A stretch of 53,611 bases of DNA from a virus (lineage: Duplodnaviria; Caudoviricetes), in IMG/VR virus record IMGVR_UViG_3300021964_000093, positions 1 to 53,611 of that record. The stretch is one strand, 5' to 3'. The notes below the pieces were generated by a model. It was not told the DNA's origin and did not search any database. It saw only the letters and a list, made by a program, of their open reading frames with translations. Positions 1 to 53,611 of this stretch are shown here, in pieces. The translations under genes and the position numbers were made by a program. The number at the start of each line of letters is the position of its first letter. The stretch's first letter is position 1.

Positions 1-174
1 AGCTTTTGCTGGAAGCATAACCTTAATTTCGCCATACTTCTGTGCACCCATTACATTATATTTAGGTTGACCTGTTTCTCTATCAACAGGAATATCTTGA
101 ACTAAATATACTTTAGATAATTCTTTATTATCTTCTAGATAATGTAATTTGTTGTTATATTCTTTTATTTTCAT
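1..174 (-). CDS. hypothetical protein, runs off the window edge
   Basis: Hand translation from ATG at 174 (MKIKEYNNKLHYLEDNKELSKVYLVQDIPVDRETGQPKYNVMGAQKYG...) is open to position 1; divergent from the helicase. Confidence 0.6.
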   Translation of the reverse strand, partial: MKIKEYNNKLHYLEDNKELSKVYLVQDIPVDRETGQPKYNVMGAQKYGEIKVMLPAKA

Positions 175-231
175 CGTTGACTTTTATTCTTTTATAACTT
201 ATATACACTTTTAGAAAGAAAAAGCAAACAT

Positions 232-1668
232 ATGAACTATAAATTTAAGACTAAGCCATACGAGCATCAACTAGATGCCTTAAAAGACTCATGGAATAAA
301 GAAGTATTTGCATACTTTATGGAGATGGGTACGGGTAAATCTAAGGTATTATTAGATAATGCAGCAATGCTTTATGATAAAGGTGAGATAAATGCATTAT
401 TATTAATAGCACCTAAAGGTGTTTACAAAAATTGGTATGACTCTGAAATACCTACACACTTACCAGATCATATTGATAAAAAAATGATCTTATGGAAAAC
501 CTCCGATAAAAGTTTAAAACAAATAAAATTATTAAATACCTTATTTGAAAAAGGTTCTGACTTACGTATTTTAATTATGAATGTAGAATCATTTTCATCG
601 GGTAGTGGATCAGATTTTGCATATAAATTTTTATCAGCACATCCTAAATCAATGGTTGCTATTGATGAAGCAACTACAATTAAAACTCCAACATCAAATA
701 GAACTAAAAATATTTTATCATTAAGTAAACATTGCAAATATAGAAGAATACTTACAGGTTCTCCTGTAACTAAATCACCATTAGATTTATATTCACAATG
801 TCAATTTTTAGATCCGTGGTTATTAGATCATCAATCTTATTATACTTTTAAAGCAAGATATTCTGTGTGTAAAAAAATACAAGTTAATGGTCGTCAAGTA
901 GAAATAGTTGTTGGTTATAGAAACCTTGGTGAGTTGTCTGATAAAATAAAATCATTTTCTAAAAGAATATTAAAAGAAGATTGTTTAGATTTACCCGCTA
1001 AATCATATGTAAAACATTATGTTGAACTGACTAAAGAACAGAAAAAAGTTTACGATCAAATGAAGAAAGAAGCCATAGCTTTCCTTGACGGTAAAATGCA
1101 ATCATCAGCTACTGTTATGACTCAGTTAATGAGACTTCATCAAATTACTTGTGGACATTTCACTGCTGATGATGGCACAATAAAAGATTTACCATGTAGT
1201 CGGTTAGGTGAGTTAATGGATATTTTAGAAAAGATAGAGGGTAAAACTATTATATGGTCACATTATACACATGATGTAAGAAGAATAATTGAAGAAATAA
1301 AAAGAGTATATGGTGATGATTCTGTTGTAGATTATTATGGAGCAACAGATACAGATGCTAGATCAACTAACATTAAAAAATTTCAAACAGATGATAAATG
1401 CAGATTTTTTGTCGGCACCACACATACCGGCGGATATGGTATTACCCTTACCGCCGGTAGTAATATGATTTATTTCTCTAATGGTTATGATTTAGAGAAG
1501 CGTCAACAGTCTGAAGCAAGAATAGATCGTATAGGTCAAACTAAAAAGATGACTTATATTGACATCATGGCTCAAGATACTATTGACGAACGAATTGTTA
1601 AAGCGCTTCGTAATAAAGTCAACATCGCAAATAAAATTATGGATGAAGACTTTAGAGAATGGATTTAA
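232..1668 (+). CDS. SNF2-family (SF2) DNA helicase
   Basis: Motif I EMGTGKS, motif II IDEA, motif III LTGSP, C-terminal GGYGITL and QSEARIDRIGQ. Confidence 0.93.
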   Translation: MNYKFKTKPYEHQLDALKDSWNKEVFAYFMEMGTGKSKVLLDNAAMLYDKGEINALLLIAPKGVYKNWYDSEIPTHLPDHIDKKMILWKTSDKSLKQIKLLNTLFEKGSDLRILIMNVESFSSGSGSDFAYKFLSAHPKSMVAIDEATTIKTPTSNRTKNILSLSKHCKYRRILTGSPVTKSPLDLYSQCQFLDPWLLDHQSYYTFKARYSVCKKIQVNGRQVEIVVGYRNLGELSDKIKSFSKRILKEDCLDLPAKSYVKHYVELTKEQKKVYDQMKKEAIAFLDGKMQSSATVMTQLMRLHQITCGHFTADDGTIKDLPCSRLGELMDILEKIEGKTIIWSHYTHDVRRIIEEIKRVYGDDSVVDYYGATDTDARSTNIKKFQTDDKCRFFVGTTHTGGYGITLTAGSNMIYFSNGYDLEKRQQSEARIDRIGQTKKMTYIDIMAQDTIDERIVKALRNKVNIANKIMDEDFREWI

Positions 1669-2063
1669 TCAATCGTTATTTTTTTAGGTTTTTTAGATTC
1701 AGGTGGATTATACTCTAATTCAACATTGAGCATACCATCCTGTAATTTACCACCTCTACATTCAACATAATCTGCTAATTGAAATTGTCTTTTAAACGAT
1801 CTCTTAGCTATACCTTGATGCACATAGTTAGATAAATCTTCTTTTGATTTACCTTCTATGATGAGCACACCATCTTTTACTTCAACGGATACTTCATCTT
1901 TTTTATATCCCGCTAAAGCAAGTTCGATAACGTACTTACCTTCAGTTTCTTTTCTTATGTTGTAGTGTGGGAAACCAGAATTGATTGATGTTAAATAGTC
2001 GAATCTATTAAACATGTCTTCAAAACCGATTGCGTTATTTAGGAATGTACTTATATTTGTCAT
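1665..2063 (-). CDS. hsp20: small heat shock protein, Hsp20/IbpA family
   Basis: FPHYNI, IELALAGY, HQGIAKRSFKRQFQL, LQDGML alpha-crystallin signatures; SD AAGGAGG. Confidence 0.95.
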   Translation of the reverse strand: MTNISTFLNNAIGFEDMFNRFDYLTSINSGFPHYNIRKETEGKYVIELALAGYKKDEVSVEVKDGVLIIEGKSKEDLSNYVHQGIAKRSFKRQFQLADYVECRGGKLQDGMLNVELEYNPPESKKPKKITID

Positions 2064-2131
2064 GTTAACCTCCTTGTTAGACAGTTATTATTAGGCCCTC
2101 CTAAAGCGACCTACTGTAAATATAATGATTA

Positions 2132-2335
2132 TTATAATTTTTGCAATAAGGTAATTATAATACCTGCCATACCAGAAAATAAAGCACCCGCTGATATTAA
2201 TAATATTCTTTCTATTCTATTAATTTGACCTTGAAGGCCGTTGATTGAATTTTGTGTTTGTTTTTGCATGATACGACATAGTTTTTCATGTGAATCTATT
2301 CTTTGAATTGCGTCTTGTTGAGATCTTCTTGCCAT
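2132..2335 (-). CDS. small coiled-coil protein with one C-terminal TM helix (possible holin)
   Basis: Hydrophobic ILLISAGALFSGMAGIIITLL preceded by a coiled coil; end of late operon. Confidence 0.5.
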   Translation of the reverse strand: MARRSQQDAIQRIDSHEKLCRIMQKQTQNSINGLQGQINRIERILLISAGALFSGMAGIIITLLQKL

Positions 2336-2399
2336 TAAAATACGACCCCCGCCGCATTAAAACCCCGGTAATAGAATACCAAACCACCCAAATAATTCA

Positions 2400-5300
2400 T
2401 TATGCTAAACCTCTTTGTCGTAAACGTATTTGTTTTTCTTCCTCAGATAATAAAGCATTCTCTGTTGCCGTCAAGCCCTGATTCATGGCTCCTGGTGTTT
2501 GAACCACTGCTGTCTGTATTACTTCTTGTGCAGGCATTGGTGTAGGTGGCAATGCAGATTGCCCTTGTGGAGCTGTGTCTGGTAAAAAGTTTTGTAAATC
2601 AAGTTGGAAATCACCATATAAGTTTTGTCCTTTTAATGCACCTTGAATGGCTCTCATAGATCCTTGTGCACCTAAGAATGGATTAGGTTGTCCACCTTCT
2701 ATTGCAATGTCTTGAAATCGTTCTTCAATTTTTTCTGATGGAAAGAAAGGTTTAAATTGACCAGATAATAATTCATCGAGTTTAGATTTTGGTATACCTC
2801 TTTTTTCAAATATTTCTTCTAATTGTGTAGGACTGATACCTAATTTCATTGCATTTCTAATATGGCCTAACATCTTTTTTCTAACATCAAATAATGTTTT
2901 GTTAGCAACAAAATATCTTTCAATTACATCTTTAGGAGTTTTTGGTTCTCCAGATAACACACCATACTTACCACCAGTAAATAATTTAGTAGCATCAGAT
3001 TCACCTGTTCTTAAATCATATAAATAAAAACCAAGTGCTTTTTTAGGATCAACTTTTTCTAATCTAAATCCAAAGATACCTGCAAGCTCATAGGGTATCT
3101 CATACATTGTGGGTCCTTTACCTGGTTCTCCTTTAATAGCTTTTATAGTTCTTTCAAATGGAGCTGTAGTTGGTTTTAATGTTTTAATTAAGTGTTCTAA
3201 AGTAGTTTTTATTCTTTCACCTGGAGGTGTATTTTCATTATAGAGTTCTTGACCTTCTCTTGTTCGACCACCTCTAAGCATAATATCTGCAAATGCTTCT
3301 GTAAAAATAGATTCAGATATAAATGGTGATGCAGTTTCACCTGCTGCTTTTGCAATACCTTCCATAAATCCTTTTAATAATATTTCTTCATCTTCTATAC
3401 CTTGTTGAATATTAGTTAATACAGATTGAAAAGGTCTTGTTAGTGTATCGTATACATTGTTTTTAGACCAATCAGTATAGTATATTTCACCTGTATCTGG
3501 ATCTCTTGTAAATATTAATTGTGAATTCTTAGACCACGGAGCAACAAAATCTCTAGCTGCATCTGCTTCTTCATTACTTACACCAAAGATTGCTTGTGAA
3601 CCTTTAATAATTCCATAAGGTATAGCAGCTGTAGCTGCAGTAATACCTATCAATCGTTTCATGCCTTCACCCTTCATAGGATTAGTACTAGTGATTGGAT
3701 TTATTTTACCGGTAATAGGATCTTTTAGATCTTTCATAATTTGTCTAAAGATACCACCACCTGTTCTAAATACTTCTGAAGACCAGGACATGAAGTTTCC
3801 TAATGGTGATGCACGCATCGTTCTTACAAACTCACCCACTTTTGCATAGTTGGGTACTGTGTCTTGTACTATTTGTGCCACCTCTTCTTTTAGTTCTTGT
3901 TGAGATTTTTTAATACCTGCTTTAGCATATTTTTGACCTCTAGTTATTAATTGTGTTTCGTAGTTTACTATTTTCCAAATATCGTCTTCAGCAACATATA
4001 AATCTTGCATAAACTTTGCACCCTTTTTAATACCTCTTGATGCTTGTTTACCTAAAGTGTTTAACATAGGTTTTAAAACACTGTCCGTTGCAATATTACC
4101 TTCACCAAATCTAATATCTTTCATTAGATTTCTAAGATCACCATATCGAACATTGGTATTTGTAATCCCTAATTCTAGATATTCTCTATATTTTTCCATA
4201 GCTAAAGGTTGTCTAACTCCACCAACTTGAACTGTACCAAAAGCATTTTTCATTGCTTGTGCAAATACTCTAGGATCATTTAATATAACTCCATTACCAA
4301 TAGAGAAACCTGCAGAACTTAAAAAGTTTCTTATATGTGTAGGTATAGATAAAATTGTTTTTGCATACTGTGCACCTGCTTTAGGTGTTAAAATTAAATT
4401 ACGATACGCAGCAGAAAAAGTTTTACCTAATGGACCACCAGTATCTCCTCTTAAAAAATCTTGTATCTTAGATGTGTTTGTAAAACTTTCAGCAATATCT
4501 CTTGTGGTATAAGTACCTGATAATCTGTTTACTAATACACCTTCTTTAAAATATTCTTCTACATAGTCATCTATTTTTACAATGTCTGCATTAGGACCAA
4601 ATGCTCTTTTAGCAGACAATGGACTATCATGAAAAAAACCTCTAGCACCATATGGTGTATCTGATTTTGCATTTGCTTTTGCAATATCATCAGCATCTAA
4701 TATTTCATCAAACAATTGATTCTTTCTTGCAATAACCGATAGTCTATTCATTCCTTCAAATATAGAGTGTCTTGCATCTTCTATTTCACCAAACAATTCT
4801 CTAAATACTTTAGAACCTTTACCTATAACTCTTAAATCTTTTTTACCACCAGGTAAATTTTTTTCTAATGTTTGTGCAAATGTTTTAAATTTCATTGGAT
4901 CTTTAGCTGATTTAGATAAATCAGGAAATTGAAATGTAGGTAAAGTATCTTTAGATGGATCCATCTTTCTAACTTGTTTTATAATATCATTAACCATACC
5001 TTCTGCTTCTAAATCTGTTATTGGATTATTATTTTTAGCAGCGTATCTTTTAAATAGTTCTTTTGTATTTGCTACCGCATCTCTAGTTGGTTTATATCTT
5101 TGAAAAAAACCTGCTTCTGCATTTTCAAATATTTCAAATGTATTACCAATATAGTTTTTAACTCTATTACCCATGATTTTTCTTAAATCTCTAGTAACTC
5201 CTGTGGGTAAATCTACTTTAGCACCTGGACCGGATGCTGTTATTTCTAATAATGAGTTAAATTCTTTTCTTGTTTTATCTAACACATCTATAATTTTATT

Positions 5301-6491
5301 TGCTGCAATAGCACCTTCATCTGCACCTATTCTTTTTACTGCAGTATTGATAACTTGTTTTTTAAAATTACTATCTAAAGGTTTAGTTAAATCACCTTCA
5401 AATAATGTATCATCTAATAATTTTAAAAATTGTTTTCTTTCTTCAACACTAGATGTATTTAATATTTTTCTATATTCAGGAAATATTTTATCTACTTCTT
5501 TATCTATTCTTGCAACCATTTCTTCAGAAAAGTTAGTATCTCTCATAGTTCTTCCCGTTTGAACTTGTTTTGCTTTTGCTATCTCTTCTGGTTTAGTTCC
5601 TCTAAATCTAAATGCGGATGCAAGTCTATCTAACCCTCTTGCTATCATAGAATTACTATACGCTAGTTCTTTTCCTCTTGTTGCTAATGCTTTAATAGCT
5701 TGACCTCCTCCATATACAAAAGGTGCAAGCAATGCAGATTCTGATCCAAATTTTAATCTATTTAATAATTTTCTTTCCGCATCTTCTTGAGCAGTTGCTC
5801 TTACATCTCTATCTAATTCAGTGGGACCTGATTCAAATAAATCTCCAAAGGTTCCAATCTTTTCATTGTCTACGACTAATGTTTCACCTGCAGCTCCTCC
5901 CAATGCAATAACACCGTATCTTTTTGCTCCAGTTATTTTGTTGTATTCATCAGCTTTATCTAAACCTTTTTTAATGTTTTTATTTTTTGGATTTACAAGT
6001 TTACCTGCTTTTTTTGCATTTATTAATTTACTAGCAATTTTTTCAGCACCTTTAATTGCTGCTTTAGCACCTACTGTTCCAAATGTTCCTATTTGAGTTA
6101 ATGCTTCTGATATTTTACCGGTTGCTCTTTCTTGTGCAAGTTCTTCAAAAGGGTTTATTGTATCGAAAAACTTTTCTACTTCAGCTGCATAACTTATACT
6201 TTTTTCATCAAGTACAGGTGCACCAAATAATGCACCACCTCCTGCGTCAAACAATTCTGCAGTAACAGAAGCAATACCTTCTGGTATTTTTATAGCACCT
6301 GACAATACACCAGCTGTAAATGAAGTCAGTGCAGATACTTCGTTTTCATCTTCTGCTTTTGGTTTTTTATCTTCTTGAGTGTATAGAGAAGTGTTTACAT
6401 CTAACTGATTAGACTGTTTTTCTTTATCCTTATCCTCTTCTTCTACCTTGAGAGGCTGAAATCTAGGATCGTCTAGGCTAATCTTAGCCAT
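2400..6491 (-). CDS. large internal virion/ejection protein
   Basis: 1363 aa; last and largest of a run of A/G/Q-rich genes after the tail genes, typical position for podovirus ejection proteins; no catalytic motif recognised. Confidence 0.65.
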   Translation of the reverse strand: MAKISLDDPRFQPLKVEEEDKDKEKQSNQLDVNTSLYTQEDKKPKAEDENEVSALTSFTAGVLSGAIKIPEGIASVTAELFDAGGGALFGAPVLDEKSISYAAEVEKFFDTINPFEELAQERATGKISEALTQIGTFGTVGAKAAIKGAEKIASKLINAKKAGKLVNPKNKNIKKGLDKADEYNKITGAKRYGVIALGGAAGETLVVDNEKIGTFGDLFESGPTELDRDVRATAQEDAERKLLNRLKFGSESALLAPFVYGGGQAIKALATRGKELAYSNSMIARGLDRLASAFRFRGTKPEEIAKAKQVQTGRTMRDTNFSEEMVARIDKEVDKIFPEYRKILNTSSVEERKQFLKLLDDTLFEGDLTKPLDSNFKKQVINTAVKRIGADEGAIAANKIIDVLDKTRKEFNSLLEITASGPGAKVDLPTGVTRDLRKIMGNRVKNYIGNTFEIFENAEAGFFQRYKPTRDAVANTKELFKRYAAKNNNPITDLEAEGMVNDIIKQVRKMDPSKDTLPTFQFPDLSKSAKDPMKFKTFAQTLEKNLPGGKKDLRVIGKGSKVFRELFGEIEDARHSIFEGMNRLSVIARKNQLFDEILDADDIAKANAKSDTPYGARGFFHDSPLSAKRAFGPNADIVKIDDYVEEYFKEGVLVNRLSGTYTTRDIAESFTNTSKIQDFLRGDTGGPLGKTFSAAYRNLILTPKAGAQYAKTILSIPTHIRNFLSSAGFSIGNGVILNDPRVFAQAMKNAFGTVQVGGVRQPLAMEKYREYLELGITNTNVRYGDLRNLMKDIRFGEGNIATDSVLKPMLNTLGKQASRGIKKGAKFMQDLYVAEDDIWKIVNYETQLITRGQKYAKAGIKKSQQELKEEVAQIVQDTVPNYAKVGEFVRTMRASPLGNFMSWSSEVFRTGGGIFRQIMKDLKDPITGKINPITSTNPMKGEGMKRLIGITAATAAIPYGIIKGSQAIFGVSNEEADAARDFVAPWSKNSQLIFTRDPDTGEIYYTDWSKNNVYDTLTRPFQSVLTNIQQGIEDEEILLKGFMEGIAKAAGETASPFISESIFTEAFADIMLRGGRTREGQELYNENTPPGERIKTTLEHLIKTLKPTTAPFERTIKAIKGEPGKGPTMYEIPYELAGIFGFRLEKVDPKKALGFYLYDLRTGESDATKLFTGGKYGVLSGEPKTPKDVIERYFVANKTLFDVRKKMLGHIRNAMKLGISPTQLEEIFEKRGIPKSKLDELLSGQFKPFFPSEKIEERFQDIAIEGGQPNPFLGAQGSMRAIQGALKGQNLYGDFQLDLQNFLPDTAPQGQSALPPTPMPAQEVIQTAVVQTPGAMNQGLTATENALLSEEEKQIRLRQRGLA

Positions 6492-6494
6492 GTC

Positions 6495-7346
6495 TTACCT
6501 CTCTTCTGCTTCGTATGTTAACGGATCTAGTCTGTAGGTATTACCTTGATTATCAAGTATTAAAAAGTCTGCAGTTTGTGGGTCATAGAATATATCTCCA
6601 GGTTGTCCTGTAGGTTCTGCTCTAACAATATTTCCACCTGTGCCATATCCATAATTTACAAATCCTTTAAATTTAGATTGTATTTCTGGAGATGCATTTA
6701 CTTGGAATCTAACAAGATTGTTTGCAGTTAAATTAGGTTTTTGTTTTACAGCTAAGTTATCACTTTCTGCAAATGTCTCAGTTAAATCTAATACTCTTGT
6801 TTCTGGTGAAGGAACAACACCTTTCTTAGCAGGATCTGCTTCAGGGTTGTCTATTTTAAATTGTAATTCAGCTATTTCGTTTTCACCTTCTTGTATTTTA
6901 ACAGCTATTCTATTTTGTCTATCTGCATCACCTTCTGCAGCTTTAAAATCTCTTTCTAATCTAGAAAGTTCTGCTTCTGCATCAATTTTTTGTTGTTGTA
7001 AGTCCGCACCGATATCTGCTTCAACACCTGCAAGTTCTATTTCTCTATCTACATCTTTTCTAGCTTGTGCTGCTTTAAAATATTCTGATGTTGGTTCTTC
7101 AAATGCCATAGCTAAATTAGCTAATGTTCCACCACCACCTGTTTGTGATAAACCACGTAAACCACCTTGAATTAATAATTGTGATACTGGATCAAATGCA
7201 GGTTCTTCAAATTTTTCTAAGGCTGCTTTTATTCTTTCAGAAGGTCTAGGTGTTCCTTCTTCAAAATTACTTCTAATACCAGTCATAATACCACCACCTA
7301 CTTCACCACCTTTTCTGAACATAGGTCTTCTAAATACTTTACTCAT
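6495..7346 (-). CDS. putative internal virion protein
   Basis: In ejection module; N-terminal RPMFRKGG motif; helical acidic core. Confidence 0.55.
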   Translation of the reverse strand: MSKVFRRPMFRKGGEVGGGIMTGIRSNFEEGTPRPSERIKAALEKFEEPAFDPVSQLLIQGGLRGLSQTGGGGTLANLAMAFEEPTSEYFKAAQARKDVDREIELAGVEADIGADLQQQKIDAEAELSRLERDFKAAEGDADRQNRIAVKIQEGENEIAELQFKIDNPEADPAKKGVVPSPETRVLDLTETFAESDNLAVKQKPNLTANNLVRFQVNASPEIQSKFKGFVNYGYGTGGNIVRAEPTGQPGDIFYDPQTADFLILDNQGNTYRLDPLTYEAEER

Positions 7347-8161
7347 TAGCCTCCTAATTTACTAAACCCTTTATATAATCCTGCAAGTGTTGCACCTGTA
7401 CTTAGCGCAGTTTGCAATGGACTAGGTGTAGGTTGTACTGTTTGTTGAGTTTGAGCTGGATATCCAGATATTAAACCCATAATTCCTGAACCTAAAGTCT
7501 GTGCAGCTTGAATAGGTTGTTGTACCTGTGCTTGTGCTAATTGTTGTTGAGCAGAAAGTTCTGCTTGTTTTTGTGCTTGTCCTAAACCACCTAATGTAGT
7601 TAATCCAGAAATTTGTTGACCAACTAAACTAGGAGCTAATTGTGCTAAATTCATTTGTTGACCAAAAGCTTGGCCTGCTAATTGTTGTGCTTGACCAAAT
7701 CCTTGTTGTAATAACTGTGCTTGTAATGCAGCTCTGTTTCTATCAGACTGTGATGCATATTCGGCTCTTGCAACACCTTCTCTTCCACCACCAAATGCGC
7801 CAGCTTGAATAGCAGCAGCTGGAATTCCTAATGCACCTCTTTGCGCTTGAACATCAAATTCTTGTAAAGTTGTATCTATTACATCTTGTTGGTATGGAGA
7901 CATAAACTGCTGATATGCAGTTGGTCCTGTTAATGAACCAGCAGCTTGAAGATAAGGAGCGTATGCACCTAATCCACCTGATAACCCCATTGCTTGTTGT
8001 TGCAATGGATCCATGCCAGCCACAAATTGTGGCCCCATTGTTTTAGATAAGTCAGCACCTTTAAAACCTCCGACAGCTTGTTGTAGTTCTGTAATATATG
8101 GTTTTGCAGCTGCTTCAATAAAAGGAGCTGGTTGTGTTACTTGTGTAATAGTTTCAGCCAT
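7346..8161 (-). CDS. putative ejection/pilot protein
   Basis: Q/A/G-rich, FMSPYQQDVID and AGAFGGGR motifs typical of podovirus DNA-transfer proteins. Confidence 0.6.
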   Translation of the reverse strand: MAETITQVTQPAPFIEAAAKPYITELQQAVGGFKGADLSKTMGPQFVAGMDPLQQQAMGLSGGLGAYAPYLQAAGSLTGPTAYQQFMSPYQQDVIDTTLQEFDVQAQRGALGIPAAAIQAGAFGGGREGVARAEYASQSDRNRAALQAQLLQQGFGQAQQLAGQAFGQQMNLAQLAPSLVGQQISGLTTLGGLGQAQKQAELSAQQQLAQAQVQQPIQAAQTLGSGIMGLISGYPAQTQQTVQPTPSPLQTALSTGATLAGLYKGFSKLGG

Positions 8162-9729
8162 TAAACTCTTCCTCCGTTTTCTAATTTTTTCATCATGTCA
8201 TACATACGTTGTGCACCCTTGTTGACATCACCGTTACCCATTCCTCTTACAGCATCTGCTGTAAATACAAATTCATTATTTGATAACATTGCAGGAATGT
8301 CATCTGCCTTTTCTTTTACACCAACTGGAGGAATAAATCCACCACTATCTCTAAGATCTAATTCTGTTATTCCTGCAGGGTTTTGATTCAATGGTAAACC
8401 ACCAATCCCTGATGCCTGCATCGCGTTATCTTCTGCTCTATCCCCATAAGCATAACCTATTCTACCCCCATTAGCCTTACCTTGTGTTTGTTGTATTTGA
8501 TTTACTTGTGCTTCACTTAAACCTGTTATAGATGATATGGTACTAACGTCTGAACCCATTCCTATCATTTGTTTTACTTGTTTAACTTTTTTAGGATCTA
8601 TCATTCCCATTTCAGAAGTACCTTCTTCATATCCAATTCTACCACCATCAGCCATAAACATATTATATCTTTCAACACCTAAATCATCAATTGCTTCTTG
8701 CTCAGATTTATATCGTTTACCATCAATAACAAATCCATATGTTGCATATTGATCAAAACCAGTTGGATCTCCAAATTGTCCACCTTCCATTGGTACAAAA
8801 TTATCTATTTGTTTAGGAGTTGAAAATGAAGGGCTATATTGATTCATATATGATTTTGTTAAAGCATCTATGACTTGTTGTTTTCCAAATTTAGATGTTC
8901 CTGACATTGGACTTTGCATAGAAGACATACCTGGAATAATACCTGAACCTAATTTACCTCTTAAAAATGATTCTATACCACCTCCTCTTGCAGCTTGACT
9001 TAAATCTCTTGCAGCTTGAGCTCTTACGTTTGATTCTACAACAGGTCTGATCGCTTGACCTATTCCTTCTACTTGCATCGCTTCCCTTGTTCTGTCTTGT
9101 AAAAATTGATTAAAATCAAAATTACCACCTTGTTGAAAACCTATTCTACCACCATCAGCAAATCCTCTAGTACTATATTCTGATAAATCAGCTTCTACTA
9201 ATGCTGGTATTTGTTCTTCTGAATATCCTAATTCTCTGTATGCTTTTGTAAGTCTTATTTTTATAGATTCTATATCTTGTTGACTTCTACCTTGACTAGT
9301 CATTTCAGCAACATCTTGTCCAGGCATTCCAGATAGTGCTCCACCTAATAAGGAACCTCCTGCAAATACTCCTAATGTTTTTCCTAAACCACCAGATAAA
9401 CCACCTGTTAATGCTTGACCAACACCAGTATTCATAAGTCCACTTAATACTCCACCACCATATAAACCTGTTCCAGCTTCAACCGTTCCTAATAAACCTG
9501 CTTTCATTGCAGCAGGTGAAAATCTTCCAAAACCAGTTGCTCCACCTAGACCACCTAAATAATAACCTCCTGCAGCAAGAAGCGCTAATTTACCTGCATC
9601 AGATTTAGCCACACTTTTAACAGCGTCAGCTGCTCCGGATACAGCACTCTTTACACCTTTAACAGCTTTCTTTACAAAACTGCCTAAGCCATACATTTGT
9701 CTTGGTTGTTGCATACGTGATATAGTCAT
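8161..9729 (-). CDS. putative internal virion protein with repeated A[D/N]GGRIG[F/Y] motifs
   Basis: Gly-rich hydrophobic N-terminus, three GGRIG repeats, C-terminal DDIPAMLSNNEFVFTADAVRGMG domain resembling tape-measure C-termini. Confidence 0.6.
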   Translation of the reverse strand: MTISRMQQPRQMYGLGSFVKKAVKGVKSAVSGAADAVKSVAKSDAGKLALLAAGGYYLGGLGGATGFGRFSPAAMKAGLLGTVEAGTGLYGGGVLSGLMNTGVGQALTGGLSGGLGKTLGVFAGGSLLGGALSGMPGQDVAEMTSQGRSQQDIESIKIRLTKAYRELGYSEEQIPALVEADLSEYSTRGFADGGRIGFQQGGNFDFNQFLQDRTREAMQVEGIGQAIRPVVESNVRAQAARDLSQAARGGGIESFLRGKLGSGIIPGMSSMQSPMSGTSKFGKQQVIDALTKSYMNQYSPSFSTPKQIDNFVPMEGGQFGDPTGFDQYATYGFVIDGKRYKSEQEAIDDLGVERYNMFMADGGRIGYEEGTSEMGMIDPKKVKQVKQMIGMGSDVSTISSITGLSEAQVNQIQQTQGKANGGRIGYAYGDRAEDNAMQASGIGGLPLNQNPAGITELDLRDSGGFIPPVGVKEKADDIPAMLSNNEFVFTADAVRGMGNGDVNKGAQRMYDMMKKLENGGRV

Positions 9730-9762
9730 ATATAGAAAAACCTATAATAGTTGTTGATTTTA

Positions 9763-10617
9763 TTATTTTTTAGTCTTTTCGTCAACACGTTTAGTATACT
9801 GTAATTCGTCCCAAAGTCTACCAGAATATTGATATTCTCCAACGTGTGTAATGTAGTCTAATACATATGCGTGGACTTTACCACCCATATCTGTCCATCT
9901 TTTACAGAATCCAAAGTCCTCACCATAAAACTCTTTGGTTTTAGGATCATGTAAACAATCAAATAAGTTATAAAAATTAGGTTTAAATACTTCTTTGCCA
10001 TTAACAATAGTTGGTTGATTGATCTTTAATTCTGGATAATGTTTAATCATCTTTTCTATAACCGATCTTTTAATTAACATACATCCTGTTGGAGCATGAG
10101 ACAATTCCATAACACCATCTTTAACAGTTATTTCATTTTTATTATTTACTTTAATAGGAAATGTAAAACCAGATTTTTGTAAATGATCTGCTTGATCTAT
10201 TTTTTCTGCATGAAGTCTTCTCCAAGATTTATCCCAATCTAATGTTTTCATAGGATATGGACATGCAATAATATCTTTATCTAAATCCATCATTTTAAAT
10301 ATAGTCTTAGATTGAAAATCAATATCTGAATCTATAAATAATAAGTAGTCATAGTTTTCAGAATCAGTTAAAAATTCTGATACACATAAATTTCTACCTT
10401 GTTGTACTAATGATGATTTTAATAAACTAAAACTTATTAATATATTTTTTTGCATACAATCTCTTTGAAAAGATAAAGCAGCTTGACAGTAATGCATACT
10501 AACATCACTATGACATGGTGTTGCTACAAATATTTTTTTAACATTTTTACTAATTGTATTTAAATTTATTTCTGTAGTTGGTTCTTTATCAAACCATATT
10601 GGTTTATTGTTTTGCAT
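9763..10617 (-). CDS. GT-A fold glycosyltransferase-like protein
   Basis: IFVATP, GRN, LLFIDSDI (DxD), TGCMLIKR, GEDFGFC. Confidence 0.8.
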   Translation of the reverse strand: MQNNKPIWFDKEPTTEINLNTISKNVKKIFVATPCHSDVSMHYCQAALSFQRDCMQKNILISFSLLKSSLVQQGRNLCVSEFLTDSENYDYLLFIDSDIDFQSKTIFKMMDLDKDIIACPYPMKTLDWDKSWRRLHAEKIDQADHLQKSGFTFPIKVNNKNEITVKDGVMELSHAPTGCMLIKRSVIEKMIKHYPELKINQPTIVNGKEVFKPNFYNLFDCLHDPKTKEFYGEDFGFCKRWTDMGGKVHAYVLDYITHVGEYQYSGRLWDELQYTKRVDEKTKK

Positions 10618-11539
10618 TCAATGCTCCCTGTAAAAATCTTGTCCAAGATACTGCTTTTATTTTCCAATCATAAAAACGATTAACATAATCTATCTGCATT
10701 TGTAAATGATCCTTGATGCCTGGTGCCTGAAGCGATTGTGCGGCTACATCAATACCTGCTGCAAACTTAATTGCTAAACTTTCATAGTTATCAGAGTATG
10801 GAATATACATTGGAAACTCACCGCCAGTTTCAAATAGCGCACCATAATTAGTTACCACACAATATAAACCAGCAGCCATTGCTTCAACTAATGATATACA
10901 AAATGTTTCTTCCCAAATACTAGGATAAACAAATAAATCATATTTATGTAAATTTTGTTTTATATATTCATTGGGTTTATAACCAATATAATTTACATTA
11001 GGTAATTGTTTTGCTTGCTCATAAAGTTCTTGGTAATGTTTATCATTAGCATCATAGAAAGCTTTACCATAAACTTCAGTTGATGAATAAACATCTAGTT
11101 CAATATCTTTATTAGATACTTTTTGCATCGCACCAAGTAAAACATTAAGTCCTCTCCAAGGTGTACAGTGATGTATTATTTTTATTTTCTTTTTTGTTTT
11201 AGTAGGTCTTGGTTTTATTTTATCTATACCATTTTTTATGACTACACATTTTTCTGTAGGGATATCAAATGCCATTCTAAATTTTTCATAATTCCAATTT
11301 GAATTAAACACATACCAGTCATATTTTTTATGATTTGATTTGTCTTGAAACCATGGTGCAAGATTCGGTTGATCGTATGAATTCTTTTGCCAAAGAATAT
11401 TTAATTTGCTAGGATCTAAAGCAATTTTTTCTGGCACCGATGTACAAATAGATACTTGATCTAATAATTTTTTATCTACGTGTTTTCTTAAATATTCAAA
11501 TTGAAGCTCTGTCCCGCCTCTAGGATTTTGGTTTGTCAT
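10604..11539 (-). CDS. GT-B fold (GT4-like) glycosyltransferase
   Basis: N-terminal GGTE, PWRGL, YPSIWEETFCISLVEAMAAG (ExF-x5-EA motif). Confidence 0.88.
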   Translation of the reverse strand: MTNQNPRGGTELQFEYLRKHVDKKLLDQVSICTSVPEKIALDPSKLNILWQKNSYDQPNLAPWFQDKSNHKKYDWYVFNSNWNYEKFRMAFDIPTEKCVVIKNGIDKIKPRPTKTKKKIKIIHHCTPWRGLNVLLGAMQKVSNKDIELDVYSSTEVYGKAFYDANDKHYQELYEQAKQLPNVNYIGYKPNEYIKQNLHKYDLFVYPSIWEETFCISLVEAMAAGLYCVVTNYGALFETGGEFPMYIPYSDNYESLAIKFAAGIDVAAQSLQAPGIKDHLQMQIDYVNRFYDWKIKAVSWTRFLQGALNAKQ

Positions 11540-11750
11540 TTTTCTGATTCATCACTTTCTGTAAAACATTAAGACCTTTAGGAGAAACTTCTACAATAGT
11601 ATCTTGTTGAATATGATCTGCAGTTGTTTCAGTATTAGGATCATTAATGTCTGCATCTCTTTCTACTTCGTCTTTATATACTTTACCTGTTAATTTATTT
11701 TTAAGCACAACGTGAGTTGTACAATGTATTTTTGGTAGTTCGTTATCCAT
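11520..11750 (-). CDS. hypothetical protein
   Basis: 76-aa ORF overlapping both neighbours. Confidence 0.6.
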   Translation of the reverse strand: MDNELPKIHCTTHVVLKNKLTGKVYKDEVERDADINDPNTETTADHIQQDTIVEVSPKGLNVLQKVMNQKNDKPKS

Positions 11751-12078
11751 TCTCTTGTGACCTGTCTATTAAAGCATAACTTACAACACCTGTTATTTCA
11801 TTTGCTGTATCTGCTTGCATCTTTATAACATCTCCTGCTTCTAAATTCAAGCTATTTACAATCATATTTACCGTTTCTTGATTGAGTCGTTCATGTCCTA
11901 TTTGAACATCTGAAGCACCCGATTTTTTTATGTATAAATCTGTGTTTATATTTGACGCAGTATCATGAAGAGCCTGTACCGTTTTTACAATAGCAACTGC
12001 AGAAGTTGATACGGTTAATACAGTTGTTAAATTAGTAGTAGTTAAATTAAATGTTTCGCTTTTATATTGTATAGTCAT
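11743..12078 (-). CDS. hypothetical beta-rich virion protein
   Basis: Thr/Val-rich, LNLEAGDVIK; in tail operon. Confidence 0.55.
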   Translation of the reverse strand: MTIQYKSETFNLTTTNLTTVLTVSTSAVAIVKTVQALHDTASNINTDLYIKKSGASDVQIGHERLNQETVNMIVNSLNLEAGDVIKMQADTANEITGVVSYALIDRSQENG

Positions 12079-12239
12079 GACATAAAGTAGTTAAAAGTAT
12101 CTTGCTCATCTTTCAAGTCTTTTTGATAAGAAAAATTTAATTGAGTTTTTACAGTATCAATTGCTTCAATAATTTGTCTCTGGTTTTCAGAACTATATTC
12201 TTCTTTTGGTTCTGGTATGTATGTAGTTATTCTAGCCAT
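12075..12239 (-). CDS. small hypothetical protein (54 aa, not in ORF track)
   Basis: MARITTYIPEPKEEYSSENQRQIIEAIDTVKTQLNFSYQKDLKDEQDTFNYFMS*; fills the gap with TAATG and ATGA overlaps. Confidence 0.7.
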   Translation of the reverse strand: MARITTYIPEPKEEYSSENQRQIIEAIDTVKTQLNFSYQKDLKDEQDTFNYFMS

Positions 12240-13174
12240 TATAGAATCCTGTTTTCCACTTGTCTTAATACTTCTTTATCAAAACCAGATAAATCTACAC
12301 CTGCATTATTTAAGAAATTCTTAGCAATACCATCACCATTGTAATCTGCAAATTCAATATCATTAATAAAAATTCTTCGACCAGATGTATCTAATGAATA
12401 CACAACTGGAATCTTGTCAACCTTAATTGCAATTGGACTATCTTTAACCATAATAAATTTACCATCTTCTTTAACATAGTGACTACCTGCAACGGTAACA
12501 CCTTTATAATCATGTATTTCATCAGATGCTTTAAATTGAAATACCCCTGTAACTTCTCCACCTTTAGTATCATCACCAAGTTGAATATCTTTAATTTTCT
12601 TTTCACTACCATCAGCCATTTGAATAAGAGTGCTTGGATCGAAACAATATCCTGGCGCACCTGTATCACTTCCACTACTACCGCCTGGGTTTCCAGCATC
12701 ATCTCTTCCTGGTGCAGAGTCTCTGCCTTGTGCATCAATAGCATCTCTAGTATCTTTATTTAAACCACCTAAAGCATTTGTATAAGGATTTGTAATGTTT
12801 TCAATTAAACCTGTTATACCTCTACCAATTAATGCTCCAGGAATACCTGCCAATACTCCTCCTATAATTCCAGGAGTGCTTATCATTCCAGTTAAATCAG
12901 ATAAAGAATTAATTCCTAAATTTTCACTTCTATCAATATCATTATCTTCATCTCTACCTTCTCCACCACCTTGTTGTTGCTGTAAATATAAAAGTCTTAA
13001 TTGTTCTGGACTTAATCCAGTTGTTGCTAAAGATTCTAATTGTTCATCTTCTTCAAATAATGTAGGTTGGATTTGAGTTTGAGGTAATGAATATATTCCC
13101 GATATATCCGGTAATGGTTGATTTAAATAATCTGCTATAGATTGTGGTAATCCAAATCGTCTATCGTATATCAT
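12239..13174 (-). CDS. protein with C-terminal Hint (Hedgehog/intein) domain
   Basis: CFDPSTLIQMADGSEKKIKDIQLGD (block A), VTVAGSH (block B His), VYSLDT...IFINDIEFADY (blocks F/G). Confidence 0.85.
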   Translation of the reverse strand: MIYDRRFGLPQSIADYLNQPLPDISGIYSLPQTQIQPTLFEEDEQLESLATTGLSPEQLRLLYLQQQQGGGEGRDEDNDIDRSENLGINSLSDLTGMISTPGIIGGVLAGIPGALIGRGITGLIENITNPYTNALGGLNKDTRDAIDAQGRDSAPGRDDAGNPGGSSGSDTGAPGYCFDPSTLIQMADGSEKKIKDIQLGDDTKGGEVTGVFQFKASDEIHDYKGVTVAGSHYVKEDGKFIMVKDSPIAIKVDKIPVVYSLDTSGRRIFINDIEFADYNGDGIAKNFLNNAGVDLSGFDKEVLRQVENRIL

Positions 13175-15141
13175 TATCGTCTACCGTCCGGTTTTATATC
13201 TACTCTTAATGTTCCATAACGCCAAGTTTCACCTACAGCGTCGTTTTCAATTTTGATTGCAAGAAGTCTTCCTCTTGCACGTGTGTCTACTTTATCAGTA
13301 GATGATGTAATTGTAAAGGGGCCAAGAGGTGAGCTAGCTGCTGTTTGACTTGGATAATCATTTAATAGTAATGTTACTTTTGAATTACCAGTTAATACTT
13401 TAAAATCAGGTACAAATCTTTTCATAGACATAATAAATTCACCATCTCCTTTAAGATCAGCTAAACCAGTTGTTTGACCGGTAATCCCTCTTCTTGCAGA
13501 GATATCAAAATCACCTGATTGAATATAAGCATTAATAGAAGTTGTACCAGAACTATTGACTTGATCGGTTCCGGTTTCGTGAGCGTAATAAGTCGTTGCT
13601 CCAAATGTATTTGTAACACCTTGTATTGGAAAATTAGGTGTAGCTGTTGTTGAATATTCAGTTGCATAAGGTAAATCAAATACAGCAGCATCTTGGTATG
13701 AAGTTCTAGCTAATGAACCGGTTGTCCAAACATTTTCTCCATAGTTATAAGTAACCGATCTGTTAATTTGTGTTTGACCATTTTGTGCATAGAACCATGT
13801 TACTTCATTATATAAACTATTATGACCTGCATATATAATTTTATTAGTGTTATAATTAATTCCTAAATTATCTCCACTAGTTGTAAATACAAAATCTTCT
13901 ACTAAACATGGTAATGATTTAACAGTACCATCAAACGCAAAGAATCCTCCAGCATCACCCATCCAATATACAACACCGTTTGCATAAACAACTGCATGTT
14001 GTCCCATTGCTCCACAGTTTACTCCTACTTGTCTAATACTAAATGTAAATGGAGGTCCAACAAACTGAACCGTATAAGCTGCCGTGTCTGTTAAAATTAA
14101 TACATAATCTTTACCTTGAATAGCTGCTCTAATTTCGTTTCCTTGGTCTAATCTAAATGTACCTGCAGTGTTCGTTGCTGTTGGTTGATAAGTATCTAAA
14201 TCTTCTTGATTAGAGAATCGTATAAACATTGGGTCTTGTGTTGTTGTATCTCCAATTGTTGTTTCAGTTCCAAGATGAAATAAATGTCTATCTCGATCAG
14301 ATACAATAGTCATAATAGATGCAGTTGGATTATTAGTTGTTACATAATTTGTAGTGGTTGTTGATGCTCTAATTGTTCTTGGATTCGTTGCTCCTGAGTC
14401 CCAAGTAAATGTTCGACCATTGTGAATAGTTGCAACTAATACTTCTCCAAAATTATCAAGACTCCAGTTGCCTGGATCCAGAACCGTGGTCGTTGTAGCT
14501 CTAGCTGTATTCCATGTTGAATCACCCCATAAACCTGCACCCCAACCAAAACCTTCTAATTGAAATACTGGACCTACAGATACATATGGATTAATTTCTG
14601 CTGATCCTTGTGTAGACATACCCGTACCACCCTCATTTGCTGGCATGGTAATATCAAATGTATTAGAGGTTACGTTTAATACTTCAAATGTATTATTTTC
14701 AAATTGTATAGTTGTAAAATTAGTTTCACCACCTCCTGGTAAAGATACTGATGTAAAGGTTATATATCTTCCAGCAATCAAACCATGAGAAGTTTTATTA
14801 ACGGTTACTGTAGCTGAACCGGTTGTTGAATCAAAAGTAGCACCAGTAATTGCTGTATCTAAAGGTGTGATGTCATAAAAAGTATCTGAATAATATAAAA
14901 ATAAACCTTGTGAAGTTCCAATTGCTACATACTTTTCACCCGCTAAAGATGTAAAAGAATGTTGAGCTCTTGCAACACCAGGTAAAGTTTGATTGACTAA
15001 TGTAAGTTGTGACCAACCACCTATTTTTTCAGGGAGTCCATATCTGAATCTAACGTTGTCACCATCAACCCATTGTGATTCACCACCTGAGTCTGTGACC
15101 ATTTTATTGAAACCTGGTTTAAAATTCAGTTTTTGTAACAT
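13174..15141 (-). CDS. tail nozzle/stabilisation protein (P22 gp10 or T7 tubular B-like)
   Basis: 655 aa beta-rich; NVRFRYGLPEKIGGW, IRFSNQED, C-terminal PDGRR; position after fibre genes. Confidence 0.7.
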   Translation of the reverse strand: MLQKLNFKPGFNKMVTDSGGESQWVDGDNVRFRYGLPEKIGGWSQLTLVNQTLPGVARAQHSFTSLAGEKYVAIGTSQGLFLYYSDTFYDITPLDTAITGATFDSTTGSATVTVNKTSHGLIAGRYITFTSVSLPGGGETNFTTIQFENNTFEVLNVTSNTFDITMPANEGGTGMSTQGSAEINPYVSVGPVFQLEGFGWGAGLWGDSTWNTARATTTTVLDPGNWSLDNFGEVLVATIHNGRTFTWDSGATNPRTIRASTTTTNYVTTNNPTASIMTIVSDRDRHLFHLGTETTIGDTTTQDPMFIRFSNQEDLDTYQPTATNTAGTFRLDQGNEIRAAIQGKDYVLILTDTAAYTVQFVGPPFTFSIRQVGVNCGAMGQHAVVYANGVVYWMGDAGGFFAFDGTVKSLPCLVEDFVFTTSGDNLGINYNTNKIIYAGHNSLYNEVTWFYAQNGQTQINRSVTYNYGENVWTTGSLARTSYQDAAVFDLPYATEYSTTATPNFPIQGVTNTFGATTYYAHETGTDQVNSSGTTSINAYIQSGDFDISARRGITGQTTGLADLKGDGEFIMSMKRFVPDFKVLTGNSKVTLLLNDYPSQTAASSPLGPFTITSSTDKVDTRARGRLLAIKIENDAVGETWRYGTLRVDIKPDGRR

Positions 15142-15155
15142 ATAACCTCATTGTA

Positions 15156-15803
15156 TTACATATTCCTTATCGGTGGAATACCTAATAATGGTCTTTTATC
15201 AAACTTATTTTTCTCAGCAAAAGGACCATTTCGATGGTTATAATGTAGAAATACTTGTCCACATACTTGACCTTCAAATGGTTCTCGCCAATGTTCTAGT
15301 TCGCATCCACTATATACTAGCATGTCACCTGGATCAAGTAATACCTTTGTGCCCTCTGGGGCATTAGGTTTATGTATTTGTTTATATTCGTCAATAACAG
15401 AATCTGTACCTGTTCCGTCTATAAATATAGGCCAAGGATCTCCACCTAAGTTTAAAGTGGTAGATATCTCACAACTAGGTCTATCTTTATGTCTTCTTAA
15501 TATATCGCCTTGTTTATATATTCTTGCATATGAATAAGTTGGTACTAAATCAAGTCCAGTCTCTTTAGCCATTACCGGTAACATCTTAACTAATAATGTT
15601 TCCATAACTTGATCTGCATAATGAGAATACGTATTAGGAACTTGCTGATCTGTCCAAGTACCAAACATACCATTGTCATAAGTTATGTTGTTGTCGTACA
15701 TAAATTTAACTGCATCTCTCTTCAATAAAAAATAATTGAAGATAAAATTAGCTAGTTCATAACTAACTGCTTTTTTGATTACTTGATATTTATTGAAAGC
15801 CAT
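15156..15803 (-). CDS. 2OG-Fe(II) oxygenase
   Basis: YARIY...HKDRPSCEIS (HxD), distal His in EHWRE. Confidence 0.88.
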   Translation of the reverse strand: MAFNKYQVIKKAVSYELANFIFNYFLLKRDAVKFMYDNNITYDNGMFGTWTDQQVPNTYSHYADQVMETLLVKMLPVMAKETGLDLVPTYSYARIYKQGDILRRHKDRPSCEISTTLNLGGDPWPIFIDGTGTDSVIDEYKQIHKPNAPEGTKVLLDPGDMLVYSGCELEHWREPFEGQVCGQVFLHYNHRNGPFAEKNKFDKRPLLGIPPIRNM

Positions 15804-16371
15804 CTTGTATAAAATTAAAACTTATTGATATTCTTATATCATTTGATTTATTAGGTTCAACACAATGCCATAACCAAGCAGGAAACATAATTACTCTTCC
15901 TGGTATTGGATCTAAATGTGCTTCTCTCCATAAATGCTGCGGTGGTTGTCCAGGTTTTCTAATAGGCATCATAGTTTGTATTCCTGGTCTTGGATCATTA
16001 ACCACTAATTGTCCTGCTTGAGGATTTGATTTTACATAATACACACCACTATATAAACAATTAGGATGAACGTGAGGCCTGTTGTATCCACCAGGATAAT
16101 TAATATTTGCCCACATATTGCCTAACATCGGTTTTCGATCTAACCATTCTTCTTTATATATTTCTTCTTGCATTATATATAATTGTTTAACCAATTCTTG
16201 ATACTCTGGTTTTAAATGCATATCGGTTGTAGAATGCCAACCATTCATATTTGTTTTCTTTACCCCTGGATCTTGTTTACTCCAGTTAATAATATGATTA
16301 GTTAAAGACTCATTATTTAATTTTAAATCTTTGCCATATAAAGTAGTTGGAAAAAATTGTTCTTTAATCAT
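15790..16371 (-). CDS. 2OG-Fe(II) oxygenase (HxH type)
   Basis: WANIN...HVHPN...SGVYY...FPAWLWHCV...RISISFN. Confidence 0.9.
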   Translation of the reverse strand: MIKEQFFPTTLYGKDLKLNNESLTNHIINWSKQDPGVKKTNMNGWHSTTDMHLKPEYQELVKQLYIMQEEIYKEEWLDRKPMLGNMWANINYPGGYNRPHVHPNCLYSGVYYVKSNPQAGQLVVNDPRPGIQTMMPIRKPGQPPQHLWREAHLDPIPGRVIMFPAWLWHCVEPNKSNDIRISISFNFIQDGFQ

Positions 16372-16961
16372 CTAAAAGGTTTACCTCCAAACCAAACAAC
16401 AAGAGATTGTCTCATACCCCGTTTAACTGGATTCACTCTATGATTTAAGAATGATGCAAATATAATTGCGTGACCTTGTTTAAGTTCTGCAAATTTACCT
16501 GGTGCCATTAACTCTAAATCTCCACCTTCAAACTCTGATGGATCATTGAGTAATAATGTCATTGATATTTTTCTAACAGGGGGTTCGTGAGCCATATTGA
16601 CATCACAATCCATATGCCAATCATAAAATCCACCTTCTGGGTATTCTGTAAACTGTGCATTCTCTGTAACTCTAATATCTCCAAATCCAAAATGATTTTC
16701 ATTTGCTTTTTGTATAAATGAATGAAGGTCTCTATACATATGTGGCATTTCTTGAAAAGGGATCCAACTAATTGTGGTTACTCTTTTTTTAGTATCATAA
16801 CCCCCGCCTGGTTTACCCATACCCACTTGTGCTTTTTGTGGAGGTTGTCTTCTTCCACATTCTATAATCTGTCTACATTGGTCTGGTGTAAATAATGGTG
16901 TTGTAGTTTGAACAATCCAACTTTTCCATTTCGGTTCTGTCATATGCATATTCTCGTACAT
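16368..16961 (-). CDS. 2OG-Fe(II) oxygenase, prolyl-hydroxylase/PKHD-like
   Basis: YDWHMD, RKISMTLLL, FEGGDL, HRVNPV, RQSLVVW. Confidence 0.9.
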   Translation of the reverse strand: MYENMHMTEPKWKSWIVQTTTPLFTPDQCRQIIECGRRQPPQKAQVGMGKPGGGYDTKKRVTTISWIPFQEMPHMYRDLHSFIQKANENHFGFGDIRVTENAQFTEYPEGGFYDWHMDCDVNMAHEPPVRKISMTLLLNDPSEFEGGDLELMAPGKFAELKQGHAIIFASFLNHRVNPVKRGMRQSLVVWFGGKPFR

Positions 16962-17311
16962 TAGATGGGTCCTTTCTCATACATTGATTTTAAAAAATCT
17001 GATTGTTTTACTGGATGATTTCTCCAACAAAATACATTTAACAACTGAAAAAATTTTGTTTCATCACCATTATCACCTACATAACATAATGTTGATTCAT
17101 ACTTATCTTTAAAATATGTATATCTATGAGTACCACTTCTAATCGTTATACCATCTTTATCCAATACAATTGGACATAGTAATCCATTTTTTTCTAAATC
17201 AGGATTTACTTCTTTTACAAATTTATCAGTTGTTGGAAATAAAGTTTTCATATCTTTAAATTTTACTTCTTTTAATTTATCTTTAAATATTTGATAATGA
17301 GGTTCTAGCAT
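16961..17311 (-). CDS. small ParB/sulfiredoxin-fold-like protein
   Basis: LEKNGLLCPIVL...IRSGTHRY resembles the ParB-N G-x3-PI...G-x-HR signature. Confidence 0.5.
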   Translation of the reverse strand: MLEPHYQIFKDKLKEVKFKDMKTLFPTTDKFVKEVNPDLEKNGLLCPIVLDKDGITIRSGTHRYTYFKDKYESTLCYVGDNGDETKFFQLLNVFCWRNHPVKQSDFLKSMYEKGPI

Positions 17312-17967
17312 TAAGATACTCCTCTATTATTAATTGGGTTATAGTCTACATCACAGTTTGCAGCTAAAGTTCTTCTCATACCTTCTCCATTGAATGGATA
17401 TACACAATGCCTCATATCATATGGAAAGATATAAAAGTCTCTTTCTTTTATTTCTGGTTGATAATCTATATGTGCAAACTGACCAGATGCTGAACCTAAT
17501 ATTTGTAATCGTCCGTTTTGAGGTTGGTGTGGAGATGAATATTCTACACCATAAGACTCTGGTAATTTTAAAATCATCACTGAAGATAAACCTGTAAATA
17601 AGGTTCCTTGATGAACGTGCACTGGATTATATTCGTGCGCAAACATTTGATTTACCCATACAGAATTCATATGTAATCTATAATCTTTTATTTTATTCCA
17701 ATTTAAATAATGATGAAATTTTTGATTAAACCATTGTAGTACGTTTTGTGGTAATAAATTATGAGTATGCATTTTAGATTGGTCTTGACCATCATAAAAT
17801 AAGCTATGTTCTTTTTCTATTTTACCAACCAATTGTTTATTTGCAGGTCTTAGTTCTGGATATTTTGTTTCATAGATATGATTGATGATATTATAAACAT
17901 CTAATGGTACTTGATATTTTAATACCGATTGACCTAAAAATATAAAACTAAAATCTGATGTGTCCAT
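17311..17967 (-). CDS. 2OG-Fe(II) oxygenase (HxH type)
   Basis: WVNQM...YNPVHVH...IFPYDMRHCVYPF...RRTLAAN. Confidence 0.85.
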   Translation of the reverse strand: MDTSDFSFIFLGQSVLKYQVPLDVYNIINHIYETKYPELRPANKQLVGKIEKEHSLFYDGQDQSKMHTHNLLPQNVLQWFNQKFHHYLNWNKIKDYRLHMNSVWVNQMFAHEYNPVHVHQGTLFTGLSSVMILKLPESYGVEYSSPHQPQNGRLQILGSASGQFAHIDYQPEIKERDFYIFPYDMRHCVYPFNGEGMRRTLAANCDVDYNPINNRGVS

Positions 17968-18745
17968 ATTTTTGACGTATTCTTTCTGGAATTCTATCCA
18001 AATATTTATTAGGTTCTTTTCTAACTGTAGTTCTTATCGTATGCATATTCTTTCCCACCACTTTATCGTCATAACCTATACCATTAACATTAATTTGTTT
18101 CAAGTTTTGAAACTGGTGTTTAAAGGGTTTTATTCCTAAAAATGAATATAGATTATTAAATACTTGTTCTGGGTTTGCTACCATATCATCATATTTTATA
18201 AAGTGACACATATCAGGATAATTATAAGCATTCTTTATTGCTTCTAAATCTTTTGCAACTGCACCATCTTTATTCATAATCATTCCAAGTTTTTCATCAT
18301 CGGTATTTAAATTAAATCTATTTGGAAATGCATCAGGGTTTTCAGTATACCATTTCATATAAGAGGCTAGTACATCCATTAAATCTCTAACAATAACTAT
18401 ACATTTAAATGGTCTTTTATAATGCTTTTGCATTAGCATTAAATTACCAGGTGTCATCACAGGTCCACGATCAATGATATATTGTTGTGGCCAGTCTTTA
18501 TAATAATTGTCATAAACTGAATCTAAAACATTATCGAGTGAATCGTGGTCTTGATAATTTAAAAAGACATCAGTTTGCTTTAGAAGAAATAAATCTTTCA
18601 TTATTTCTAATGTTATTGAATTAGGTGTACAAACTATCTCTGGATTTTGATTGATGATTGATGCAAATAAAGTATTACCAGATCTAGGAAGTGCAACTAA
18701 AAAGAATAACTGTTTATTCTGTTTTAGGCTTTGCTCCAAGTCCAT
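17948..18745 (-). CDS. sulfotransferase family protein
   Basis: 5'-PSB loop LPRSGNTL, 3'-PB VRDLMDVLAS, IKYDDMV...LYSFLG. Confidence 0.85.
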   Translation of the reverse strand: MDLEQSLKQNKQLFFLVALPRSGNTLFASIINQNPEIVCTPNSITLEIMKDLFLLKQTDVFLNYQDHDSLDNVLDSVYDNYYKDWPQQYIIDRGPVMTPGNLMLMQKHYKRPFKCIVIVRDLMDVLASYMKWYTENPDAFPNRFNLNTDDEKLGMIMNKDGAVAKDLEAIKNAYNYPDMCHFIKYDDMVANPEQVFNNLYSFLGIKPFKHQFQNLKQINVNGIGYDDKVVGKNMHTIRTTVRKEPNKYLDRIPERIRQKYGHIRF

Positions 18746-19415
18746 TGGTATTATTCGCTATCGCTTCTTTCTTTTTATTGTAAAGCATTTCACCAGATTT
18801 CTTAACTCTTTCAATGGTTTGTAATTGACCAAGAACATTAAATACTTCTGGTTGAGATGATCCTGATGTTAAAGTTTCTGCTTTATTTTTCATAATTAAA
18901 CCATAAGACTCGAGTTGATGTTTATTCACATCTTGAGTATCAAACGATCCATCATCAAATTCTTTTTTAAGATCTGACCATAATTTGATTTCTCTCATTC
19001 TGTCTTTAGCAACCAATTGCATATTAGCTACAGAATAAGTTTTTTCATCAATATCAATTTGAAGTAATTCTCTTTTTAGTTCGTCAGTTTCTTCTTCTAA
19101 TTTCTTTTTTAATTTTTTAAGTTTAACTTCATTTCTTCTACATTCAAAAGATAATGACATTAAATTTTCTAAAAATACATTTTGTTCTCTAACACACTGC
19201 CAGTATTTTGCAGCTTTAGTTGGATACTTTGCATCTTGTAAAACAGATATTCTCATTTCTGTTTCAGTTCTAAACACTTGTTTTTTAGTCCAAGTATCTC
19301 TAAGCTCAGATGTCATTTCTTTAAATTCTTTAACATCATTTGGATCAAGCAAATTATTTAAGCTAGGTGCTTCTTTTTCGATTAGTGCGTGTATATTTCT
19401 TTTTTCTTCTGACAT
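18714..19415 (-). CDS. hypothetical coiled-coil protein, first gene of modification operon
   Basis: 233-aa ORF with upstream promoter-like site and GAAAGGA RBS. Confidence 0.65.
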   Translation of the reverse strand: MSEEKRNIHALIEKEAPSLNNLLDPNDVKEFKEMTSELRDTWTKKQVFRTETEMRISVLQDAKYPTKAAKYWQCVREQNVFLENLMSLSFECRRNEVKLKKLKKKLEEETDELKRELLQIDIDEKTYSVANMQLVAKDRMREIKLWSDLKKEFDDGSFDTQDVNKHQLESYGLIMKNKAETLTSGSSQPEVFNVLGQLQTIERVKKSGEMLYNKKKEAIANNTNGLGAKPKTE

Positions 19416-19437
19416 TATTAAATCCTTTCGGTTAGTA

Positions 19438-19467
19438 AATATATATCCTTTATAAATTTAAAGTCAA
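19438..19467 (-). promoter_or_regulatory. sigma70-like promoter for modification operon
   Basis: Minus strand TTGACT, 16-18 nt spacer, TATATA/TATATT. Confidence 0.5.
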
Positions 19468-19470
19468 TGA

Positions 19471-21312
19471 TTAAGAAACCGATAGATTACTTGCAGGGTT
19501 AGTTGTTACTACTTCGCCTGTAAATTCTTCGGTTGCAGTTGTTTTTCCAGGTGTATATCCTCCAAATCCTAAGGCAGCTGTTTGAGTTCCTGCTGATCCT
19601 AAACTTCTTCTAGCAGTAGCAGCTGAAGGCCGTGTAGACCAAGATGTTCCGTCATATCCTTCTGTTGTGGTAACAACACTTGCTGTAGTTGGAAAAGCAC
19701 CCATAAAAGATAACGCAGCTGTTTGAGTTCCAGCGCCTCCCTGATTTGTTTTTGGTCCTATTAAATTTCCACCTGCTGCCCACGTTCCTGAATTATATTC
19801 AGCTGTTGTATTAACACCTGATGGTCCATTACCACCAAAAATTATTGCTGCCGTTTGTGATCCTGCACCAGGTGTTTGAAAAGTACTAAATGGCACACTT
19901 GCAACTGTTGTCCAAGAACTTCCATCCCATTCTTCTGTTGCAGTGTTTGGTGCTATTCCAGCCATAGCTAAAGAAGATGTTTGAGTTCCTGCTCCAGCAG
20001 AACCATATCTAGGAGTATTCATATCTGTTTGTTCAGACCAAGTTGAACCATCCCAATATTCGTGACGTGCTGATACTGGTTCTCCACCAAATACAGAACC
20101 TGCACCACTCGGGGACAATTTACTTGATCCTGCAAAATTTGTAGAAGTATTTGTTGATGCTATGTTTGTCCAAGTTGCACCATTATATTCTTCAGCTGCA
20201 TTTGTAAATCTTCCTGTAGCAGGTGGATAAGTATCTCCATTTGCTGCTATTGCGGCTGTTTGAGCACCAAAACCTGTAAGTCCAAATCTAGAAGTATTTA
20301 AAGCACCACCACTCGACCAAGCTGCGGGAGTAACGGTAGTTGATCCGAAATTGTATTCTTCTGTGTTAGCTAAACTATCTGGAGCATTTCTTCCTCCCAT
20401 TGCAACAGCAGCAGTGTTATTTGCTCCAGCTCCAGATATAGCATATCTTCCAGTAGCTAATGTTGCGGGTGAAGTAGACCAGTTTGTTCCATCCCAAGTT
20501 TCAGTTGCACCTGTTCCTGTTCCAGGAGCTGGTGCTGTTGTTAGTCCTCCCATTATAATTCCACTAGTAGAAGTTCCTGCTCCACCTAACCCAGATCCTC
20601 TTGATGTATTTAAATCATTAACTTCTGACCAAGTAGAACCATTATATAATTCTGTTTCACCTCCGACTGTTGGAGTACTAGGGTTTCCTCCTGCAGCAAT
20701 TGCAGCAGTTTGTATTCCAAAACCTGCTAAATATTTTCTAGCAGTATTCATAGAGCCACCAGCTGTCCAAGAGGTACCATCATATTCTTCAGTAGCAGAA
20801 CTAATTGGAGGATTTCCTCCAAAAGCTAACCCAGCAGTTTGTGTTCCTGCTCCAGCTAATCCATAACGAGCAGTTCCTAAATTATTACCTGCAGTCCAAG
20901 TTGATCCATCATATTCTTCTGATTCATTTCTTGCTCCAGCAGGGGGGCTAAAAAAACCTCCAAAAACAAGTCCAGCAGTTGTATTTCCACAACCTGCTAA
21001 ATATGATCTTGCTTGATTAAGATCTGCTTTTGCAGAAAAACCTGATCCATTATATTCTTCAGTTTTTGCTGATGATCCGCCTCCAGCAGGTCTTCCACCT
21101 ACAGTTAATGCAGAAGTTTGAGTTCCAAAACCCGCTGCAAAAGCCATTGCATTTATTCTATTAGAACCACTTATCCAAGCAGCAGAACCAATCCCCTGCA
21201 CACGCAAGTTGCCTGTAGTACTGTTATACCATACCTGTCCATCTTCTGGATTCGCAGGATCTGCTGATAAGTATTTAACTCTCAGCCCTCGTAGTTCGTT
21301 GTACCCAGCCAT
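19471..21312 (-). CDS. Kelch-repeat tail fibre/receptor-binding protein (12 repeats)
   Basis: Repeats of GTQTAxLxFGG...TEEYDGxxW; N-terminal DPxNPxxGQVWYN anchor. Confidence 0.75.
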   Translation of the reverse strand: MAGYNELRGLRVKYLSADPANPEDGQVWYNSTTGNLRVQGIGSAAWISGSNRINAMAFAAGFGTQTSALTVGGRPAGGGSSAKTEEYNGSGFSAKADLNQARSYLAGCGNTTAGLVFGGFFSPPAGARNESEEYDGSTWTAGNNLGTARYGLAGAGTQTAGLAFGGNPPISSATEEYDGTSWTAGGSMNTARKYLAGFGIQTAAIAAGGNPSTPTVGGETELYNGSTWSEVNDLNTSRGSGLGGAGTSTSGIIMGGLTTAPAPGTGTGATETWDGTNWSTSPATLATGRYAISGAGANNTAAVAMGGRNAPDSLANTEEYNFGSTTVTPAAWSSGGALNTSRFGLTGFGAQTAAIAANGDTYPPATGRFTNAAEEYNGATWTNIASTNTSTNFAGSSKLSPSGAGSVFGGEPVSARHEYWDGSTWSEQTDMNTPRYGSAGAGTQTSSLAMAGIAPNTATEEWDGSSWTTVASVPFSTFQTPGAGSQTAAIIFGGNGPSGVNTTAEYNSGTWAAGGNLIGPKTNQGGAGTQTAALSFMGAFPTTASVVTTTEGYDGTSWSTRPSAATARRSLGSAGTQTAALGFGGYTPGKTTATEEFTGEVVTTNPASNLSVS

Positions 21313-21324
21313 TATAAAAATTCC

Positions 21325-21615
21325 TTAAGGAAGAGTTATTTGAGTTGGTCTAGGATTCATATCGGTTTTTTGCTCTTCAGGTAAAGCATCCCACGCAGCT
21401 TGTGCCTCTGCAACTTTTGCATCGACAATCGCTTGAGCTTCTGCTTTAGTCTTTTCAACACCGTTCTTTTCAGCCAACCAGTAAGCACCTTTTTCATTGT
21501 TACCAATGACCCAGACGTCTCCTGGAAAACCTCTAAGATGAAAAGCTCTTCTGTCTTCAGCTGTGAAGAAACCTTTTCCTGTGTTAGTAGCAGTACCATA
21601 TATAAATAGTGCCAT
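21325..21615 (-). CDS. hypothetical protein, possible fibre chaperone
   Basis: 96 aa between fibre genes; SD AAGGAGG. Confidence 0.6.
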   Translation of the reverse strand: MALFIYGTATNTGKGFFTAEDRRAFHLRGFPGDVWVIGNNEKGAYWLAEKNGVEKTKAEAQAIVDAKVAEAQAAWDALPEEQKTDMNPRPTQITLP

Positions 21616-21662
21616 AGTTTAGTCCTCCTTATTTATTGTTATATACTTAATTTGTATCATTA

Positions 21663-23507
21663 TCAACTCGTTGTTATTGTTTTTAAGTTTAAGGCTGTTG
21701 TTTCGCCAGTAAATTCTTCTACACTATTTACTACTGGATTTATACCACCTGTAGCTATTGCATTTGTGCTTCCGCCTGATCCAGCTCTGTTTCTTTTAGA
21801 AATCGCTAGACTAGGTCTAGTTGACCAACTAGTTCCATCATAACCTTCCATAGTATTACTATCCGCAGTAGTATATCCAGCAAATAATAATGCATCATCT
21901 TTAGAATCTCCTCCACCAGATTGAGATCTTTTAGCTGTAATTAAATTACCTACTTCTGTCCAAGATGTACCATCAAAAGTTTCAGTGTTAGCTGTTACTG
22001 CACCAGGAGGAGATACACCACCCATAACTATCCCAGCTATAGTTGTTCCAGTACCAGCACTATAATACCTACCCGTACTTAAATTATTTTTTGCTGTCCA
22101 AGATGTGCCATCATAAGTTGCAGAATAATCTGTGTCACCACTTCCACCCGCTATCACTCCAGCAGTTAGTGTTCCAAAACCTGCAGCATTATAACCAGCA
22201 GTACCAATAGAACCACCACTAGTCCAAGAAGACCCATCATATTCATAGCCAGTAGATATATTACCAGGAGGTTGAACTCCTCCAAAAGATCCTGCTGCTG
22301 TTTGAGTTCCTAATTGAGCCATCTGCATTGTTATATCTGGCATCGCTCCACCACCAGTCCACGATGTGCCATCATATTCATTTGTTGCTGCTGTTCTATT
22401 AGCACCTGAAGGAGGTGCAGTTGATCCACCAAAAACTACCGCAGCAGTTTTATTTCCAGCTGATCCAGCATACATAATATTTGTTGGATAATTACTTCCA
22501 CTCGACCACGCTGCACCTGTAATGACACTTCCTGAGAAATTGTATTCTTCGGTTGTACCTACATATGCAGGAGATGGAGTTCTGCCACCAAAAGCTAAAC
22601 CACTATTTCCATCTGTTCCTGCTCCACCTAAAGCACCTCTAGTAGTTGCTAAAGTAGCTGGTGAAGTAGACCAAGTTGTTCCATCATATTTCATTGTAGT
22701 ATTTAATCCAGGTGATCCAAAAAAAGTAGGAGTAGAGCCTCCTCCAGATAAAGCTGAAGTTTGAGTTCCCCACCCAGCCATACCTCCAGTAGATGTAGGC
22801 ATAGTATTACCAGAAGTCCAAGTTGAACCATCAAATTCTTCTGTTGCATTTGAAGCAGAAGCTGGACCATTTGGAAAACCTCCAAATCCTAAACCAGCAG
22901 TTTGAGTTCCAGCTGCTCCAATAGCAAGTCTTGCAGTATTTAAAGAGCCAGTTGATGTCCAAGTAGTTCCATCAAATTTATTTGTTGTAGTTTGACCAGG
23001 ATAAGGATTTGTTGGTGCGCCTCCAAATGCTAATCCTACTGTTTGAGTTCCTGCTGCACCTATTCCTAAATAAGATGCTGGATAATTTGTTGAAGCTGTC
23101 CAAGAAGTACCATCATATTGTTCAGTAGAATTTGTTGTTGTTGTACCTGTATAACCCCCTACAGCCACTCCTGCAGTTTGAGTTCCAAAACCACCCTTAC
23201 CATAAGGGGATCTTGTTGTATTTAAATTACCACCATTAGACCATCCTGATCCATTATATTCTTCAGTTGCTGCAACATATGGAGAAGAACCTCCAAATGC
23301 TAATCCAGCTGTTTGTGTACCATATCCTCCAATAAAACCTCTGCTTGTAGATAAAGACGATCCACTAGACCAAGCCGCTGTACCCAAAACCGTCCTAAAA
23401 GAACCCGTAGTCGTGTTATACCAAATTTGGCCCTCTGCTCCTGCATCGGTTGGATCGGAGGCTAGTGCCTTTACTGCTTTTCCAAATAATGTTTTATATT
23501 CGCTCAT
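21663..23507 (-). CDS. Kelch-repeat tail fibre/receptor-binding protein (12 repeats)
   Basis: Paralogue of 19471-21312 with the same repeat and GQIWYN anchor. Confidence 0.75.
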   Translation of the reverse strand: MSEYKTLFGKAVKALASDPTDAGAEGQIWYNTTTGSFRTVLGTAAWSSGSSLSTSRGFIGGYGTQTAGLAFGGSSPYVAATEEYNGSGWSNGGNLNTTRSPYGKGGFGTQTAGVAVGGYTGTTTTNSTEQYDGTSWTASTNYPASYLGIGAAGTQTVGLAFGGAPTNPYPGQTTTNKFDGTTWTSTGSLNTARLAIGAAGTQTAGLGFGGFPNGPASASNATEEFDGSTWTSGNTMPTSTGGMAGWGTQTSALSGGGSTPTFFGSPGLNTTMKYDGTTWSTSPATLATTRGALGGAGTDGNSGLAFGGRTPSPAYVGTTEEYNFSGSVITGAAWSSGSNYPTNIMYAGSAGNKTAAVVFGGSTAPPSGANRTAATNEYDGTSWTGGGAMPDITMQMAQLGTQTAAGSFGGVQPPGNISTGYEYDGSSWTSGGSIGTAGYNAAGFGTLTAGVIAGGSGDTDYSATYDGTSWTAKNNLSTGRYYSAGTGTTIAGIVMGGVSPPGAVTANTETFDGTSWTEVGNLITAKRSQSGGGDSKDDALLFAGYTTADSNTMEGYDGTSWSTRPSLAISKRNRAGSGGSTNAIATGGINPVVNSVEEFTGETTALNLKTITTS

Positions 23508-23513
23508 AATTTT

Positions 23514-24473
23514 TTAACTCGTTGTAAATGTTCTTGTTGTTGGTGCTGTTGTAAATTCTTCGGTTGCTGGAGTAACTGTTCCAGTATTACCTGATGCAAA
23601 TAAAGCTGATGATTGAGTACCAATAGGTCCTAAACTAGCATAATATCTTCCAGTTCCTAAATTTGGAGCTGAAGACCAAGTTGTGCCATCATAATGACTA
23701 GTAGTTACAGTTGGATTTGGGAAACCACCAAACATAGCAGCCGCTGATTGAGTTCCTGCAGATGAATGAGCATCAAAACCACTTGGAGAACTAGTAACAC
23801 TTGTCCAACTAGATCCATCATATTCTTCAGTTGTAGTTAAAACAGGACTTCCGCCATTTGCTAATGCGGCTGTAGAAGTTCCTGCACCTCTTAAACTAAA
23901 TCTAGAAGTATTTAAATTATGCCCTGTATTAGTCCAATTTGTTCCATCATATAAATTAGTTACATTAGTAGCTGCTGGAGTGCTTCCTCCAAAACTTAAA
24001 GTTGCTGTTTGTGTTCCACAAGTTCCCATATTTTTATTTTGGGTAGGTAAATCATTTTGTTCAGACCAAGAAGTTCCATTGTATTCTTCAACTAAAACTG
24101 AATATCTTGGAGCTGGGTATTGATCTCCTCCTGTTGCTAATGCTGCTGTCTGAGTTCCACTTCCACCAATATACATTCTTGCAGTTGTTAAATCTCCTAC
24201 TTCAGTCCAACTTGTTCCATCATATGTTTCAGTTGCTGCTGTAACTGGGTTTGGAAAACCACCAGCAATTAAAGCTGCAGTTTGTGTTCCTGCTCCTGCT
24301 GTTCCATATCTAGCAGTATTTACTGCTCCACCTGCTGTCCAAGCCCCTAAAATCTCTTCACCCTTCAAAACCTGACTTGTAGAATTATACCAGATCTGTC
24401 CTTCTTGAGGATTTGCTGGATCAGTTGAGGTAGACTTGATTAGGTTTCCTCTGATTTGTTTGAAGGTTGTCAT
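23514..24473 (-). CDS. Kelch-repeat tail fibre protein (6 repeats)
   Basis: Same anchor, six repeats, C-terminal TEEFT. Confidence 0.75.
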   Translation of the reverse strand: MTTFKQIRGNLIKSTSTDPANPQEGQIWYNSTSQVLKGEEILGAWTAGGAVNTARYGTAGAGTQTAALIAGGFPNPVTAATETYDGTSWTEVGDLTTARMYIGGSGTQTAALATGGDQYPAPRYSVLVEEYNGTSWSEQNDLPTQNKNMGTCGTQTATLSFGGSTPAATNVTNLYDGTNWTNTGHNLNTSRFSLRGAGTSTAALANGGSPVLTTTEEYDGSSWTSVTSSPSGFDAHSSAGTQSAAAMFGGFPNPTVTTSHYDGTTWSSAPNLGTGRYYASLGPIGTQSSALFASGNTGTVTPATEEFTTAPTTRTFTTS

Positions 24474-24484
24474 CCGACTTACCC

Positions 24485-25354
24485 TTAATTATTCTTTAGA
24501 AGCCAACCTTGAGTTCCATCAGTATATACTAATGTGAAGCCAGCTCTTTCTGTTGCTACTGTTAAATCTGCTGCGGAACCCTGAATATTTTCTGAATTTC
24601 TGCCGACTGTTAAATTATTCGTATCAAAAGTTCCTGCATAATCTACAAATGAAACTTCATCACCAATTGTAGGTGTAGCAGGAAGCGTTGCTGTAAATGC
24701 TCCAGCATTTGTATTTACAAAATAACCTTCACCGGCTACAGCTGTAAATGTAGTTGTTTTAACTGCTTGCCAATCTGTACCCGCAGCAATAGTTACTGAA
24801 GAACCAAGAGTTGCTGCAACACCATTAATTGTGATTGACTTGTTAGTAAGTTTTTCATTTGTAATATTTGCATTAGAAACTTTTACAGTTGTAACTGCAT
24901 CGGTTGCAAGTTTAGCTGCAGTGATTGTTCCATCTGCAGGAGTTGTTGGAACTTCAATTACATCTGTTCCATTTGAATATAAAATTTTATAACCTTTATC
25001 TGTTGTTGCAAAAGCAACACCTGAACCTGAACTTGTTTTAAATGTTACAGTAAATGCACCTGAAGTATTATTATAAATGTAATAAGTTTTTTCTACTGAA
25101 TCAGGAATAGTTACGTTTACGTTTGTGGTAATTGTTCCTGTTAATTCTATAACAGCATTTTTACCATTTGATAAAGCACCATTTGTATAAGTTAAAGATG
25201 CGCCTGTTGTAGCATTAAGAGCAACAGATGAATAACCACCGATTGCTTGTTCTAAAATAAGTAAGTTTGTGTTTGTAATCTGACCCCAAGTTCCTGAGTT
25301 TTCTCCAGTTGCTTGTACGGTTAGTTTTAAACTAGCTGATGTAGAATTTGCCAT
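24485..25354 (-). CDS. proximal tail fibre/adaptor protein
   Basis: GENSGTWG...TNTN N-terminus; ITAAKLA repeats; TLPATP..GD...LVYTDGTQGW C-domain common in marine phage fibres. Confidence 0.65.
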   Translation of the reverse strand: MANSTSASLKLTVQATGENSGTWGQITNTNLLILEQAIGGYSSVALNATTGASLTYTNGALSNGKNAVIELTGTITTNVNVTIPDSVEKTYYIYNNTSGAFTVTFKTSSGSGVAFATTDKGYKILYSNGTDVIEVPTTPADGTITAAKLATDAVTTVKVSNANITNEKLTNKSITINGVAATLGSSVTIAAGTDWQAVKTTTFTAVAGEGYFVNTNAGAFTATLPATPTIGDEVSFVDYAGTFDTNNLTVGRNSENIQGSAADLTVATERAGFTLVYTDGTQGWLLKNN

Positions 25355-25390
25355 ATTTTAAATTCCTTAAATTAATTCATATTATTAAAT

Positions 25391-26320
25391 TTATGCAGCA
25401 GTGTCAACTTCTGTCCATGTACTTGTAGAACCTTCGTTTACCTCTGTCCATGTAGCAGTTGAGCCTGTATTTACTGGGTTCCAGATTACAGTTTTAAGGC
25501 TTCCCTCTTGCATTGTCAAGCCAAAACCTGTCAAATCTACTACTGCATTTCCAACGATAGTTACATCGTCTTCTTGCATAGTCATTTCTTGACCAGTAAC
25601 TTCTGCTATAGATACTGCATCAACGGTACCTAAATTAGCAGATAATGCTTGACCGGTTACTGATACTGTTACATCTGTAATTGCAGTAACATCATCTTCC
25701 TGCATGGTTAAATCAAAACCAGTTACATCTACAGGAGTTAATGCATCTAAAGTAGCTGTACCTTCTGTTGCTGTTAACGCTTGTCCAGTTGGAGATATAA
25801 CTGCAGTTCCTGTTGCAGTGACACTTCCTAAATTAGCTGTAAGTTCTTCGTTTTGTACAATGATTGGTCCAACTGCAATTTCAATTGTAACATCATCTAA
25901 CGCTGCAGTCATTGCCTGACCCGTGGCTACGGCATCAGGGTCTGCATCTACATTTCCTTCTGCTGCTGTTAATGCTTGACCGGTTACATCTATTAAACTG
26001 ATATTATCAATTGTAACATTACCATCTGCAATAGTTAATGCTTGACCTATTACATCTGTATTTGCATCTGCAGTTGTTGTTACGGAATCTAAAGTAGCTG
26101 TTAAAGCTATACCTGATAAGTCAACGTTTTGACTTATAGAAATTGAAACGGATCCAATAGAAGATGTTAAAGGAAAAGATGATGATTCACCTTCATTCCA
26201 TGTGCCTTCACCAAACGCACCTTCACCCCAAGGTTTATTTTGTAAATCAACTGTAACGTCTTGAGAACCGACGTTCCATGATCCACTTCCCCATGTGTTA
26301 GAGCCCCAAGGAGCTGACAT
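25391..26320 (-). CDS. repetitive beta-rich tail protein
   Basis: WGxxxWG N-terminus; ~22-aa VTGQALTxxxGxVT repeats. Confidence 0.6.
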   Translation of the reverse strand: MSAPWGSNTWGSGSWNVGSQDVTVDLQNKPWGEGAFGEGTWNEGESSSFPLTSSIGSVSISISQNVDLSGIALTATLDSVTTTADANTDVIGQALTIADGNVTIDNISLIDVTGQALTAAEGNVDADPDAVATGQAMTAALDDVTIEIAVGPIIVQNEELTANLGSVTATGTAVISPTGQALTATEGTATLDALTPVDVTGFDLTMQEDDVTAITDVTVSVTGQALSANLGTVDAVSIAEVTGQEMTMQEDDVTIVGNAVVDLTGFGLTMQEGSLKTVIWNPVNTGSTATWTEVNEGSTSTWTEVDTAA

Positions 26321-26337
26321 ATAAACCTCCTGTTAAA

Positions 26338-26778
26338 TTAGCCGGAGATTCTTAATATAGCTGCCGTACTTGTTGGATTTGGAAACTGAATTGTGAATGT
26401 TCCAGAAGTTGCAGATTTATCTCCACCGAAATCTAAAACAGCAACCGCTGCATTAGTTACAGTAGCAGATGTATTATAAATCAATGCACCTCTAGCAGTT
26501 AAAGTCACACCAGTAAATGATAAGTTTGCAAAATCAACTCTAGCTACACCAGCAGTAATCGAAGTACCATTATTAACTAATGCTCCGCCACCTGAAGTGT
26601 ATGTTCCAGAATCACCAACTTGACCAGTTGATGTAAAAGAAGTTGTAGCAGAAGTTAAAGTTGCACCTGCGGTATAAAGAGCTAATTTAAAATTATCGCC
26701 ACCCGAACTTTTAAAGTTATGCTCACCTTCCAATAATTCTTTTTTGAAAGAATTTGCAATTGCTTGTGTTATAGCCAT
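26338..26778 (-). CDS. virion structural protein
   Basis: SFKKELL..FKLALYT..ARGALIYN..VLDFG, a recurrent phage structural pattern. Confidence 0.65.
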   Translation of the reverse strand: MAITQAIANSFKKELLEGEHNFKSSGGDNFKLALYTAGATLTSATTSFTSTGQVGDSGTYTSGGGALVNNGTSITAGVARVDFANLSFTGVTLTARGALIYNTSATVTNAAVAVLDFGGDKSATSGTFTIQFPNPTSTAAILRISG

Positions 26779-26789
26779 AGTTTATCTCC

Positions 26790-27434
26790 TTATTTACCTC
26801 CGACTCGAGGAACACCTGATTGATATTCATCTCGTCTTCTTCTTCCCATTTGTTCAATTGAGAAGCCTTCAACTACTTGTTTATACTTTCCTTCGTATAA
26901 TTGCAAGAGATCATTTGGCCCCTTTAAAAATGAAAATGCTTCTACTAAGCAAGCATATAAAAGTCCATTGGGAAAATTTTGACTTAAATATGTAGTTGTA
27001 TTACTACTCGATAAACCTTCATCTTTCAAGATATAATTTAACTGAATTTCATAGGTAGAGTCTGGTGTAGGCGCTATAACAATAGTGTCTTTATCCCACA
27101 TACTGTAATATTTCGGCTCTCCAGTAACACCTGTTGAATTATATTCTGACATATAACTTGTATCTCTATATTCTAAAAAATTTCTAGTCGATCCTGATCC
27201 ACCATCTACAATTTGAGCTGATCGAACTACTAATAATCCAGATGGAGTATTAATAAATCTTTGAGAAGTAATTAAATTTGCTGTTGCATATCTTCTGTTA
27301 TTATCAGAATCAACATCTCTTAAAATTCTAAATTCTGCATTTTCAATAAATCCATCTACAATCGTAGATGTTAATACATTTGAATCTACTTCTGTATAGT
27401 CTCTAATTTTTTGTACTAATTCTGAATAAGTCAT
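26790..27434 (-). CDS. head-tail adaptor/tail tubular A-like protein
   Basis: MTYSEL..I..Y, GEPKYY, APTPD, LLYACLVEA. Confidence 0.65.
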   Translation of the reverse strand: MTYSELVQKIRDYTEVDSNVLTSTIVDGFIENAEFRILRDVDSDNNRRYATANLITSQRFINTPSGLLVVRSAQIVDGGSGSTRNFLEYRDTSYMSEYNSTGVTGEPKYYSMWDKDTIVIAPTPDSTYEIQLNYILKDEGLSSSNTTTYLSQNFPNGLLYACLVEAFSFLKGPNDLLQLYEGKYKQVVEGFSIEQMGRRRRDEYQSGVPRVGGK

Positions 27435-27435
27435 A

Positions 27436-27987
27436 TTAAGCTGATAACGTTACTGGACCTGCAGTACAGTTATCTCCTCCTCCGTATACATCGCCTGAAG
27501 TAGCAGTATTGCTACTTACAAAATAATAATAATTAGTTGTATCTGTTATATTACCACTTGAATCTATTTTGCCAAGTATAATACTAAATCCTGATGCATT
27601 ATCTATATCACTTACATTATCAAATGTAGGTATATCCCCAAAACCAGTTGCATTACTTGGTCCTCTGAATCTAACTACATCAGAAGTTGATCTATTATGA
27701 AAAGGTTCATAAACATTTACATAAGTATTACCCGCATACTTAATTGTTTCAAATGGATTAGGATTTAATAAAATTAAAACAGCTGGTTCTGTTCTATCCG
27801 GTCTTGCAAACTGTAAACCTTGTGGATCAGCAACAGTTGGTTTAGGTTCTAATTGTGGTTGTTTAGGTTCAAATTCTGAAACATGGACTCTTGATCCATT
27901 CCATTCAACAACCATTTCTTTATATGGAAAAGCCATTCCACTTCTATCAGAAATAAATTGTGCGTATTTTCCATTTGATTTAGACAT
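27436..27987 (-). CDS. virion structural protein
   Basis: ISDRSG..FPY..EFEPKQPQL N-terminus; in connector module. Confidence 0.55.
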   Translation of the reverse strand: MSKSNGKYAQFISDRSGMAFPYKEMVVEWNGSRVHVSEFEPKQPQLEPKPTVADPQGLQFARPDRTEPAVLILLNPNPFETIKYAGNTYVNVYEPFHNRSTSDVVRFRGPSNATGFGDIPTFDNVSDIDNASGFSIILGKIDSSGNITDTTNYYYFVSSNTATSGDVYGGGDNCTAGPVTLSA

Positions 27988-28702
27988 TTGGATAATAAGT
28001 TTTTGGGGTTATAAAAGAACTAGATGAAGAACCATCTTCTTCTAATGCTCTTTTTAGTTCATCTTCATAAAGTAATTTCATTTGTTGAACAAGTTGTGGA
28101 TTAAATTTTTGTGATAAATAATATGCAAGTCCTGCTACCATACAAGGTACAAATCTATAAGGTACATCTGCTTCATTACTGTAGGCCCCGGCATCTTGGA
28201 TTCTACTTACATAATAATAGTTAATAAAGTTTCCGGCTTCAGTAGATCCTGGAGTTAAATATAAAGTGATAGTTACTTTATCTATAAATCTTTGAACAAA
28301 ATATTGTGTTGGAGTTCCTTGTTGTGTTTTAGAAGATAGACCTTGATATTCTGATCTATTAATTTTGGTTAATGAAAAATCTACACTAGAAGAATTTCTG
28401 TAACTTGCTTCTAAAATATCATCAACGCCATAAACAGCTGTTGCATCAGAAGTACCATCAGCTGTTGATCTATACATTGTATATTCTGCTTGACCGGCAA
28501 CTAATGTAATAGAATTATTTTTTACTTCCCAATAATGCAAACCTCTGTTTGCCCATTCTTGAAACATTATATTTAAAGAACGTCTTGCAGTTTTTATATC
28601 ATTACCAGAATAATCAAATCGACCTACACGTTCGTAAGCTTCAGTAATTATATCATCAATATAAAAACTTGATTCAAAAGTTGTTGTTCCAGAAGTTGCC
28701 AT
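27980..28702 (-). CDS. head-tail connector protein
   Basis: ARRSLN..EWANRG, G.PTQY, VPYRFVPC..GLAYYL. Confidence 0.65.
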   Translation of the reverse strand: MATSGTTTFESSFYIDDIITEAYERVGRFDYSGNDIKTARRSLNIMFQEWANRGLHYWEVKNNSITLVAGQAEYTMYRSTADGTSDATAVYGVDDILEASYRNSSSVDFSLTKINRSEYQGLSSKTQQGTPTQYFVQRFIDKVTITLYLTPGSTEAGNFINYYYVSRIQDAGAYSNEADVPYRFVPCMVAGLAYYLSQKFNPQLVQQMKLLYEDELKRALEEDGSSSSSFITPKTYYPNV

Positions 28703-28710
28703 CTAGACTC

Positions 28711-28992
28711 CTATTTATCAATCAATACAGTTGCTTTCGCACTTGTGATTGCACTACAAGTCATTCCACCTTTAAACAAAATTCCATCTTCAGGTATGTT
28801 AAATGAAAAAACATCTCCTGGAGGAACTTCTGCTGTGAATTGAGTTCCAGATTCATCTTGTAAAGTTACAGATCCTGTAGTTGTTTGAGTAGTTGTATTA
28901 GAAAGAATAATTCCTCTTAATCTTGTTCTACCAGCAAAAACTTGAGCTGCTCCTGTAATCTGTACCGCTTTTACATCACCTTTAGCTGCCAT
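28711..28992 (-). CDS. small virion protein
   Basis: 93 aa beta-rich; SD AAGGAG. Confidence 0.6.
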   Translation of the reverse strand: MAAKGDVKAVQITGAAQVFAGRTRLRGIILSNTTTQTTTGSVTLQDESGTQFTAEVPPGDVFSFNIPEDGILFKGGMTCSAITSAKATVLIDK

Positions 28993-29015
28993 ATTTTTCT
29001 CCTTAAAAATTTAAA

Positions 29016-29033
29016 GGAGCCCCGAAGGGCTCC
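29016..29033 (-). terminator. intrinsic terminator
   Basis: GGAGCCC-TTCG-GGGCTCC followed by TTTAAATTTT on the minus strand. Confidence 0.8.
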
Positions 29034-29041
29034 ATAATTAA

Positions 29042-29338
29042 TTATGCACCAGTTGCAATGTCTGCACCATCTTGTACTCTTTTCCAAGTAGTACCATCAG
29101 AAAATGCATAAGTAGCTGCGTTAGAAAATCCGTTAGCAACGTAAATCATAACACCATCATTGTCTACTGCACTTAAAGTTTCTCCTGATCTTGTGCCTGA
29201 TGCAATCGTAACAGTTGATGCATTAGAAACAGTCCAAGAAACTTTTCCACCTTGTTGTGTATCACCAGCGTTTTCGTTAGCACCACCAATGAAACCATTA
29301 AGTGCTACGACTGGTCCTGTGAACGTAGTATTTGCCAT
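29042..29338 (-). CDS. putative capsid decoration protein
   Basis: MANTTFTGPV start, AFSDGTTWKRV; strong SD and own terminator. Confidence 0.55.
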   Translation of the reverse strand: MANTTFTGPVVALNGFIGGANENAGDTQQGGKVSWTVSNASTVTIASGTRSGETLSAVDNDGVMIYVANGFSNAATYAFSDGTTWKRVQDGADIATGA

Positions 29339-29498
29339 AGTTATATCCTCCTAGTTATTTCTACATAGTCTCTAGGCCGTCGACTATACGCGTCTATGCA
29401 GAATTTTATGTATAGTGATTAATTTATATAATATATTTTAGAATAGTGCAAGAAATCCCTACAGGAAAAGACCAATTCCAGTAATGTATAAGTCCTAA

Positions 29499-29711
29499 TT
29501 AACCAGCGTAAAGATGAATTTCACCATCTTTAGGATTGGTTCGGACTTGCTCCTCTTGTTGCCTGATGATTGATCTAATTACTGTTTTAATCTCATCACC
29601 AATAACAGACATTTCAGCGGTAATTTGTCCCTTGTTTTCAAGAAACAACTCGTTCCATCTAGACTCGAGTTTCAGTTTCTTCGCGAACAATACCATGTTG
29701 TCCTGAGCCAT
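29499..29711 (-). CDS. hypothetical protein
   Basis: Likely start MAQDN with SD GAGGAGG. Confidence 0.55.
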   Translation of the reverse strand: MAQDNMVLFAKKLKLESRWNELFLENKGQITAEMSVIGDEIKTVIRSIIRQQEEQVRTNPKDGEIHLYAG

Positions 29712-29916
29712 TATTAACCTCCTCATAGGTTATGTAAAAATCATTTGCAGTACTATTGTATTGCAGATCATTTTGTTCCCATTTAATATCAGATTTTCCT
29801 AGAAAGTCAATGATAGGTTTATTTAGCTCGTCCGCATCATTTATCTCTTTATCACTTTCGATTTCAAATTGTGTTTGTAGATTTTTTGTAAAAATTTTAA
29901 CTAAGTATTTATTCAT
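29659..29916 (-). CDS. hypothetical protein
   Basis: 85-aa ORF, AGAAAG leader. Confidence 0.55.
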   Translation of the reverse strand: MNKYLVKIFTKNLQTQFEIESDKEINDADELNKPIIDFLGKSDIKWEQNDLQYNSTANDFYITYEEVNNGSGQHGIVREETETRV

Positions 29917-29940
29917 GGTTTTGTCTTTCTATATTGTAAA

Positions 29941-29965
29941 TGAGGCGGGATTGTGTCCCGCCTCA
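29941..29965 (-). terminator. terminator hairpin after major capsid gene
   Basis: TGAGGCGGGA-5 nt-TCCCGCCTCA perfect 10-bp stem just past the MCP stop. Confidence 0.8.
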
Positions 29966-29978
29966 AATATTTTAATTA

Positions 29979-30890
29979 TTATGCACCTTCAACGCCAAAG
30001 ATACCTCTAAAGTCAGAAACTCCGAAAGAGTATCTTTCTCTAGCTTTATATCTTACGTTACCAGTATCGAAGTCACCTTCCATAGCAGTTTTAATTCCTG
30101 CTCTTTCAAAGTACTTCATACCATTTGGCACGTCAGTGATAATGTAGAACGCATCTGTGTCAGTTAAGAAATTGTTCACTCTGTAACCTTGAGGAACCAT
30201 TCCCATAGAAACGATTGCGTTGATATCATTATCAGCAGTTCCAACTCTACCTTGAGACTTCATCAATCTCTCAGCTGTAAATTGAAGCTCAGAAGGAACG
30301 ATCATTTTCACTCCTCTTGCAGCAATTTTAAGACCTCTTTCGTCAGTCATTGCAGCGATGTCAATTAAAGACTGCTCCAATGAAGTTTCGTTTAAGTCCG
30401 CTTGAGTTGTTAAAGTGTTTTTAACAGTACCTGCGATTGTTGGGTGAGAAGTGTTAAATAATGAAACACCATCACCTGAATCGAAAGCATCGTTAGTTGG
30501 TAGACCGTTAATTAACGGTGCAACTGCTTTAACTTGTTTTGTGTTCGCCATAGATCTAGCTAATGCTTTTGTATATCTACTAGCAAGTCTGTCATACAAG
30601 TTATCTTCAATCGCTTCTTCAGTGATTGAAAACGCTAAAGCTACAGTCTCGTGAGTGTATCTAGCAGTGTATGTCTCTTGAGCATTGTCAAAAGTCACGC
30701 CAGCACCTTCAGACTTAGTCTGTGCTTGAGCAAAACCTGATAACATAACTTCTTCTTCAAACGCTCTGTCTGAAGATTCAGTAGTGTATATTTCAGCATG
30801 CTGATTCTCATAACGTTTATACTCCAGGCCAAATAAGGCATTTAAACCTGGTTCTAGTTCTTTAACTAGTTGTCCTCTACTTATCGCCAT
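29979..30890 (-). CDS. major capsid protein
   Basis: MAISRGQLVKELEPGLNALFG, SDRAFEE, GDFDTGNVRYKARERYSFG; follows scaffold, ends at terminator. Confidence 0.88.
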   Translation of the reverse strand: MAISRGQLVKELEPGLNALFGLEYKRYENQHAEIYTTESSDRAFEEEVMLSGFAQAQTKSEGAGVTFDNAQETYTARYTHETVALAFSITEEAIEDNLYDRLASRYTKALARSMANTKQVKAVAPLINGLPTNDAFDSGDGVSLFNTSHPTIAGTVKNTLTTQADLNETSLEQSLIDIAAMTDERGLKIAARGVKMIVPSELQFTAERLMKSQGRVGTADNDINAIVSMGMVPQGYRVNNFLTDTDAFYIITDVPNGMKYFERAGIKTAMEGDFDTGNVRYKARERYSFGVSDFRGIFGVEGA

Positions 30891-30901
30891 AGTTTATCTC
30901 C

Positions 30902-31474
30902 TTATACTCCTGTTGTACCTTTTAATTGATGTTCATTGATCTCAACAACAAAATTTACGTTCGCTGAACCAATTTCGTTATTGTCTGGATCTTTTGAAAC
31001 ACCAAGTATTCTAAGCTGAGCTGAGTTCGTACTTAATGTAGAATCATTCAACTCTGCTTTTGATACATAGTTAGCTGAATCACCCGCACCTAACTCGATA
31101 TCCGCGTTGTTAAACACATCAGTCTGCGCTGAAGCAGCTGTGTTGTTTGACTGGATCTCGAATCTTTCATACGGATCGTCTGCTACGAAAGCAACAATAT
31201 CAGTAGCTGCATTGCTACCAGTATAGTGATTTGCCCACGTAGGCTTTTTAGTTGTAGCGTCAGTGTAAAACACGCCGTTTAAGGAACCTAAAATTGCTCC
31301 GCCCGCTGCACCTTGATCAATAGTTCCAGCCGCAGTTGCTTTAACTGGGTCTTGGAAATAGATCGTAGTACTGTCGTTAGCAGCAATACTGTATTCACTT
31401 AAACCTTGGTTGTCTCTGTTCTGACCTACTTTTCCGATTGGTCTTAGACCAAACGCTGCATCTTTATTTGCCAT
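30902..31474 (-). CDS. capsid cement/minor capsid protein
   Basis: MANKDAAFGLRP start; immediately upstream of MCP. Confidence 0.6.
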   Translation of the reverse strand: MANKDAAFGLRPIGKVGQNRDNQGLSEYSIAANDSTTIYFQDPVKATAAGTIDQGAAGGAILGSLNGVFYTDATTKKPTWANHYTGSNAATDIVAFVADDPYERFEIQSNNTAASAQTDVFNNADIELGAGDSANYVSKAELNDSTLSTNSAQLRILGVSKDPDNNEIGSANVNFVVEINEHQLKGTTGV

Positions 31475-31537
31475 AGTAGTTGTCCTCCTTAGACATTGTT
31501 AGTTTAAGTGTACTCTGTTGGTTTTGGAAATCTTTAA

Positions 31538-32002
31538 TTAGGATTTCTTAGTACCACCAAAAGTTACACGAGTCTGTCGATCAATATTGATCGGCATACT
31601 TGGATGCTGTTCCTTCATAAGATCGTTGTCTACTGCTTCAACATTTTCCTGAGCTTGTTTTTTATAATACTCAGATCGTTGTTTTGCGATCTCTTCCGGT
31701 ACCCTTGCCAGCACAAGGCCACCAACTCCGATCACTCCTGCGTATTTGCCGTCTTCGACAATTGGATAATCTGATTCTGGATATTCATCAGCTCTTACTA
31801 ATTCATATCCCGATCTAATTCTTCCAGCGACGTTTTTAGTGTCTTGGAATCCTAATGTTTCAGTTCTTATCCATCTGTGCTTAAAACCTGTAGGCGCAGG
31901 TGGTGCATCTAAAGATGATGGTGGAGACCAGACTTTTGGTTTAGAAGTTTTTTCTCTAGTCTGACTCGCACGCGAGGTTCTTGTATCGTTATCGTTTTCC
32001 AT
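31538..32002 (-). CDS. head-assembly-region protein of unknown function
   Basis: WSPPSSLDAP..RWIR..G.ELV..GGLVLAR; between scaffold and capsid genes. Confidence 0.6.
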   Translation of the reverse strand: MENDNDTRTSRASQTREKTSKPKVWSPPSSLDAPPAPTGFKHRWIRTETLGFQDTKNVAGRIRSGYELVRADEYPESDYPIVEDGKYAGVIGVGGLVLARVPEEIAKQRSEYYKKQAQENVEAVDNDLMKEQHPSMPINIDRQTRVTFGGTKKS

Positions 32003-32006
32003 ATGC

Positions 32007-32975
32007 TTATACCTCCTTCGTGATTTTTAGTTGTTTCGCATACTCTTTAAGTGGCACACCTAATTTTCGTGCAATTGCTACCTGAGACGGTGTGAGTGTC
32101 ACAGAATTTTTGCGACCAGTATTTGTACTTCGCTTTGCACTAGCTACTGTTTGTACGGGTTTGGTCGTTTCCCCTGTATTGCTATTACTTGTAGCAAATT
32201 TGTGGGGGAATTCAAGTCTTATTCTTTTATCTATTTCAGAATAATACTCATCAGATTGAGGGTCATAACCTTCCTGTTCTGTCAACTTTTTATGTAGATC
32301 AAACGCAGTATACGTCATAGCCGTATCTTGTCCAAACCATGTATTATTGGCTGCCCATTGTTCAGCTTTTGGATCTGGTGTTGGTTCTTCCTGTTTTTGT
32401 CTATTTAAGTTGATTTCAGGTTTAACCTCTTTAGCTTTATTAGCATTAAACTCTTCTTGAGCCACTTTAGTCTCTTCAAGTTTTGCTTTTTTATAACCTA
32501 GCTCAGAAATAGCAGTTAAAGCTTCTGACTCTGCTTTTAGATCATTTGCTTCTCTAGCTGCTGCCAGTTTAGCCTGTGCTGCTTGCATACCTGATACAAT
32601 ACTATCTTCTGTAGACTTCAAGTATCCTGGTTCAAGCTTCGAGATTTTATGTTCAGCTGCTTCTTTTAATTTAATTTGCGCTCTAGCATATTCTGCAGCA
32701 TCATCAGCTTGTCTCTGTGCTTCTCTCCATTTATGAGTTAGTTTAGCTATTCTTCTCTGAACATCTTTACTATAATTTTCTAATTCTTTATCTTTCTTTT
32801 CTTCAGCCTCTTCTTTCTTTTCTTCGGATGCAGTTTCCACTGTTTCAGTACTGCTTGTCTCAGTAGATTCAGCTGTTTCCTGTTCAGTATTTTCCTCCGT
32901 TGAATTATCTAATTCAACTTCAGTATCAGGTCCAGATGTATCTATGTCAACTGTTTTGTTTTCTTCTTCTTGCAT
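32007..32975 (-). CDS. scaffolding protein
   Basis: Acidic N-terminus, long coiled coil, C-terminal LTPSQVAIARKLGV helix. Confidence 0.7.
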   Translation of the reverse strand: MQEEENKTVDIDTSGPDTEVELDNSTEENTEQETAESTETSSTETVETASEEKKEEAEEKKDKELENYSKDVQRRIAKLTHKWREAQRQADDAAEYARAQIKLKEAAEHKISKLEPGYLKSTEDSIVSGMQAAQAKLAAAREANDLKAESEALTAISELGYKKAKLEETKVAQEEFNANKAKEVKPEINLNRQKQEEPTPDPKAEQWAANNTWFGQDTAMTYTAFDLHKKLTEQEGYDPQSDEYYSEIDKRIRLEFPHKFATSNSNTGETTKPVQTVASAKRSTNTGRKNSVTLTPSQVAIARKLGVPLKEYAKQLKITKEV

Positions 32976-32994
32976 AGTATTCTCCTTCTATGTT

Positions 32995-33477
32995 TTAGTA
33001 TTGATGAAGTATATCTTCAGGGTTGTCGATGGTTGCTAACACTTCATCGTCATTTAGCATTCTAACTTCCCCACCATCTATCTGGATTCTTGATCCAGCA
33101 TATCTTGCAAAAATTACCCAGTCACCTTTTTTACACCAAGGTCCTTCTGGAAATTTTTCTTTATCATAACAATGTGGACCCATAGCAAGAACAAGTCCAC
33201 AAGTAGAACCTACTTGTTGTCTCTCTAAAGTATCTTGTCCAAGATATAATCCACCTTTAGTTTTTTCTGGCATTTTAAATGGCAGAACAACTAATCTCCA
33301 TCCAGTTGGTTTAGGTAATTTATTTGATTCTTTTGTTTTTAAACGTTCATAGCCATCAATTTCTTTTTGATGTGCTTCTTGATTTTGTTTTTCGTATTTA
33401 TCTAATAACGCCGATTTAGTCTTTAGTGTCGCCGAATCGGACGACGTTTGTAAGGTCTTGTTCTCTTTCAGTATCAT
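32995..33477 (-). CDS. groES: co-chaperonin GroES
   Basis: PTGWRLVV, KTKGGLYL, VLAMGP, GDWVIFARYAG, LNDDEVLA. Confidence 0.9.
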   Translation of the reverse strand: MILKENKTLQTSSDSATLKTKSALLDKYEKQNQEAHQKEIDGYERLKTKESNKLPKPTGWRLVVLPFKMPEKTKGGLYLGQDTLERQQVGSTCGLVLAMGPHCYDKEKFPEGPWCKKGDWVIFARYAGSRIQIDGGEVRMLNDDEVLATIDNPEDILHQY

Positions 33478-33670
33478 TTTGCTCCTTTGGTTTTAGCAGG
33501 TTAGAGATTTCCTGTGATATTCTTAAATAGGCATGTGCCTGTCCCATCATATACTTGTATTTTTCCATATTGTCAACACCTCCACCAATCATATTGTCTC
33601 CAATATTTTGATAGGATTCTTTTAAATATTTTTGTATTTTATTAAGTATTACTAATTCTTCATTTAACAT
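33416..33670 (-). CDS. hypothetical protein
   Basis: 84-aa helical ORF upstream of groES. Confidence 0.6.
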   Translation of the reverse strand: MLNEELVILNKIQKYLKESYQNIGDNMIGGGVDNMEKYKYMMGQAHAYLRISQEISNLLKPKEQNDTEREQDLTNVVRFGDTKD

Positions 33671-33830
33671 CAGCTATTTTACCTTTATTATTACCTTTCT
33701 TGATTACATATTTTTGTGTACCATTCGCACCGGTCTCTACCTCTTTGCGAAGATTTTTAAATAAGTCTTTTTCCTTATTTTCTTTTTCTTTTCTTTGAAG
33801 AAAAGAATCTATTGTTTTTGAGTCTCTCAT
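33660..33830 (-). CDS. hypothetical protein
   Basis: Likely start MRDSK; overlaps the next gene. Confidence 0.5.
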   Translation of the reverse strand: MRDSKTIDSFLQRKEKENKEKDLFKNLRKEVETGANGTQKYVIKKGNNKGKIADVK

Positions 33831-33902
33831 AAATACTAGGTATAAAGGTATCAAAAAAATTGTCAATAGCACCAAATATTGTGTACATGAATCTATCGAA
33901 CA

Positions 33903-34208
33903 TTAGCAATTCCACTTTCTAAGTGACTTATTGATTCTTGAATCCGGATCCCTGGCAGTTTTAGCTGAAGTCAATCTTTTCTTCATACCCTTCATTCTAG
34001 CACAAAATGACTTACGTCTTTTTGCTGCTTTACTTCCTTTTTTTAATTTTGATGGTTTAGTGGTTACTGCTGTTTTTAATTTTGATCCAGGATTAGCTGC
34101 TCTATAAGATGCAACGCCTTTACGGTTCAGGCCTCCTGATTCAGATTTGCCTTCTTTTCTTTGCCATGCTGGCGATTTACTTCCTGATGCAAATTGTCTT
34201 CTGAACAT
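33903..34208 (-). CDS. small basic protein
   Basis: K/R-rich; RRKSFCARM...SLRKWNC. Confidence 0.7.
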   Translation of the reverse strand: MFRRQFASGSKSPAWQRKEGKSESGGLNRKGVASYRAANPGSKLKTAVTTKPSKLKKGSKAAKRRKSFCARMKGMKKRLTSAKTARDPDSRINKSLRKWNC

Positions 34209-34426
34209 TACGCTTGTGATTTTTTAATTGCAGCTTCTGTAGGTGCACCTTTAGCACCTTTTTTTCTCATCTTTTCACCACGTTTTCTTTTCATAGCTAT
34301 ATTATACCATAAACCTTTTTTAGCTTTTTTACCTTCTTTAGTTGTATGATATTTAGAAGTTGATCCGCCTTTAGACATACATGCTCTATCATTAGCTACT
34401 TGTGTATTATATCTTCTATTTGCCAT
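34208..34426 (-). CDS. small basic protein
   Basis: K-rich; GLWYNI..KRKRG..MRKKG.KGAPT. Confidence 0.7.
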   Translation of the reverse strand: MANRRYNTQVANDRACMSKGGSTSKYHTTKEGKKAKKGLWYNIAMKRKRGEKMRKKGAKGAPTEAAIKKSQA

Positions 34427-34572
34427 TATTTTTTCCCCTTCATTGCCATTGCCATCATAGATGGTTTTGGTTTTTCTTTTTTCTTTTTTTTATTTTGAAT
34501 AAGCGCTTGAAGTTTTGGTGGTAAAGTTTTTTGTGCTTTTGTTAATCCACCTAAATTAAATTTTTTTCTCAT
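34426..34572 (-). CDS. small basic protein (48 aa, not in ORF track)
   Basis: MRKKFNLGGLTKAQKTLPPKLQALIQNKKKKKEKPKPSMMAMAMKGKK*; TAATG coupling. Confidence 0.65.
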   Translation of the reverse strand: MRKKFNLGGLTKAQKTLPPKLQALIQNKKKKKEKPKPSMMAMAMKGKK

Positions 34573-34574
34573 AA

Positions 34575-34952
34575 TTATTTCCTCTTAATTAAATCAGTTG
34601 CTTTTAATCCATATACAGATGCTATGACACCTACAAAAATTGTCTGATACCAAAAAGGCAGTTGTGAAAAGTATTCAAAAAACAATTGCATCTTTTCCAT
34701 AGCTGCCGGATCATCCGAAAATACTGCCCACGATAATAACGCAATTGGAGCCGAAAGTAAAATCAAAATAAACTCGTCCTTCCAGTCCGATTGTCTTGCT
34801 TCTAATAATTTACCTTGATATTCAGCTTCACCATTCGCCATTTTTTCTGCATGACGCATTTGTGCATCCGCCATTAACATTTTTGTCTTCTGACGATTCT
34901 TAAAAATATGAGAGCCTGCTTGTACGGCTAATTTAATAGCACCAAACCACAT
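34575..34952 (-). CDS. membrane protein, holin-like
   Basis: SDWKDEF followed by two TM helices, ending SVYGLK. Confidence 0.55.
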   Translation of the reverse strand: MWFGAIKLAVQAGSHIFKNRQKTKMLMADAQMRHAEKMANGEAEYQGKLLEARQSDWKDEFILILLSAPIALLSWAVFSDDPAAMEKMQLFFEYFSQLPFWYQTIFVGVIASVYGLKATDLIKRK

Positions 34953-34953
34953 G

Positions 34954-35136
34954 TTAGTAAGCTTTAGAACTTCTTTTCTTTTCTGCTAGTACTTTTCCTT
35001 GACCTTTAACTTCCATTTCAGGTCCACCAGTACCAATTAAGTTAAAAGCTTTGTCAGCAGTAGTTTTTGATCTTGGATCAATCATAGTTTCTTGCTCACC
35101 AACTTTAACTTCTGTTATTTTATCCAGTTTTTCCAT
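34954..35136 (-). CDS. hypothetical protein
   Basis: Start MEKLDK with SD AAGGAG. Confidence 0.6.
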   Translation of the reverse strand: MEKLDKITEVKVGEQETMIDPRSKTTADKAFNLIGTGGPEMEVKGQGKVLAEKKRSSKAY

Positions 35137-35137
35137 T

Positions 35138-35302
35138 TTATCTCCTTGGTTTTGATTTTCCAGCCTCCGATAAAGCAATTGCAATCGCTTGTTTACGACT
35201 TTTTACTTTTTTCTTTGACTTCCCTATCGGTAATTCACCTTTTTTGAATTCCCGCATAACCTTTTTAACCTTTTTTTCAGATTTTGTCATTTTATTTCTC
35301 AT
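35138..35302 (-). CDS. small basic protein (54 aa, not in ORF track)
   Basis: MRNKMTKSEKKVKKVMREFKKGELPIGKSKKKVKSRKQAIAIALSEAGKSKPRR*. Confidence 0.7.
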   Translation of the reverse strand: MRNKMTKSEKKVKKVMREFKKGELPIGKSKKKVKSRKQAIAIALSEAGKSKPRR

Positions 35303-37837
35303 TTATTCGTTACCACCTCTGAAAATTTTTACTTTTGGCATCATATTCTGTTGGTTCTTCATCATTGAGTCAACATTTGGGATAGTTTTTGATAAAATTG
35401 TTTTTTCAATTGATGTATCAGCTCTTAATTTAGCTAATTCTTCGTTCTGCTCTAGTTTTTCATCTTGATTTTGTTGATTCATCATTGCTTTCATCTTATC
35501 AAGGTCCATTCTATCCTTACCTTCACGTTCTTTTCTATCATTTTCCATTGCTCTAAGATCTAATTCTCTTGATCTTAGTTTTGCGATTGGATCATTATCA
35601 AATTGTGAAGTAATTTTCTTCTCTTCATTCATAAACTCTTCCATCATCTCAGCAATCAACTGTGCTTTTCTCGCTTCAATCTTTTGTTGAATCTGCATTG
35701 CTTGCATTTGTATCTGTTGAGCCATCTGTGGATTCTGTTGCATCATCATTTGCATCTGTTGAAGTTGTTGCATTTCATCTCTGTACTCTAATTCAACTTG
35801 TTCTTGAGCCATTAGACTAATATGTTCAAAAATATTTTTCTCTAAACTTGCCATAACCATTGGATTATTTCTAGCAATGTTTGTTGCCATAAAATTTAAG
35901 TGAGCAGTAATATGTGATCTGTGATCTTGACCAGGAAACGCTTGAAAAGGTTTACCACCTAAAGCATCAATATGTTCTAATGCAGGATCTTTTGGTTGTG
36001 GTGGCATTGGTTTTACTAAAACACTATCAATATTTTTAACCCCTAATGCTTCATACATATTTCTATATGCTTGATACATATTATGCATTTGTGGATTTGA
36101 GGTTGCCAGTTGGAGTTCTGTTTGCGCAAGTGAGATACGCTGTGTCTGTGAAAAAATGTTGGGGTCAGCAACTGGCAATATATCTACCCTATCATCAAAA
36201 TCTGATTGCATAATCATTCTTTGACCCCCAACTACATCATATGGATATTGTTGTGGTAGATATAACTTGAATACTCTTGCCATAAGTCTGAATTCATTCT
36301 TTAAGGCAGAGTAAATTCTTTTGTGAATAGCGGACATAGTTCTGCTTCCTCTTTCAAGTAAAGCAACTGTAGTTCCAACTGCAGCTTGTTGATTACCATC
36401 ACCAACTTGCATATCAGCAATGGATGCAAATCTTTGACCTGCTTGAACAACCACACCCATCAATGCGAGTAAGGTTTGACTTGGTTCTTTAAACGGAAGC
36501 ATCATGAATGAATCTCTTAGATTTCCACCTGGTGCATCTACATCTCTAAATTCTCCAGGTTGAATTGATTGTGCATCATCTCTAATTCTAATTCCTCTCA
36601 TTTTAAAACCAGCTGGCAGATTAGATAACGTTCCCGCATCTAAGAGCTGTCTTAAAGCTGCGGTCGCTGTTCTAGACAGTCCACCAATCATGTGGATTAG
36701 ACCGAAACCATAAAACCCTAAACCCGGTAAAAATTTAAAGTGTACAAAATATTGTACCTTATCTTTTTTAGGATTACCTACTTCGTAGTTTCTTTTAATA
36801 GATAAAATATCTCTTGATGATTCTTCTATTGTTACAATGTATGGAAGTTTAATTCCTGACGGCTCACCAGTCTCGGGATTGACATCTTCAAAACCTTCAA
36901 TGTCTAAATTCACGTGACATTCTAAAATTGTATATACATCTTCATTTTGAGTTTTAGAAATTCCTTCAAGTTCTCTTTCTTTTTTCTCAACATCAGATTC
37001 TCTATCACCTGGTTTACCTAAATCAATATCTCTATAGAAACCTGCAATCTGTTGTTTTCTTAATTCGTTTTCTGAAATTTTAACACGATGAATAACCGCT
37101 TCCGCATCGTCTAATGAGGTAGCTGTATACGGAACGATTAAATCATCTGCTGGAACGAACTTGGATACTGCTCGTCCTTCTACTTCATCATAGTAAACTT
37201 TTTTAAAAGTTGAACCTGATAGAGGTAAATGAAATAACATAGAATCAAATTCTGGTTCATACTCTTTCATCTGATCCATAATTTGATAATTCATAAAATC
37301 TTTTACACGAGTTGCTTGTTGAACTTTTTCTGGAGTTTGTAATCCAATGATTTGAGTTCGAACCGGTCCATCTGCTGGTAATAATTCTTTATATGCTAAA
37401 GCTTGAAACTGTGTAACTGCTTCTGCTAATACTGGGTGTGTTGCACCGGATGCACCAGAAAATGGTTCTGTTCGTTGATCATATTTAAATCCTAATAAAT
37501 CTAAACCTTGTGTGTAAGTTTTTTCCCAATCTTTTCTTGATGAAATATATTCTTGATATTTAGAATTTAAATCAGATGCTAATCTTCCTAAAACTTCATC
37601 TGGTAAAAAGTCTGCTAAATTTGCATAATGCTCATCACCACCTTCAGGTGTAGCTGCAGCTGGATCTAAATTAATATCAACAGATCCATCTTCGTTCTCT
37701 GTAACTTCTATGTCATCAGGTGACTCTTGTTCTTTTTCTACTTCTTCAACTACCTGTTCTTGAATTTCTTCTTCACCAGGTATCTCAAATTCTTTTCGAG
37801 GCTCGTTTGGAAGTGCCTTGTCTATGTTGTCTGCCAT
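35303..37837 (-). CDS. portal protein
   Basis: 844 aa, P22-like size with Q-rich C-terminal barrel; HPVLAEAVTQFQA, LPLSGSTFKKVY, GFYGFGLIH; downstream of TerL. Confidence 0.85.
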   Translation of the reverse strand: MADNIDKALPNEPRKEFEIPGEEEIQEQVVEEVEKEQESPDDIEVTENEDGSVDINLDPAAATPEGGDEHYANLADFLPDEVLGRLASDLNSKYQEYISSRKDWEKTYTQGLDLLGFKYDQRTEPFSGASGATHPVLAEAVTQFQALAYKELLPADGPVRTQIIGLQTPEKVQQATRVKDFMNYQIMDQMKEYEPEFDSMLFHLPLSGSTFKKVYYDEVEGRAVSKFVPADDLIVPYTATSLDDAEAVIHRVKISENELRKQQIAGFYRDIDLGKPGDRESDVEKKERELEGISKTQNEDVYTILECHVNLDIEGFEDVNPETGEPSGIKLPYIVTIEESSRDILSIKRNYEVGNPKKDKVQYFVHFKFLPGLGFYGFGLIHMIGGLSRTATAALRQLLDAGTLSNLPAGFKMRGIRIRDDAQSIQPGEFRDVDAPGGNLRDSFMMLPFKEPSQTLLALMGVVVQAGQRFASIADMQVGDGNQQAAVGTTVALLERGSRTMSAIHKRIYSALKNEFRLMARVFKLYLPQQYPYDVVGGQRMIMQSDFDDRVDILPVADPNIFSQTQRISLAQTELQLATSNPQMHNMYQAYRNMYEALGVKNIDSVLVKPMPPQPKDPALEHIDALGGKPFQAFPGQDHRSHITAHLNFMATNIARNNPMVMASLEKNIFEHISLMAQEQVELEYRDEMQQLQQMQMMMQQNPQMAQQIQMQAMQIQQKIEARKAQLIAEMMEEFMNEEKKITSQFDNDPIAKLRSRELDLRAMENDRKEREGKDRMDLDKMKAMMNQQNQDEKLEQNEELAKLRADTSIEKTILSKTIPNVDSMMKNQQNMMPKVKIFRGGNE

Positions 37838-37949
37838 TTATTTTTTCTCCAGATTGTTTGATCGTTGTAACAGTATTATACGAAATATTCAAGCCCTGAG
37901 GCATGGGTCCTGATTTAGGTGGAATAGTTCTGGTTAAACGTTTAATCAT
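37785..37949 (-). CDS. small hypothetical protein (54 aa, not in ORF track)
   Basis: MIKRLTRTIPPKSGPMPQGLNISYN...; fills the gap and overlaps the portal start. Confidence 0.45.
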   Translation of the reverse strand: MIKRLTRTIPPKSGPMPQGLNISYNTVTTIKQSGEKINGRQHRQGTSKRASKRI

Positions 37950-40569
37950 CTATTAATTTCTTTACGTCTTCAATACTATCAATAATTTCAAATTCTGCAT
38001 CAATATCTACATCTCCTTCTGGATTTATTCTTGCTATTTCTTGAGCTTCATAATCAAATTCACCAGGATATTCCACTTCTCTACCTGTTTTAGGATCTAT
38101 TCTTTTTTGTGGTTTAACATAAACAATTTCTGCTGGTGCACCTTTATCTGTTTTAAATTTTGCAGTAATGGATCCGGCATCTTCTAAAACTTCTGCATCT
38201 TTATATTTATGATACGCTCCAGATAATCTACCACCTGTTACTTTATCTAATTTATCCATAATGCCTTTACTCTTTACTGCATCAACTAAATTAAAAAATA
38301 TTTTCTCAGCTTCTGTTGCTACTTTTTCTACAGCAGGTCCTGCTGCTTCTATGCCTTTAGCAACCGGTTTTAACATTCTTCCAAATACCGGTATTGATGC
38401 AATGCCTGCAGCAGTTTTAAAAAATTTTCTTCTTTTTGGATCAAATCCATCTGCAAAACCAATACGACCACCATTGGCCATACCCATAATTCCTGTTCCA
38501 AAATTAGGGTCAGAAGCTGCTTGTCTTTCTCTTAAAGTTTTTTCCAATCTTGGTTGTAATATTTGTGTATCAAATTCTTCTGCTTTTTGTAATGCAAGTT
38601 GTTCACGTTCTGTTAAAGCAGGTGCTCCATATTGCGCACCAGCTTGTTTCATTTGTGCAGAAAATAAATCTTCTTTTAATCCAAATTGATCTACATAATT
38701 CGCTCGATCTCTTGCGTCACTAATTGGTACGCCCATCCCTAATGTTGCAACATTTAATAAAGTTTCTTTACCAGATCTTCCTTCACCTAAATCTAAAGGA
38801 GCAAATGCTGCACCTAAAGCAAGTTCAGGTATGACTGCAAATTTACTAACCTGTCTTGCACCTCTAGCAATTTGTGGTGCGTACTTTCCAAATAATTTTT
38901 TAGCTGTTTGAAAATCCTTAGATAAAATATCTTTAGCCATTTCAACATCACCCATTGCACCAAGAGTCATGGCTCTTTCTCTAACTTCAGGTTTTATTTT
39001 AACTTTTGTTTTATCTAATAAATCTACTAATGCAGTTCTTGTTCCTACTTCTTTTTTACCAATTTTAGTTGCAATGTCTGGACCTAAAGAACCGTAAAAT
39101 TTATTGATGGCTTTTTTCTTTTTATTGTAATTATATAAAGTTCCTTCTTGATAAGAAGGAGATTTCTGTTCTTTTTTTAATATATTTTTAAATGTAGATT
39201 CAAGTGATAATTTACCTCTAGCTTCTGCTAAGTTTTGATCTCCAAATGTTAATTGCACATTAAAAGGATTTTGTTGAAATCCTTCTATGTGTTGAATATG
39301 AAAAGGATTATCTCTTGCACCTGGTTTTAATCCAAACTGTTTATTAATTTCAGGCATTAAATTTTCTTGATAAAGAAATGATTTCTGTGCATAAGGTTTT
39401 AAAACTTGATCTGATGGAGTATTGGTAGCTTTTTCAATGTCTTCTAATAAAGTGTCATATTTAAATTGATTACCTTGTTTATCGGTTAATACTATTTTCT
39501 GAGTTTCATTTTTATCCAAATACCTTTTAATAGGAAGTTTTTTATCATAACTAAAAGGTTTATCTAAAGCTTGTTCATTTCTTTTTAATAAATCTTCCCA
39601 TAATAATGATTTAGGATCTCGAGGGTTTCTATAATATTTATTTAAATTTTTTCTTCGTTCTCTACTTTTTTCTAAAACATATTCTTCATATTTTTTTTGA
39701 GCTTCTTCTCCTCTCAAACCTCTTGAAGTTTCATATCTATATTTTCTATTAGCTAAAATTTTAGCTTCTCTTTTAGCATCGTCTGCTTGTAAGTTTAGTA
39801 GTTTTCTACGATCAGATATTTTTTTATTTATTTCTTTATCAGATAATTTTAAAACGTTTTCATATTTATCTGGAAATCTTTCTTTAATATATTGTTTATA
39901 TTCTTTTCTATCTGCTTCTGTAATTGATTTAGCCGCAGTTGATCCAGCGTATACAAAATCTTCAGGAATTAATCCTTTTTTCTTCGCAATGTTATATCTT
40001 CTGTCAATTGAAATAGGTGAAAATTTTTCAGCTTGTTTTGGATCAGGTTTGTATCCTTCTTTATTTAAAAAATCTGCAAACTCTTTATTAGTTTTATCTT
40101 TATTTTCTATTCTTAATTTTACAAACTTATCTTCGTCTAAATAATTTTCAACTTTAGCTAAATCTTTTCTAGTATTGATTCCAGGATTTTTATAACCTTC
40201 TCTGTTATTTTCTAAATCTTCACCTTCAATTACTCCACCTCCAATTGCTTTATTTATTCTAGGTAAAGTCTCACCATGATTTTCTCTTGCAAAATCTAAT
40301 AGCTCCTGTTTCCTGCTTCTAAAATAATCGAGTCCGGCTTCGGGTTCAACAACACCTTTTTCAGCAGCTTTATCTAATACTGCTTGTAATTTTAAAAGCA
40401 TTTCATCTTGAGGGAATCCACCAATAAAACCTTTTAAGTAAAGATCTGCTTCTTCTCTAAACATATCTTCTGTGTAAGGTTTTTCTTGTGGTATGATCTG
40501 TTCTTGAATCGGTTTTCTAGGAGGTCTGACAAGATCAGCTTTTGCTAATTTAAATTTTCCAATCTCCAT
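37942..40569 (-). CDS. large putative internal head protein
   Basis: 875 aa between TerL and portal; contains MANGGRIGFADG; basic central domain. Confidence 0.55.
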   Translation of the reverse strand: MEIGKFKLAKADLVRPPRKPIQEQIIPQEKPYTEDMFREEADLYLKGFIGGFPQDEMLLKLQAVLDKAAEKGVVEPEAGLDYFRSRKQELLDFARENHGETLPRINKAIGGGVIEGEDLENNREGYKNPGINTRKDLAKVENYLDEDKFVKLRIENKDKTNKEFADFLNKEGYKPDPKQAEKFSPISIDRRYNIAKKKGLIPEDFVYAGSTAAKSITEADRKEYKQYIKERFPDKYENVLKLSDKEINKKISDRRKLLNLQADDAKREAKILANRKYRYETSRGLRGEEAQKKYEEYVLEKSRERRKNLNKYYRNPRDPKSLLWEDLLKRNEQALDKPFSYDKKLPIKRYLDKNETQKIVLTDKQGNQFKYDTLLEDIEKATNTPSDQVLKPYAQKSFLYQENLMPEINKQFGLKPGARDNPFHIQHIEGFQQNPFNVQLTFGDQNLAEARGKLSLESTFKNILKKEQKSPSYQEGTLYNYNKKKKAINKFYGSLGPDIATKIGKKEVGTRTALVDLLDKTKVKIKPEVRERAMTLGAMGDVEMAKDILSKDFQTAKKLFGKYAPQIARGARQVSKFAVIPELALGAAFAPLDLGEGRSGKETLLNVATLGMGVPISDARDRANYVDQFGLKEDLFSAQMKQAGAQYGAPALTEREQLALQKAEEFDTQILQPRLEKTLRERQAASDPNFGTGIMGMANGGRIGFADGFDPKRRKFFKTAAGIASIPVFGRMLKPVAKGIEAAGPAVEKVATEAEKIFFNLVDAVKSKGIMDKLDKVTGGRLSGAYHKYKDAEVLEDAGSITAKFKTDKGAPAEIVYVKPQKRIDPKTGREVEYPGEFDYEAQEIARINPEGDVDIDAEFEIIDSIEDVKKLIDD

Positions 40570-40570
40570 T

Positions 40571-41743
40571 TTACAGCCCCATTAAATACTGTAAGCCACC
40601 TTTTGAGTTCTTTTTTCTTGTGCCTAAAAAATATTCTATGGGTTGAGCTTCATCTGCTGCTTTTTTCATAGCCTCTTCCATTTTTTTATATCCTTCAGGA
40701 TCTGTTTCTTTTGCAAACCTATCCATTTCACCTGCGATCTCTGGATCAGAAATATCTATACTTCCAGTTTTTTTCATCGACTCCATACTTTTTACAGGTT
40801 TGTTTTTAAGTTTTTGTAAAAGAGGTATTTTAAGTTCGTCGTATGCCATACCGTATGCGTTTAATATATCTTTTTGATCAAACATATTTCTATCTACACC
40901 AAGTTCTTCTAACATAGAATCGACTGCAACGTCAGCATCATATTTAATATCATCAGTTGTAAAAATATTATCAACTGCTTTTTTAATTTCGTCTTTTAAA
41001 TTTTTACCTTTTTGAGATAGAAACTTAGCTAGTTTAACTCCAGAACCAAAAGCATACATTGCTCTGTTAATACCACCTTCTGAATTTGGTTTTCTATCTT
41101 TTGGATCAAATCCTAATAAAATATCTTCTTGTTCGATTGCTTTTTTAATCTCTTCCATCTCTTCATCAGTATATCCTTTAGGCATATCTGTTCTACCACG
41201 TTCAAGATTAAACATACCTTCTTGTTCTAAAATCTCGTCCATACTTTTTGTTGCTTTACCCATTCGTTCAATTTCAATCATTTCTTCTGCAACGTTTTGA
41301 ACATCCCCTAATACATCTGCACCAAATTCTTTTATAAATATTTCTGTTGGATCTACTTTATCTGGTACTTGAATTCCTGCTCTATCTAAAATTTTTCTAG
41401 CTGCAGTTCTAGTTAATCCTGTTGCAAGATCCATGCCAGGTTGTTTCATTTCTTTTAAACTCTCAATACCTTTTTCTAATCTTTGCATGACTGGACTGGT
41501 CCCTGATTCCTGAACCGGTGTTTCTTTTTTCGGTGCGTTTTTAATAGAAGTAATACCGCCGCCACCAGGAGGTGGGGCTTTAGTTGTAGGTCCTTTAAAT
41601 ACTTGTTCGATTTGTCGTTTTAATAAATCATTAACTTCACCAAATTCACGTTTTGCAAAGTCATAAGCTTCATCAATTGTCTTAATTACATTCTGTGATC
41701 TTAAACTTCGAAGCGATGCTAAAAATCTTAATATTGGATTCAT
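40571..41743 (-). CDS. putative internal head protein
   Basis: Likely start MNPIL just after the TerL stop; RKPNSEGG and RKKNSKGG motifs. Confidence 0.55.
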   Translation of the reverse strand: MNPILRFLASLRSLRSQNVIKTIDEAYDFAKREFGEVNDLLKRQIEQVFKGPTTKAPPPGGGGITSIKNAPKKETPVQESGTSPVMQRLEKGIESLKEMKQPGMDLATGLTRTAARKILDRAGIQVPDKVDPTEIFIKEFGADVLGDVQNVAEEMIEIERMGKATKSMDEILEQEGMFNLERGRTDMPKGYTDEEMEEIKKAIEQEDILLGFDPKDRKPNSEGGINRAMYAFGSGVKLAKFLSQKGKNLKDEIKKAVDNIFTTDDIKYDADVAVDSMLEELGVDRNMFDQKDILNAYGMAYDELKIPLLQKLKNKPVKSMESMKKTGSIDISDPEIAGEMDRFAKETDPEGYKKMEEAMKKAADEAQPIEYFLGTRKKNSKGGLQYLMGL

Positions 41744-41744
41744 A

Positions 41745-43223
41745 CTAATAATAAACCTTCTGTTTTTGTGGAATCGGTTCATCCTCATAGTCTTCAGGAT
41801 GTTGAATCAATCCACCTTGTCTAAATCTCATTACCGCCTGAGTCATTGAGTCCACCAAGTCATCGTGGTCTCCATATGGGAAAGCTGCACATTCTTCAAT
41901 AACCTCCTGCGCGAACTCCATATTTTTGGGCGCCCATATTCTCCCTGACTCAAACAGCGGAGAGACACTGTTGACCCTCGTGTGCTTATCGTTGCCTTTA
42001 GAGGGTGAGAAGTTTATAACAGGAATCCCAGCTTTACGCAACTCGTAAGTTAAAGGTAGTCCAGATGCTTTAGATTCAATAATTACGGTTTCCGGATTCC
42101 AGTACCCATACTGATCCAGCGCGATCCTACGGAGTTCAGGAAATTCATACCGACCTTTAATTGCATCAATTAATATTAAATGTTTTCCAGAATCTTCACC
42201 AGGTGTAAATACACCCCAAGTCGTAATAGCACTAAAGTCAGCAGTTTCTTTTTTCATAAACGCAGTATCATACGATTGTATAACATGTTCTAGTGGTGGA
42301 ATATCTCCATCCCAATCTTGCCACCATTCTCTTTTGATCAATGCTCCTTCTTCACCGGTTGGGTTTTGCATGTACTGAGCGTTCCATTTTGATAATGGTA
42401 TTGATGCACGAACACTTTCTAAATCTTTCAAGTTCCAGTATTCAGGCCACAATGGATCACCGCTTGGCATGATAGCTGGAAATTGAATTACTTCCCATTG
42501 ATCTGCTTTAGGTTCTTTTTGTGCTTTAATTAATCTACCTGCTAAATCTTTTTCATTCCATCTTGTCATTACGATTACAATTGTTCCACCCGGTTGAAGA
42601 CGTTGACGTGGACCAGATGTGTACCATTCATAAGTTCTATCTAAAGCTTGATTGTTCATTGCATCTTGTTCAGTGTGTGGGTCGTCAATAATTAATAGAT
42701 CGGCACCCCGTCCAGTAATTGCAGATCCAACACCAGCAGCATAATATTCTCCGCCTTGTTGTGTTTCCCATTTACCTGCAGCCTGACTATCTTCTTTTAG
42801 TCTTGTTTGAAATACTTCCTTGTACTCAGGTGAATCCATAAGTTGTTTTGCCTTACGACCAAATCGTACAGAAAGTTCTGTGGTGTTTGTAGATTGAATA
42901 ATTTTTAATTTTGGATTTCTACCTACCATCCATGCAGGAAGTAAGTAAGATGCAAATTCAGATTTAGTATGTCTAGGTGCCATATTAATAATAACACGTT
43001 TTATTTTTCCTGTAGCAATGTCATTAAATTTTTTTGCAACTTTTCTATGATGAGATCCTTCTACAAAATCAGGCCATACATGTTTAACAAAAGCCATAAA
43101 GTCATTTCTAATTTGAGTTTCTTTTTTCTTATCTTTCCACTTAGCCATATATAAAGCTAATTGTCTTTTTACATCAGGTGGTAACTTCTCAAACTTTTTT
43201 AATTTATCTATGTCTATATCCAT
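41745..43223 (-). CDS. terL: terminase large subunit
   Basis: Walker A-like MAPRHTKS, Walker B LLIIDDP, MTRW, nuclease SYDTA...HDDLVDS. Confidence 0.95.
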   Translation of the reverse strand: MDIDIDKLKKFEKLPPDVKRQLALYMAKWKDKKKETQIRNDFMAFVKHVWPDFVEGSHHRKVAKKFNDIATGKIKRVIINMAPRHTKSEFASYLLPAWMVGRNPKLKIIQSTNTTELSVRFGRKAKQLMDSPEYKEVFQTRLKEDSQAAGKWETQQGGEYYAAGVGSAITGRGADLLIIDDPHTEQDAMNNQALDRTYEWYTSGPRQRLQPGGTIVIVMTRWNEKDLAGRLIKAQKEPKADQWEVIQFPAIMPSGDPLWPEYWNLKDLESVRASIPLSKWNAQYMQNPTGEEGALIKREWWQDWDGDIPPLEHVIQSYDTAFMKKETADFSAITTWGVFTPGEDSGKHLILIDAIKGRYEFPELRRIALDQYGYWNPETVIIESKASGLPLTYELRKAGIPVINFSPSKGNDKHTRVNSVSPLFESGRIWAPKNMEFAQEVIEECAAFPYGDHDDLVDSMTQAVMRFRQGGLIQHPEDYEDEPIPQKQKVYY

Positions 43224-43392
43224 AACTTCATTCGAAAAAATTTTCTAAAAAATTTTTATACATACGTTTTTGACTCCAATAAGTATTTTACGTCTTTAAG
43301 TATCCAAAACTCCGCAAAATGTCGCACCTATAGGGACCCCTTTTTGTGTATGTATAATTGATTATATATAAAATTGCAAATTTTGGATGGGG

Positions 43393-43418
43393 CCTGGTAC
43401 CTCTATCGAGATACCAGG
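43393..43418. terminator. hairpin after early genes, upstream of terL
   Basis: CCTGGTACCTC-TATC-GAGATACCAGG; U-tract only on the + strand, G-U pair favours the - strand. Confidence 0.45.
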
Positions 43419-43430
43419 TTTTAACAGAAG

Positions 43431-43724
43431 CTATGCCCAACGTTTGAGCGCTTTCTTTTTAATCAAGATGGCAGGACCGCTGACCCAATCATCATGACCA
43501 AACAAGTACTTGTCTTTTGTGAATGTAGTTCGCCACAATGTAGTTGCCTCTTCATTCACTGGTAAACCTTTTAACTTACCTTCTTCATTAACAATAAGAT
43601 AATCACCGTTAGGAAAACTAATTCCCTCAACGTAACCACCAACAAACTGTTGAGCCGCTTTTAAATCTGGCTCATGTTTGCTGTCTTCGACTATTTGAAA
43701 TTTAGCTGTTGATTTTAGTTCCAT
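43431..43724 (-). CDS. DUF3846-like protein
   Basis: AQQFVGGYVE..LIVNEEGKL..LPVN..AT..G.A. Confidence 0.75.
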   Translation of the reverse strand: MELKSTAKFQIVEDSKHEPDLKAAQQFVGGYVEGISFPNGDYLIVNEEGKLKGLPVNEEATTLWRTTFTKDKYLFGHDDWVSGPAILIKKKALKRWA

Positions 43725-43945
43725 AAGTCCCTCACCATTGCGCCATTGGTTGCTTTATTTAAACACTCCAGATATTCTGTTTCTGTCATCTTTAAATACT
43801 TGATGCAGAATTCATGTTTAATATTTTGAGTTGCGCCAGGCTTTCTTAAATATTCTACAGCCTTATCTAAGATATACTGTCTCATTTCTCCACCTGGTAA
43901 AAACTCATCTTTTAATTTTTTAGTTGGTTCTTTTTCTTTTGACAT
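43715..43945 (-). CDS. hypothetical early protein
   Basis: Start MSKEK after AACAGAAAGGA leader. Confidence 0.6.
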   Translation of the reverse strand: MSKEKEPTKKLKDEFLPGGEMRQYILDKAVEYLRKPGATQNIKHEFCIKYLKMTETEYLECLNKATNGAMVRDLWN

Positions 43946-44009
43946 ATGTTCCTTTCTGTTATTCTGTCTTGTACCATGGACCATGCCTCATGGTCCATGG
44001 ATAAAGTTG

Positions 44010-44360
44010 TCACACCTCTCTAGTTATTATTTTGGAGTTAGTATAGGTATGTCCCCAACTAGTTGTGTGAGTTGTTTTTTCAACTCGGTCAATCGGTGTG
44101 TGCAATGGCTCGTTTCTTGGTGCAATGTTTATAACTTGCTGAATGTATTTATTTGCAAAGTCATTGTAACAGCCATTACTACAAAAATAAGAATACATAT
44201 TAATGTGGTCAGGGTAAAATTGTACTTTACGAGTTCGTAAAGCTTTATTGCCCTTGCTACCTCGCACCCTGTCAACTGTATGATAGGTATGGCAACTTGG
44301 ACCATGGCACCAAACATGTGAGGTCATACAAATAACCCCACATATACTACTGCAACACAT
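44010..44360 (-). CDS. Cys/His-containing hypothetical protein
   Basis: WCHGPSC and FCSNGC suggest Zn binding; true start may be MTSHVW. Confidence 0.55.
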   Translation of the reverse strand: MCCSSICGVICMTSHVWCHGPSCHTYHTVDRVRGSKGNKALRTRKVQFYPDHINMYSYFCSNGCYNDFANKYIQQVINIAPRNEPLHTPIDRVEKTTHTTSWGHTYTNSKIITREV

Positions 44361-44387
44361 ACAGTTAAAATTATTAATGCGTCCATG

Positions 44388-44576
44388 TTAGTACCTCACT
44401 TCCCATTTGCCTTTGGCAGTTCTATATCCTTTTTGGTCTAGGTCATAGTAAGTTATTAAAGCCTCGCCAAGTTTACTTGTCCAGTATCTACATTTTTCTG
44501 TCCATTGACCAAACCTTGTCACAGTTTCGCCTGTTGATTTTGTAAATGTTATTCTAAATGTTTTATTGTGTATCAT
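44388..44576 (-). CDS. hypothetical early protein (WYL-like SH3 pattern)
   Basis: Start MIHNK after AACAGAAAGGA; ITFTKSTGE...YYDLDQKGYRT. Confidence 0.6.
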   Translation of the reverse strand: MIHNKTFRITFTKSTGETVTRFGQWTEKCRYWTSKLGEALITYYDLDQKGYRTAKGKWEVRY

Positions 44577-44633
44577 ATTATTCCTTTCTGTTATGTATGG
44601 GACTATCGCATAGGATAGTCCCATTGTCAAACA

Positions 44634-45596
44634 TTAATTTACAGATTGTTCATATTTTTTTCTTGCCAAAATTTTAGCCTCTCTTGACATGAATTTATTT
44701 TTCATGCCTTTTATTCTTTCAGCAAGATTTGTTGGATTGTAAATTGTAAGACCTGTTGAGTTAGTTCTTATCAATTCTGCCTCATCAATCTTGATACCAA
44801 GTGCGTCAGCTAATTCAACTGCCTCACTCATGTATCTGTATGCTTTCAATCCAATCTTTAACTCATCACATTGTTTAGTGATACTATCAATCCACTTTTG
44901 GTGTGTTGATACTAATTGAGATTTAGCAACTCGCCATTGTTCTAATTGCTCATACTCATCTTTAGTACATGCGATAGTTCTTGAACGACAGTAAGAAGTT
45001 CCTATTACATCTAATAAAAAATTATCATTAAATGCTTTGGTCATTCCTGTATTGTTTTCAGAATGATAACTTGATGAAAACCCAAGTGCTTTATTATTTG
45101 CGTCCACATGTTTAGTTTTAAATGGATTATCTTGCTTATCATTTTGTTGAGCAAGAATATCTGGGTTTAACCCTTTTTCTTTTAACTCATCTCTATAATA
45201 AGCATAAGCAAATTGTTGTCCCTCATCACTTGAGTATTCACTACCTGTAAGATTACCAAACAAACCAAAATCAAAATGAGATTTTGTTTCTGTTTCTTTA
45301 TTGTCCTCATCAACATTTTCTGTGTGAGCAAAATAAAAACATTTATCTTTGGCAACAACATCACATGGACTTCCATATTTAGATTTAAAGTGTCTTAAAA
45401 CTTTAACATCTTCTGGTGGATAAGACCTTTCAACAATCTGTGTTGCAAGTTCAAATGCTGATTTATATTCTGTATCAACATTCTCTCTTGCTACGAGATA
45501 TGCCTCTTTCTCTTGTGTCATTTCTTCTTCAAACACATTTTTTATTTTACCAAACAACTTATTTCGTAGTTCAGTATTTAATCGTATTCTTGACAT
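44634..45596 (-). CDS. hypothetical early protein
   Basis: 320-aa ORF with AACAGAAAGGA leader. Confidence 0.7.
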   Translation of the reverse strand: MSRIRLNTELRNKLFGKIKNVFEEEMTQEKEAYLVARENVDTEYKSAFELATQIVERSYPPEDVKVLRHFKSKYGSPCDVVAKDKCFYFAHTENVDEDNKETETKSHFDFGLFGNLTGSEYSSDEGQQFAYAYYRDELKEKGLNPDILAQQNDKQDNPFKTKHVDANNKALGFSSSYHSENNTGMTKAFNDNFLLDVIGTSYCRSRTIACTKDEYEQLEQWRVAKSQLVSTHQKWIDSITKQCDELKIGLKAYRYMSEAVELADALGIKIDEAELIRTNSTGLTIYNPTNLAERIKGMKNKFMSREAKILARKKYEQSVN

Positions 45597-45641
45597 AATG
45601 TCCTTTCTGTTAATTGTTAATAATTTTTTTTATAAACTATC

Positions 45642-45669
45642 TTGACATTCCTGTCAATAGGATTATATA
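45642..45669. promoter_or_regulatory. back-to-back -35 boxes (divergent promoter)
   Basis: TTGACA-TTCC-TGTCAA at the strand switch; TATATA 16 nt downstream on +. Confidence 0.6.
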
Positions 45670-45674
45670 GGATT

Positions 45675-46010
45675 TATCTATCTTGCTTGATTATCAAATC
45701 GAAAGATATTGACTGTAGAGTGGTAGATATATTAGTAACGGATAGCGGTGAGTTTAAACACTATACCAGAAGAGAAGGCCCGGAGCTCTATATGTCATGC
45801 AATTACAGGCCTCATGACCTCTTCCGGCGCACGTTACTGATAGTAATTTGTTGGTCTATTGTTAGATGCAAATTTTTAAAAGCGCTAGCATGGCAATGGA
45901 CCTACTAATTATTATGACTAAGTACACTCTTATACTCGCTCCACTGGAGGTGTTTTCTAAGAGAACATTCTTAGGCCAGGGTCCGGAGACTGCAGCTCTC
46001 CCGGATCCTG
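45675..46010 (+). ncRNA. candidate structured non-coding RNA
   Basis: At least six complementary segments, several needing G-U pairs on the + strand; promoter immediately upstream; no credible ORF. Confidence 0.55.
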
Positions 46011-46130
46011 AGCAAATGAAAATAAAATAAAAGCTTCAAGCAGCAAGCTTCAAGCATCAAGCTGCGGCGTCGTTGCACATGTACATGAAAAATTTCATAT
46101 GCATAATGCAGCTAACAGAAAGGAATAATT

Positions 46131-46274
46131 ATGAGTAAAGTGTCACCAATGAGCGAAGAGTTTCATGACTGGCTGGACAGCTGCCCTGTGCAATGGTTCA
46201 GGGGAGAAGTGAGCAAGGACCACGTTGTATATTATTTTGAAACGCCGGACGAAAATGAAGATGATGAGAATTAA
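46131..46274 (+). CDS. small acidic protein (47 aa, not in ORF track)
   Basis: MSKVSPMSEEFHDWLDSCPVQWFRGEVSKDHVVYYFETPDENEDDEN*; AACAGAAAGGA leader. Confidence 0.7.
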   Translation: MSKVSPMSEEFHDWLDSCPVQWFRGEVSKDHVVYYFETPDENEDDEN

Positions 46275-46461
46275 ACACAACGATCTAACACATTATTTTT
46301 TACGTGATCATGACCAGCTGCCGGATGCCTATCTCCGGAGCTGTAAGAAATTTTTTAAAGAACTGAGCATCAAGCAACAAGCCTCAAGCAACAAGCGTCA
46401 AGCGGTCACATTACACAAGCCCGGTTTACGTGTTAAAAATAGATTTAACAGAAAGGTATAA
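46261..46461 (+). CDS. hypothetical protein overlapping heptamer array
   Basis: MMRIKHNDLTHYFLR...; C-terminal part is translated repeat. Confidence 0.4.
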   Translation: MMRIKHNDLTHYFLRDHDQLPDAYLRSCKKFFKELSIKQQASSNKRQAVTLHKPGLRVKNRFNRKV

Positions 46462-46462
46462 T

Positions 46463-47065
46463 ATGAATACAAAAGAAGCTCTAAAAATTGTGGGCGGCCT
46501 GAGCAAGCCGTCTAAGATGCCAGGCTGGGCCTATGGTACACCAGCCGCAGAATGTAAGACTGGAACAAAGTTAAGAGACATAAAGGGCAGCACCTGCCAT
46601 AAGTGTTATGCAATGAAGGGTTGCTATGTCTTTCCGGTTGTTCAGGCAGCTCAATACAGACGTTTAGATAGTATCCAGGACCCGCGTTGGGTTGACGCCA
46701 TGGCCATGTTGATTAATTCTAAAAAATCAAAATGGTTCAGGTGGCATGACTCAGGCGACGTGCAGGACGAAGCTCACTTGTATAAAATTTTTGAAGTATG
46801 CGAGTTGACGCCAGAGACTAAGCACTGGTTACCAACTAGAGAAGCCTGGACCAGGAAGCACTTAAAGCACAAGCCAAAAAATTTGGTATTACGATTTTCT
46901 ATGCCAATGGTTGACCAACCTGCCTCAGGCAGCTGGGACAATACATCAACAGTCGTGAGCGGTGAAGGGAGAACATGCCCGGCCCCTGATCAAAACAACG
47001 AATGCAAAGACTGCAGAGCATGCTGGGACCATTCTGTTAAAAATGTAGCCTACGGTAAACACTAA
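46463..47065 (+). CDS. GP88-like Cys-rich protein (radical-SAM-related)
   Basis: C...CxxCYA, FRWHDSGD, WLPTRE, CPA...CxxCRACW; start MNTKE after AACAGAAAGG. Confidence 0.7.
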   Translation: MNTKEALKIVGGLSKPSKMPGWAYGTPAAECKTGTKLRDIKGSTCHKCYAMKGCYVFPVVQAAQYRRLDSIQDPRWVDAMAMLINSKKSKWFRWHDSGDVQDEAHLYKIFEVCELTPETKHWLPTREAWTRKHLKHKPKNLVLRFSMPMVDQPASGSWDNTSTVVSGEGRTCPAPDQNNECKDCRACWDHSVKNVAYGKH

Positions 47066-47292
47066 ACCGTGGGCCACGTTTTCCGACATCCAAATTATTA
47101 TAAACAACTAAAGGAGAAGTATGAACAAGAAGCAGCAAGCAACAAGCATGGAAACGACGATCCGGATCTTACACGAAGAGTGGGCCCTGAACCAGGGACT
47201 AAGATCCAAGCGTCAAGCTCCAAGCATCAAGCGTCAAGCAGCAAGCGTGGACGCAGAAATTTATAACGATTCAGATTACAGAGCGACAAGCA

Positions 47293-47661
47293 TCAAGCGT
47301 CAAGCACTGACAAAAATTCCAAGCAACTAGACCAACCCTGTTTCCGGGGGTCAAGCTTCAAGCCACAAGCTACAAGCTCCCGGATATCTTTTCCTTCATA
47401 AAGTTTTGGAAGCATGAGGCAGGCATCAAGAACTAAGATAAAAGTATTGAGTGGATGCTTCACGTGAAAGGCTATTTGGTGTGGAGAGAAGGTGACCTTG
47501 TTTGTTTTTGTAACTTTCAGCTCTATAGTGAAAAAGTGCCTATTATTATTATAGACCAATAGATCAGGAGTGCCGGGAACGCTAAGATTCTCCAGTCGAA
47601 TAAGCGAAAATTCTTTAAAATGTTTTTTAACTTGTGCATAAAATTTGGTTTCAGGTTTCAC
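47293..47661 (-). CDS. PD-(D/E)XK nuclease, Holliday junction resolvase/VRR-NUC-like
   Basis: E..F, RLEN, GTPDL, IELK, SPHQIAFH; GTG start. Confidence 0.75.
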   Translation of the reverse strand: MKPETKFYAQVKKHFKEFSLIRLENLSVPGTPDLLVYNNNRHFFTIELKVTKTNKVTFSPHQIAFHVKHPLNTFILVLDACLMLPKLYEGKDIRELVACGLKLDPRKQGWSSCLEFLSVLDA

Positions 47662-47681
47662 GTTATTTTTGAGTTAACAGG

Positions 47682-47906
47682 CTAACCAATTTTCTTCAAA
47701 ACTTTACCCATATTCCATGTTTCAGCTTGAACTGTAAAGACTAGTCGGTGTGACTCTCTAACTCCAATTAATTTATTTTCCATTAATTGTAAAGAGGAAA
47801 TATCATAAAATTTTCCATCAGGAAGACAAACTTGAACACGAGCATTTTGAGCTGTACCGTGTTTCATCATCTTATCCAAAACTTGTCTTAACATCTTACC
47901 TTGCAT
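47682..47906 (-). CDS. hypothetical protein
   Basis: 74-aa ORF, AGAAAG leader. Confidence 0.65.
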   Translation of the reverse strand: MQGKMLRQVLDKMMKHGTAQNARVQVCLPDGKFYDISSLQLMENKLIGVRESHRLVFTVQAETWNMGKVLKKIG

Positions 47907-48056
47907 AAAACTTTCTATTCATGGCGCTCAGTATCCACAGACAATATGAGTAAGAACTGCTTCGTAAGCCAGCGCCAATCAATTCAATGTTTATATGTAA
48001 TTAGGTGAACCAGTTTTTACCTAACTACAGTTGCATTTATATCATTGTTGTGTTAA

Positions 48057-48599
48057 ATGTCAAATATGGGTTTACCAAAAAAACTAACAGAACAACAAAT
48101 TAAATTTGCCAATTTATTAATATCTGAACAAGGTAGAAAAAGTGCCACAGCGTGCGCTATTGAAGCAGGTTATGCAAAAGAATCTGCAAGACAAGCTGCT
48201 AGTAAATTACAAAATCCAAAATTATATCCACTGGTAGTACAATACATTGGTGAGCTTAGAGATGAATGGCAAAAACAATACGAAGTCACATTTGGAAATC
48301 ACATAGCAGAATTAGGTAAACTTAGAGATGAAGCTAGAGATAAGAAAGCCTGGTCAGCTGCAGTTAATGCTGAAGTTGCGAGAGGTAAAGCGGCTGGGTT
48401 ATATATTGAGCAAAAGATAATTCGGACAGGTAAATTAGAAGACCTATCGACAGAAGAATTAGAATCCAGAATGAAACAGATAATAGACGATTATTCACCC
48501 ATACTTGAAGGAATGGAAATAGAAGAGTTAAAAGATAAAGTTCTGACAGAACCAAAAATAGTATCACCAGAAACAGAGGAAGATAACTCATTAGATTAA
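48057..48599 (+). CDS. terS: terminase small subunit
   Basis: LTEQQIKF..ATACAIEAGYA..A.KL..P.V..YI HTH signature plus oligomerisation helices. Confidence 0.75.
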   Translation: MSNMGLPKKLTEQQIKFANLLISEQGRKSATACAIEAGYAKESARQAASKLQNPKLYPLVVQYIGELRDEWQKQYEVTFGNHIAELGKLRDEARDKKAWSAAVNAEVARGKAAGLYIEQKIIRTGKLEDLSTEELESRMKQIIDDYSPILEGMEIEELKDKVLTEPKIVSPETEEDNSLD

Positions 48600-49012
48600 T
48601 CGTTTTCTTTTTTATCTAAATCATTTCTCAACATTTCAACTATCCAAGGATTGTCTCTAAATACCCCCATCATCACATTTGTAAGTTGATTGACTACAGC
48701 TTCTTCATGCTCATCTTTTTCTAATGGAGCTTTTTCTTGATTTAATCCTGCAACCTGCACTGCAGCATGCATTATTTCGTGTATGATTGTATTAGCTCTT
48801 TCTTGACCACATAAATCATGTTGTATACTAATAATATTTTGTCTGTAATCGTATTCACCAAAACAATCTGTCATCAACCATTTTTTATATTCTGGTCTAA
48901 CGTATTTTATTTTGATATCCTTGTAACCAACTCTTACACTATCGGGTAAGCCTTTAACTTCAACTTCAATTGGTTTTATATTCTTAAAATGTTTCGGTTT
49001 ATTTTTTTTCAT
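48596..49012 (-). CDS. HExxH metallopeptidase-like protein
   Basis: FGEYD...TIIHEIMHA...EEAVV. Confidence 0.7.
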   Translation of the reverse strand: MKKNKPKHFKNIKPIEVEVKGLPDSVRVGYKDIKIKYVRPEYKKWLMTDCFGEYDYRQNIISIQHDLCGQERANTIIHEIMHAAVQVAGLNQEKAPLEKDEHEEAVVNQLTNVMMGVFRDNPWIVEMLRNDLDKKEND

Positions 49013-49100
49013 AATTTTCCTATATACATATAAAGGGGTATGTATGTATATACATAAAAATCATTTTACCCCCCTCTTATAGGGTATCATACTATATAAA

Positions 49101-49200
49101 TTGTAACAGCATGTAACAGAATTGTAACAACAGAGCCTATCAAAAAACCTAGTGTTTTCAATACTTTTAGTAAATTGTAACAGTTGTAACACATGTAACA
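49101..49200 (+). repeat. six [T/A]TGTAACA direct repeats in AT-rich intergenic DNA (candidate origin)
   Basis: Copies at 49101, 49111, 49122, 49175, 49184, 49193. Confidence 0.7.
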
Positions 49201-49234
49201 CCTTTTTTATTTTTTTATTTTTCAAAATAAAAGT

Positions 49235-49924
49235 TTACCCCTTTTTCTGATTATATGTTACAAATTGGTCAACCTTACTGACCCATTTCCACATATATTG
49301 TTGAAATTCCTTATCTTTAACCACAAATTTCTGAAAATAGTTATCTTTAGTGCACATTAGAATCACTCCAGACTGTATTTTAGTGTCATAAACATGGTTA
49401 TGGGCCATGGCGTATGCTGCCAGTTGCGTGAAATAATCATCAATCCACTCTCGTTTCTTGATTTTATTGCTTTGCTTGAAATCTATGATAGACTCCCGGC
49501 CTTCATAAATACCCACTAAATCTGTGGCTCCAGCGTATAGACCTGGATAGTACAATGTTATCTCAGACCCCCATACTTCGTCCATAGAGCCCTTTAGACC
49601 CTCTTTAAAGATGGTTTGGGCCATGATGCCTGCTGCCTGACCCATGTCGCTTAAATCAGCGTGTCCTTCGCCCGTAATGTACCCTTCGATTATTCTATGC
49701 ATAATTGTACCACGAGCTGCTGCTGTATCTCTTATTTCATCTGCCTTATTTTCGCCTACTTTCTGCTTCCATTTAGCCAGTATTGCTTTCTTCTCATCTG
49801 ACTGAGTAGCCTGCAATATTGTTGTAACAGATGGTAACTTTTCGTTATTTACATCATAGTGACGTTGATCATTAATTAATGATCGTATTGACAGTGGGTA
49901 ATCAAATTTTTTATTCCATTTCAT
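49235..49924 (-). CDS. PD-(D/E)XK exonuclease (Cas4/MGME1-like)
   Basis: PSVTTIL, RGTIMH, YAGATD, IIDFKQS, QLAAYA. Confidence 0.88.
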   Translation of the reverse strand: MKWNKKFDYPLSIRSLINDQRHYDVNNEKLPSVTTILQATQSDEKKAILAKWKQKVGENKADEIRDTAAARGTIMHRIIEGYITGEGHADLSDMGQAAGIMAQTIFKEGLKGSMDEVWGSEITLYYPGLYAGATDLVGIYEGRESIIDFKQSNKIKKREWIDDYFTQLAAYAMAHNHVYDTKIQSGVILMCTKDNYFQKFVVKDKEFQQYMWKWVSKVDQFVTYNQKKG

Positions 49925-50094
49925 TAGTTTAATTCCTTCTCTGGTTTGCCGTGATACACTTCATACCAAGCTTCACAATCTTCATTAGGACATTGATACA
50001 TAGACACAATTAAAAATTCTTCTGTACCACAATCTTCTCCATCATAATCATTTTGCCAGACTAATTCAGTCTGGCAGGTAAAACACTTAGGCAT
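49924..50094 (-). CDS. small zinc-ribbon protein (56 aa, not in ORF track)
   Basis: MPKCFTCQTELVWQND...CPNEDCEAW...; TAATG coupling. Confidence 0.7.
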   Translation of the reverse strand: MPKCFTCQTELVWQNDYDGEDCGTEEFLIVSMYQCPNEDCEAWYEVYHGKPEKELN

Positions 50095-50821
50095 TGGGTG
50101 TTCCTATCATATTAAGGTTATATATTATTTTATTATTCAACTCATACTTTCCAATTATTTCTTTCCAACTGTAGTTGGGTAATAATTCTTTTATTAAATG
50201 TTGATTACCATTGGTGTGTTCGGTTTTAACAGTGTGGTACTCAGTCATGATAACTGGTTTATGTTTTTTGATAAGTTCTAATCCACCTTTAATTACAAAA
50301 TGTTCATGACACTCCACATCAATTTTAATTAAATCTAATCTATTCAAATGGTTAAATTTTTTATCTAACGTACATTTATAAATAGGCAAAAACCCTTGTT
50401 TCATTTCATCCATAAACTGTATTTTAGTATTACCGGTATTAATTCCTTCAACATCATATCTAAAATCATTCGTTACAAATGGACCATCTTCATCGGTTAC
50501 TGCTTCTTGAAACGTTTGTACATTTTTAACTCCATTGATAATGATATTGGTGTTTAATATTTGATTAATAAATCGCTGCATTTCAAATGCAAAAATATAT
50601 CCTTTAGGACAATACATTGCGAAAGGAATTGTATGCGTTCCAATGTGAGCACCTACTTCTATAACAACAGAGTTTGGTTTTAAGTGTTGAATACACTCGC
50701 GGTAAACTTCATTTTCCCATCCACCGTATTTTTTTAATGACTCTGGTATATAGAGATCATTACTAATGGTCAGAAATTTACCACGATTAGTATTAATCTG
50801 CTCTAATATCAATTTAGACAT
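50087..50821 (-). CDS. FkbM-family methyltransferase
   Basis: VIEVGAHIGTH, AFE, LIKIDVECHE. Confidence 0.88.
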   Translation of the reverse strand: MSKLILEQINTNRGKFLTISNDLYIPESLKKYGGWENEVYRECIQHLKPNSVVIEVGAHIGTHTIPFAMYCPKGYIFAFEMQRFINQILNTNIIINGVKNVQTFQEAVTDEDGPFVTNDFRYDVEGINTGNTKIQFMDEMKQGFLPIYKCTLDKKFNHLNRLDLIKIDVECHEHFVIKGGLELIKKHKPVIMTEYHTVKTEHTNGNQHLIKELLPNYSWKEIIGKYELNNKIIYNLNMIGTPNA

Positions 50822-51327
50822 TAGTATTTATTTTTTCTTAAATTGTCTAATCCCCACTCCGGTTTTAGATTTGAAAAGTGAAAACATTTCTTTTGTTCAC
50901 TTACCTTAGTCAAATCAAAATCAGCACAAGGTTTGATATGGTCAATATGCCATGCACCATAATTGTCCCAATTCATTCCTCTTTTAAATAACTTCTCAAT
51001 ATATTTTTTAAAGTCATCTGGAGTTAATCCAACTAAATCAAAAGTGTGTTGTGTCTTTTTAACATTGTTTCTTTTTAAAACACTCCACAATCTTGTTCTT
51101 AGGTTATTAGCTAATCTAAATCTTGGATTAGTTTCACGGTACTCTTTATGTTTACTCATCACATATTCATTTCGTCTGATTTTAGTTGAAGGTTCCATAT
51201 GCCATATTTGATTATACTCACGATTACATTCTTTACAGTAAGGTTGTAATCCATCTTTAGTAGATGCTTTTTTACTAAACTGTTTTATTGATTTAGTATG
51301 ACCGCATCTTGGACAGTGTTTAGTCAT
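50821..51327 (-). CDS. HNH-like endonuclease with N-terminal Zn finger
   Basis: CPRC...CKEC; WHIDHIKP...HFSNLKP...DNLRK. Confidence 0.75.
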   Translation of the reverse strand: MTKHCPRCGHTKSIKQFSKKASTKDGLQPYCKECNREYNQIWHMEPSTKIRRNEYVMSKHKEYRETNPRFRLANNLRTRLWSVLKRNNVKKTQHTFDLVGLTPDDFKKYIEKLFKRGMNWDNYGAWHIDHIKPCADFDLTKVSEQKKCFHFSNLKPEWGLDNLRKNKY

Positions 51328-51488
51328 TCCCAACTCGCTTTCTTGTCACGTTGATTTTTATACCATTCAAAAAATTTCTTATCAGTAAACCAATAAGCAA
51401 TTTGATCCGGCGGTACTTGGTCCGTTCTTATACAGTCGTATAAATTCTCGTATTCATGTTTTTTAATATTAGGTTTTTTTACTGCCAT
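51324..51488 (-). CDS. small hypothetical protein (54 aa, not in ORF track)
   Basis: MAVKKPNIKKHEYENLYDCIRTDQVPPDQIAYWF...; SD GAGGAGG, ATGA overlap. Confidence 0.65.
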   Translation of the reverse strand: MAVKKPNIKKHEYENLYDCIRTDQVPPDQIAYWFTDKKFFEWYKNQRDKKASWE

Positions 51489-51709
51489 GTGACCTCCTCA
51501 TAGTTTCCAAACAAAACATCTTCAGTAAATTCAAGTAATCTTTTTTCTGCTGGGACGAGTTTATTTCTGTCCCCTAAAAACATTTGTTTAGCTTGCAGCT
51601 CTTCATTGATTGAAACACAATCATCAAAATCAATTTGTACCCAAAACTTTTTATTGTTGACGTACTCTTGATTATTTATTTCTTTTTTGTTTTTCTTCCG
51701 GCCTACCAT
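51479..51709 (-). CDS. hypothetical protein
   Basis: ORF in a tightly packed operon. Confidence 0.55.
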   Translation of the reverse strand: MVGRKKNKKEINNQEYVNNKKFWVQIDFDDCVSINEELQAKQMFLGDRNKLVPAEKRLLEFTEDVLFGNYEEVTWQ

Positions 51710-51860
51710 CTTTTGTCCTTTCTCTGTTATTCCATCTACAGTCTATTTCCATTACATCATCATTTTTACCATAACATATTTTTATAACATGTCCTAGTTT
51801 ACTGGAGTCTATCCAGTGTTTTTTATAGTCTTTAATCACTATTGTTTTTCTAGTAGACAT
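51672..51860 (-). CDS. hypothetical protein
   Basis: ORF in a tightly packed operon. Confidence 0.55.
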   Translation of the reverse strand: MSTRKTIVIKDYKKHWIDSSKLGHVIKICYGKNDDVMEIDCRWNNRERTKDGRPEEKQKRNK

Positions 51861-52399
51861 TTATTCTTCCCTTCATCAATTTTTTTAAAATCATAAAGCA
51901 TCAATACATTTTCAATAATAGGCATTTCATATTTTGGATAATCATCAAATACAAAACGTGCACCAGACTCAGATCTATTTGCAAACCAAACTGCTTCAGT
52001 CATCACATCTTTAGTCATGTGTGGTCCATCAAAATGTACAAATGCAAATGTAGAATGTCGATGTTCGGTATCATTCATAAATTGCGTGTCTGTCATATTA
52101 CACAATGTAAATTTACCTTGATTGCGATACGGTTTAAAATCATTGAGCATGGTGTCTCGCATTTCATCAGTATAATCACAGGTATATGCGCCGGTATTGT
52201 CGTAATGTTGGTATTCTAAATTACCGTAAGGGTCAACACCCACATGAAGATAACTATTAATAGTATTATCAATGATAATCTTAGAGCCCAATCCTTCACG
52301 AACTCCAATCTCACAAGTTTTATAACCATTGCAATTAAAATTTTTAGTCCATTTATCCAATAGTTCATAATCGGTACTATCTCCTCTTATCATTTTCAC
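51839..52399 (-). CDS. class I SAM-dependent methyltransferase
   Basis: EIGVREGLGS, GVDPY, FVHFDGPH, FVFDD. Confidence 0.82.
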   Translation of the reverse strand: MKMIRGDSTDYELLDKWTKNFNCNGYKTCEIGVREGLGSKIIIDNTINSYLHVGVDPYGNLEYQHYDNTGAYTCDYTDEMRDTMLNDFKPYRNQGKFTLCNMTDTQFMNDTEHRHSTFAFVHFDGPHMTKDVMTEAVWFANRSESGARFVFDDYPKYEMPIIENVLMLYDFKKIDEGKNKCLLEKQ

Positions 52400-52658
52400 C
52401 TTTCTCTCTAAGTTTAAATTGTAGATATATTTTTTGTTTTCGTAACATATCTATTTCTTCCTCTAGTTTTTTGATATGTGCAACAGAAAGTAAATCTCTT
52501 TCTTTCTGTATGTTTTTAAATCTAGGTTCATCCATCATAATTTCTCCTTGTGAATTACATTGTGGACATTGGTGTATGGTTTCCGTCGGATTCTCTATTG
52601 ATTCCTTCACTCTGATATAACCGTTTCCATGGCATCTTGGGCATATCTCTTTTGCCAT
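52377..52658 (-). CDS. DnaJ-type zinc-finger protein
   Basis: CPRCHGNG...CPQCNSQG plus coiled coil. Confidence 0.7.
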   Translation of the reverse strand: MAKEICPRCHGNGYIRVKESIENPTETIHQCPQCNSQGEIMMDEPRFKNIQKERDLLSVAHIKKLEEEIDMLRKQKIYLQFKLREKGENDKRR

Positions 52659-52953
52659 AATTATCCTCCATTTCTTTCATTACTTTATTTATTTTCTTTC
52701 TAACTAAATTACCATCAAGTTCTGATAATTGACATACTGCATCAAAATCTCTGTTCGGTAATGTGACATAATCTAGTTCATGAAATCTTTTATTTTTGTA
52801 AAAATCAAAAAATTTCAATGTTGTAGATTTAATTTTAATTGCATCTGAAATAGCTGCAACTAATACATTTCTCCATAAGTTTCGAATTGGATTTACCTCA
52901 TCAAATTCTACTAATGTTTTAAATCCAAAATTACCTGGTTGATATCTTGCCAT
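52555..52953 (-). CDS. hypothetical protein
   Basis: RNLWRNVL..AISDA..DFDAVCQL. Confidence 0.65.
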   Translation of the reverse strand: MARYQPGNFGFKTLVEFDEVNPIRNLWRNVLVAAISDAIKIKSTTLKFFDFYKNKRFHELDYVTLPNRDFDAVCQLSELDGNLVRKKINKVMKEMEDNYGKRDMPKMPWKRLYQSEGINRESDGNHTPMSTM

Positions 52954-53104
52954 TTAACTTCCTCGCTTTCTCATTGATTATTATGTCTAATGCTTTGGCC
53001 CTTGATACCTGAACCTCTGGCACAATGATCTTTCTTATCTTGTCTAGCTTATTACAACTTTCATGTGACAATGCGACAGATTTGTATTTACTTATATCAG
53101 TCAT
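52931..53104 (-). CDS. small putative ribbon-helix-helix regulator (57 aa, not in ORF track)
   Basis: MTDISKYKSVALSHESCNKLDKIRKIIVPEVQVSRAKALDIIINEKARKL...; GAAAGGA RBS. Confidence 0.6.
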   Translation of the reverse strand: MTDISKYKSVALSHESCNKLDKIRKIIVPEVQVSRAKALDIIINEKARKLNGKISTR

Positions 53105-53164
53105 TATTATATCCTTTCATTTTTTATAAATAACAATATAGGATAATTATATTTTTTTACAAGA

Positions 53165-53416
53165 TTGTCAATGAAATTTTTACTTACTTTATATATATGT
53201 TCTCTAGTTACTGGTGAATGTGTTATGCCTAAACTAGAAGAATTAGATATTAAACAGTTTTATGGCACGCACTATGGTTGTGTACGTGCCGGATTAGGGG
53301 ATTCTTTTGAACTATTATTTGATGGTAAAACTTTCTCTGCAAATGTTATTGAGAAGATGGAGCTTTACCCCAAGTTTTCTTGTGAGAAAGTGCAGATTCC
53401 GGAGGAACCTGCTTAA
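53165..53416 (+). CDS. hypothetical protein with hydrophobic N-terminus
   Basis: MKFLLTLYICS...C...C...C pattern. Confidence 0.55.
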   Translation: MSMKFLLTLYICSLVTGECVMPKLEELDIKQFYGTHYGCVRAGLGDSFELLFDGKTFSANVIEKMELYPKFSCEKVQIPEEPA

Positions 53417-53478
53417 GTAATTTATACCACTGATCCCTGAGGCCTGGATCCTTAGTCTTGTTATACTCGTTGGCTAAC

Positions 53479-53604
53479 TTATCTGCCTTGACGGTTATAT
53501 TTCTTAAAATCTCGTTTCTCATTTTTATTCATCCTTTTTTTATGTTTCCCAGGTCTTTTCCTAGGCTTCGGTCTTTGTACGAAGTCTTTAAATTTTTTAG
53601 CCAT
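53479..53604 (-). CDS. very basic 41-aa protein (not in ORF track)
   Basis: MAKKFKDFVQRPKPRKRPGKHKKRMNKNEKRDFKKYNRQGR*. Confidence 0.55.
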   Translation of the reverse strand: MAKKFKDFVQRPKPRKRPGKHKKRMNKNEKRDFKKYNRQGR

Positions 53605-53611
53605 TTTTATT

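Follow-up and report, generated by a model that had tools for sequence, protein, structure and literature searches.

In bacteriophage T4, the internal proteins IPI–III and Alt share a short capsid-targeting sequence (CTS), which is described as the sole common part of these diverse, fast-evolving proteins. The CTS-bearing proteins are encoded in a variable locus, and the CTS directs them into the prohead (PMC3012670). The cargo-loading peptide of encapsulin systems is short and terminal, can be found at either end of the cargo, is sufficient for loading, and binds each subunit of the HK97-like shell (PMC7355545). Portal-proximal genes in phage also encode polyvalent and MuF-associated effectors, in which small modules or effector domains follow one another and for which packaging and injection have been argued (PMC5512222).

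The window analyzed here, a stretch of 53,611 nucleotides (IMG/VR record IMGVR_UViG_3300021964_000093), is from an HTVC023P-type pelagiphage, the nearest relative of which is HTVC027P. The motif-bearing lineage belongs among very abundant ocean phages. A first-pass annotation had described a shared R-x-x-[F/Y/M/N/K]-x-x-G-[G/S] signal in seven otherwise unrelated late proteins, and all 14 of the peptides that it listed were confirmed in the genes concerned, all on the minus strand. The comparisons below indicate that this is a real, selected peptide common to unrelated virion-module proteins. Because the literature consulted contained no virion proteome for the HTVC023P-type phage group, even the presence of the tagged proteins in virions is inferred, from where their genes lie and from weak matches to families.

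The pattern of the first-pass annotation matched 11 times in 66 ORF proteins (16,506 aa) versus 1.86 ± 1.37 times after within-protein shuffling, with the observed count reached in 0 of 1000 shuffles; a 78-ORF set gave 12 matches versus 1.82 (0 of 300 shuffles). The proposed excess over shuffled controls is thus borne out, with 11–12 matches in the window compared to approximately 1–2. The form GGR[IV]G[FY] matched four times, compared to 0.004 in shuffles. As the pattern was fitted to the window, a second genome is the fair test, and HTVC027P independently gave 12 matches versus 0.9–1.9 in shuffles (1.87 with the first-pass pattern, where 0 of 300 reached 12). Phage 023Pt_psg01 contained 5 matches versus 2.09, a number reached by 15 of 300 shuffles, and five more distant relatives, HTVC023P, DSL-LC04, Caulobacter phage RW, Planktothrix phage Pag-Yong1 and CRP-902 each contained 0–4, in line with their shuffle means. 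Three further matches of this type in the window, outside the listed proteins (13174–15141, 19471–21312 and 21663–23507), are at about the level of chance.

The motif was refined to R-x-x-[FY]-x-x-G-[G/S/T], often with GG directly before it. At position +3 the original F/Y stands, while the N, K and M variants (RINKAIGG, RKPNSEGG, RKKNSKGG and RACMSKGG) are weaker, being kept only among close relatives or forming part of a flanking element. At the last position G and S hold up but are not the only residues, since T is also common (T/G/S in 29/26/26% of copies). All-against-all BLAST of the seven carriers aligned nothing beyond segments centred on the motif or of low complexity (best E = 0.001 in the seven-sequence database), which bears out their description as otherwise unrelated.

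The tagged genes, and the ejection-like, head core and portal genes described with them, are all on the minus strand. A 283-aa protein of the ejection/internal-core-like cluster (6495..7346) carries a tandem N-terminal tag, RPMFRKGG (residues 7–14, nt 7305–7328) and RSNFEEGT (residues 25–32, nt 7251–7274). The motif is found in 67 of 68 non-redundant orthologues, always inside the first 30 residues. Among 60 aligned members overall identity falls to 21%, and the only invariant columns are M1, R7, P8, M9, F10, R11, G13, G19 and R25. Because these columns all lie in the tag, where Pro and Gly codons vary synonymously, the alignment indicates that selection is on the peptide and not on the DNA. 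Orthologue comparison in general found the motif to be the best-conserved stretch of fast-diverging proteins.

The Gly-rich, ejection-like 522-aa protein (8161..9729) contains four copies, RQMYGLGS (nt 9679–9702) and three of the GGRIG[FY] form: RIGFQQGG (nt 9124–9147), RIGYEEGT (nt 8617–8640) and RIGYAYGD (nt 8440–8463). The motif occurs in 66 of 70 orthologues, with 0–3 internal copies at variable positions. This protein has a Gly-rich hydrophobic segment and a conserved C-terminal domain with weak resemblance to tape-measure proteins. AlphaFold2 models were considered for these two proteins, the 283-aa and the 522-aa. In the former, residues 1–31 form a largely coiled stretch with pLDDT below 50; in the latter, the four copies lie in segments with pLDDT<50 (1–31, 191–203, 356–373 and 420–429) between confident helices. 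The suggestion that copies sit at termini or in linkers therefore agrees with both models, in which every copy is in low-confidence coil, terminal or between confident helices.

The untagged neighbours of these genes (2400..8161), among which there is a match to the phrog_4287 "DNA ejection protein" (E = 1.4e-4), are a Q-rich 271-aa protein (7346–8161) and a 1363-aa protein (2400–6491), whose families contain the motif in 0/70 and 1/57 orthologues, respectively. It is possible, if rather improbable, that the motif functions after ejection, by engaging a component of the host envelope or cytoplasm or by priming threading through the portal–tail channel. Two carriers look ejection-like and adjoin the phrog_4287 match, one of them has the tape-measure-like C-terminal motif and Gly-rich hydrophobic segment, and an N-terminal position would suit a leading end. 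However, HTVC023P and HTVC027P infect the same Pelagibacter strain and only HTVC027P has a motif excess, so a phage-internal code fits better than a host-imposed one. Roseobacter phage CRP-902 has a quite different tag at the equivalent locus, and prokaryote genomes lack the motif almost entirely, so that it mimics no common cellular motif. For the A[DN]GGRIG[FY]A form, 77 of 77 new IMG/VR loci encode homologues of window proteins; in 596 Gb of prokaryote genomes such homologues were found at 2 of 80 loci, both on phage-like contigs. By these searches the GGRIG[FY] form is limited to the phage group of the window.

Tagged genes are also found on both sides of the motif-free portal gene (35303..37837; Pfam SU10_portal, phrog_1216). 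Between terminase and portal, an 875-aa protein (37942..40569) contains MANGGRIGFADG (core nt 38443–38466) and the degenerate RINKAIGG (nt 40237–40260), which aligned to RENFQDG of a homologue; 19 of 35 family members hold 34 copies between them, as a rule around residues 15 and 100 and at internal sites. The adjacent 405-aa ORF (40571..41788), which probably starts at Met16 (~nt 41743), contains RKPNSEGG-IN-RAMYAFGS (nt 41042–41095), RKKNSKGG (within 40571–41788) and C-terminal RKKNSKGGLQYLMGL (from nt 40595). Eight of 12 homologues have the strict motif, and a C-terminal peptide ending GL-x-YL-[MLS]-G-[LMF], in most cases directly preceded by GG, is present in 13/13 aligned members.

On the other side, the interval between the portal and GroES genes is hypervariable, with 38 ORF families across 20 close loci, and its small tagged proteins are very basic. 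A 101-aa protein (33903..34208; Pfam DUF6321, E = 5.8e-19) has the N-terminal tag RRQFASGS (nt 34179–34202). The DUF6321 match covers residues 20–99, placing the tag outside the domain; 11 of 30 orthologues are tagged, and the remaining 19 begin directly at the domain. The basic 48-aa protein (34426..34572) begins with RKKFNLGG (residues 2–9, nt 34546–34569), and the motif lies within the first 30 residues in all 16 members of its family. The basic 72-aa protein (34208..34426) has the weak variant RACMSKGG (nt 34364–34387), a doubtful instance in a family with the strict motif in only 2 of 8 members. The tag had been proposed to be phage-wide, a description that does not fit its distribution: in addition to its patchy presence on DUF6321 proteins, a tagged member occurs in only 9 of the 38 portal–GroES families, with 29 lacking one. 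The motif is instead modular, differing among orthologues in copy number, position, and presence or absence. For many proteins at equivalent genome slots it is the sole likeness to the proteins of the window.

The head core genes (29979..32975), whose products are candidate receptors for the peptide, encode the major capsid protein (29979–30890; Pfam Phage_capsid_4 and Mu-like gpT matches), a 190-aa protein (30902–31474), a 154-aa protein (31538–32002) and a scaffold-like 322-aa protein (32007–32975). No motif matches were found in orthologues of these genes (capsid 0/9, scaffold 0/18), nor in terminase (0/31) or portal orthologues (0/72; 59,499 aa), in keeping with the earlier remark that the capsid and portal proteins lack the motif. 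Four tandem 2OG-Fe(II) oxygenase-like proteins (15156–17967) and a glycosyltransferase (10604–11539) are encoded inside the structural module, and the motif, with its Arg and Tyr/Phe exposed in disordered segments, could be a recognition site for such a phage-encoded modifying enzyme. This is very improbable. Homologues of one oxygenase (15790–16371) are present in HTVC023P and DSL-LC04, and a homologue of the glycosyltransferase in HTVC023P, all without a motif excess; 023Pt_psg01 has the motif and no glycosyltransferase match; and no direct link connects enzyme and motif.

A parallel arrangement exists in CRP-902, where proteins encoded at the equivalent genome position have another N-terminal tag in common. 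In this case four portal–GroES proteins are alike only in their first 17–38 residues (MANP[VI]KGA...). One of them, gp65, carries a PBECR5 nuclease domain, of a class for which Iyer et al. 2017 (PMC5512222) argue packaging and injection.

We tentatively favor, at somewhat less than even confidence, the reading that the motif is a tag, specific to this lineage, by which internal and ejected proteins are docked or loaded, much as with the T4 CTS and encapsulin cargo-loading peptides. The core R-x-x-[F/Y]-x-x-G-[G/S/T], usually after GG or GGMM, would act as a short linear docking motif; its three conserved positions are at i, i+3 and i+6, a spacing that suggests one-sided docking of an extended peptide. 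Carriers that travel in the virion would include the internal-core/ejection-like proteins (6495–7346 and 8161–9729), with the large variable terminase–portal proteins and some of the small basic modules encoded beyond the portal as further cargo. During procapsid assembly the exposed peptide may fit a pocket on a conserved head component, for which the candidates are the inner face of the capsid, the scaffold, the portal, or the internal core itself; binding would recruit the attached protein, multiple copies per protein could provide avidity, and removal of the tag by cutting would not be required. In the 283-aa family, the RxMFR N-terminus appears to be the original form of the tag, which may later have spread to other cargo within the HTVC027P-like clade. 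Untagged members are common in the putative cargo clusters, so the tag cannot be the sole means of entering the head, always assuming that such proteins are packaged. Also counting against loading, the portal, capsid, scaffold, 154-aa protein and GroES are present in motif-lacking relatives too, and internal, multi-copy placement is unlike the strictly N-terminal T4 sequence.

An overlapping explanation, differing mainly in the binding partner of the peptide, is that the Arg/aromatic/Gly motif in Gly-rich spacers is a self-association or DNA-binding "sticker" that holds internal proteins to one another, to the untagged core proteins (7346–8161 or 2400–6491) or to packaged DNA. Proteins would then be assembled into an internal body or a conduit for ejection instead of being addressed to the shell. 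The motif does lie in Gly-rich disordered segments, often in multiple copies, and its small carriers are strongly basic. The oldest copy belongs to the protein whose gene comes directly before that of the giant 1363-aa protein, whose BLAST homologues among the seven relatives compared, HTVC027P included, are found only in the motif-bearing HTVC027P and 023Pt_psg01. This explanation is nonetheless unlikely: near-invariant residues at a fixed spacing recur in unrelated families, which speaks for a defined pocket over compositional stickiness, and the tag is found on products of three separate gene clusters.

The motif was also compared to Gly-Gly cleavage sites, and a phage or host protease could cut at G-[G/S/T], trimming N-termini and separating modules. 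Such cleavage could accompany targeting, as in T4, where gp21 cuts off the CTS; host Prp trims head proteins of Staphylococcus phage 80-alpha. The motif is located at module boundaries and termini, with a small residue after the Gly in 81% of copies. The Gly-Gly analogy is weak, however, because the second residue is Gly in just 26%, and maturation cleavage as a whole is quite improbable. Neither a prohead/maturation protease nor a cysteine protease turned up in the 50 window ORFs searched with PHROGs or the 20 searched with Pfam, a scan that left out 16–18 mostly small ORFs. The HExxH protein is encoded in the replication/packaging region, not in the structural module, and BLAST matched it in none of the seven relatives, HTVC027P included. 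Fused multi-module DUF6321 proteins would be expected to have a cleavage site in their linkers, yet 120 of them (62,154 aa) gave 0 motif matches, and their junctions are acidic. With the invariant Arg six residues and the aromatic residue three residues before the Gly, the footprint would also be unusual for the named proteases.

Adenovirus and ASFV proteases process Gly-Gly-X sites, and as in those systems small residues end the motif, which lies between modules; the low frequency of the second Gly, the lack of a related protease in the scan, and conserved Arg and aromatic positions with no counterpart set the two apart. Polyvalent proteins are another comparison. The window's DUF6321 module is 87–99% identical to modules in at least 7,998 longer multi-module proteins, and the tagged CRP-902 gp65 has its PBECR5 domain. 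In the window's clade, however, the modules are separate small genes, some individually tagged; unlike MuF-associated proteins, no MuF domain was detected in window proteins by Pfam scan, and the fused forms are without the motif. In the comparison with encapsulin systems, the window's capsid protein matches Pfam Phage_capsid_4 and Mu-like gpT, and the tags are N-terminal or, for the 405-aa family, C-terminal. Their sequence pattern differs from that of the encapsulin peptides, the phage particle packages DNA as well, shell binding is putative, and encapsulin cargo does not typically have internal motifs in several copies. The T4 CTS, an analogy already drawn in the first-pass annotation, comes from a T4-like myovirus rather than a podovirus-type pelagiphage; the present motif is also internal, C-terminal and multi-copy, has no accompanying protease or cleavage consensus, and only presumptively directs loading. 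Its anatomy nevertheless matches that of the CTS, with N-terminal tags on unrelated small basic proteins encoded in a hypervariable interval, and the analogy is strengthened by the sister phage CRP-902, which has an N-terminal tag of its own.

The window carries a non-random peptide motif. All 14 peptides listed by the first-pass annotation, which had proposed a signal R-x-x-[F/Y/M/N/K]-x-x-G-[G/S] in seven otherwise unrelated proteins presumed late from gene position, are present in the window. The motif also exceeds shuffled controls: this pattern matches 11 times in 66 ORFs, compared with 1.86 ± 1.37 times in within-protein shuffles (0 of 1000 reached the observed count). The string GGR[IV]G[FY] occurs four times versus 0.004 in shuffles. 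Because the pattern was fitted to the window, it was tested on other genomes. In HTVC027P, a relative cultured on Pelagibacter HTCC1062, it matches 12 times versus 1.87 in shuffles (0 of 300 reaching the observed count), and in 023Pt_psg01 five times versus 2.09 (15 of 300). Counts for the other genomes were two versus 1.87 in HTVC023P, three versus 2.11 in DSL-LC04, four versus 2.12 in Caulobacter phage RW, two versus 3.19 in Planktothrix phage Pag-Yong1, and zero versus 1.95 in CRP-902. Within the first 30 residues, R..[FYM]..G is found in 5 of 78 window ORFs, 5 of 84 in HTVC027P, and zero or one ORF in each other genome. Two to three window matches fall in the tail-fibre-like proteins and the protein at 13174-15141, about the number expected by chance. 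All-against-all scoring of N-terminal segments did not place the eight-residue motif above the null, and recovered the tail-fibre N-termini and a separate tag in CRP-902.

Homologues were collected from 160 IMG/VR loci around the portal and the 271-aa protein (7346-8161), and the motif was counted in non-redundant ORFs of each family. A logo of 292 distinct instances has R at position 0, Y (50%) or F (49%) at +3, G at +6, and T (29%), G (26%) or S (26%) at +7, with GG favoured directly upstream. The motif in this refined form, R-x-x-[F/Y]-x-x-G-[G/S/T], is found in 67 of 68 members of the 283-aa family (6495-7346), 66 of 70 of the 522-aa family (8161-9729), all 16 of the 48-aa family (34426-34572), 19 of 35 of the 875-aa family (37942-40569), 8 of 12 of the 405-aa family (40571-41788), 11 of 30 DUF6321 proteins (33903-34208) and 2 of 8 members of the 72-aa family (34208-34426). 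The orthologues of tagged proteins in HTVC027P are gp41, gp42, gp44, gp48, gp50, gp82 and gp84. It occurs in one of 57 members of the 1363-aa family (2400-6491) and in none of 72 portals (59,499 aa), 70 homologues of the 271-aa protein, 31 terminases, 18 scaffold-like proteins and nine capsid proteins. The motif is modular, and six to seven families conserve it without any other mutual similarity, and the observation itself is solid. In the 13174-15141 family, 24 of 62 members conserve one RHLFHLGT, which sits within an apparently folded protein and is treated as coincidental.

Each family presents the motif in its own way. The N-terminus of the 283-aa family is near-constant (MSKVFRRPMFRKGG...GIM.GI.DR.N[YF]..G); in a 60-sequence alignment, with members as little as 21% identical to the window protein, just nine columns are invariant: M1, R7, P8, M9, F10, R11, G13, G19 and R25. 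Members of the 522-aa family start with M.ISR.Q.PRQ[ML]YGLGS or with ...RQLRMGGGIM, carry zero to three internal copies of [A/N]xGGR[IV]G[FY]AxG[T/S] at varying positions, and include hybrids of both forms, such as MADGGRAQYGLGS. The start M-[A/T]-I-S-R-x-Q is also found in the capsid protein (30870-30890, minus strand) as well as the 522-aa protein (9709-9729, minus strand); it is conserved in both families with differing codons, and the likeness may be chance or a second common N-terminal signal. The small proteins after the portal begin M(F)R[KR]x[FY]xxG[GST]. Some DUF6321 orthologues have two copies, while others have none and start with the domain itself. Proteins of the terminase-portal interval have internal copies as well as copies around residues 15 and 100. 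The 405-aa ORF probably begins at Met16, near 41743. At the other end of this family (40571-40618, minus strand), all 13 aligned members share GL-x-YL-[MLS]-G-[LMF], preceded in most by an R-x-K-[N/Q]-[A/S]-x-GG stretch, and this may represent the tag in a C-terminal version.

Codons within the tag vary synonymously (Pro: CCT 26, CCA 19, CCC 5, CCG 2; Gly: GGT 30, GGA 11, GGC 10, GGG 1), and selection therefore acts on the peptide. A DNA-level reading, as a regulatory element or recombination cassette, was rejected for the same reason and because the start regions of tagged genes differ. The Tat consensus places an RR-x-F motif ahead of a hydrophobic stretch; the residues after MFRRQFASGSKSPAWQRKEGKS and MSKVFRRPMFRKGGEVGGG are polar or Gly-rich instead, and a twin-arginine signal was rejected. 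An N-degron was likewise ruled out on sequence.

The window has a GC content of 29-42% and carries nearly all of its genes on the minus strand, as is the case for every gene placed in the following order. The large terminase (41745-43223) comes first, followed by the 405-aa and 875-aa proteins and the portal (35303-37837), which shares 76.8% identity with its counterpart in Pelagibacter phage HTVC027P; more remote matches are 023Pt_psg01, HTVC023P, DSL-LC04, Roseobacter phages CRP-901 and CRP-902, Caulobacter phages and a Planktothrix phage. A series of small ORFs, most of them basic (33400-35302), is followed by a GroES-like co-chaperonin (32995-33477) with a 55-residue N-terminal extension, a scaffold-like 322-aa protein (32007-32975) with an acidic tail and coiled coil, the 154-aa (31538-32002) and 190-aa (30902-31474) proteins, and the major capsid protein (29979-30890). 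Next are the tail genes, with four 2OG-Fe(II) oxygenase-like genes and three tail-fibre-like paralogues. The former adjoin one another at 15156-17967, within the structural module, and their PHROG matches are to families of 2OG-Fe(II) oxygenases or "ferrochelatase". The paralogues (19471-21312, 21663-23507 and 23514-24473) all match phrog_27227 and have in common an N-terminal segment, ..[LI]RG..[VI]K..S.DPANP, probably a shared tail anchor; blastn of this region against a phage collection gave no match. Last is the cluster of 522-aa, 271-aa, 283-aa and 1363-aa proteins (2400-9729), which we take to resemble the sets of genes that podoviruses have for an internal core or for ejection. Two PHROG matches, the sole family support, hint at such an ejection-like nature: a weak match of 7346-8161 to phrog_4287 ("DNA ejection protein") and a weak tape-measure-like match at the C-terminus of 8161-9729. 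A role of the motif after ejection is accordingly one possible alternative to a role in the head. An Hsp20-like small heat-shock protein is encoded at 1665-2063.

AlphaFold2 models of the 522-aa and 283-aa proteins were built from family alignments. All four copies in the 522-aa protein lie in coil segments with pLDDT below 50 (residues 1-31, 191-203, 356-373 and 420-429), flanked by helices with pLDDT of 88-97, and both copies in the 283-aa protein lie within residues 1-31, also coil with pLDDT below 50. Strong conservation within a region predicted to be disordered is what short linear binding motifs usually show, and the models suggest that the tag may be one. A role in self-association or DNA binding is a further possible reading of such a peptide, as is a site of modification. 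Co-folding of residues 1-40 of the 283-aa protein with the capsid, scaffold-like and 154-aa proteins, using alignments, gave a score of 0.18 relative to a mark of 0.32 in a run without controls and speaks neither for nor against binding. A fold search of the PDB with the 283-aa model returned nothing at E <= 0.001, and PDB sequence searches with the capsid protein, the portal and the 522-aa protein returned zero matches. In the ESM Atlas, the 154-aa protein matched nothing but unnamed viral clusters, and Pfam found no above-threshold domains in seven large motif-bearing terminase-portal proteins from IMG/VR.

In IMG/VR, the DNA pattern for A[DN]GGRIG[FY]A is found in at least 120 stretches, and each of the 77 new loci examined encodes proteins homologous to those of the window. 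Motif-bearing ORFs at these loci lie in the terminase-portal interval or the ejection-like cluster, and for many of them the motif is the sole likeness to window proteins. The same pattern gave 92 stretches in 596 Gb of prokaryote genomes, where by our own arithmetic roughly 26 or more are expected by chance for a GC-rich pattern. Among the 80 prokaryote loci listed, window homologues and the complete motif occur together in only two, a Pelagibacteraceae single-cell assembly and a 6-kb, low-GC bin contig; the others are high-GC matches, and just two of these others have a hit to the refined motif. This distribution makes the motif a speciality of this phage clade. The 28.5-kb single-cell contig encodes homologues of 13174-15141, 2400-6491, 7346-8161 and 8161-9729 along with the full motif, and is consistent with a SAR11 host for the motif-bearing clade. 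An older, simpler N-terminal form is found on the syntenic protein in DSL-LC04 (MKSKVMERSMFRKGE) and HTVC023P (MDKVLTRKMFRD...), which suggests that the tag may have spread from the 283-aa family to other proteins. A tblastn search of a phage collection with the 35-aa tag gave no match, and a word-based search for longer proteins containing residues 1-40 of the 283-aa protein, weak evidence by nature, found none.

The first-pass annotation had also suggested that the motif marks cleavage sites in the manner of a Gly-Gly code. This finds little support, and maturation cleavage at the motif is weakened as an explanation: the last motif position is variable, with Gly in about a quarter of instances, and no protease was recognized in the 50 ORFs scanned with PHROGs or the 20 scanned with Pfam, with 16-18 small ORFs outside the scans. 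The one exception among protease families is a 138-aa HExxH protein (48596-49012) with a weak metalloprotease PHROG match, which lies outside the structural module, beside a gene resembling a small terminase, and for which BLAST gave no match in any of the seven relatives compared.

Fused DUF6321 proteins also argue against cleavage. Among 8,000 candidates scored, modules 87-99% identical to that of the window occur in at least 7,998 longer multi-module proteins. These "beads-on-a-string" proteins are 178-2000 aa long, some lie on contigs of 42-211 kb, and many contain DUF192 along with further small, basic modules that have Cys residues; in PHROG profiles, the domain forms the C-terminal part of families 450-928 aa long. 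The module thus recurs in multi-domain phage proteins beside virion genes, as do those of polyvalent effector proteins argued to be packaged. The 120 longer proteins listed lack the motif and have acidic junctions, so it is no general linker of module strings; it occurs where modules are separate genes. At 33903-34572, three tagged small genes lie head to tail, with junctions at 34208, where stop and start overlap (TAATG), and 34426, and resemble the translationally coupled parts of a divided multi-module protein. The portal-GroES interval as a whole is hypervariable: in 20 loci with portals at least 72% identical, it holds 136 ORFs that fall into 38 families, and 9 of the 38 families have a tagged member.

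CRP-902 provides a parallel. Its genome is syntenic with the window over the portal, GroES, scaffold, 154-aa, 190-aa and capsid genes and contains no copy of the window motif. Four proteins of its portal-GroES interval, gp65, gp66, gp68 and gp72 (39154-40695, 40695-41231, 41490-42236 and 43095-44405, all minus strand), instead start with MANP[VI]KGA[IL]G.LG and resemble one another only in their first 17-38 residues. Gp65 contains a PBECR5 nuclease domain and gp68 has a borderline GNAT match. Iyer et al. 2017 (PMC5512222) make the case that effector proteins of this kind, encoded close to the portal, are packaged and injected.

HTVC023P-type pelagiphages are reported to rank with the most abundant viruses of ocean viromes (10.1101/2019.12.14.876532), and their structural proteins are almost wholly uncharacterised. 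The motif strings and DUF6321 are not mentioned in the full-text literature searched, and the available parts of papers on these phages report no virion proteomics. If the tag marks internal or ejected proteins, it would allow a sequence-only list of proteins carried into SAR11 cells, which likely include anti-defence or takeover effectors. If it marks cargo, it would indicate that the head has a receptor pocket and offer a handle for loading foreign proteins.

Other known systems can be compared with the tag. Adenovirus and ASFV cleavage sites have an invariant Gly-Gly and a virus-encoded cognate cysteine protease, whereas Gly is found at +7 in only 26% of tag instances and no such protease was found among the window ORFs scanned. 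The T4 capsid-targeting sequence, the analogy drawn in the first-pass annotation, carries over in part: like the tag, it is a short conserved peptide common to otherwise unrelated proteins. However, it is confined to the N-terminus, where a prohead protease cuts behind it and removes it, and it suffices to bring a foreign protein into the prohead. The tag also has internal and C-terminal copies, and a scan of 50 of the roughly 68 window ORFs revealed no protease gene. A podovirus with no recognisable protease and with terminal and internal tags would widen cargo loading in tailed phages beyond T4. The tag also matches the encapsulin cargo-loading peptide, which sits on a flexible linker at one or the other terminus of the cargo; the tag likewise has N- and C-terminal versions. 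Such peptides suffice for loading, and every subunit of the shell has a site to which they bind (PMC7355545). Partly on the grounds of this match, a docking or loading tag is our best explanation, held tentatively; the carriers would then lie inside the virion and the peptide would bind a head component. Against it, relatives lacking the motif share the same head core, and many neighbours and orthologues are untagged. A bolder extension, which we consider rather unlikely, is that this podovirus lineage uses encapsulin-like exchangeable address tags (R-x-x-[F/Y]-x-x-G-[G/S/T] in HTVC027P-like phages and MANP[VI]KGA... in the CRP-902 lineage) that bind a pocket inside an HK97-type head and define which proteins are packaged and injected. 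Were this true, the injected proteome could be read straight from metagenomes, and phage cargo loading would be linked to the origin of encapsulin cargo-loading peptides.

Follow-up and report, generated by a model that had tools for sequence, protein, structure and literature searches.

The array and its genomic setting

The window analysed here is the whole stretch of 53,611 nucleotides of the IMG/VR record IMGVR_UViG_3300021964_000093. Judging from its sequence, it is an HTVC027P-type pelagiphage and a relative of the cultured SAR11-infecting Pelagibacter phage HTVC027P: its large terminase is 81.3% identical to that of HTVC027P, and a 320-amino-acid (320-aa) protein is 71.7% identical to its HTVC027P counterpart (protein comparisons). 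HTVC027P-type pelagiphages are a phage group infecting SAR11 bacteria, which are the most abundant in the surface ocean. According to the Pfam and PHROGs annotation, an array of RNA modules (Table 1) lies between the large and the small terminase genes, divergent from the 320-aa gene. The latter is present in 509 IMG/VR stretches. Its product has no match in Pfam or PHROGs, and a profile search against the PDB sequences gave no hits. The AlphaFold model (pLDDT 80, pTM 0.73) matches no PDB fold at E ≤ 0.001. Among the viral models, it matches only two uncharacterised proteins of uncultured viruses at this threshold, followed by a weak match (E = 0.039) to a protein labelled 'nucleotide modification associated'. 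We considered this protein as a possible partner of the RNA, but the fold matches are uninformative and gave nothing usable.

The −35 hexamers of the two divergent promoters form an inverted repeat, TTGACA-N4-TGTCAA. Of 169 distinct regions that precede the 320-aa gene, 107 contain the TTGAC..GTCAA repeat and 100 a TTGACN-N15-18-TAnnn(T/A) match. The rightward promoter is missed by a consensus scan because its −10 ends in A; its TTGACA/TATATA site is conserved among relatives, in keeping with the original prediction, which had the RNA begin just after a TTGACA promoter. Sequence conservation with relatives ends at 45676, and the host RNA polymerase would probably start rightward transcription at about this position. 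The leftward site probably acts as the promoter of the 320-aa gene. It should also be mentioned that the TTGACN-N15-18-TAnnn(T/A) match occurs in relatives in which the 320-aa protein is only about 30% identical. At the other end of the array, the CAAGCNN heptads are the sole tandem repeats in 45500-47500 and lie outside the RNA modules; CAAGC repeats are found 3′ of the array in most of the related regions listed.

Table 1. Features of the RNA array and its flanks (positions in the window)
Feature	Position	Strand	Details and basis
Leftward promoter of the 320-aa gene (putative)	45629-45657	−	−35 TTGACA (45657 to 45652), 17-nt spacer, −10 TATAAA (45634 to 45629)
Rightward sigma-70-like promoter	45642-45669	+	−35 TTGACA 45642-47, 16-nt spacer, −10 TATATA 45664-69; read from sequence
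5′-terminal AU-rich hairpin	45679-45708	+	UAUCUU-GC-UUGAUU / AAUCGA-AAGAUA; pairing seen in sequence
Module B, three-way junction RNA with H-type pseudoknot	45730-45842	+	covariation, covariance model R1
P1 of module B	45730-40/45832-42	+	
P1b of module B	45746-47/45828-29	+	
P2 of module B	45748-50/45759-61	+	
P3 of module B	45766-74/45819-27	+	conserved A-C at 45768/45825
P4 of module B	45776-80/45808-12	+	AGGCC/GGCCU
Self-complementary 8-mer GGAGCUCU in the long first pseudoknot loop	45782-45789	+	core GAGCUC; candidate symmetric kissing/dimer-linkage site
Pseudoknot helix of module B	45794-99/45813-18	+	GUCAUG/CAUGAC
Scaffold hairpin H2 (45841-59 with 45895-914), exchangeable tip 45860-45894	45841-45914	+	compensatory changes
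Module D core, about 62 nt, almost invariant	45915-45976	+	occupies the Flavobacterium-1 RNA slot of relatives
Terminal GC-rich hairpin, 7-nt loop CUGCAGC (45990-96) with palindrome CUGCAG	45977-46010	+	MFE, compensatory variants
A-rich tail, then CAAGCNN heptad repeats (46030-46062) closing the array	46011-46062	+	
Promoter-like site	46080-46107	+	precedes an ORF at 46131

Fold and strand of the modules

All of the pairings listed in the original prediction are found in the sequence at the positions given, and each helix that it named within module B is supported by compensatory changes among homologues. As the structures were drawn from the window sequence, the comparison with slid partners is biased in their favour: in P1, P1b, P2 and P3 (62 sequences) 96.7% of the cells are paired, compared with 23.5-51.6% with the partners slid, and the full window-type structure (32 sequences, 31 distinct) is 89.0% paired, compared with 31.0-46.4%. 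Both sides have changed at 11 of the 21 pairs of P1, P1b, P2 and P3, and the covariation score of these helices is reached by none of 500 shuffles. The pseudoknot, suspected from the crossing geometry of two helices, is real. P4 shows both-side changes at all five of its pairs and the pseudoknot helix, which is 98.4% paired, at five of six, with at least ten different complementary pairs of strands among homologues; two crossing helices thus covary, as in an H-type pseudoknot. The 'one mismatch' initially noted in P3 corresponds to the conserved A-C pair, in which the A is nearly invariant and the C invariant in homologues. Covariance model R1 matches module B with 79.4 bits (E = 2.4e-15), as a single copy in the window. 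The long arm of module B ends in the H-type pseudoknot, and the conserved junction (CGGUG..UAAACACUAUACC and CGGCGCAC) is a likely recognition surface.

The locus had been described as a single RNA of about 330 nt. It is instead a chain of separately exchangeable modules: the 5′ hairpin, module B, a scaffold hairpin whose tip can be swapped, and module D with the terminal hairpin. Each of these would fold independently, and the 5′ hairpin may be protective. An nhmmer search found no sequence homologues of the 5′ hairpin region (module A, 45677-45729); relatives carry different AU-rich hairpins at this position, with a weak folding signal (mean z = −1.2 over 95 distinct sequences, 20% of them below −2). 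Of 136 distinct contexts 3′ of module B, 71 contain the base of H2, with 12 or more of its 14 base positions paired. This base alternates between GGUC/GACC and GGAC/GUCC in a compensatory manner, and two U-U mismatches are conserved within it (kept in 66 and 56 of the 71 contexts). Its tip sequence is also found in the hairpin preceding module B in three related regions.

The core of module D has just two variable sites among 26 distinct versions (42 distinct contexts) and no match in Rfam. Module B lies upstream of it on the same strand in all of the 46 contigs that extend 300 nt or more in the upstream direction. The putative CTAAGA/TCTTAG hairpin (45957-74) within module D competes with a longer-range fold. 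The stems of the terminal hairpin vary in a compensatory manner among 26 distinct versions (GGGUCC/GGAUCC, GGGCCC/GGGUCC, GGACCC/GGGUCC and GGAUCC/GGAUCC), with an invariant loop. A 16-mer scan for module D in IMG/VR returned six stretches, namely three contigs that were already known and three chance matches within coding sequence.

The minimum free energy (MFE) is −97.9 kcal/mol on the + strand (z = −3.10, matched by one of 100 shuffles) and −88.1 kcal/mol on the − strand (z = −2.16, matched by two of 100). The MFE structure of 45676-46030 recovers P1, P3, P4, the 45841-45914 hairpin and the terminal hairpin. In the two alignments, G-U/U-G cells outnumber A-C/C-A cells by 32 to 3 and by 29 to 1, respectively. 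The RNA is therefore on the + strand, as had been argued from the G-U pairs of the window alone.

Distribution among pelagiphages and comparison with known RNAs

Model R1 has 67 matches in 65 of 82 related sources, all opposite in orientation to the 320-aa gene. In the collection scan, module B is divergent from this gene in all of the 101 listed copies with the gene in view, at 101-947 nt from the gene start. At least 120 IMG/VR stretches contain module B. It is also present, unannotated, in the gp34-gp35 spacer of HTVC027P (MN698241, 17,671-18,218) as a diverged subtype, which was not picked up by a DNA search of the GenBank phages with 45600-46130 (no match). A scan of a genome collection for module B found just three contigs, all of them short, from bins of Porticoccaceae, Flavobacterium and Nitrosopumilus, which we read as mis-binned or co-amplified phage contigs rather than as cellular copies. 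Among the 100 regions examined, the 32 with at least two modules all show the same order: X (a module of relatives), then B, then either Flavobacterium-1 RNA or D. Module B is missing from many relatives and the module sets vary among phages that are more than 90% identical in the neighbouring protein, a turnover that would be expected of an accessory locus.

The original prediction could not assign the RNA to a known class, and the Rfam 15 covariance models likewise give no match at the gathering threshold over the whole window. With E values up to 10, five weak matches appear in 45550-46150 (the best with 26 bits, against a gathering threshold of 50), none of them within module B. The relatives, on the other hand, carry an orphan Rfam motif, the Flavobacterium-1 RNA (RF02976), after module B: it belongs to the same array, has the same orientation and fills the slot occupied here by module D. 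It scores 80.6-97.8 bits in four related regions and 90.2-114.4 bits in HTVC027P and two others. In the window, RF02976 is not matched even with E up to 10 (threshold 58.9 bits), so that the array of the window is a variant without the Flavobacterium-1 module. Both versions of the array finish with a GC-rich hairpin, behind which they share the A-rich tail and the CAAGC repeats. The tip of the Flavobacterium-1 3′ hairpin switches between palindromes in relatives (CCUGAUCAGG, UGGCCA, CGUGCACG and CGUCGACG). Module D nevertheless has no detectable sequence in common with the Flavobacterium-1 RNA, and modules B and X are separate folds. The Flavobacterium-1 motif is also found next to module B on a scaffold of 6.5 kb that is assigned to a Flavobacterium single-cell genome, from which its name may derive.

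The array looks like a new RNA family. Its single-copy module B, with no tandem pseudoknot repeats in 45500-47500, does not resemble a type III antitoxin RNA (ToxI-like). A covariation-based survey of IMG/VR intergenic regions has catalogued 8,495 unnamed candidate structured RNAs of 29-151 nt (Fremin et al., 2023; PMC10690425). Pelagibacter does not occur in the main text of that article, and module B or part of it may well be listed in its catalogue as a numbered DNAVirus entry.

Self-complementary loops and possible roles of the array

At the position of GGAGCUCU, 31 of the 32 aligned copies of module B contain an 8-nt self-complementary stretch (G-U allowed). Among 130 distinct copies, 88 have a perfect palindrome of 6 nt or more, for which shuffling is a weak control, as shuffled 13-14-nt segments yield such a palindrome in 17% of trials. 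The other copies have a true hairpin instead (33) or neither (nine), and dimerisation is therefore not universal. The central tetramers of the 88 palindromes are GAUC (27), GUAC (22), AUAU (20), AGCU (seven), UUAA (four) and rarer others. These cores vary between otherwise similar copies of module B, one palindrome being replaced by another, as is characteristic of a homotypic kissing loop. According to the preprint of Kretsch et al. (bioRxiv 10.1101/2024.12.08.627333), such covariation of adjacent nucleotides within a palindrome must reflect pairing between chains, and it is described there for OLE L9.3 and GOLLD L21a. Nearest-neighbour energies of the self-duplex are −11.5 kcal/mol for GGAGCUCU and range from −6.6 to −15.0 kcal/mol for the 8-mers of module B; co-folding of two copies of module B produced only a trivial domain-swapped duplex. 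The tip of the Flavobacterium-1 hairpin varies independently of the module B palindrome, which rules out pairing between the two and leaves two separate homotypic sites. These loops point to adhesion between copies of the RNA.

Loop–loop pairing between copies of one RNA is found in the HIV-1 dimerisation initiation site, a 6-nt palindrome that differs by subtype, and in the packaging RNA of phi29, which is phage-encoded and expressed from an early promoter. Neither has any sequence or fold relationship to the RNA of the window, and the phi29 RNA is essential, whereas many relatives do without module B. A closer parallel is provided by the ornate multimeric RNAs OLE, GOLLD and ROOL, the last two of which are phage-borne (Kretsch et al., bioRxiv 10.1101/2024.12.08.627333). 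They share with the array an elaborate covarying structure, an unknown function and, for those kissing loops that the preprint describes, switches of the central tetranucleotide (GGCC, GAUC, AGCU) like those seen at 45782-45789 and in relatives. However, none of their family models matches. The window RNA is about 340 nt long, compared with 500-800 nt or more; GOLLD and ROOL RNAs, longer than about 500 nt, often lie beside tRNA genes, of which the window has none. Moreover, the modules here swap freely among close relatives, and assembly is only a candidate property.

We lean towards the view that the array encodes a host-transcribed accessory phage RNA, probably early, which would self-associate and act in trans by binding or sequestering some partner. 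This non-coding RNA of about 340 nt would have its 3′ end near 46020-46060. Extruded from the pseudoknot loop, the 8-nt element would pair with the copy carried by a second RNA molecule to form a symmetric dimer, and a second self-contact may come from the CUGCAG loop at the terminal hairpin. The early timing assumed in the original prediction is supported only indirectly, by two genes of HTVC027P that lie downstream of the array on the same strand and peak early to middle in the infection time course as reported in PMC12753301. Parts of the stretch are found in 14 DNA and six RNA sequencing runs. Contigs assembled from the RNA libraries of four studies cover modules B, C and D (DNA carry-over being possible), but they also span the promoter and the coding flanks and give neither strand nor ends, and bins without coverage carry no meaning. 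A stand-alone RNA is also less easily reconciled with the lack of a U-tract terminator on the + strand, or with the regions L197, L011 and L018/L019, in which module B directly adjoins the ribosome-binding site of the following gene and no promoter intervenes.

In these few regions, where the ribosome-binding site and ATG follow P1 by about 10-15 nt, module B is part of an mRNA leader. We may wonder whether it serves as a cis-acting 5′ leader that senses a ligand or a protein (riboswitch-like, or as a translational operator) and controls the downstream early-to-middle genes. Module B is indeed aptamer-like, with its invariant junction, variable periphery and pseudoknot. In HTVC027P and several relatives, moreover, an upstream ACUGAUC can pair with the 5′ strand of P1 (GAUCAGU), giving an alternative fold that extends the preceding hairpin. 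We nevertheless find this role unlikely. The downstream gene is not the same in every phage, in contrast to the constant upstream promoter and 320-aa gene; in the window, in HTVC027P and in most of the related regions listed, the CAAGC repeats separate the array from the next gene, and a further promoter-like site usually follows them in the regions read. None of the known riboswitch models matches, and both the palindrome switching and the fixed order of several modules would be left unexplained. The sharp, conserved module boundaries, with nearly all hits full length, and the recurrence of ACUGAU at the 3′ ends of modules X and B could also point to self-cleaving or processing ribozymes, or RNase cassettes, that cut the primary transcript at these boundaries; the size, pseudoknot and invariant junction nucleotides of module B are like those of small ribozymes. 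This is very unlikely, as there is no hammerhead, twister, pistol, hatchet or HDV-type match with E up to 10 in 45550-46150 or with E up to 1 in nine related loci. A hammerhead built from ACUGAUG/ACUGAUA was tried and rejected, since on reading of the sequence its core does not fit and no GAAA follows the would-be stem II.

We regard as highly improbable that part of the region encodes a small protein, be it ORF 45642-45908 (88 aa), ORF 45866-46030 (54 aa) or a 38-aa ORF that starts at ATG 45914 and spans module D. The best frame of module B, both strands considered, is open in only six of 56 distinct copies. The 88-aa and 54-aa ORFs match nothing in Pfam or PHROGs, and the start of the former falls within the −35 hexamer. 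The coding signature that would have spoken against a non-coding RNA was thus sought in ORF 45642-45908 and not found. The case is best for the highly conserved core of module D, in which the frame is open with almost no variation among homologues (in all four first compared, ATG 45914 being kept). This ATG, however, has no purine-rich ribosome-binding site, in contrast to the real genes here; a variant with a 1-nt deletion frameshifts the terminal hairpin yet preserves its pairing; the sequence beyond 46020 varies among contigs, so that the end of the 38-aa ORF is not conserved; and two variable sites in about 62 nt, beside a freely varying hairpin, are unlike synonymous drift. A DNA-level element (a replication origin, packaging site or operator array) with protein-binding palindromes would suit the location between the terminase genes, the inverted repeats and the 6-8-bp palindromes, whose sequences match type II restriction sites. 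It is scarcely credible, given that pairing is maintained through G-U pairs that would be A-C on the other strand, that a covarying pseudoknot is meaningless in duplex DNA and that the palindromes, unlike the conserved sequence expected of a protein site, change among close relatives. Covariation, the G-U excess and the absence of a conserved frame across module B all agree with the structured non-coding RNA that had been proposed for the + strand.

If the preferred reading of a self-associating accessory RNA is correct, the new folds of modules B and D, and of X in relatives, would be added to the few structured phage RNAs that are known. The orphan Flavobacterium-1 motif would gain its true home, and it appears to be pelagiphage-borne. 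The signature of RNA–RNA quaternary contacts, recognised only recently, would also extend to a small, modular RNA. A bolder, and quite doubtful, possibility is that these are multivalent self-assembling RNAs, with two or three self-complementary loops each (in the pseudoknot loop of module B, at the tip of the terminal hairpin of either module D or the Flavobacterium-1 RNA and, perhaps, at 45874-45881 in the UUUUAAAA tip), linking into RNA-only rings, chains or cages in infected SAR11 cells. They would then be a smaller modular counterpart of the GOLLD/ROOL nanocages and might capture a host component as the phage takes over the cell. As the locus is carried by a cultured phage–host pair for which an infection RNA-seq time course is reported (PMC12753301), the RNA is directly testable.

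Setting of the RNA locus

The window spans an entire IMG/VR virus record (53,611 bases; completeness estimated at 86%) and belongs to an HTVC027P-type pelagiphage. Pelagibacter phage HTVC027P shares 81.3% identity with it in the large terminase, and gp35 of that phage shares 71.7% with the window's 320-aa protein (44634–45596, − strand). The window contains no tRNA genes. The RNA locus lies within a 534-nt gene-free stretch that separates the 320-aa gene from the + strand genes. IMG/VR relatives were confirmed in 509 of 512 candidate stretches for the 320-aa protein and in 175 of 179 for the GP88 protein, and the best 80 of each confirmed set were compared. Besides the window, 95 distinct regions in these sets have the two genes side by side in divergent orientation, 404–1808 nt apart. 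Pfam, PHROGs and PDB gave no relative for the 320-aa protein, which is linked to the RNA locus throughout; its predicted model (pLDDT 80, confident) matches only uncharacterised viral proteins, apart from a weak match (E = 0.039) to a protein labelled ‘nucleotide modification associated’.

All of the pairings listed in the original prediction, a structured noncoding RNA of about 330 nt at 45675–46010, are found in the sequence. The + strand has a minimum free energy of −97.9 kcal/mol (z = −3.10; one of 100 shuffles equally good) and the − strand −88.1 kcal/mol (z = −2.16). Folding energy by itself is merely suggestive, and homologues were therefore gathered. The spacer proved to be a mosaic in BLAST and nhmmer comparisons with related loci. 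The promoter part (45597–45676) is 80–99% identical in many relatives, 45677–45729 has no homologue among these loci, and the three-way-junction RNA (module B), the scaffold hairpin (module C), the core with terminal hairpin (module D) and 46011–46130 each match their own subset of loci, almost always over the full module length. Reading 17 related regions revealed the same set of building blocks in varying combinations, with an extra block, module X.

Features of the RNA locus and its surroundings in the window and in related loci
Feature	Positions	Strand	Remarks
Putative −35 of the 320-aa gene (leftward)		−	TGTCAA, second half of an inverted repeat; TATAAA 17 nt beyond
Rightward promoter	45642–45647 (−35), 45664–45669 (−10)	+	TTGACA, 16-nt spacer, TATATA; from sequence
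Module B	45730–45842	+	
Module C	45841–45914		
Module D	45915–46010		
CAAGCNN heptads	46030–46062, 46366–46403, 47126–47148, 47201–47246, 47287–47306, 47352–47378	+	
47-aa ORF	begins 46131	+	
GP88-family gene	46430–47065	+	
Module X	for example L083 2660–2716, L085 2875–2931, L091 2907–2963		about 55 nt, upstream of B; relatives only, absent from window
Flavobacterium-1 RNA	L163 (HTVC027P) 2502–2622, L278 652–771, L279 925–1045		also in L084, L086, L090, L104
Array-bearing contigs	L277, L278, L279		2.4–6.6 kb; Porticoccaceae MAG, Flavobacterium single-cell genome and Nitrosopumilus MAG, respectively

Conserved structure of the modules

Iterated nhmmer yielded 63 distinct copies of module B, and 61 full-length copies were aligned with the window (62 sequences). 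The core of B combines P1, the 2-bp P1b and the P2 hairpin with P3, in which an A–C mismatch is conserved. Over these sequences the core is 96.7% paired, and sliding the 3′ partners lowers this to 23.5–51.6%. Two-sided changes have occurred in 11 of its 21 pairs, and none of 500 shuffles reached its covariation score. The covariance model built from this alignment gave 67 matches in 65 of 82 sources, every one on the strand opposite the 320-aa gene, with a single match in the window (45728–45842). The interior of P3 is variable, and nearly all subtypes retain one topology, in which the P4 5′ strand is followed by a palindrome or hairpin and then by the pseudoknot 5′ strand, after which a linker leads to the 3′ strands of P4 and the pseudoknot, in that order. 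In the 32 copies that make up the window subtype and its sister, pairing of the full structure reaches 89.0%, compared with 31.0–46.4% in the slid control, which is biased towards this structure because the latter was written from the window sequence. All five P4 pairs have changed on both sides, and the pseudoknot, put forward as a possibility by the original prediction, proved to be right, its helix being 98.4% paired with two-sided changes in five of six pairs.

The base of module C (45841–45859 with 45895–45914) recurs 3′ of B in 71 of 136 distinct contexts, with GGUC/GACC exchanged for GGAC/GUCC and two conserved U–U mismatch positions. Its tip inserts span about 20–140 nt, and the tip sequence of the window is found in other phages within a hairpin preceding B. 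The apical loop (45874–45881, + strand) holds a further self-complementary 8-mer, the AU-only UUUUAAAA, with a predicted duplex energy of −1.8 kcal/mol and no variation among relatives having that tip. In relatives (L012, L085, L091, L100, L104 and others) the exchangeable tips often contain GGUAAA, which may form a GNRA-type loop for tertiary contacts, by analogy with large folded RNAs.

Module D is rare (three other IMG/VR contigs and 58 metagenome stretches), and wherever a contig extends at least 300 nt upstream of it (46 contigs), B is there on the same strand. Just two sites of the D core vary across 26 distinct versions. The terminal hairpin shows compensatory variation around an invariant loop holding CUGCAG, and the sequence beyond about 46020 varies between D-carrying contigs. 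Module X (GUUAGUCCCUUGCUGA..GAGAGGGRCUGAUGCC), present in 40 of the 58 D-carrying metagenome contigs, has covarying stems (CCC/GGG versus GCC/GGC; ACU/AGU versus AUC/GAU); in nine loci it matched no Rfam model at E ≤ 1.

As the original prediction had it, no known class is matched: the window has no Rfam match at gathering thresholds. In relatives, the slot 3′ of B is occupied by the Rfam Flavobacterium-1 RNA (RF02976; 80.6–114.4 bits, threshold 58.9), which in HTVC027P falls within a spacer left unannotated in that genome. B and this RNA also occur together on a 6.5-kb scaffold filed under a Flavobacterium single-cell genome, and the family name may come from such a phage scaffold. In HTVC027P-type pelagiphages this Rfam orphan is one of the array modules, and its place is always 3′ of B.

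Self-complementary loops

B has a long first pseudoknot loop, of 13 nt in the window, with GGAGCUCU at 45782–45789; 31 of the 32 aligned copies have an 8-nt self-complementary stretch there, G–U allowed (for example AGGUACCU, GGAUAUCU, GGUUAACU, GGGUACCC, GGGAUCCC and GGAGCUCC). Adjacent nucleotides of a palindrome cannot pair inside a single chain. Of 130 distinct full-length copies surveyed in related loci and the window, 88 carry a perfect palindrome of 6 nt or more at this position; in 33 a conventional hairpin with 4 or more base pairs takes its place, and nine have neither. The central tetramers are GAUC (27), GUAC (22), AUAU (20), AGCU (7), UUAA (4) and a few rarer ones, and the predicted self-duplex energies of the 8-mers range from −6.6 to −15.0 kcal/mol. 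The shuffle control is weak, with 17% of shuffles still holding at least 6 nt, because palindrome composition is itself symmetric; the repeated replacement of palindrome by palindrome, with cores differing among otherwise similar copies, is the stronger argument. Kretsch et al. (bioRxiv 10.1101/2024.12.08.627333) take switching from GGCC to GAUC or AGCU as evidence for cross-chain kissing loops, which they report in their cryo-EM structures of OLE and GOLLD; B shares this palindrome-to-palindrome switching.

The 3′ hairpin tip of Flavobacterium-1 RNA also switches palindromes: CCUGAUCAGG, UGGCCA, CGUGCACG and CGUCGACG (GAUC, GGCC, UGCA and UCGA cores). It varies independently of the B palindrome in the same genome, which rules out pairing between the two loops and argues for two separate homotypic sites per RNA. 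We found no description of a kissing-loop signature for this family; the sole full-text match for ‘Flavobacterium-1’ was unrelated.

Linkage, expression and alternative readings

At least one module is present in 64 of the 100 regions examined and none in 36. The order is X, B, then Flavobacterium-1 RNA or D in all 32 regions with at least two modules, and CAAGC heptads usually come after the array. A pattern scan for B across IMG/VR found at least 120 stretches. Among the matches listed (113 new loci), all 101 copies with the 320-aa gene in view are divergent from it, 101–947 nt from its start, and the 13 others all have at most 622 nt of upstream sequence. In 185,579 species genomes the pattern occurs in only three short contigs, binned to unrelated taxa (L277–L279), which probably reflects mis-binning or co-amplification of phage DNA.

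Conservation of the rightward promoter extends to 100 of 169 distinct upstream regions; a consensus scan missed it because its −10 ends in A. The 3′ side of the array has a GC-rich hairpin and an A-rich tail in place of a U-tract, followed by CAAGC repeats and a second promoter-like site. Of the 23 CAAGCNN matches, 20 fall on the + strand of the 46.0–47.4 kb gene block (2.2 expected by chance); the repeats are intergenic and often stop at, or immediately ahead of, a −35-like TTGACA or TTGCAC, an arrangement shared by relatives and HTVC027P. Candidate roles for them are activator sites, UP-like elements and RNA-level signals, Rho loading sites for example. Directly downstream of the array in HTVC027P, on the same strand, are gp33 and gp34, which the accessible text of PMC12753301 places in an early-to-middle expression cluster (6–9 h after infection); that text mentions no RNA polymerase of the phage's own and lacks the words ‘intergenic’ and ‘non-coding’. 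RNA-library contigs from four studies cover B, C, D, the promoter and flanking genes, and carry no strand or end information.

The main rival, because a few B copies abut the ribosome-binding site of the next gene, is that B is a cis-acting leader, which we consider improbable. In L197, L011 and L018/L019, B ends 10–15 nt before that site and the ATG, with no CAAGC repeats or promoter in between; in L011 and L018/L019 the gene is a conserved small one starting MRI.., the counterpart of 46225–46461 in the window. A DNA-level element is less likely: G–U and U–G cells outnumber A–C and C–A cells by 32 to 3 in the 32-copy alignment and 29 to 1 in the larger one, so the RNA strand is +, as the original prediction had argued from G–U pairs. 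A ribozyme is likewise less likely, as is a coding role. The check for a coding signature, run on the B part, found no conserved frame (open through at most six of 56 distinct copies in any frame on either strand), and B lengths scatter across all residues modulo 3. A 38-aa ORF (MTKYTLILAPLEVF..., 45914–46030, + strand) with a conserved ATG at 45914 spans D, and its frame stays open in the first four homologues compared. No ribosome-binding site precedes it, a variant with a 1-nt deletion changes the frame and keeps the hairpin, and the divergence past about 46020 leaves its end variable; to judge from these sequences, a coding role for D is unlikely.

Full-text literature searches gave nothing on structured pelagiphage RNAs, and no prior description of B, D or X was found; the 2023 IMG/VR catalogue, with its 8,495 unnamed structured RNA candidates (PMC10690425), may list part of the array in its supplements. 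The locus is a conserved, modular, structured noncoding RNA of the + strand with a genuine pseudoknot. It carries the covariation signature of symmetric RNA–RNA contacts and is tightly linked to one promoter in one abundant phage lineage, with fast turnover between close relatives. We infer that the array is a discrete, probably early transcript that would act in trans and self-associate.
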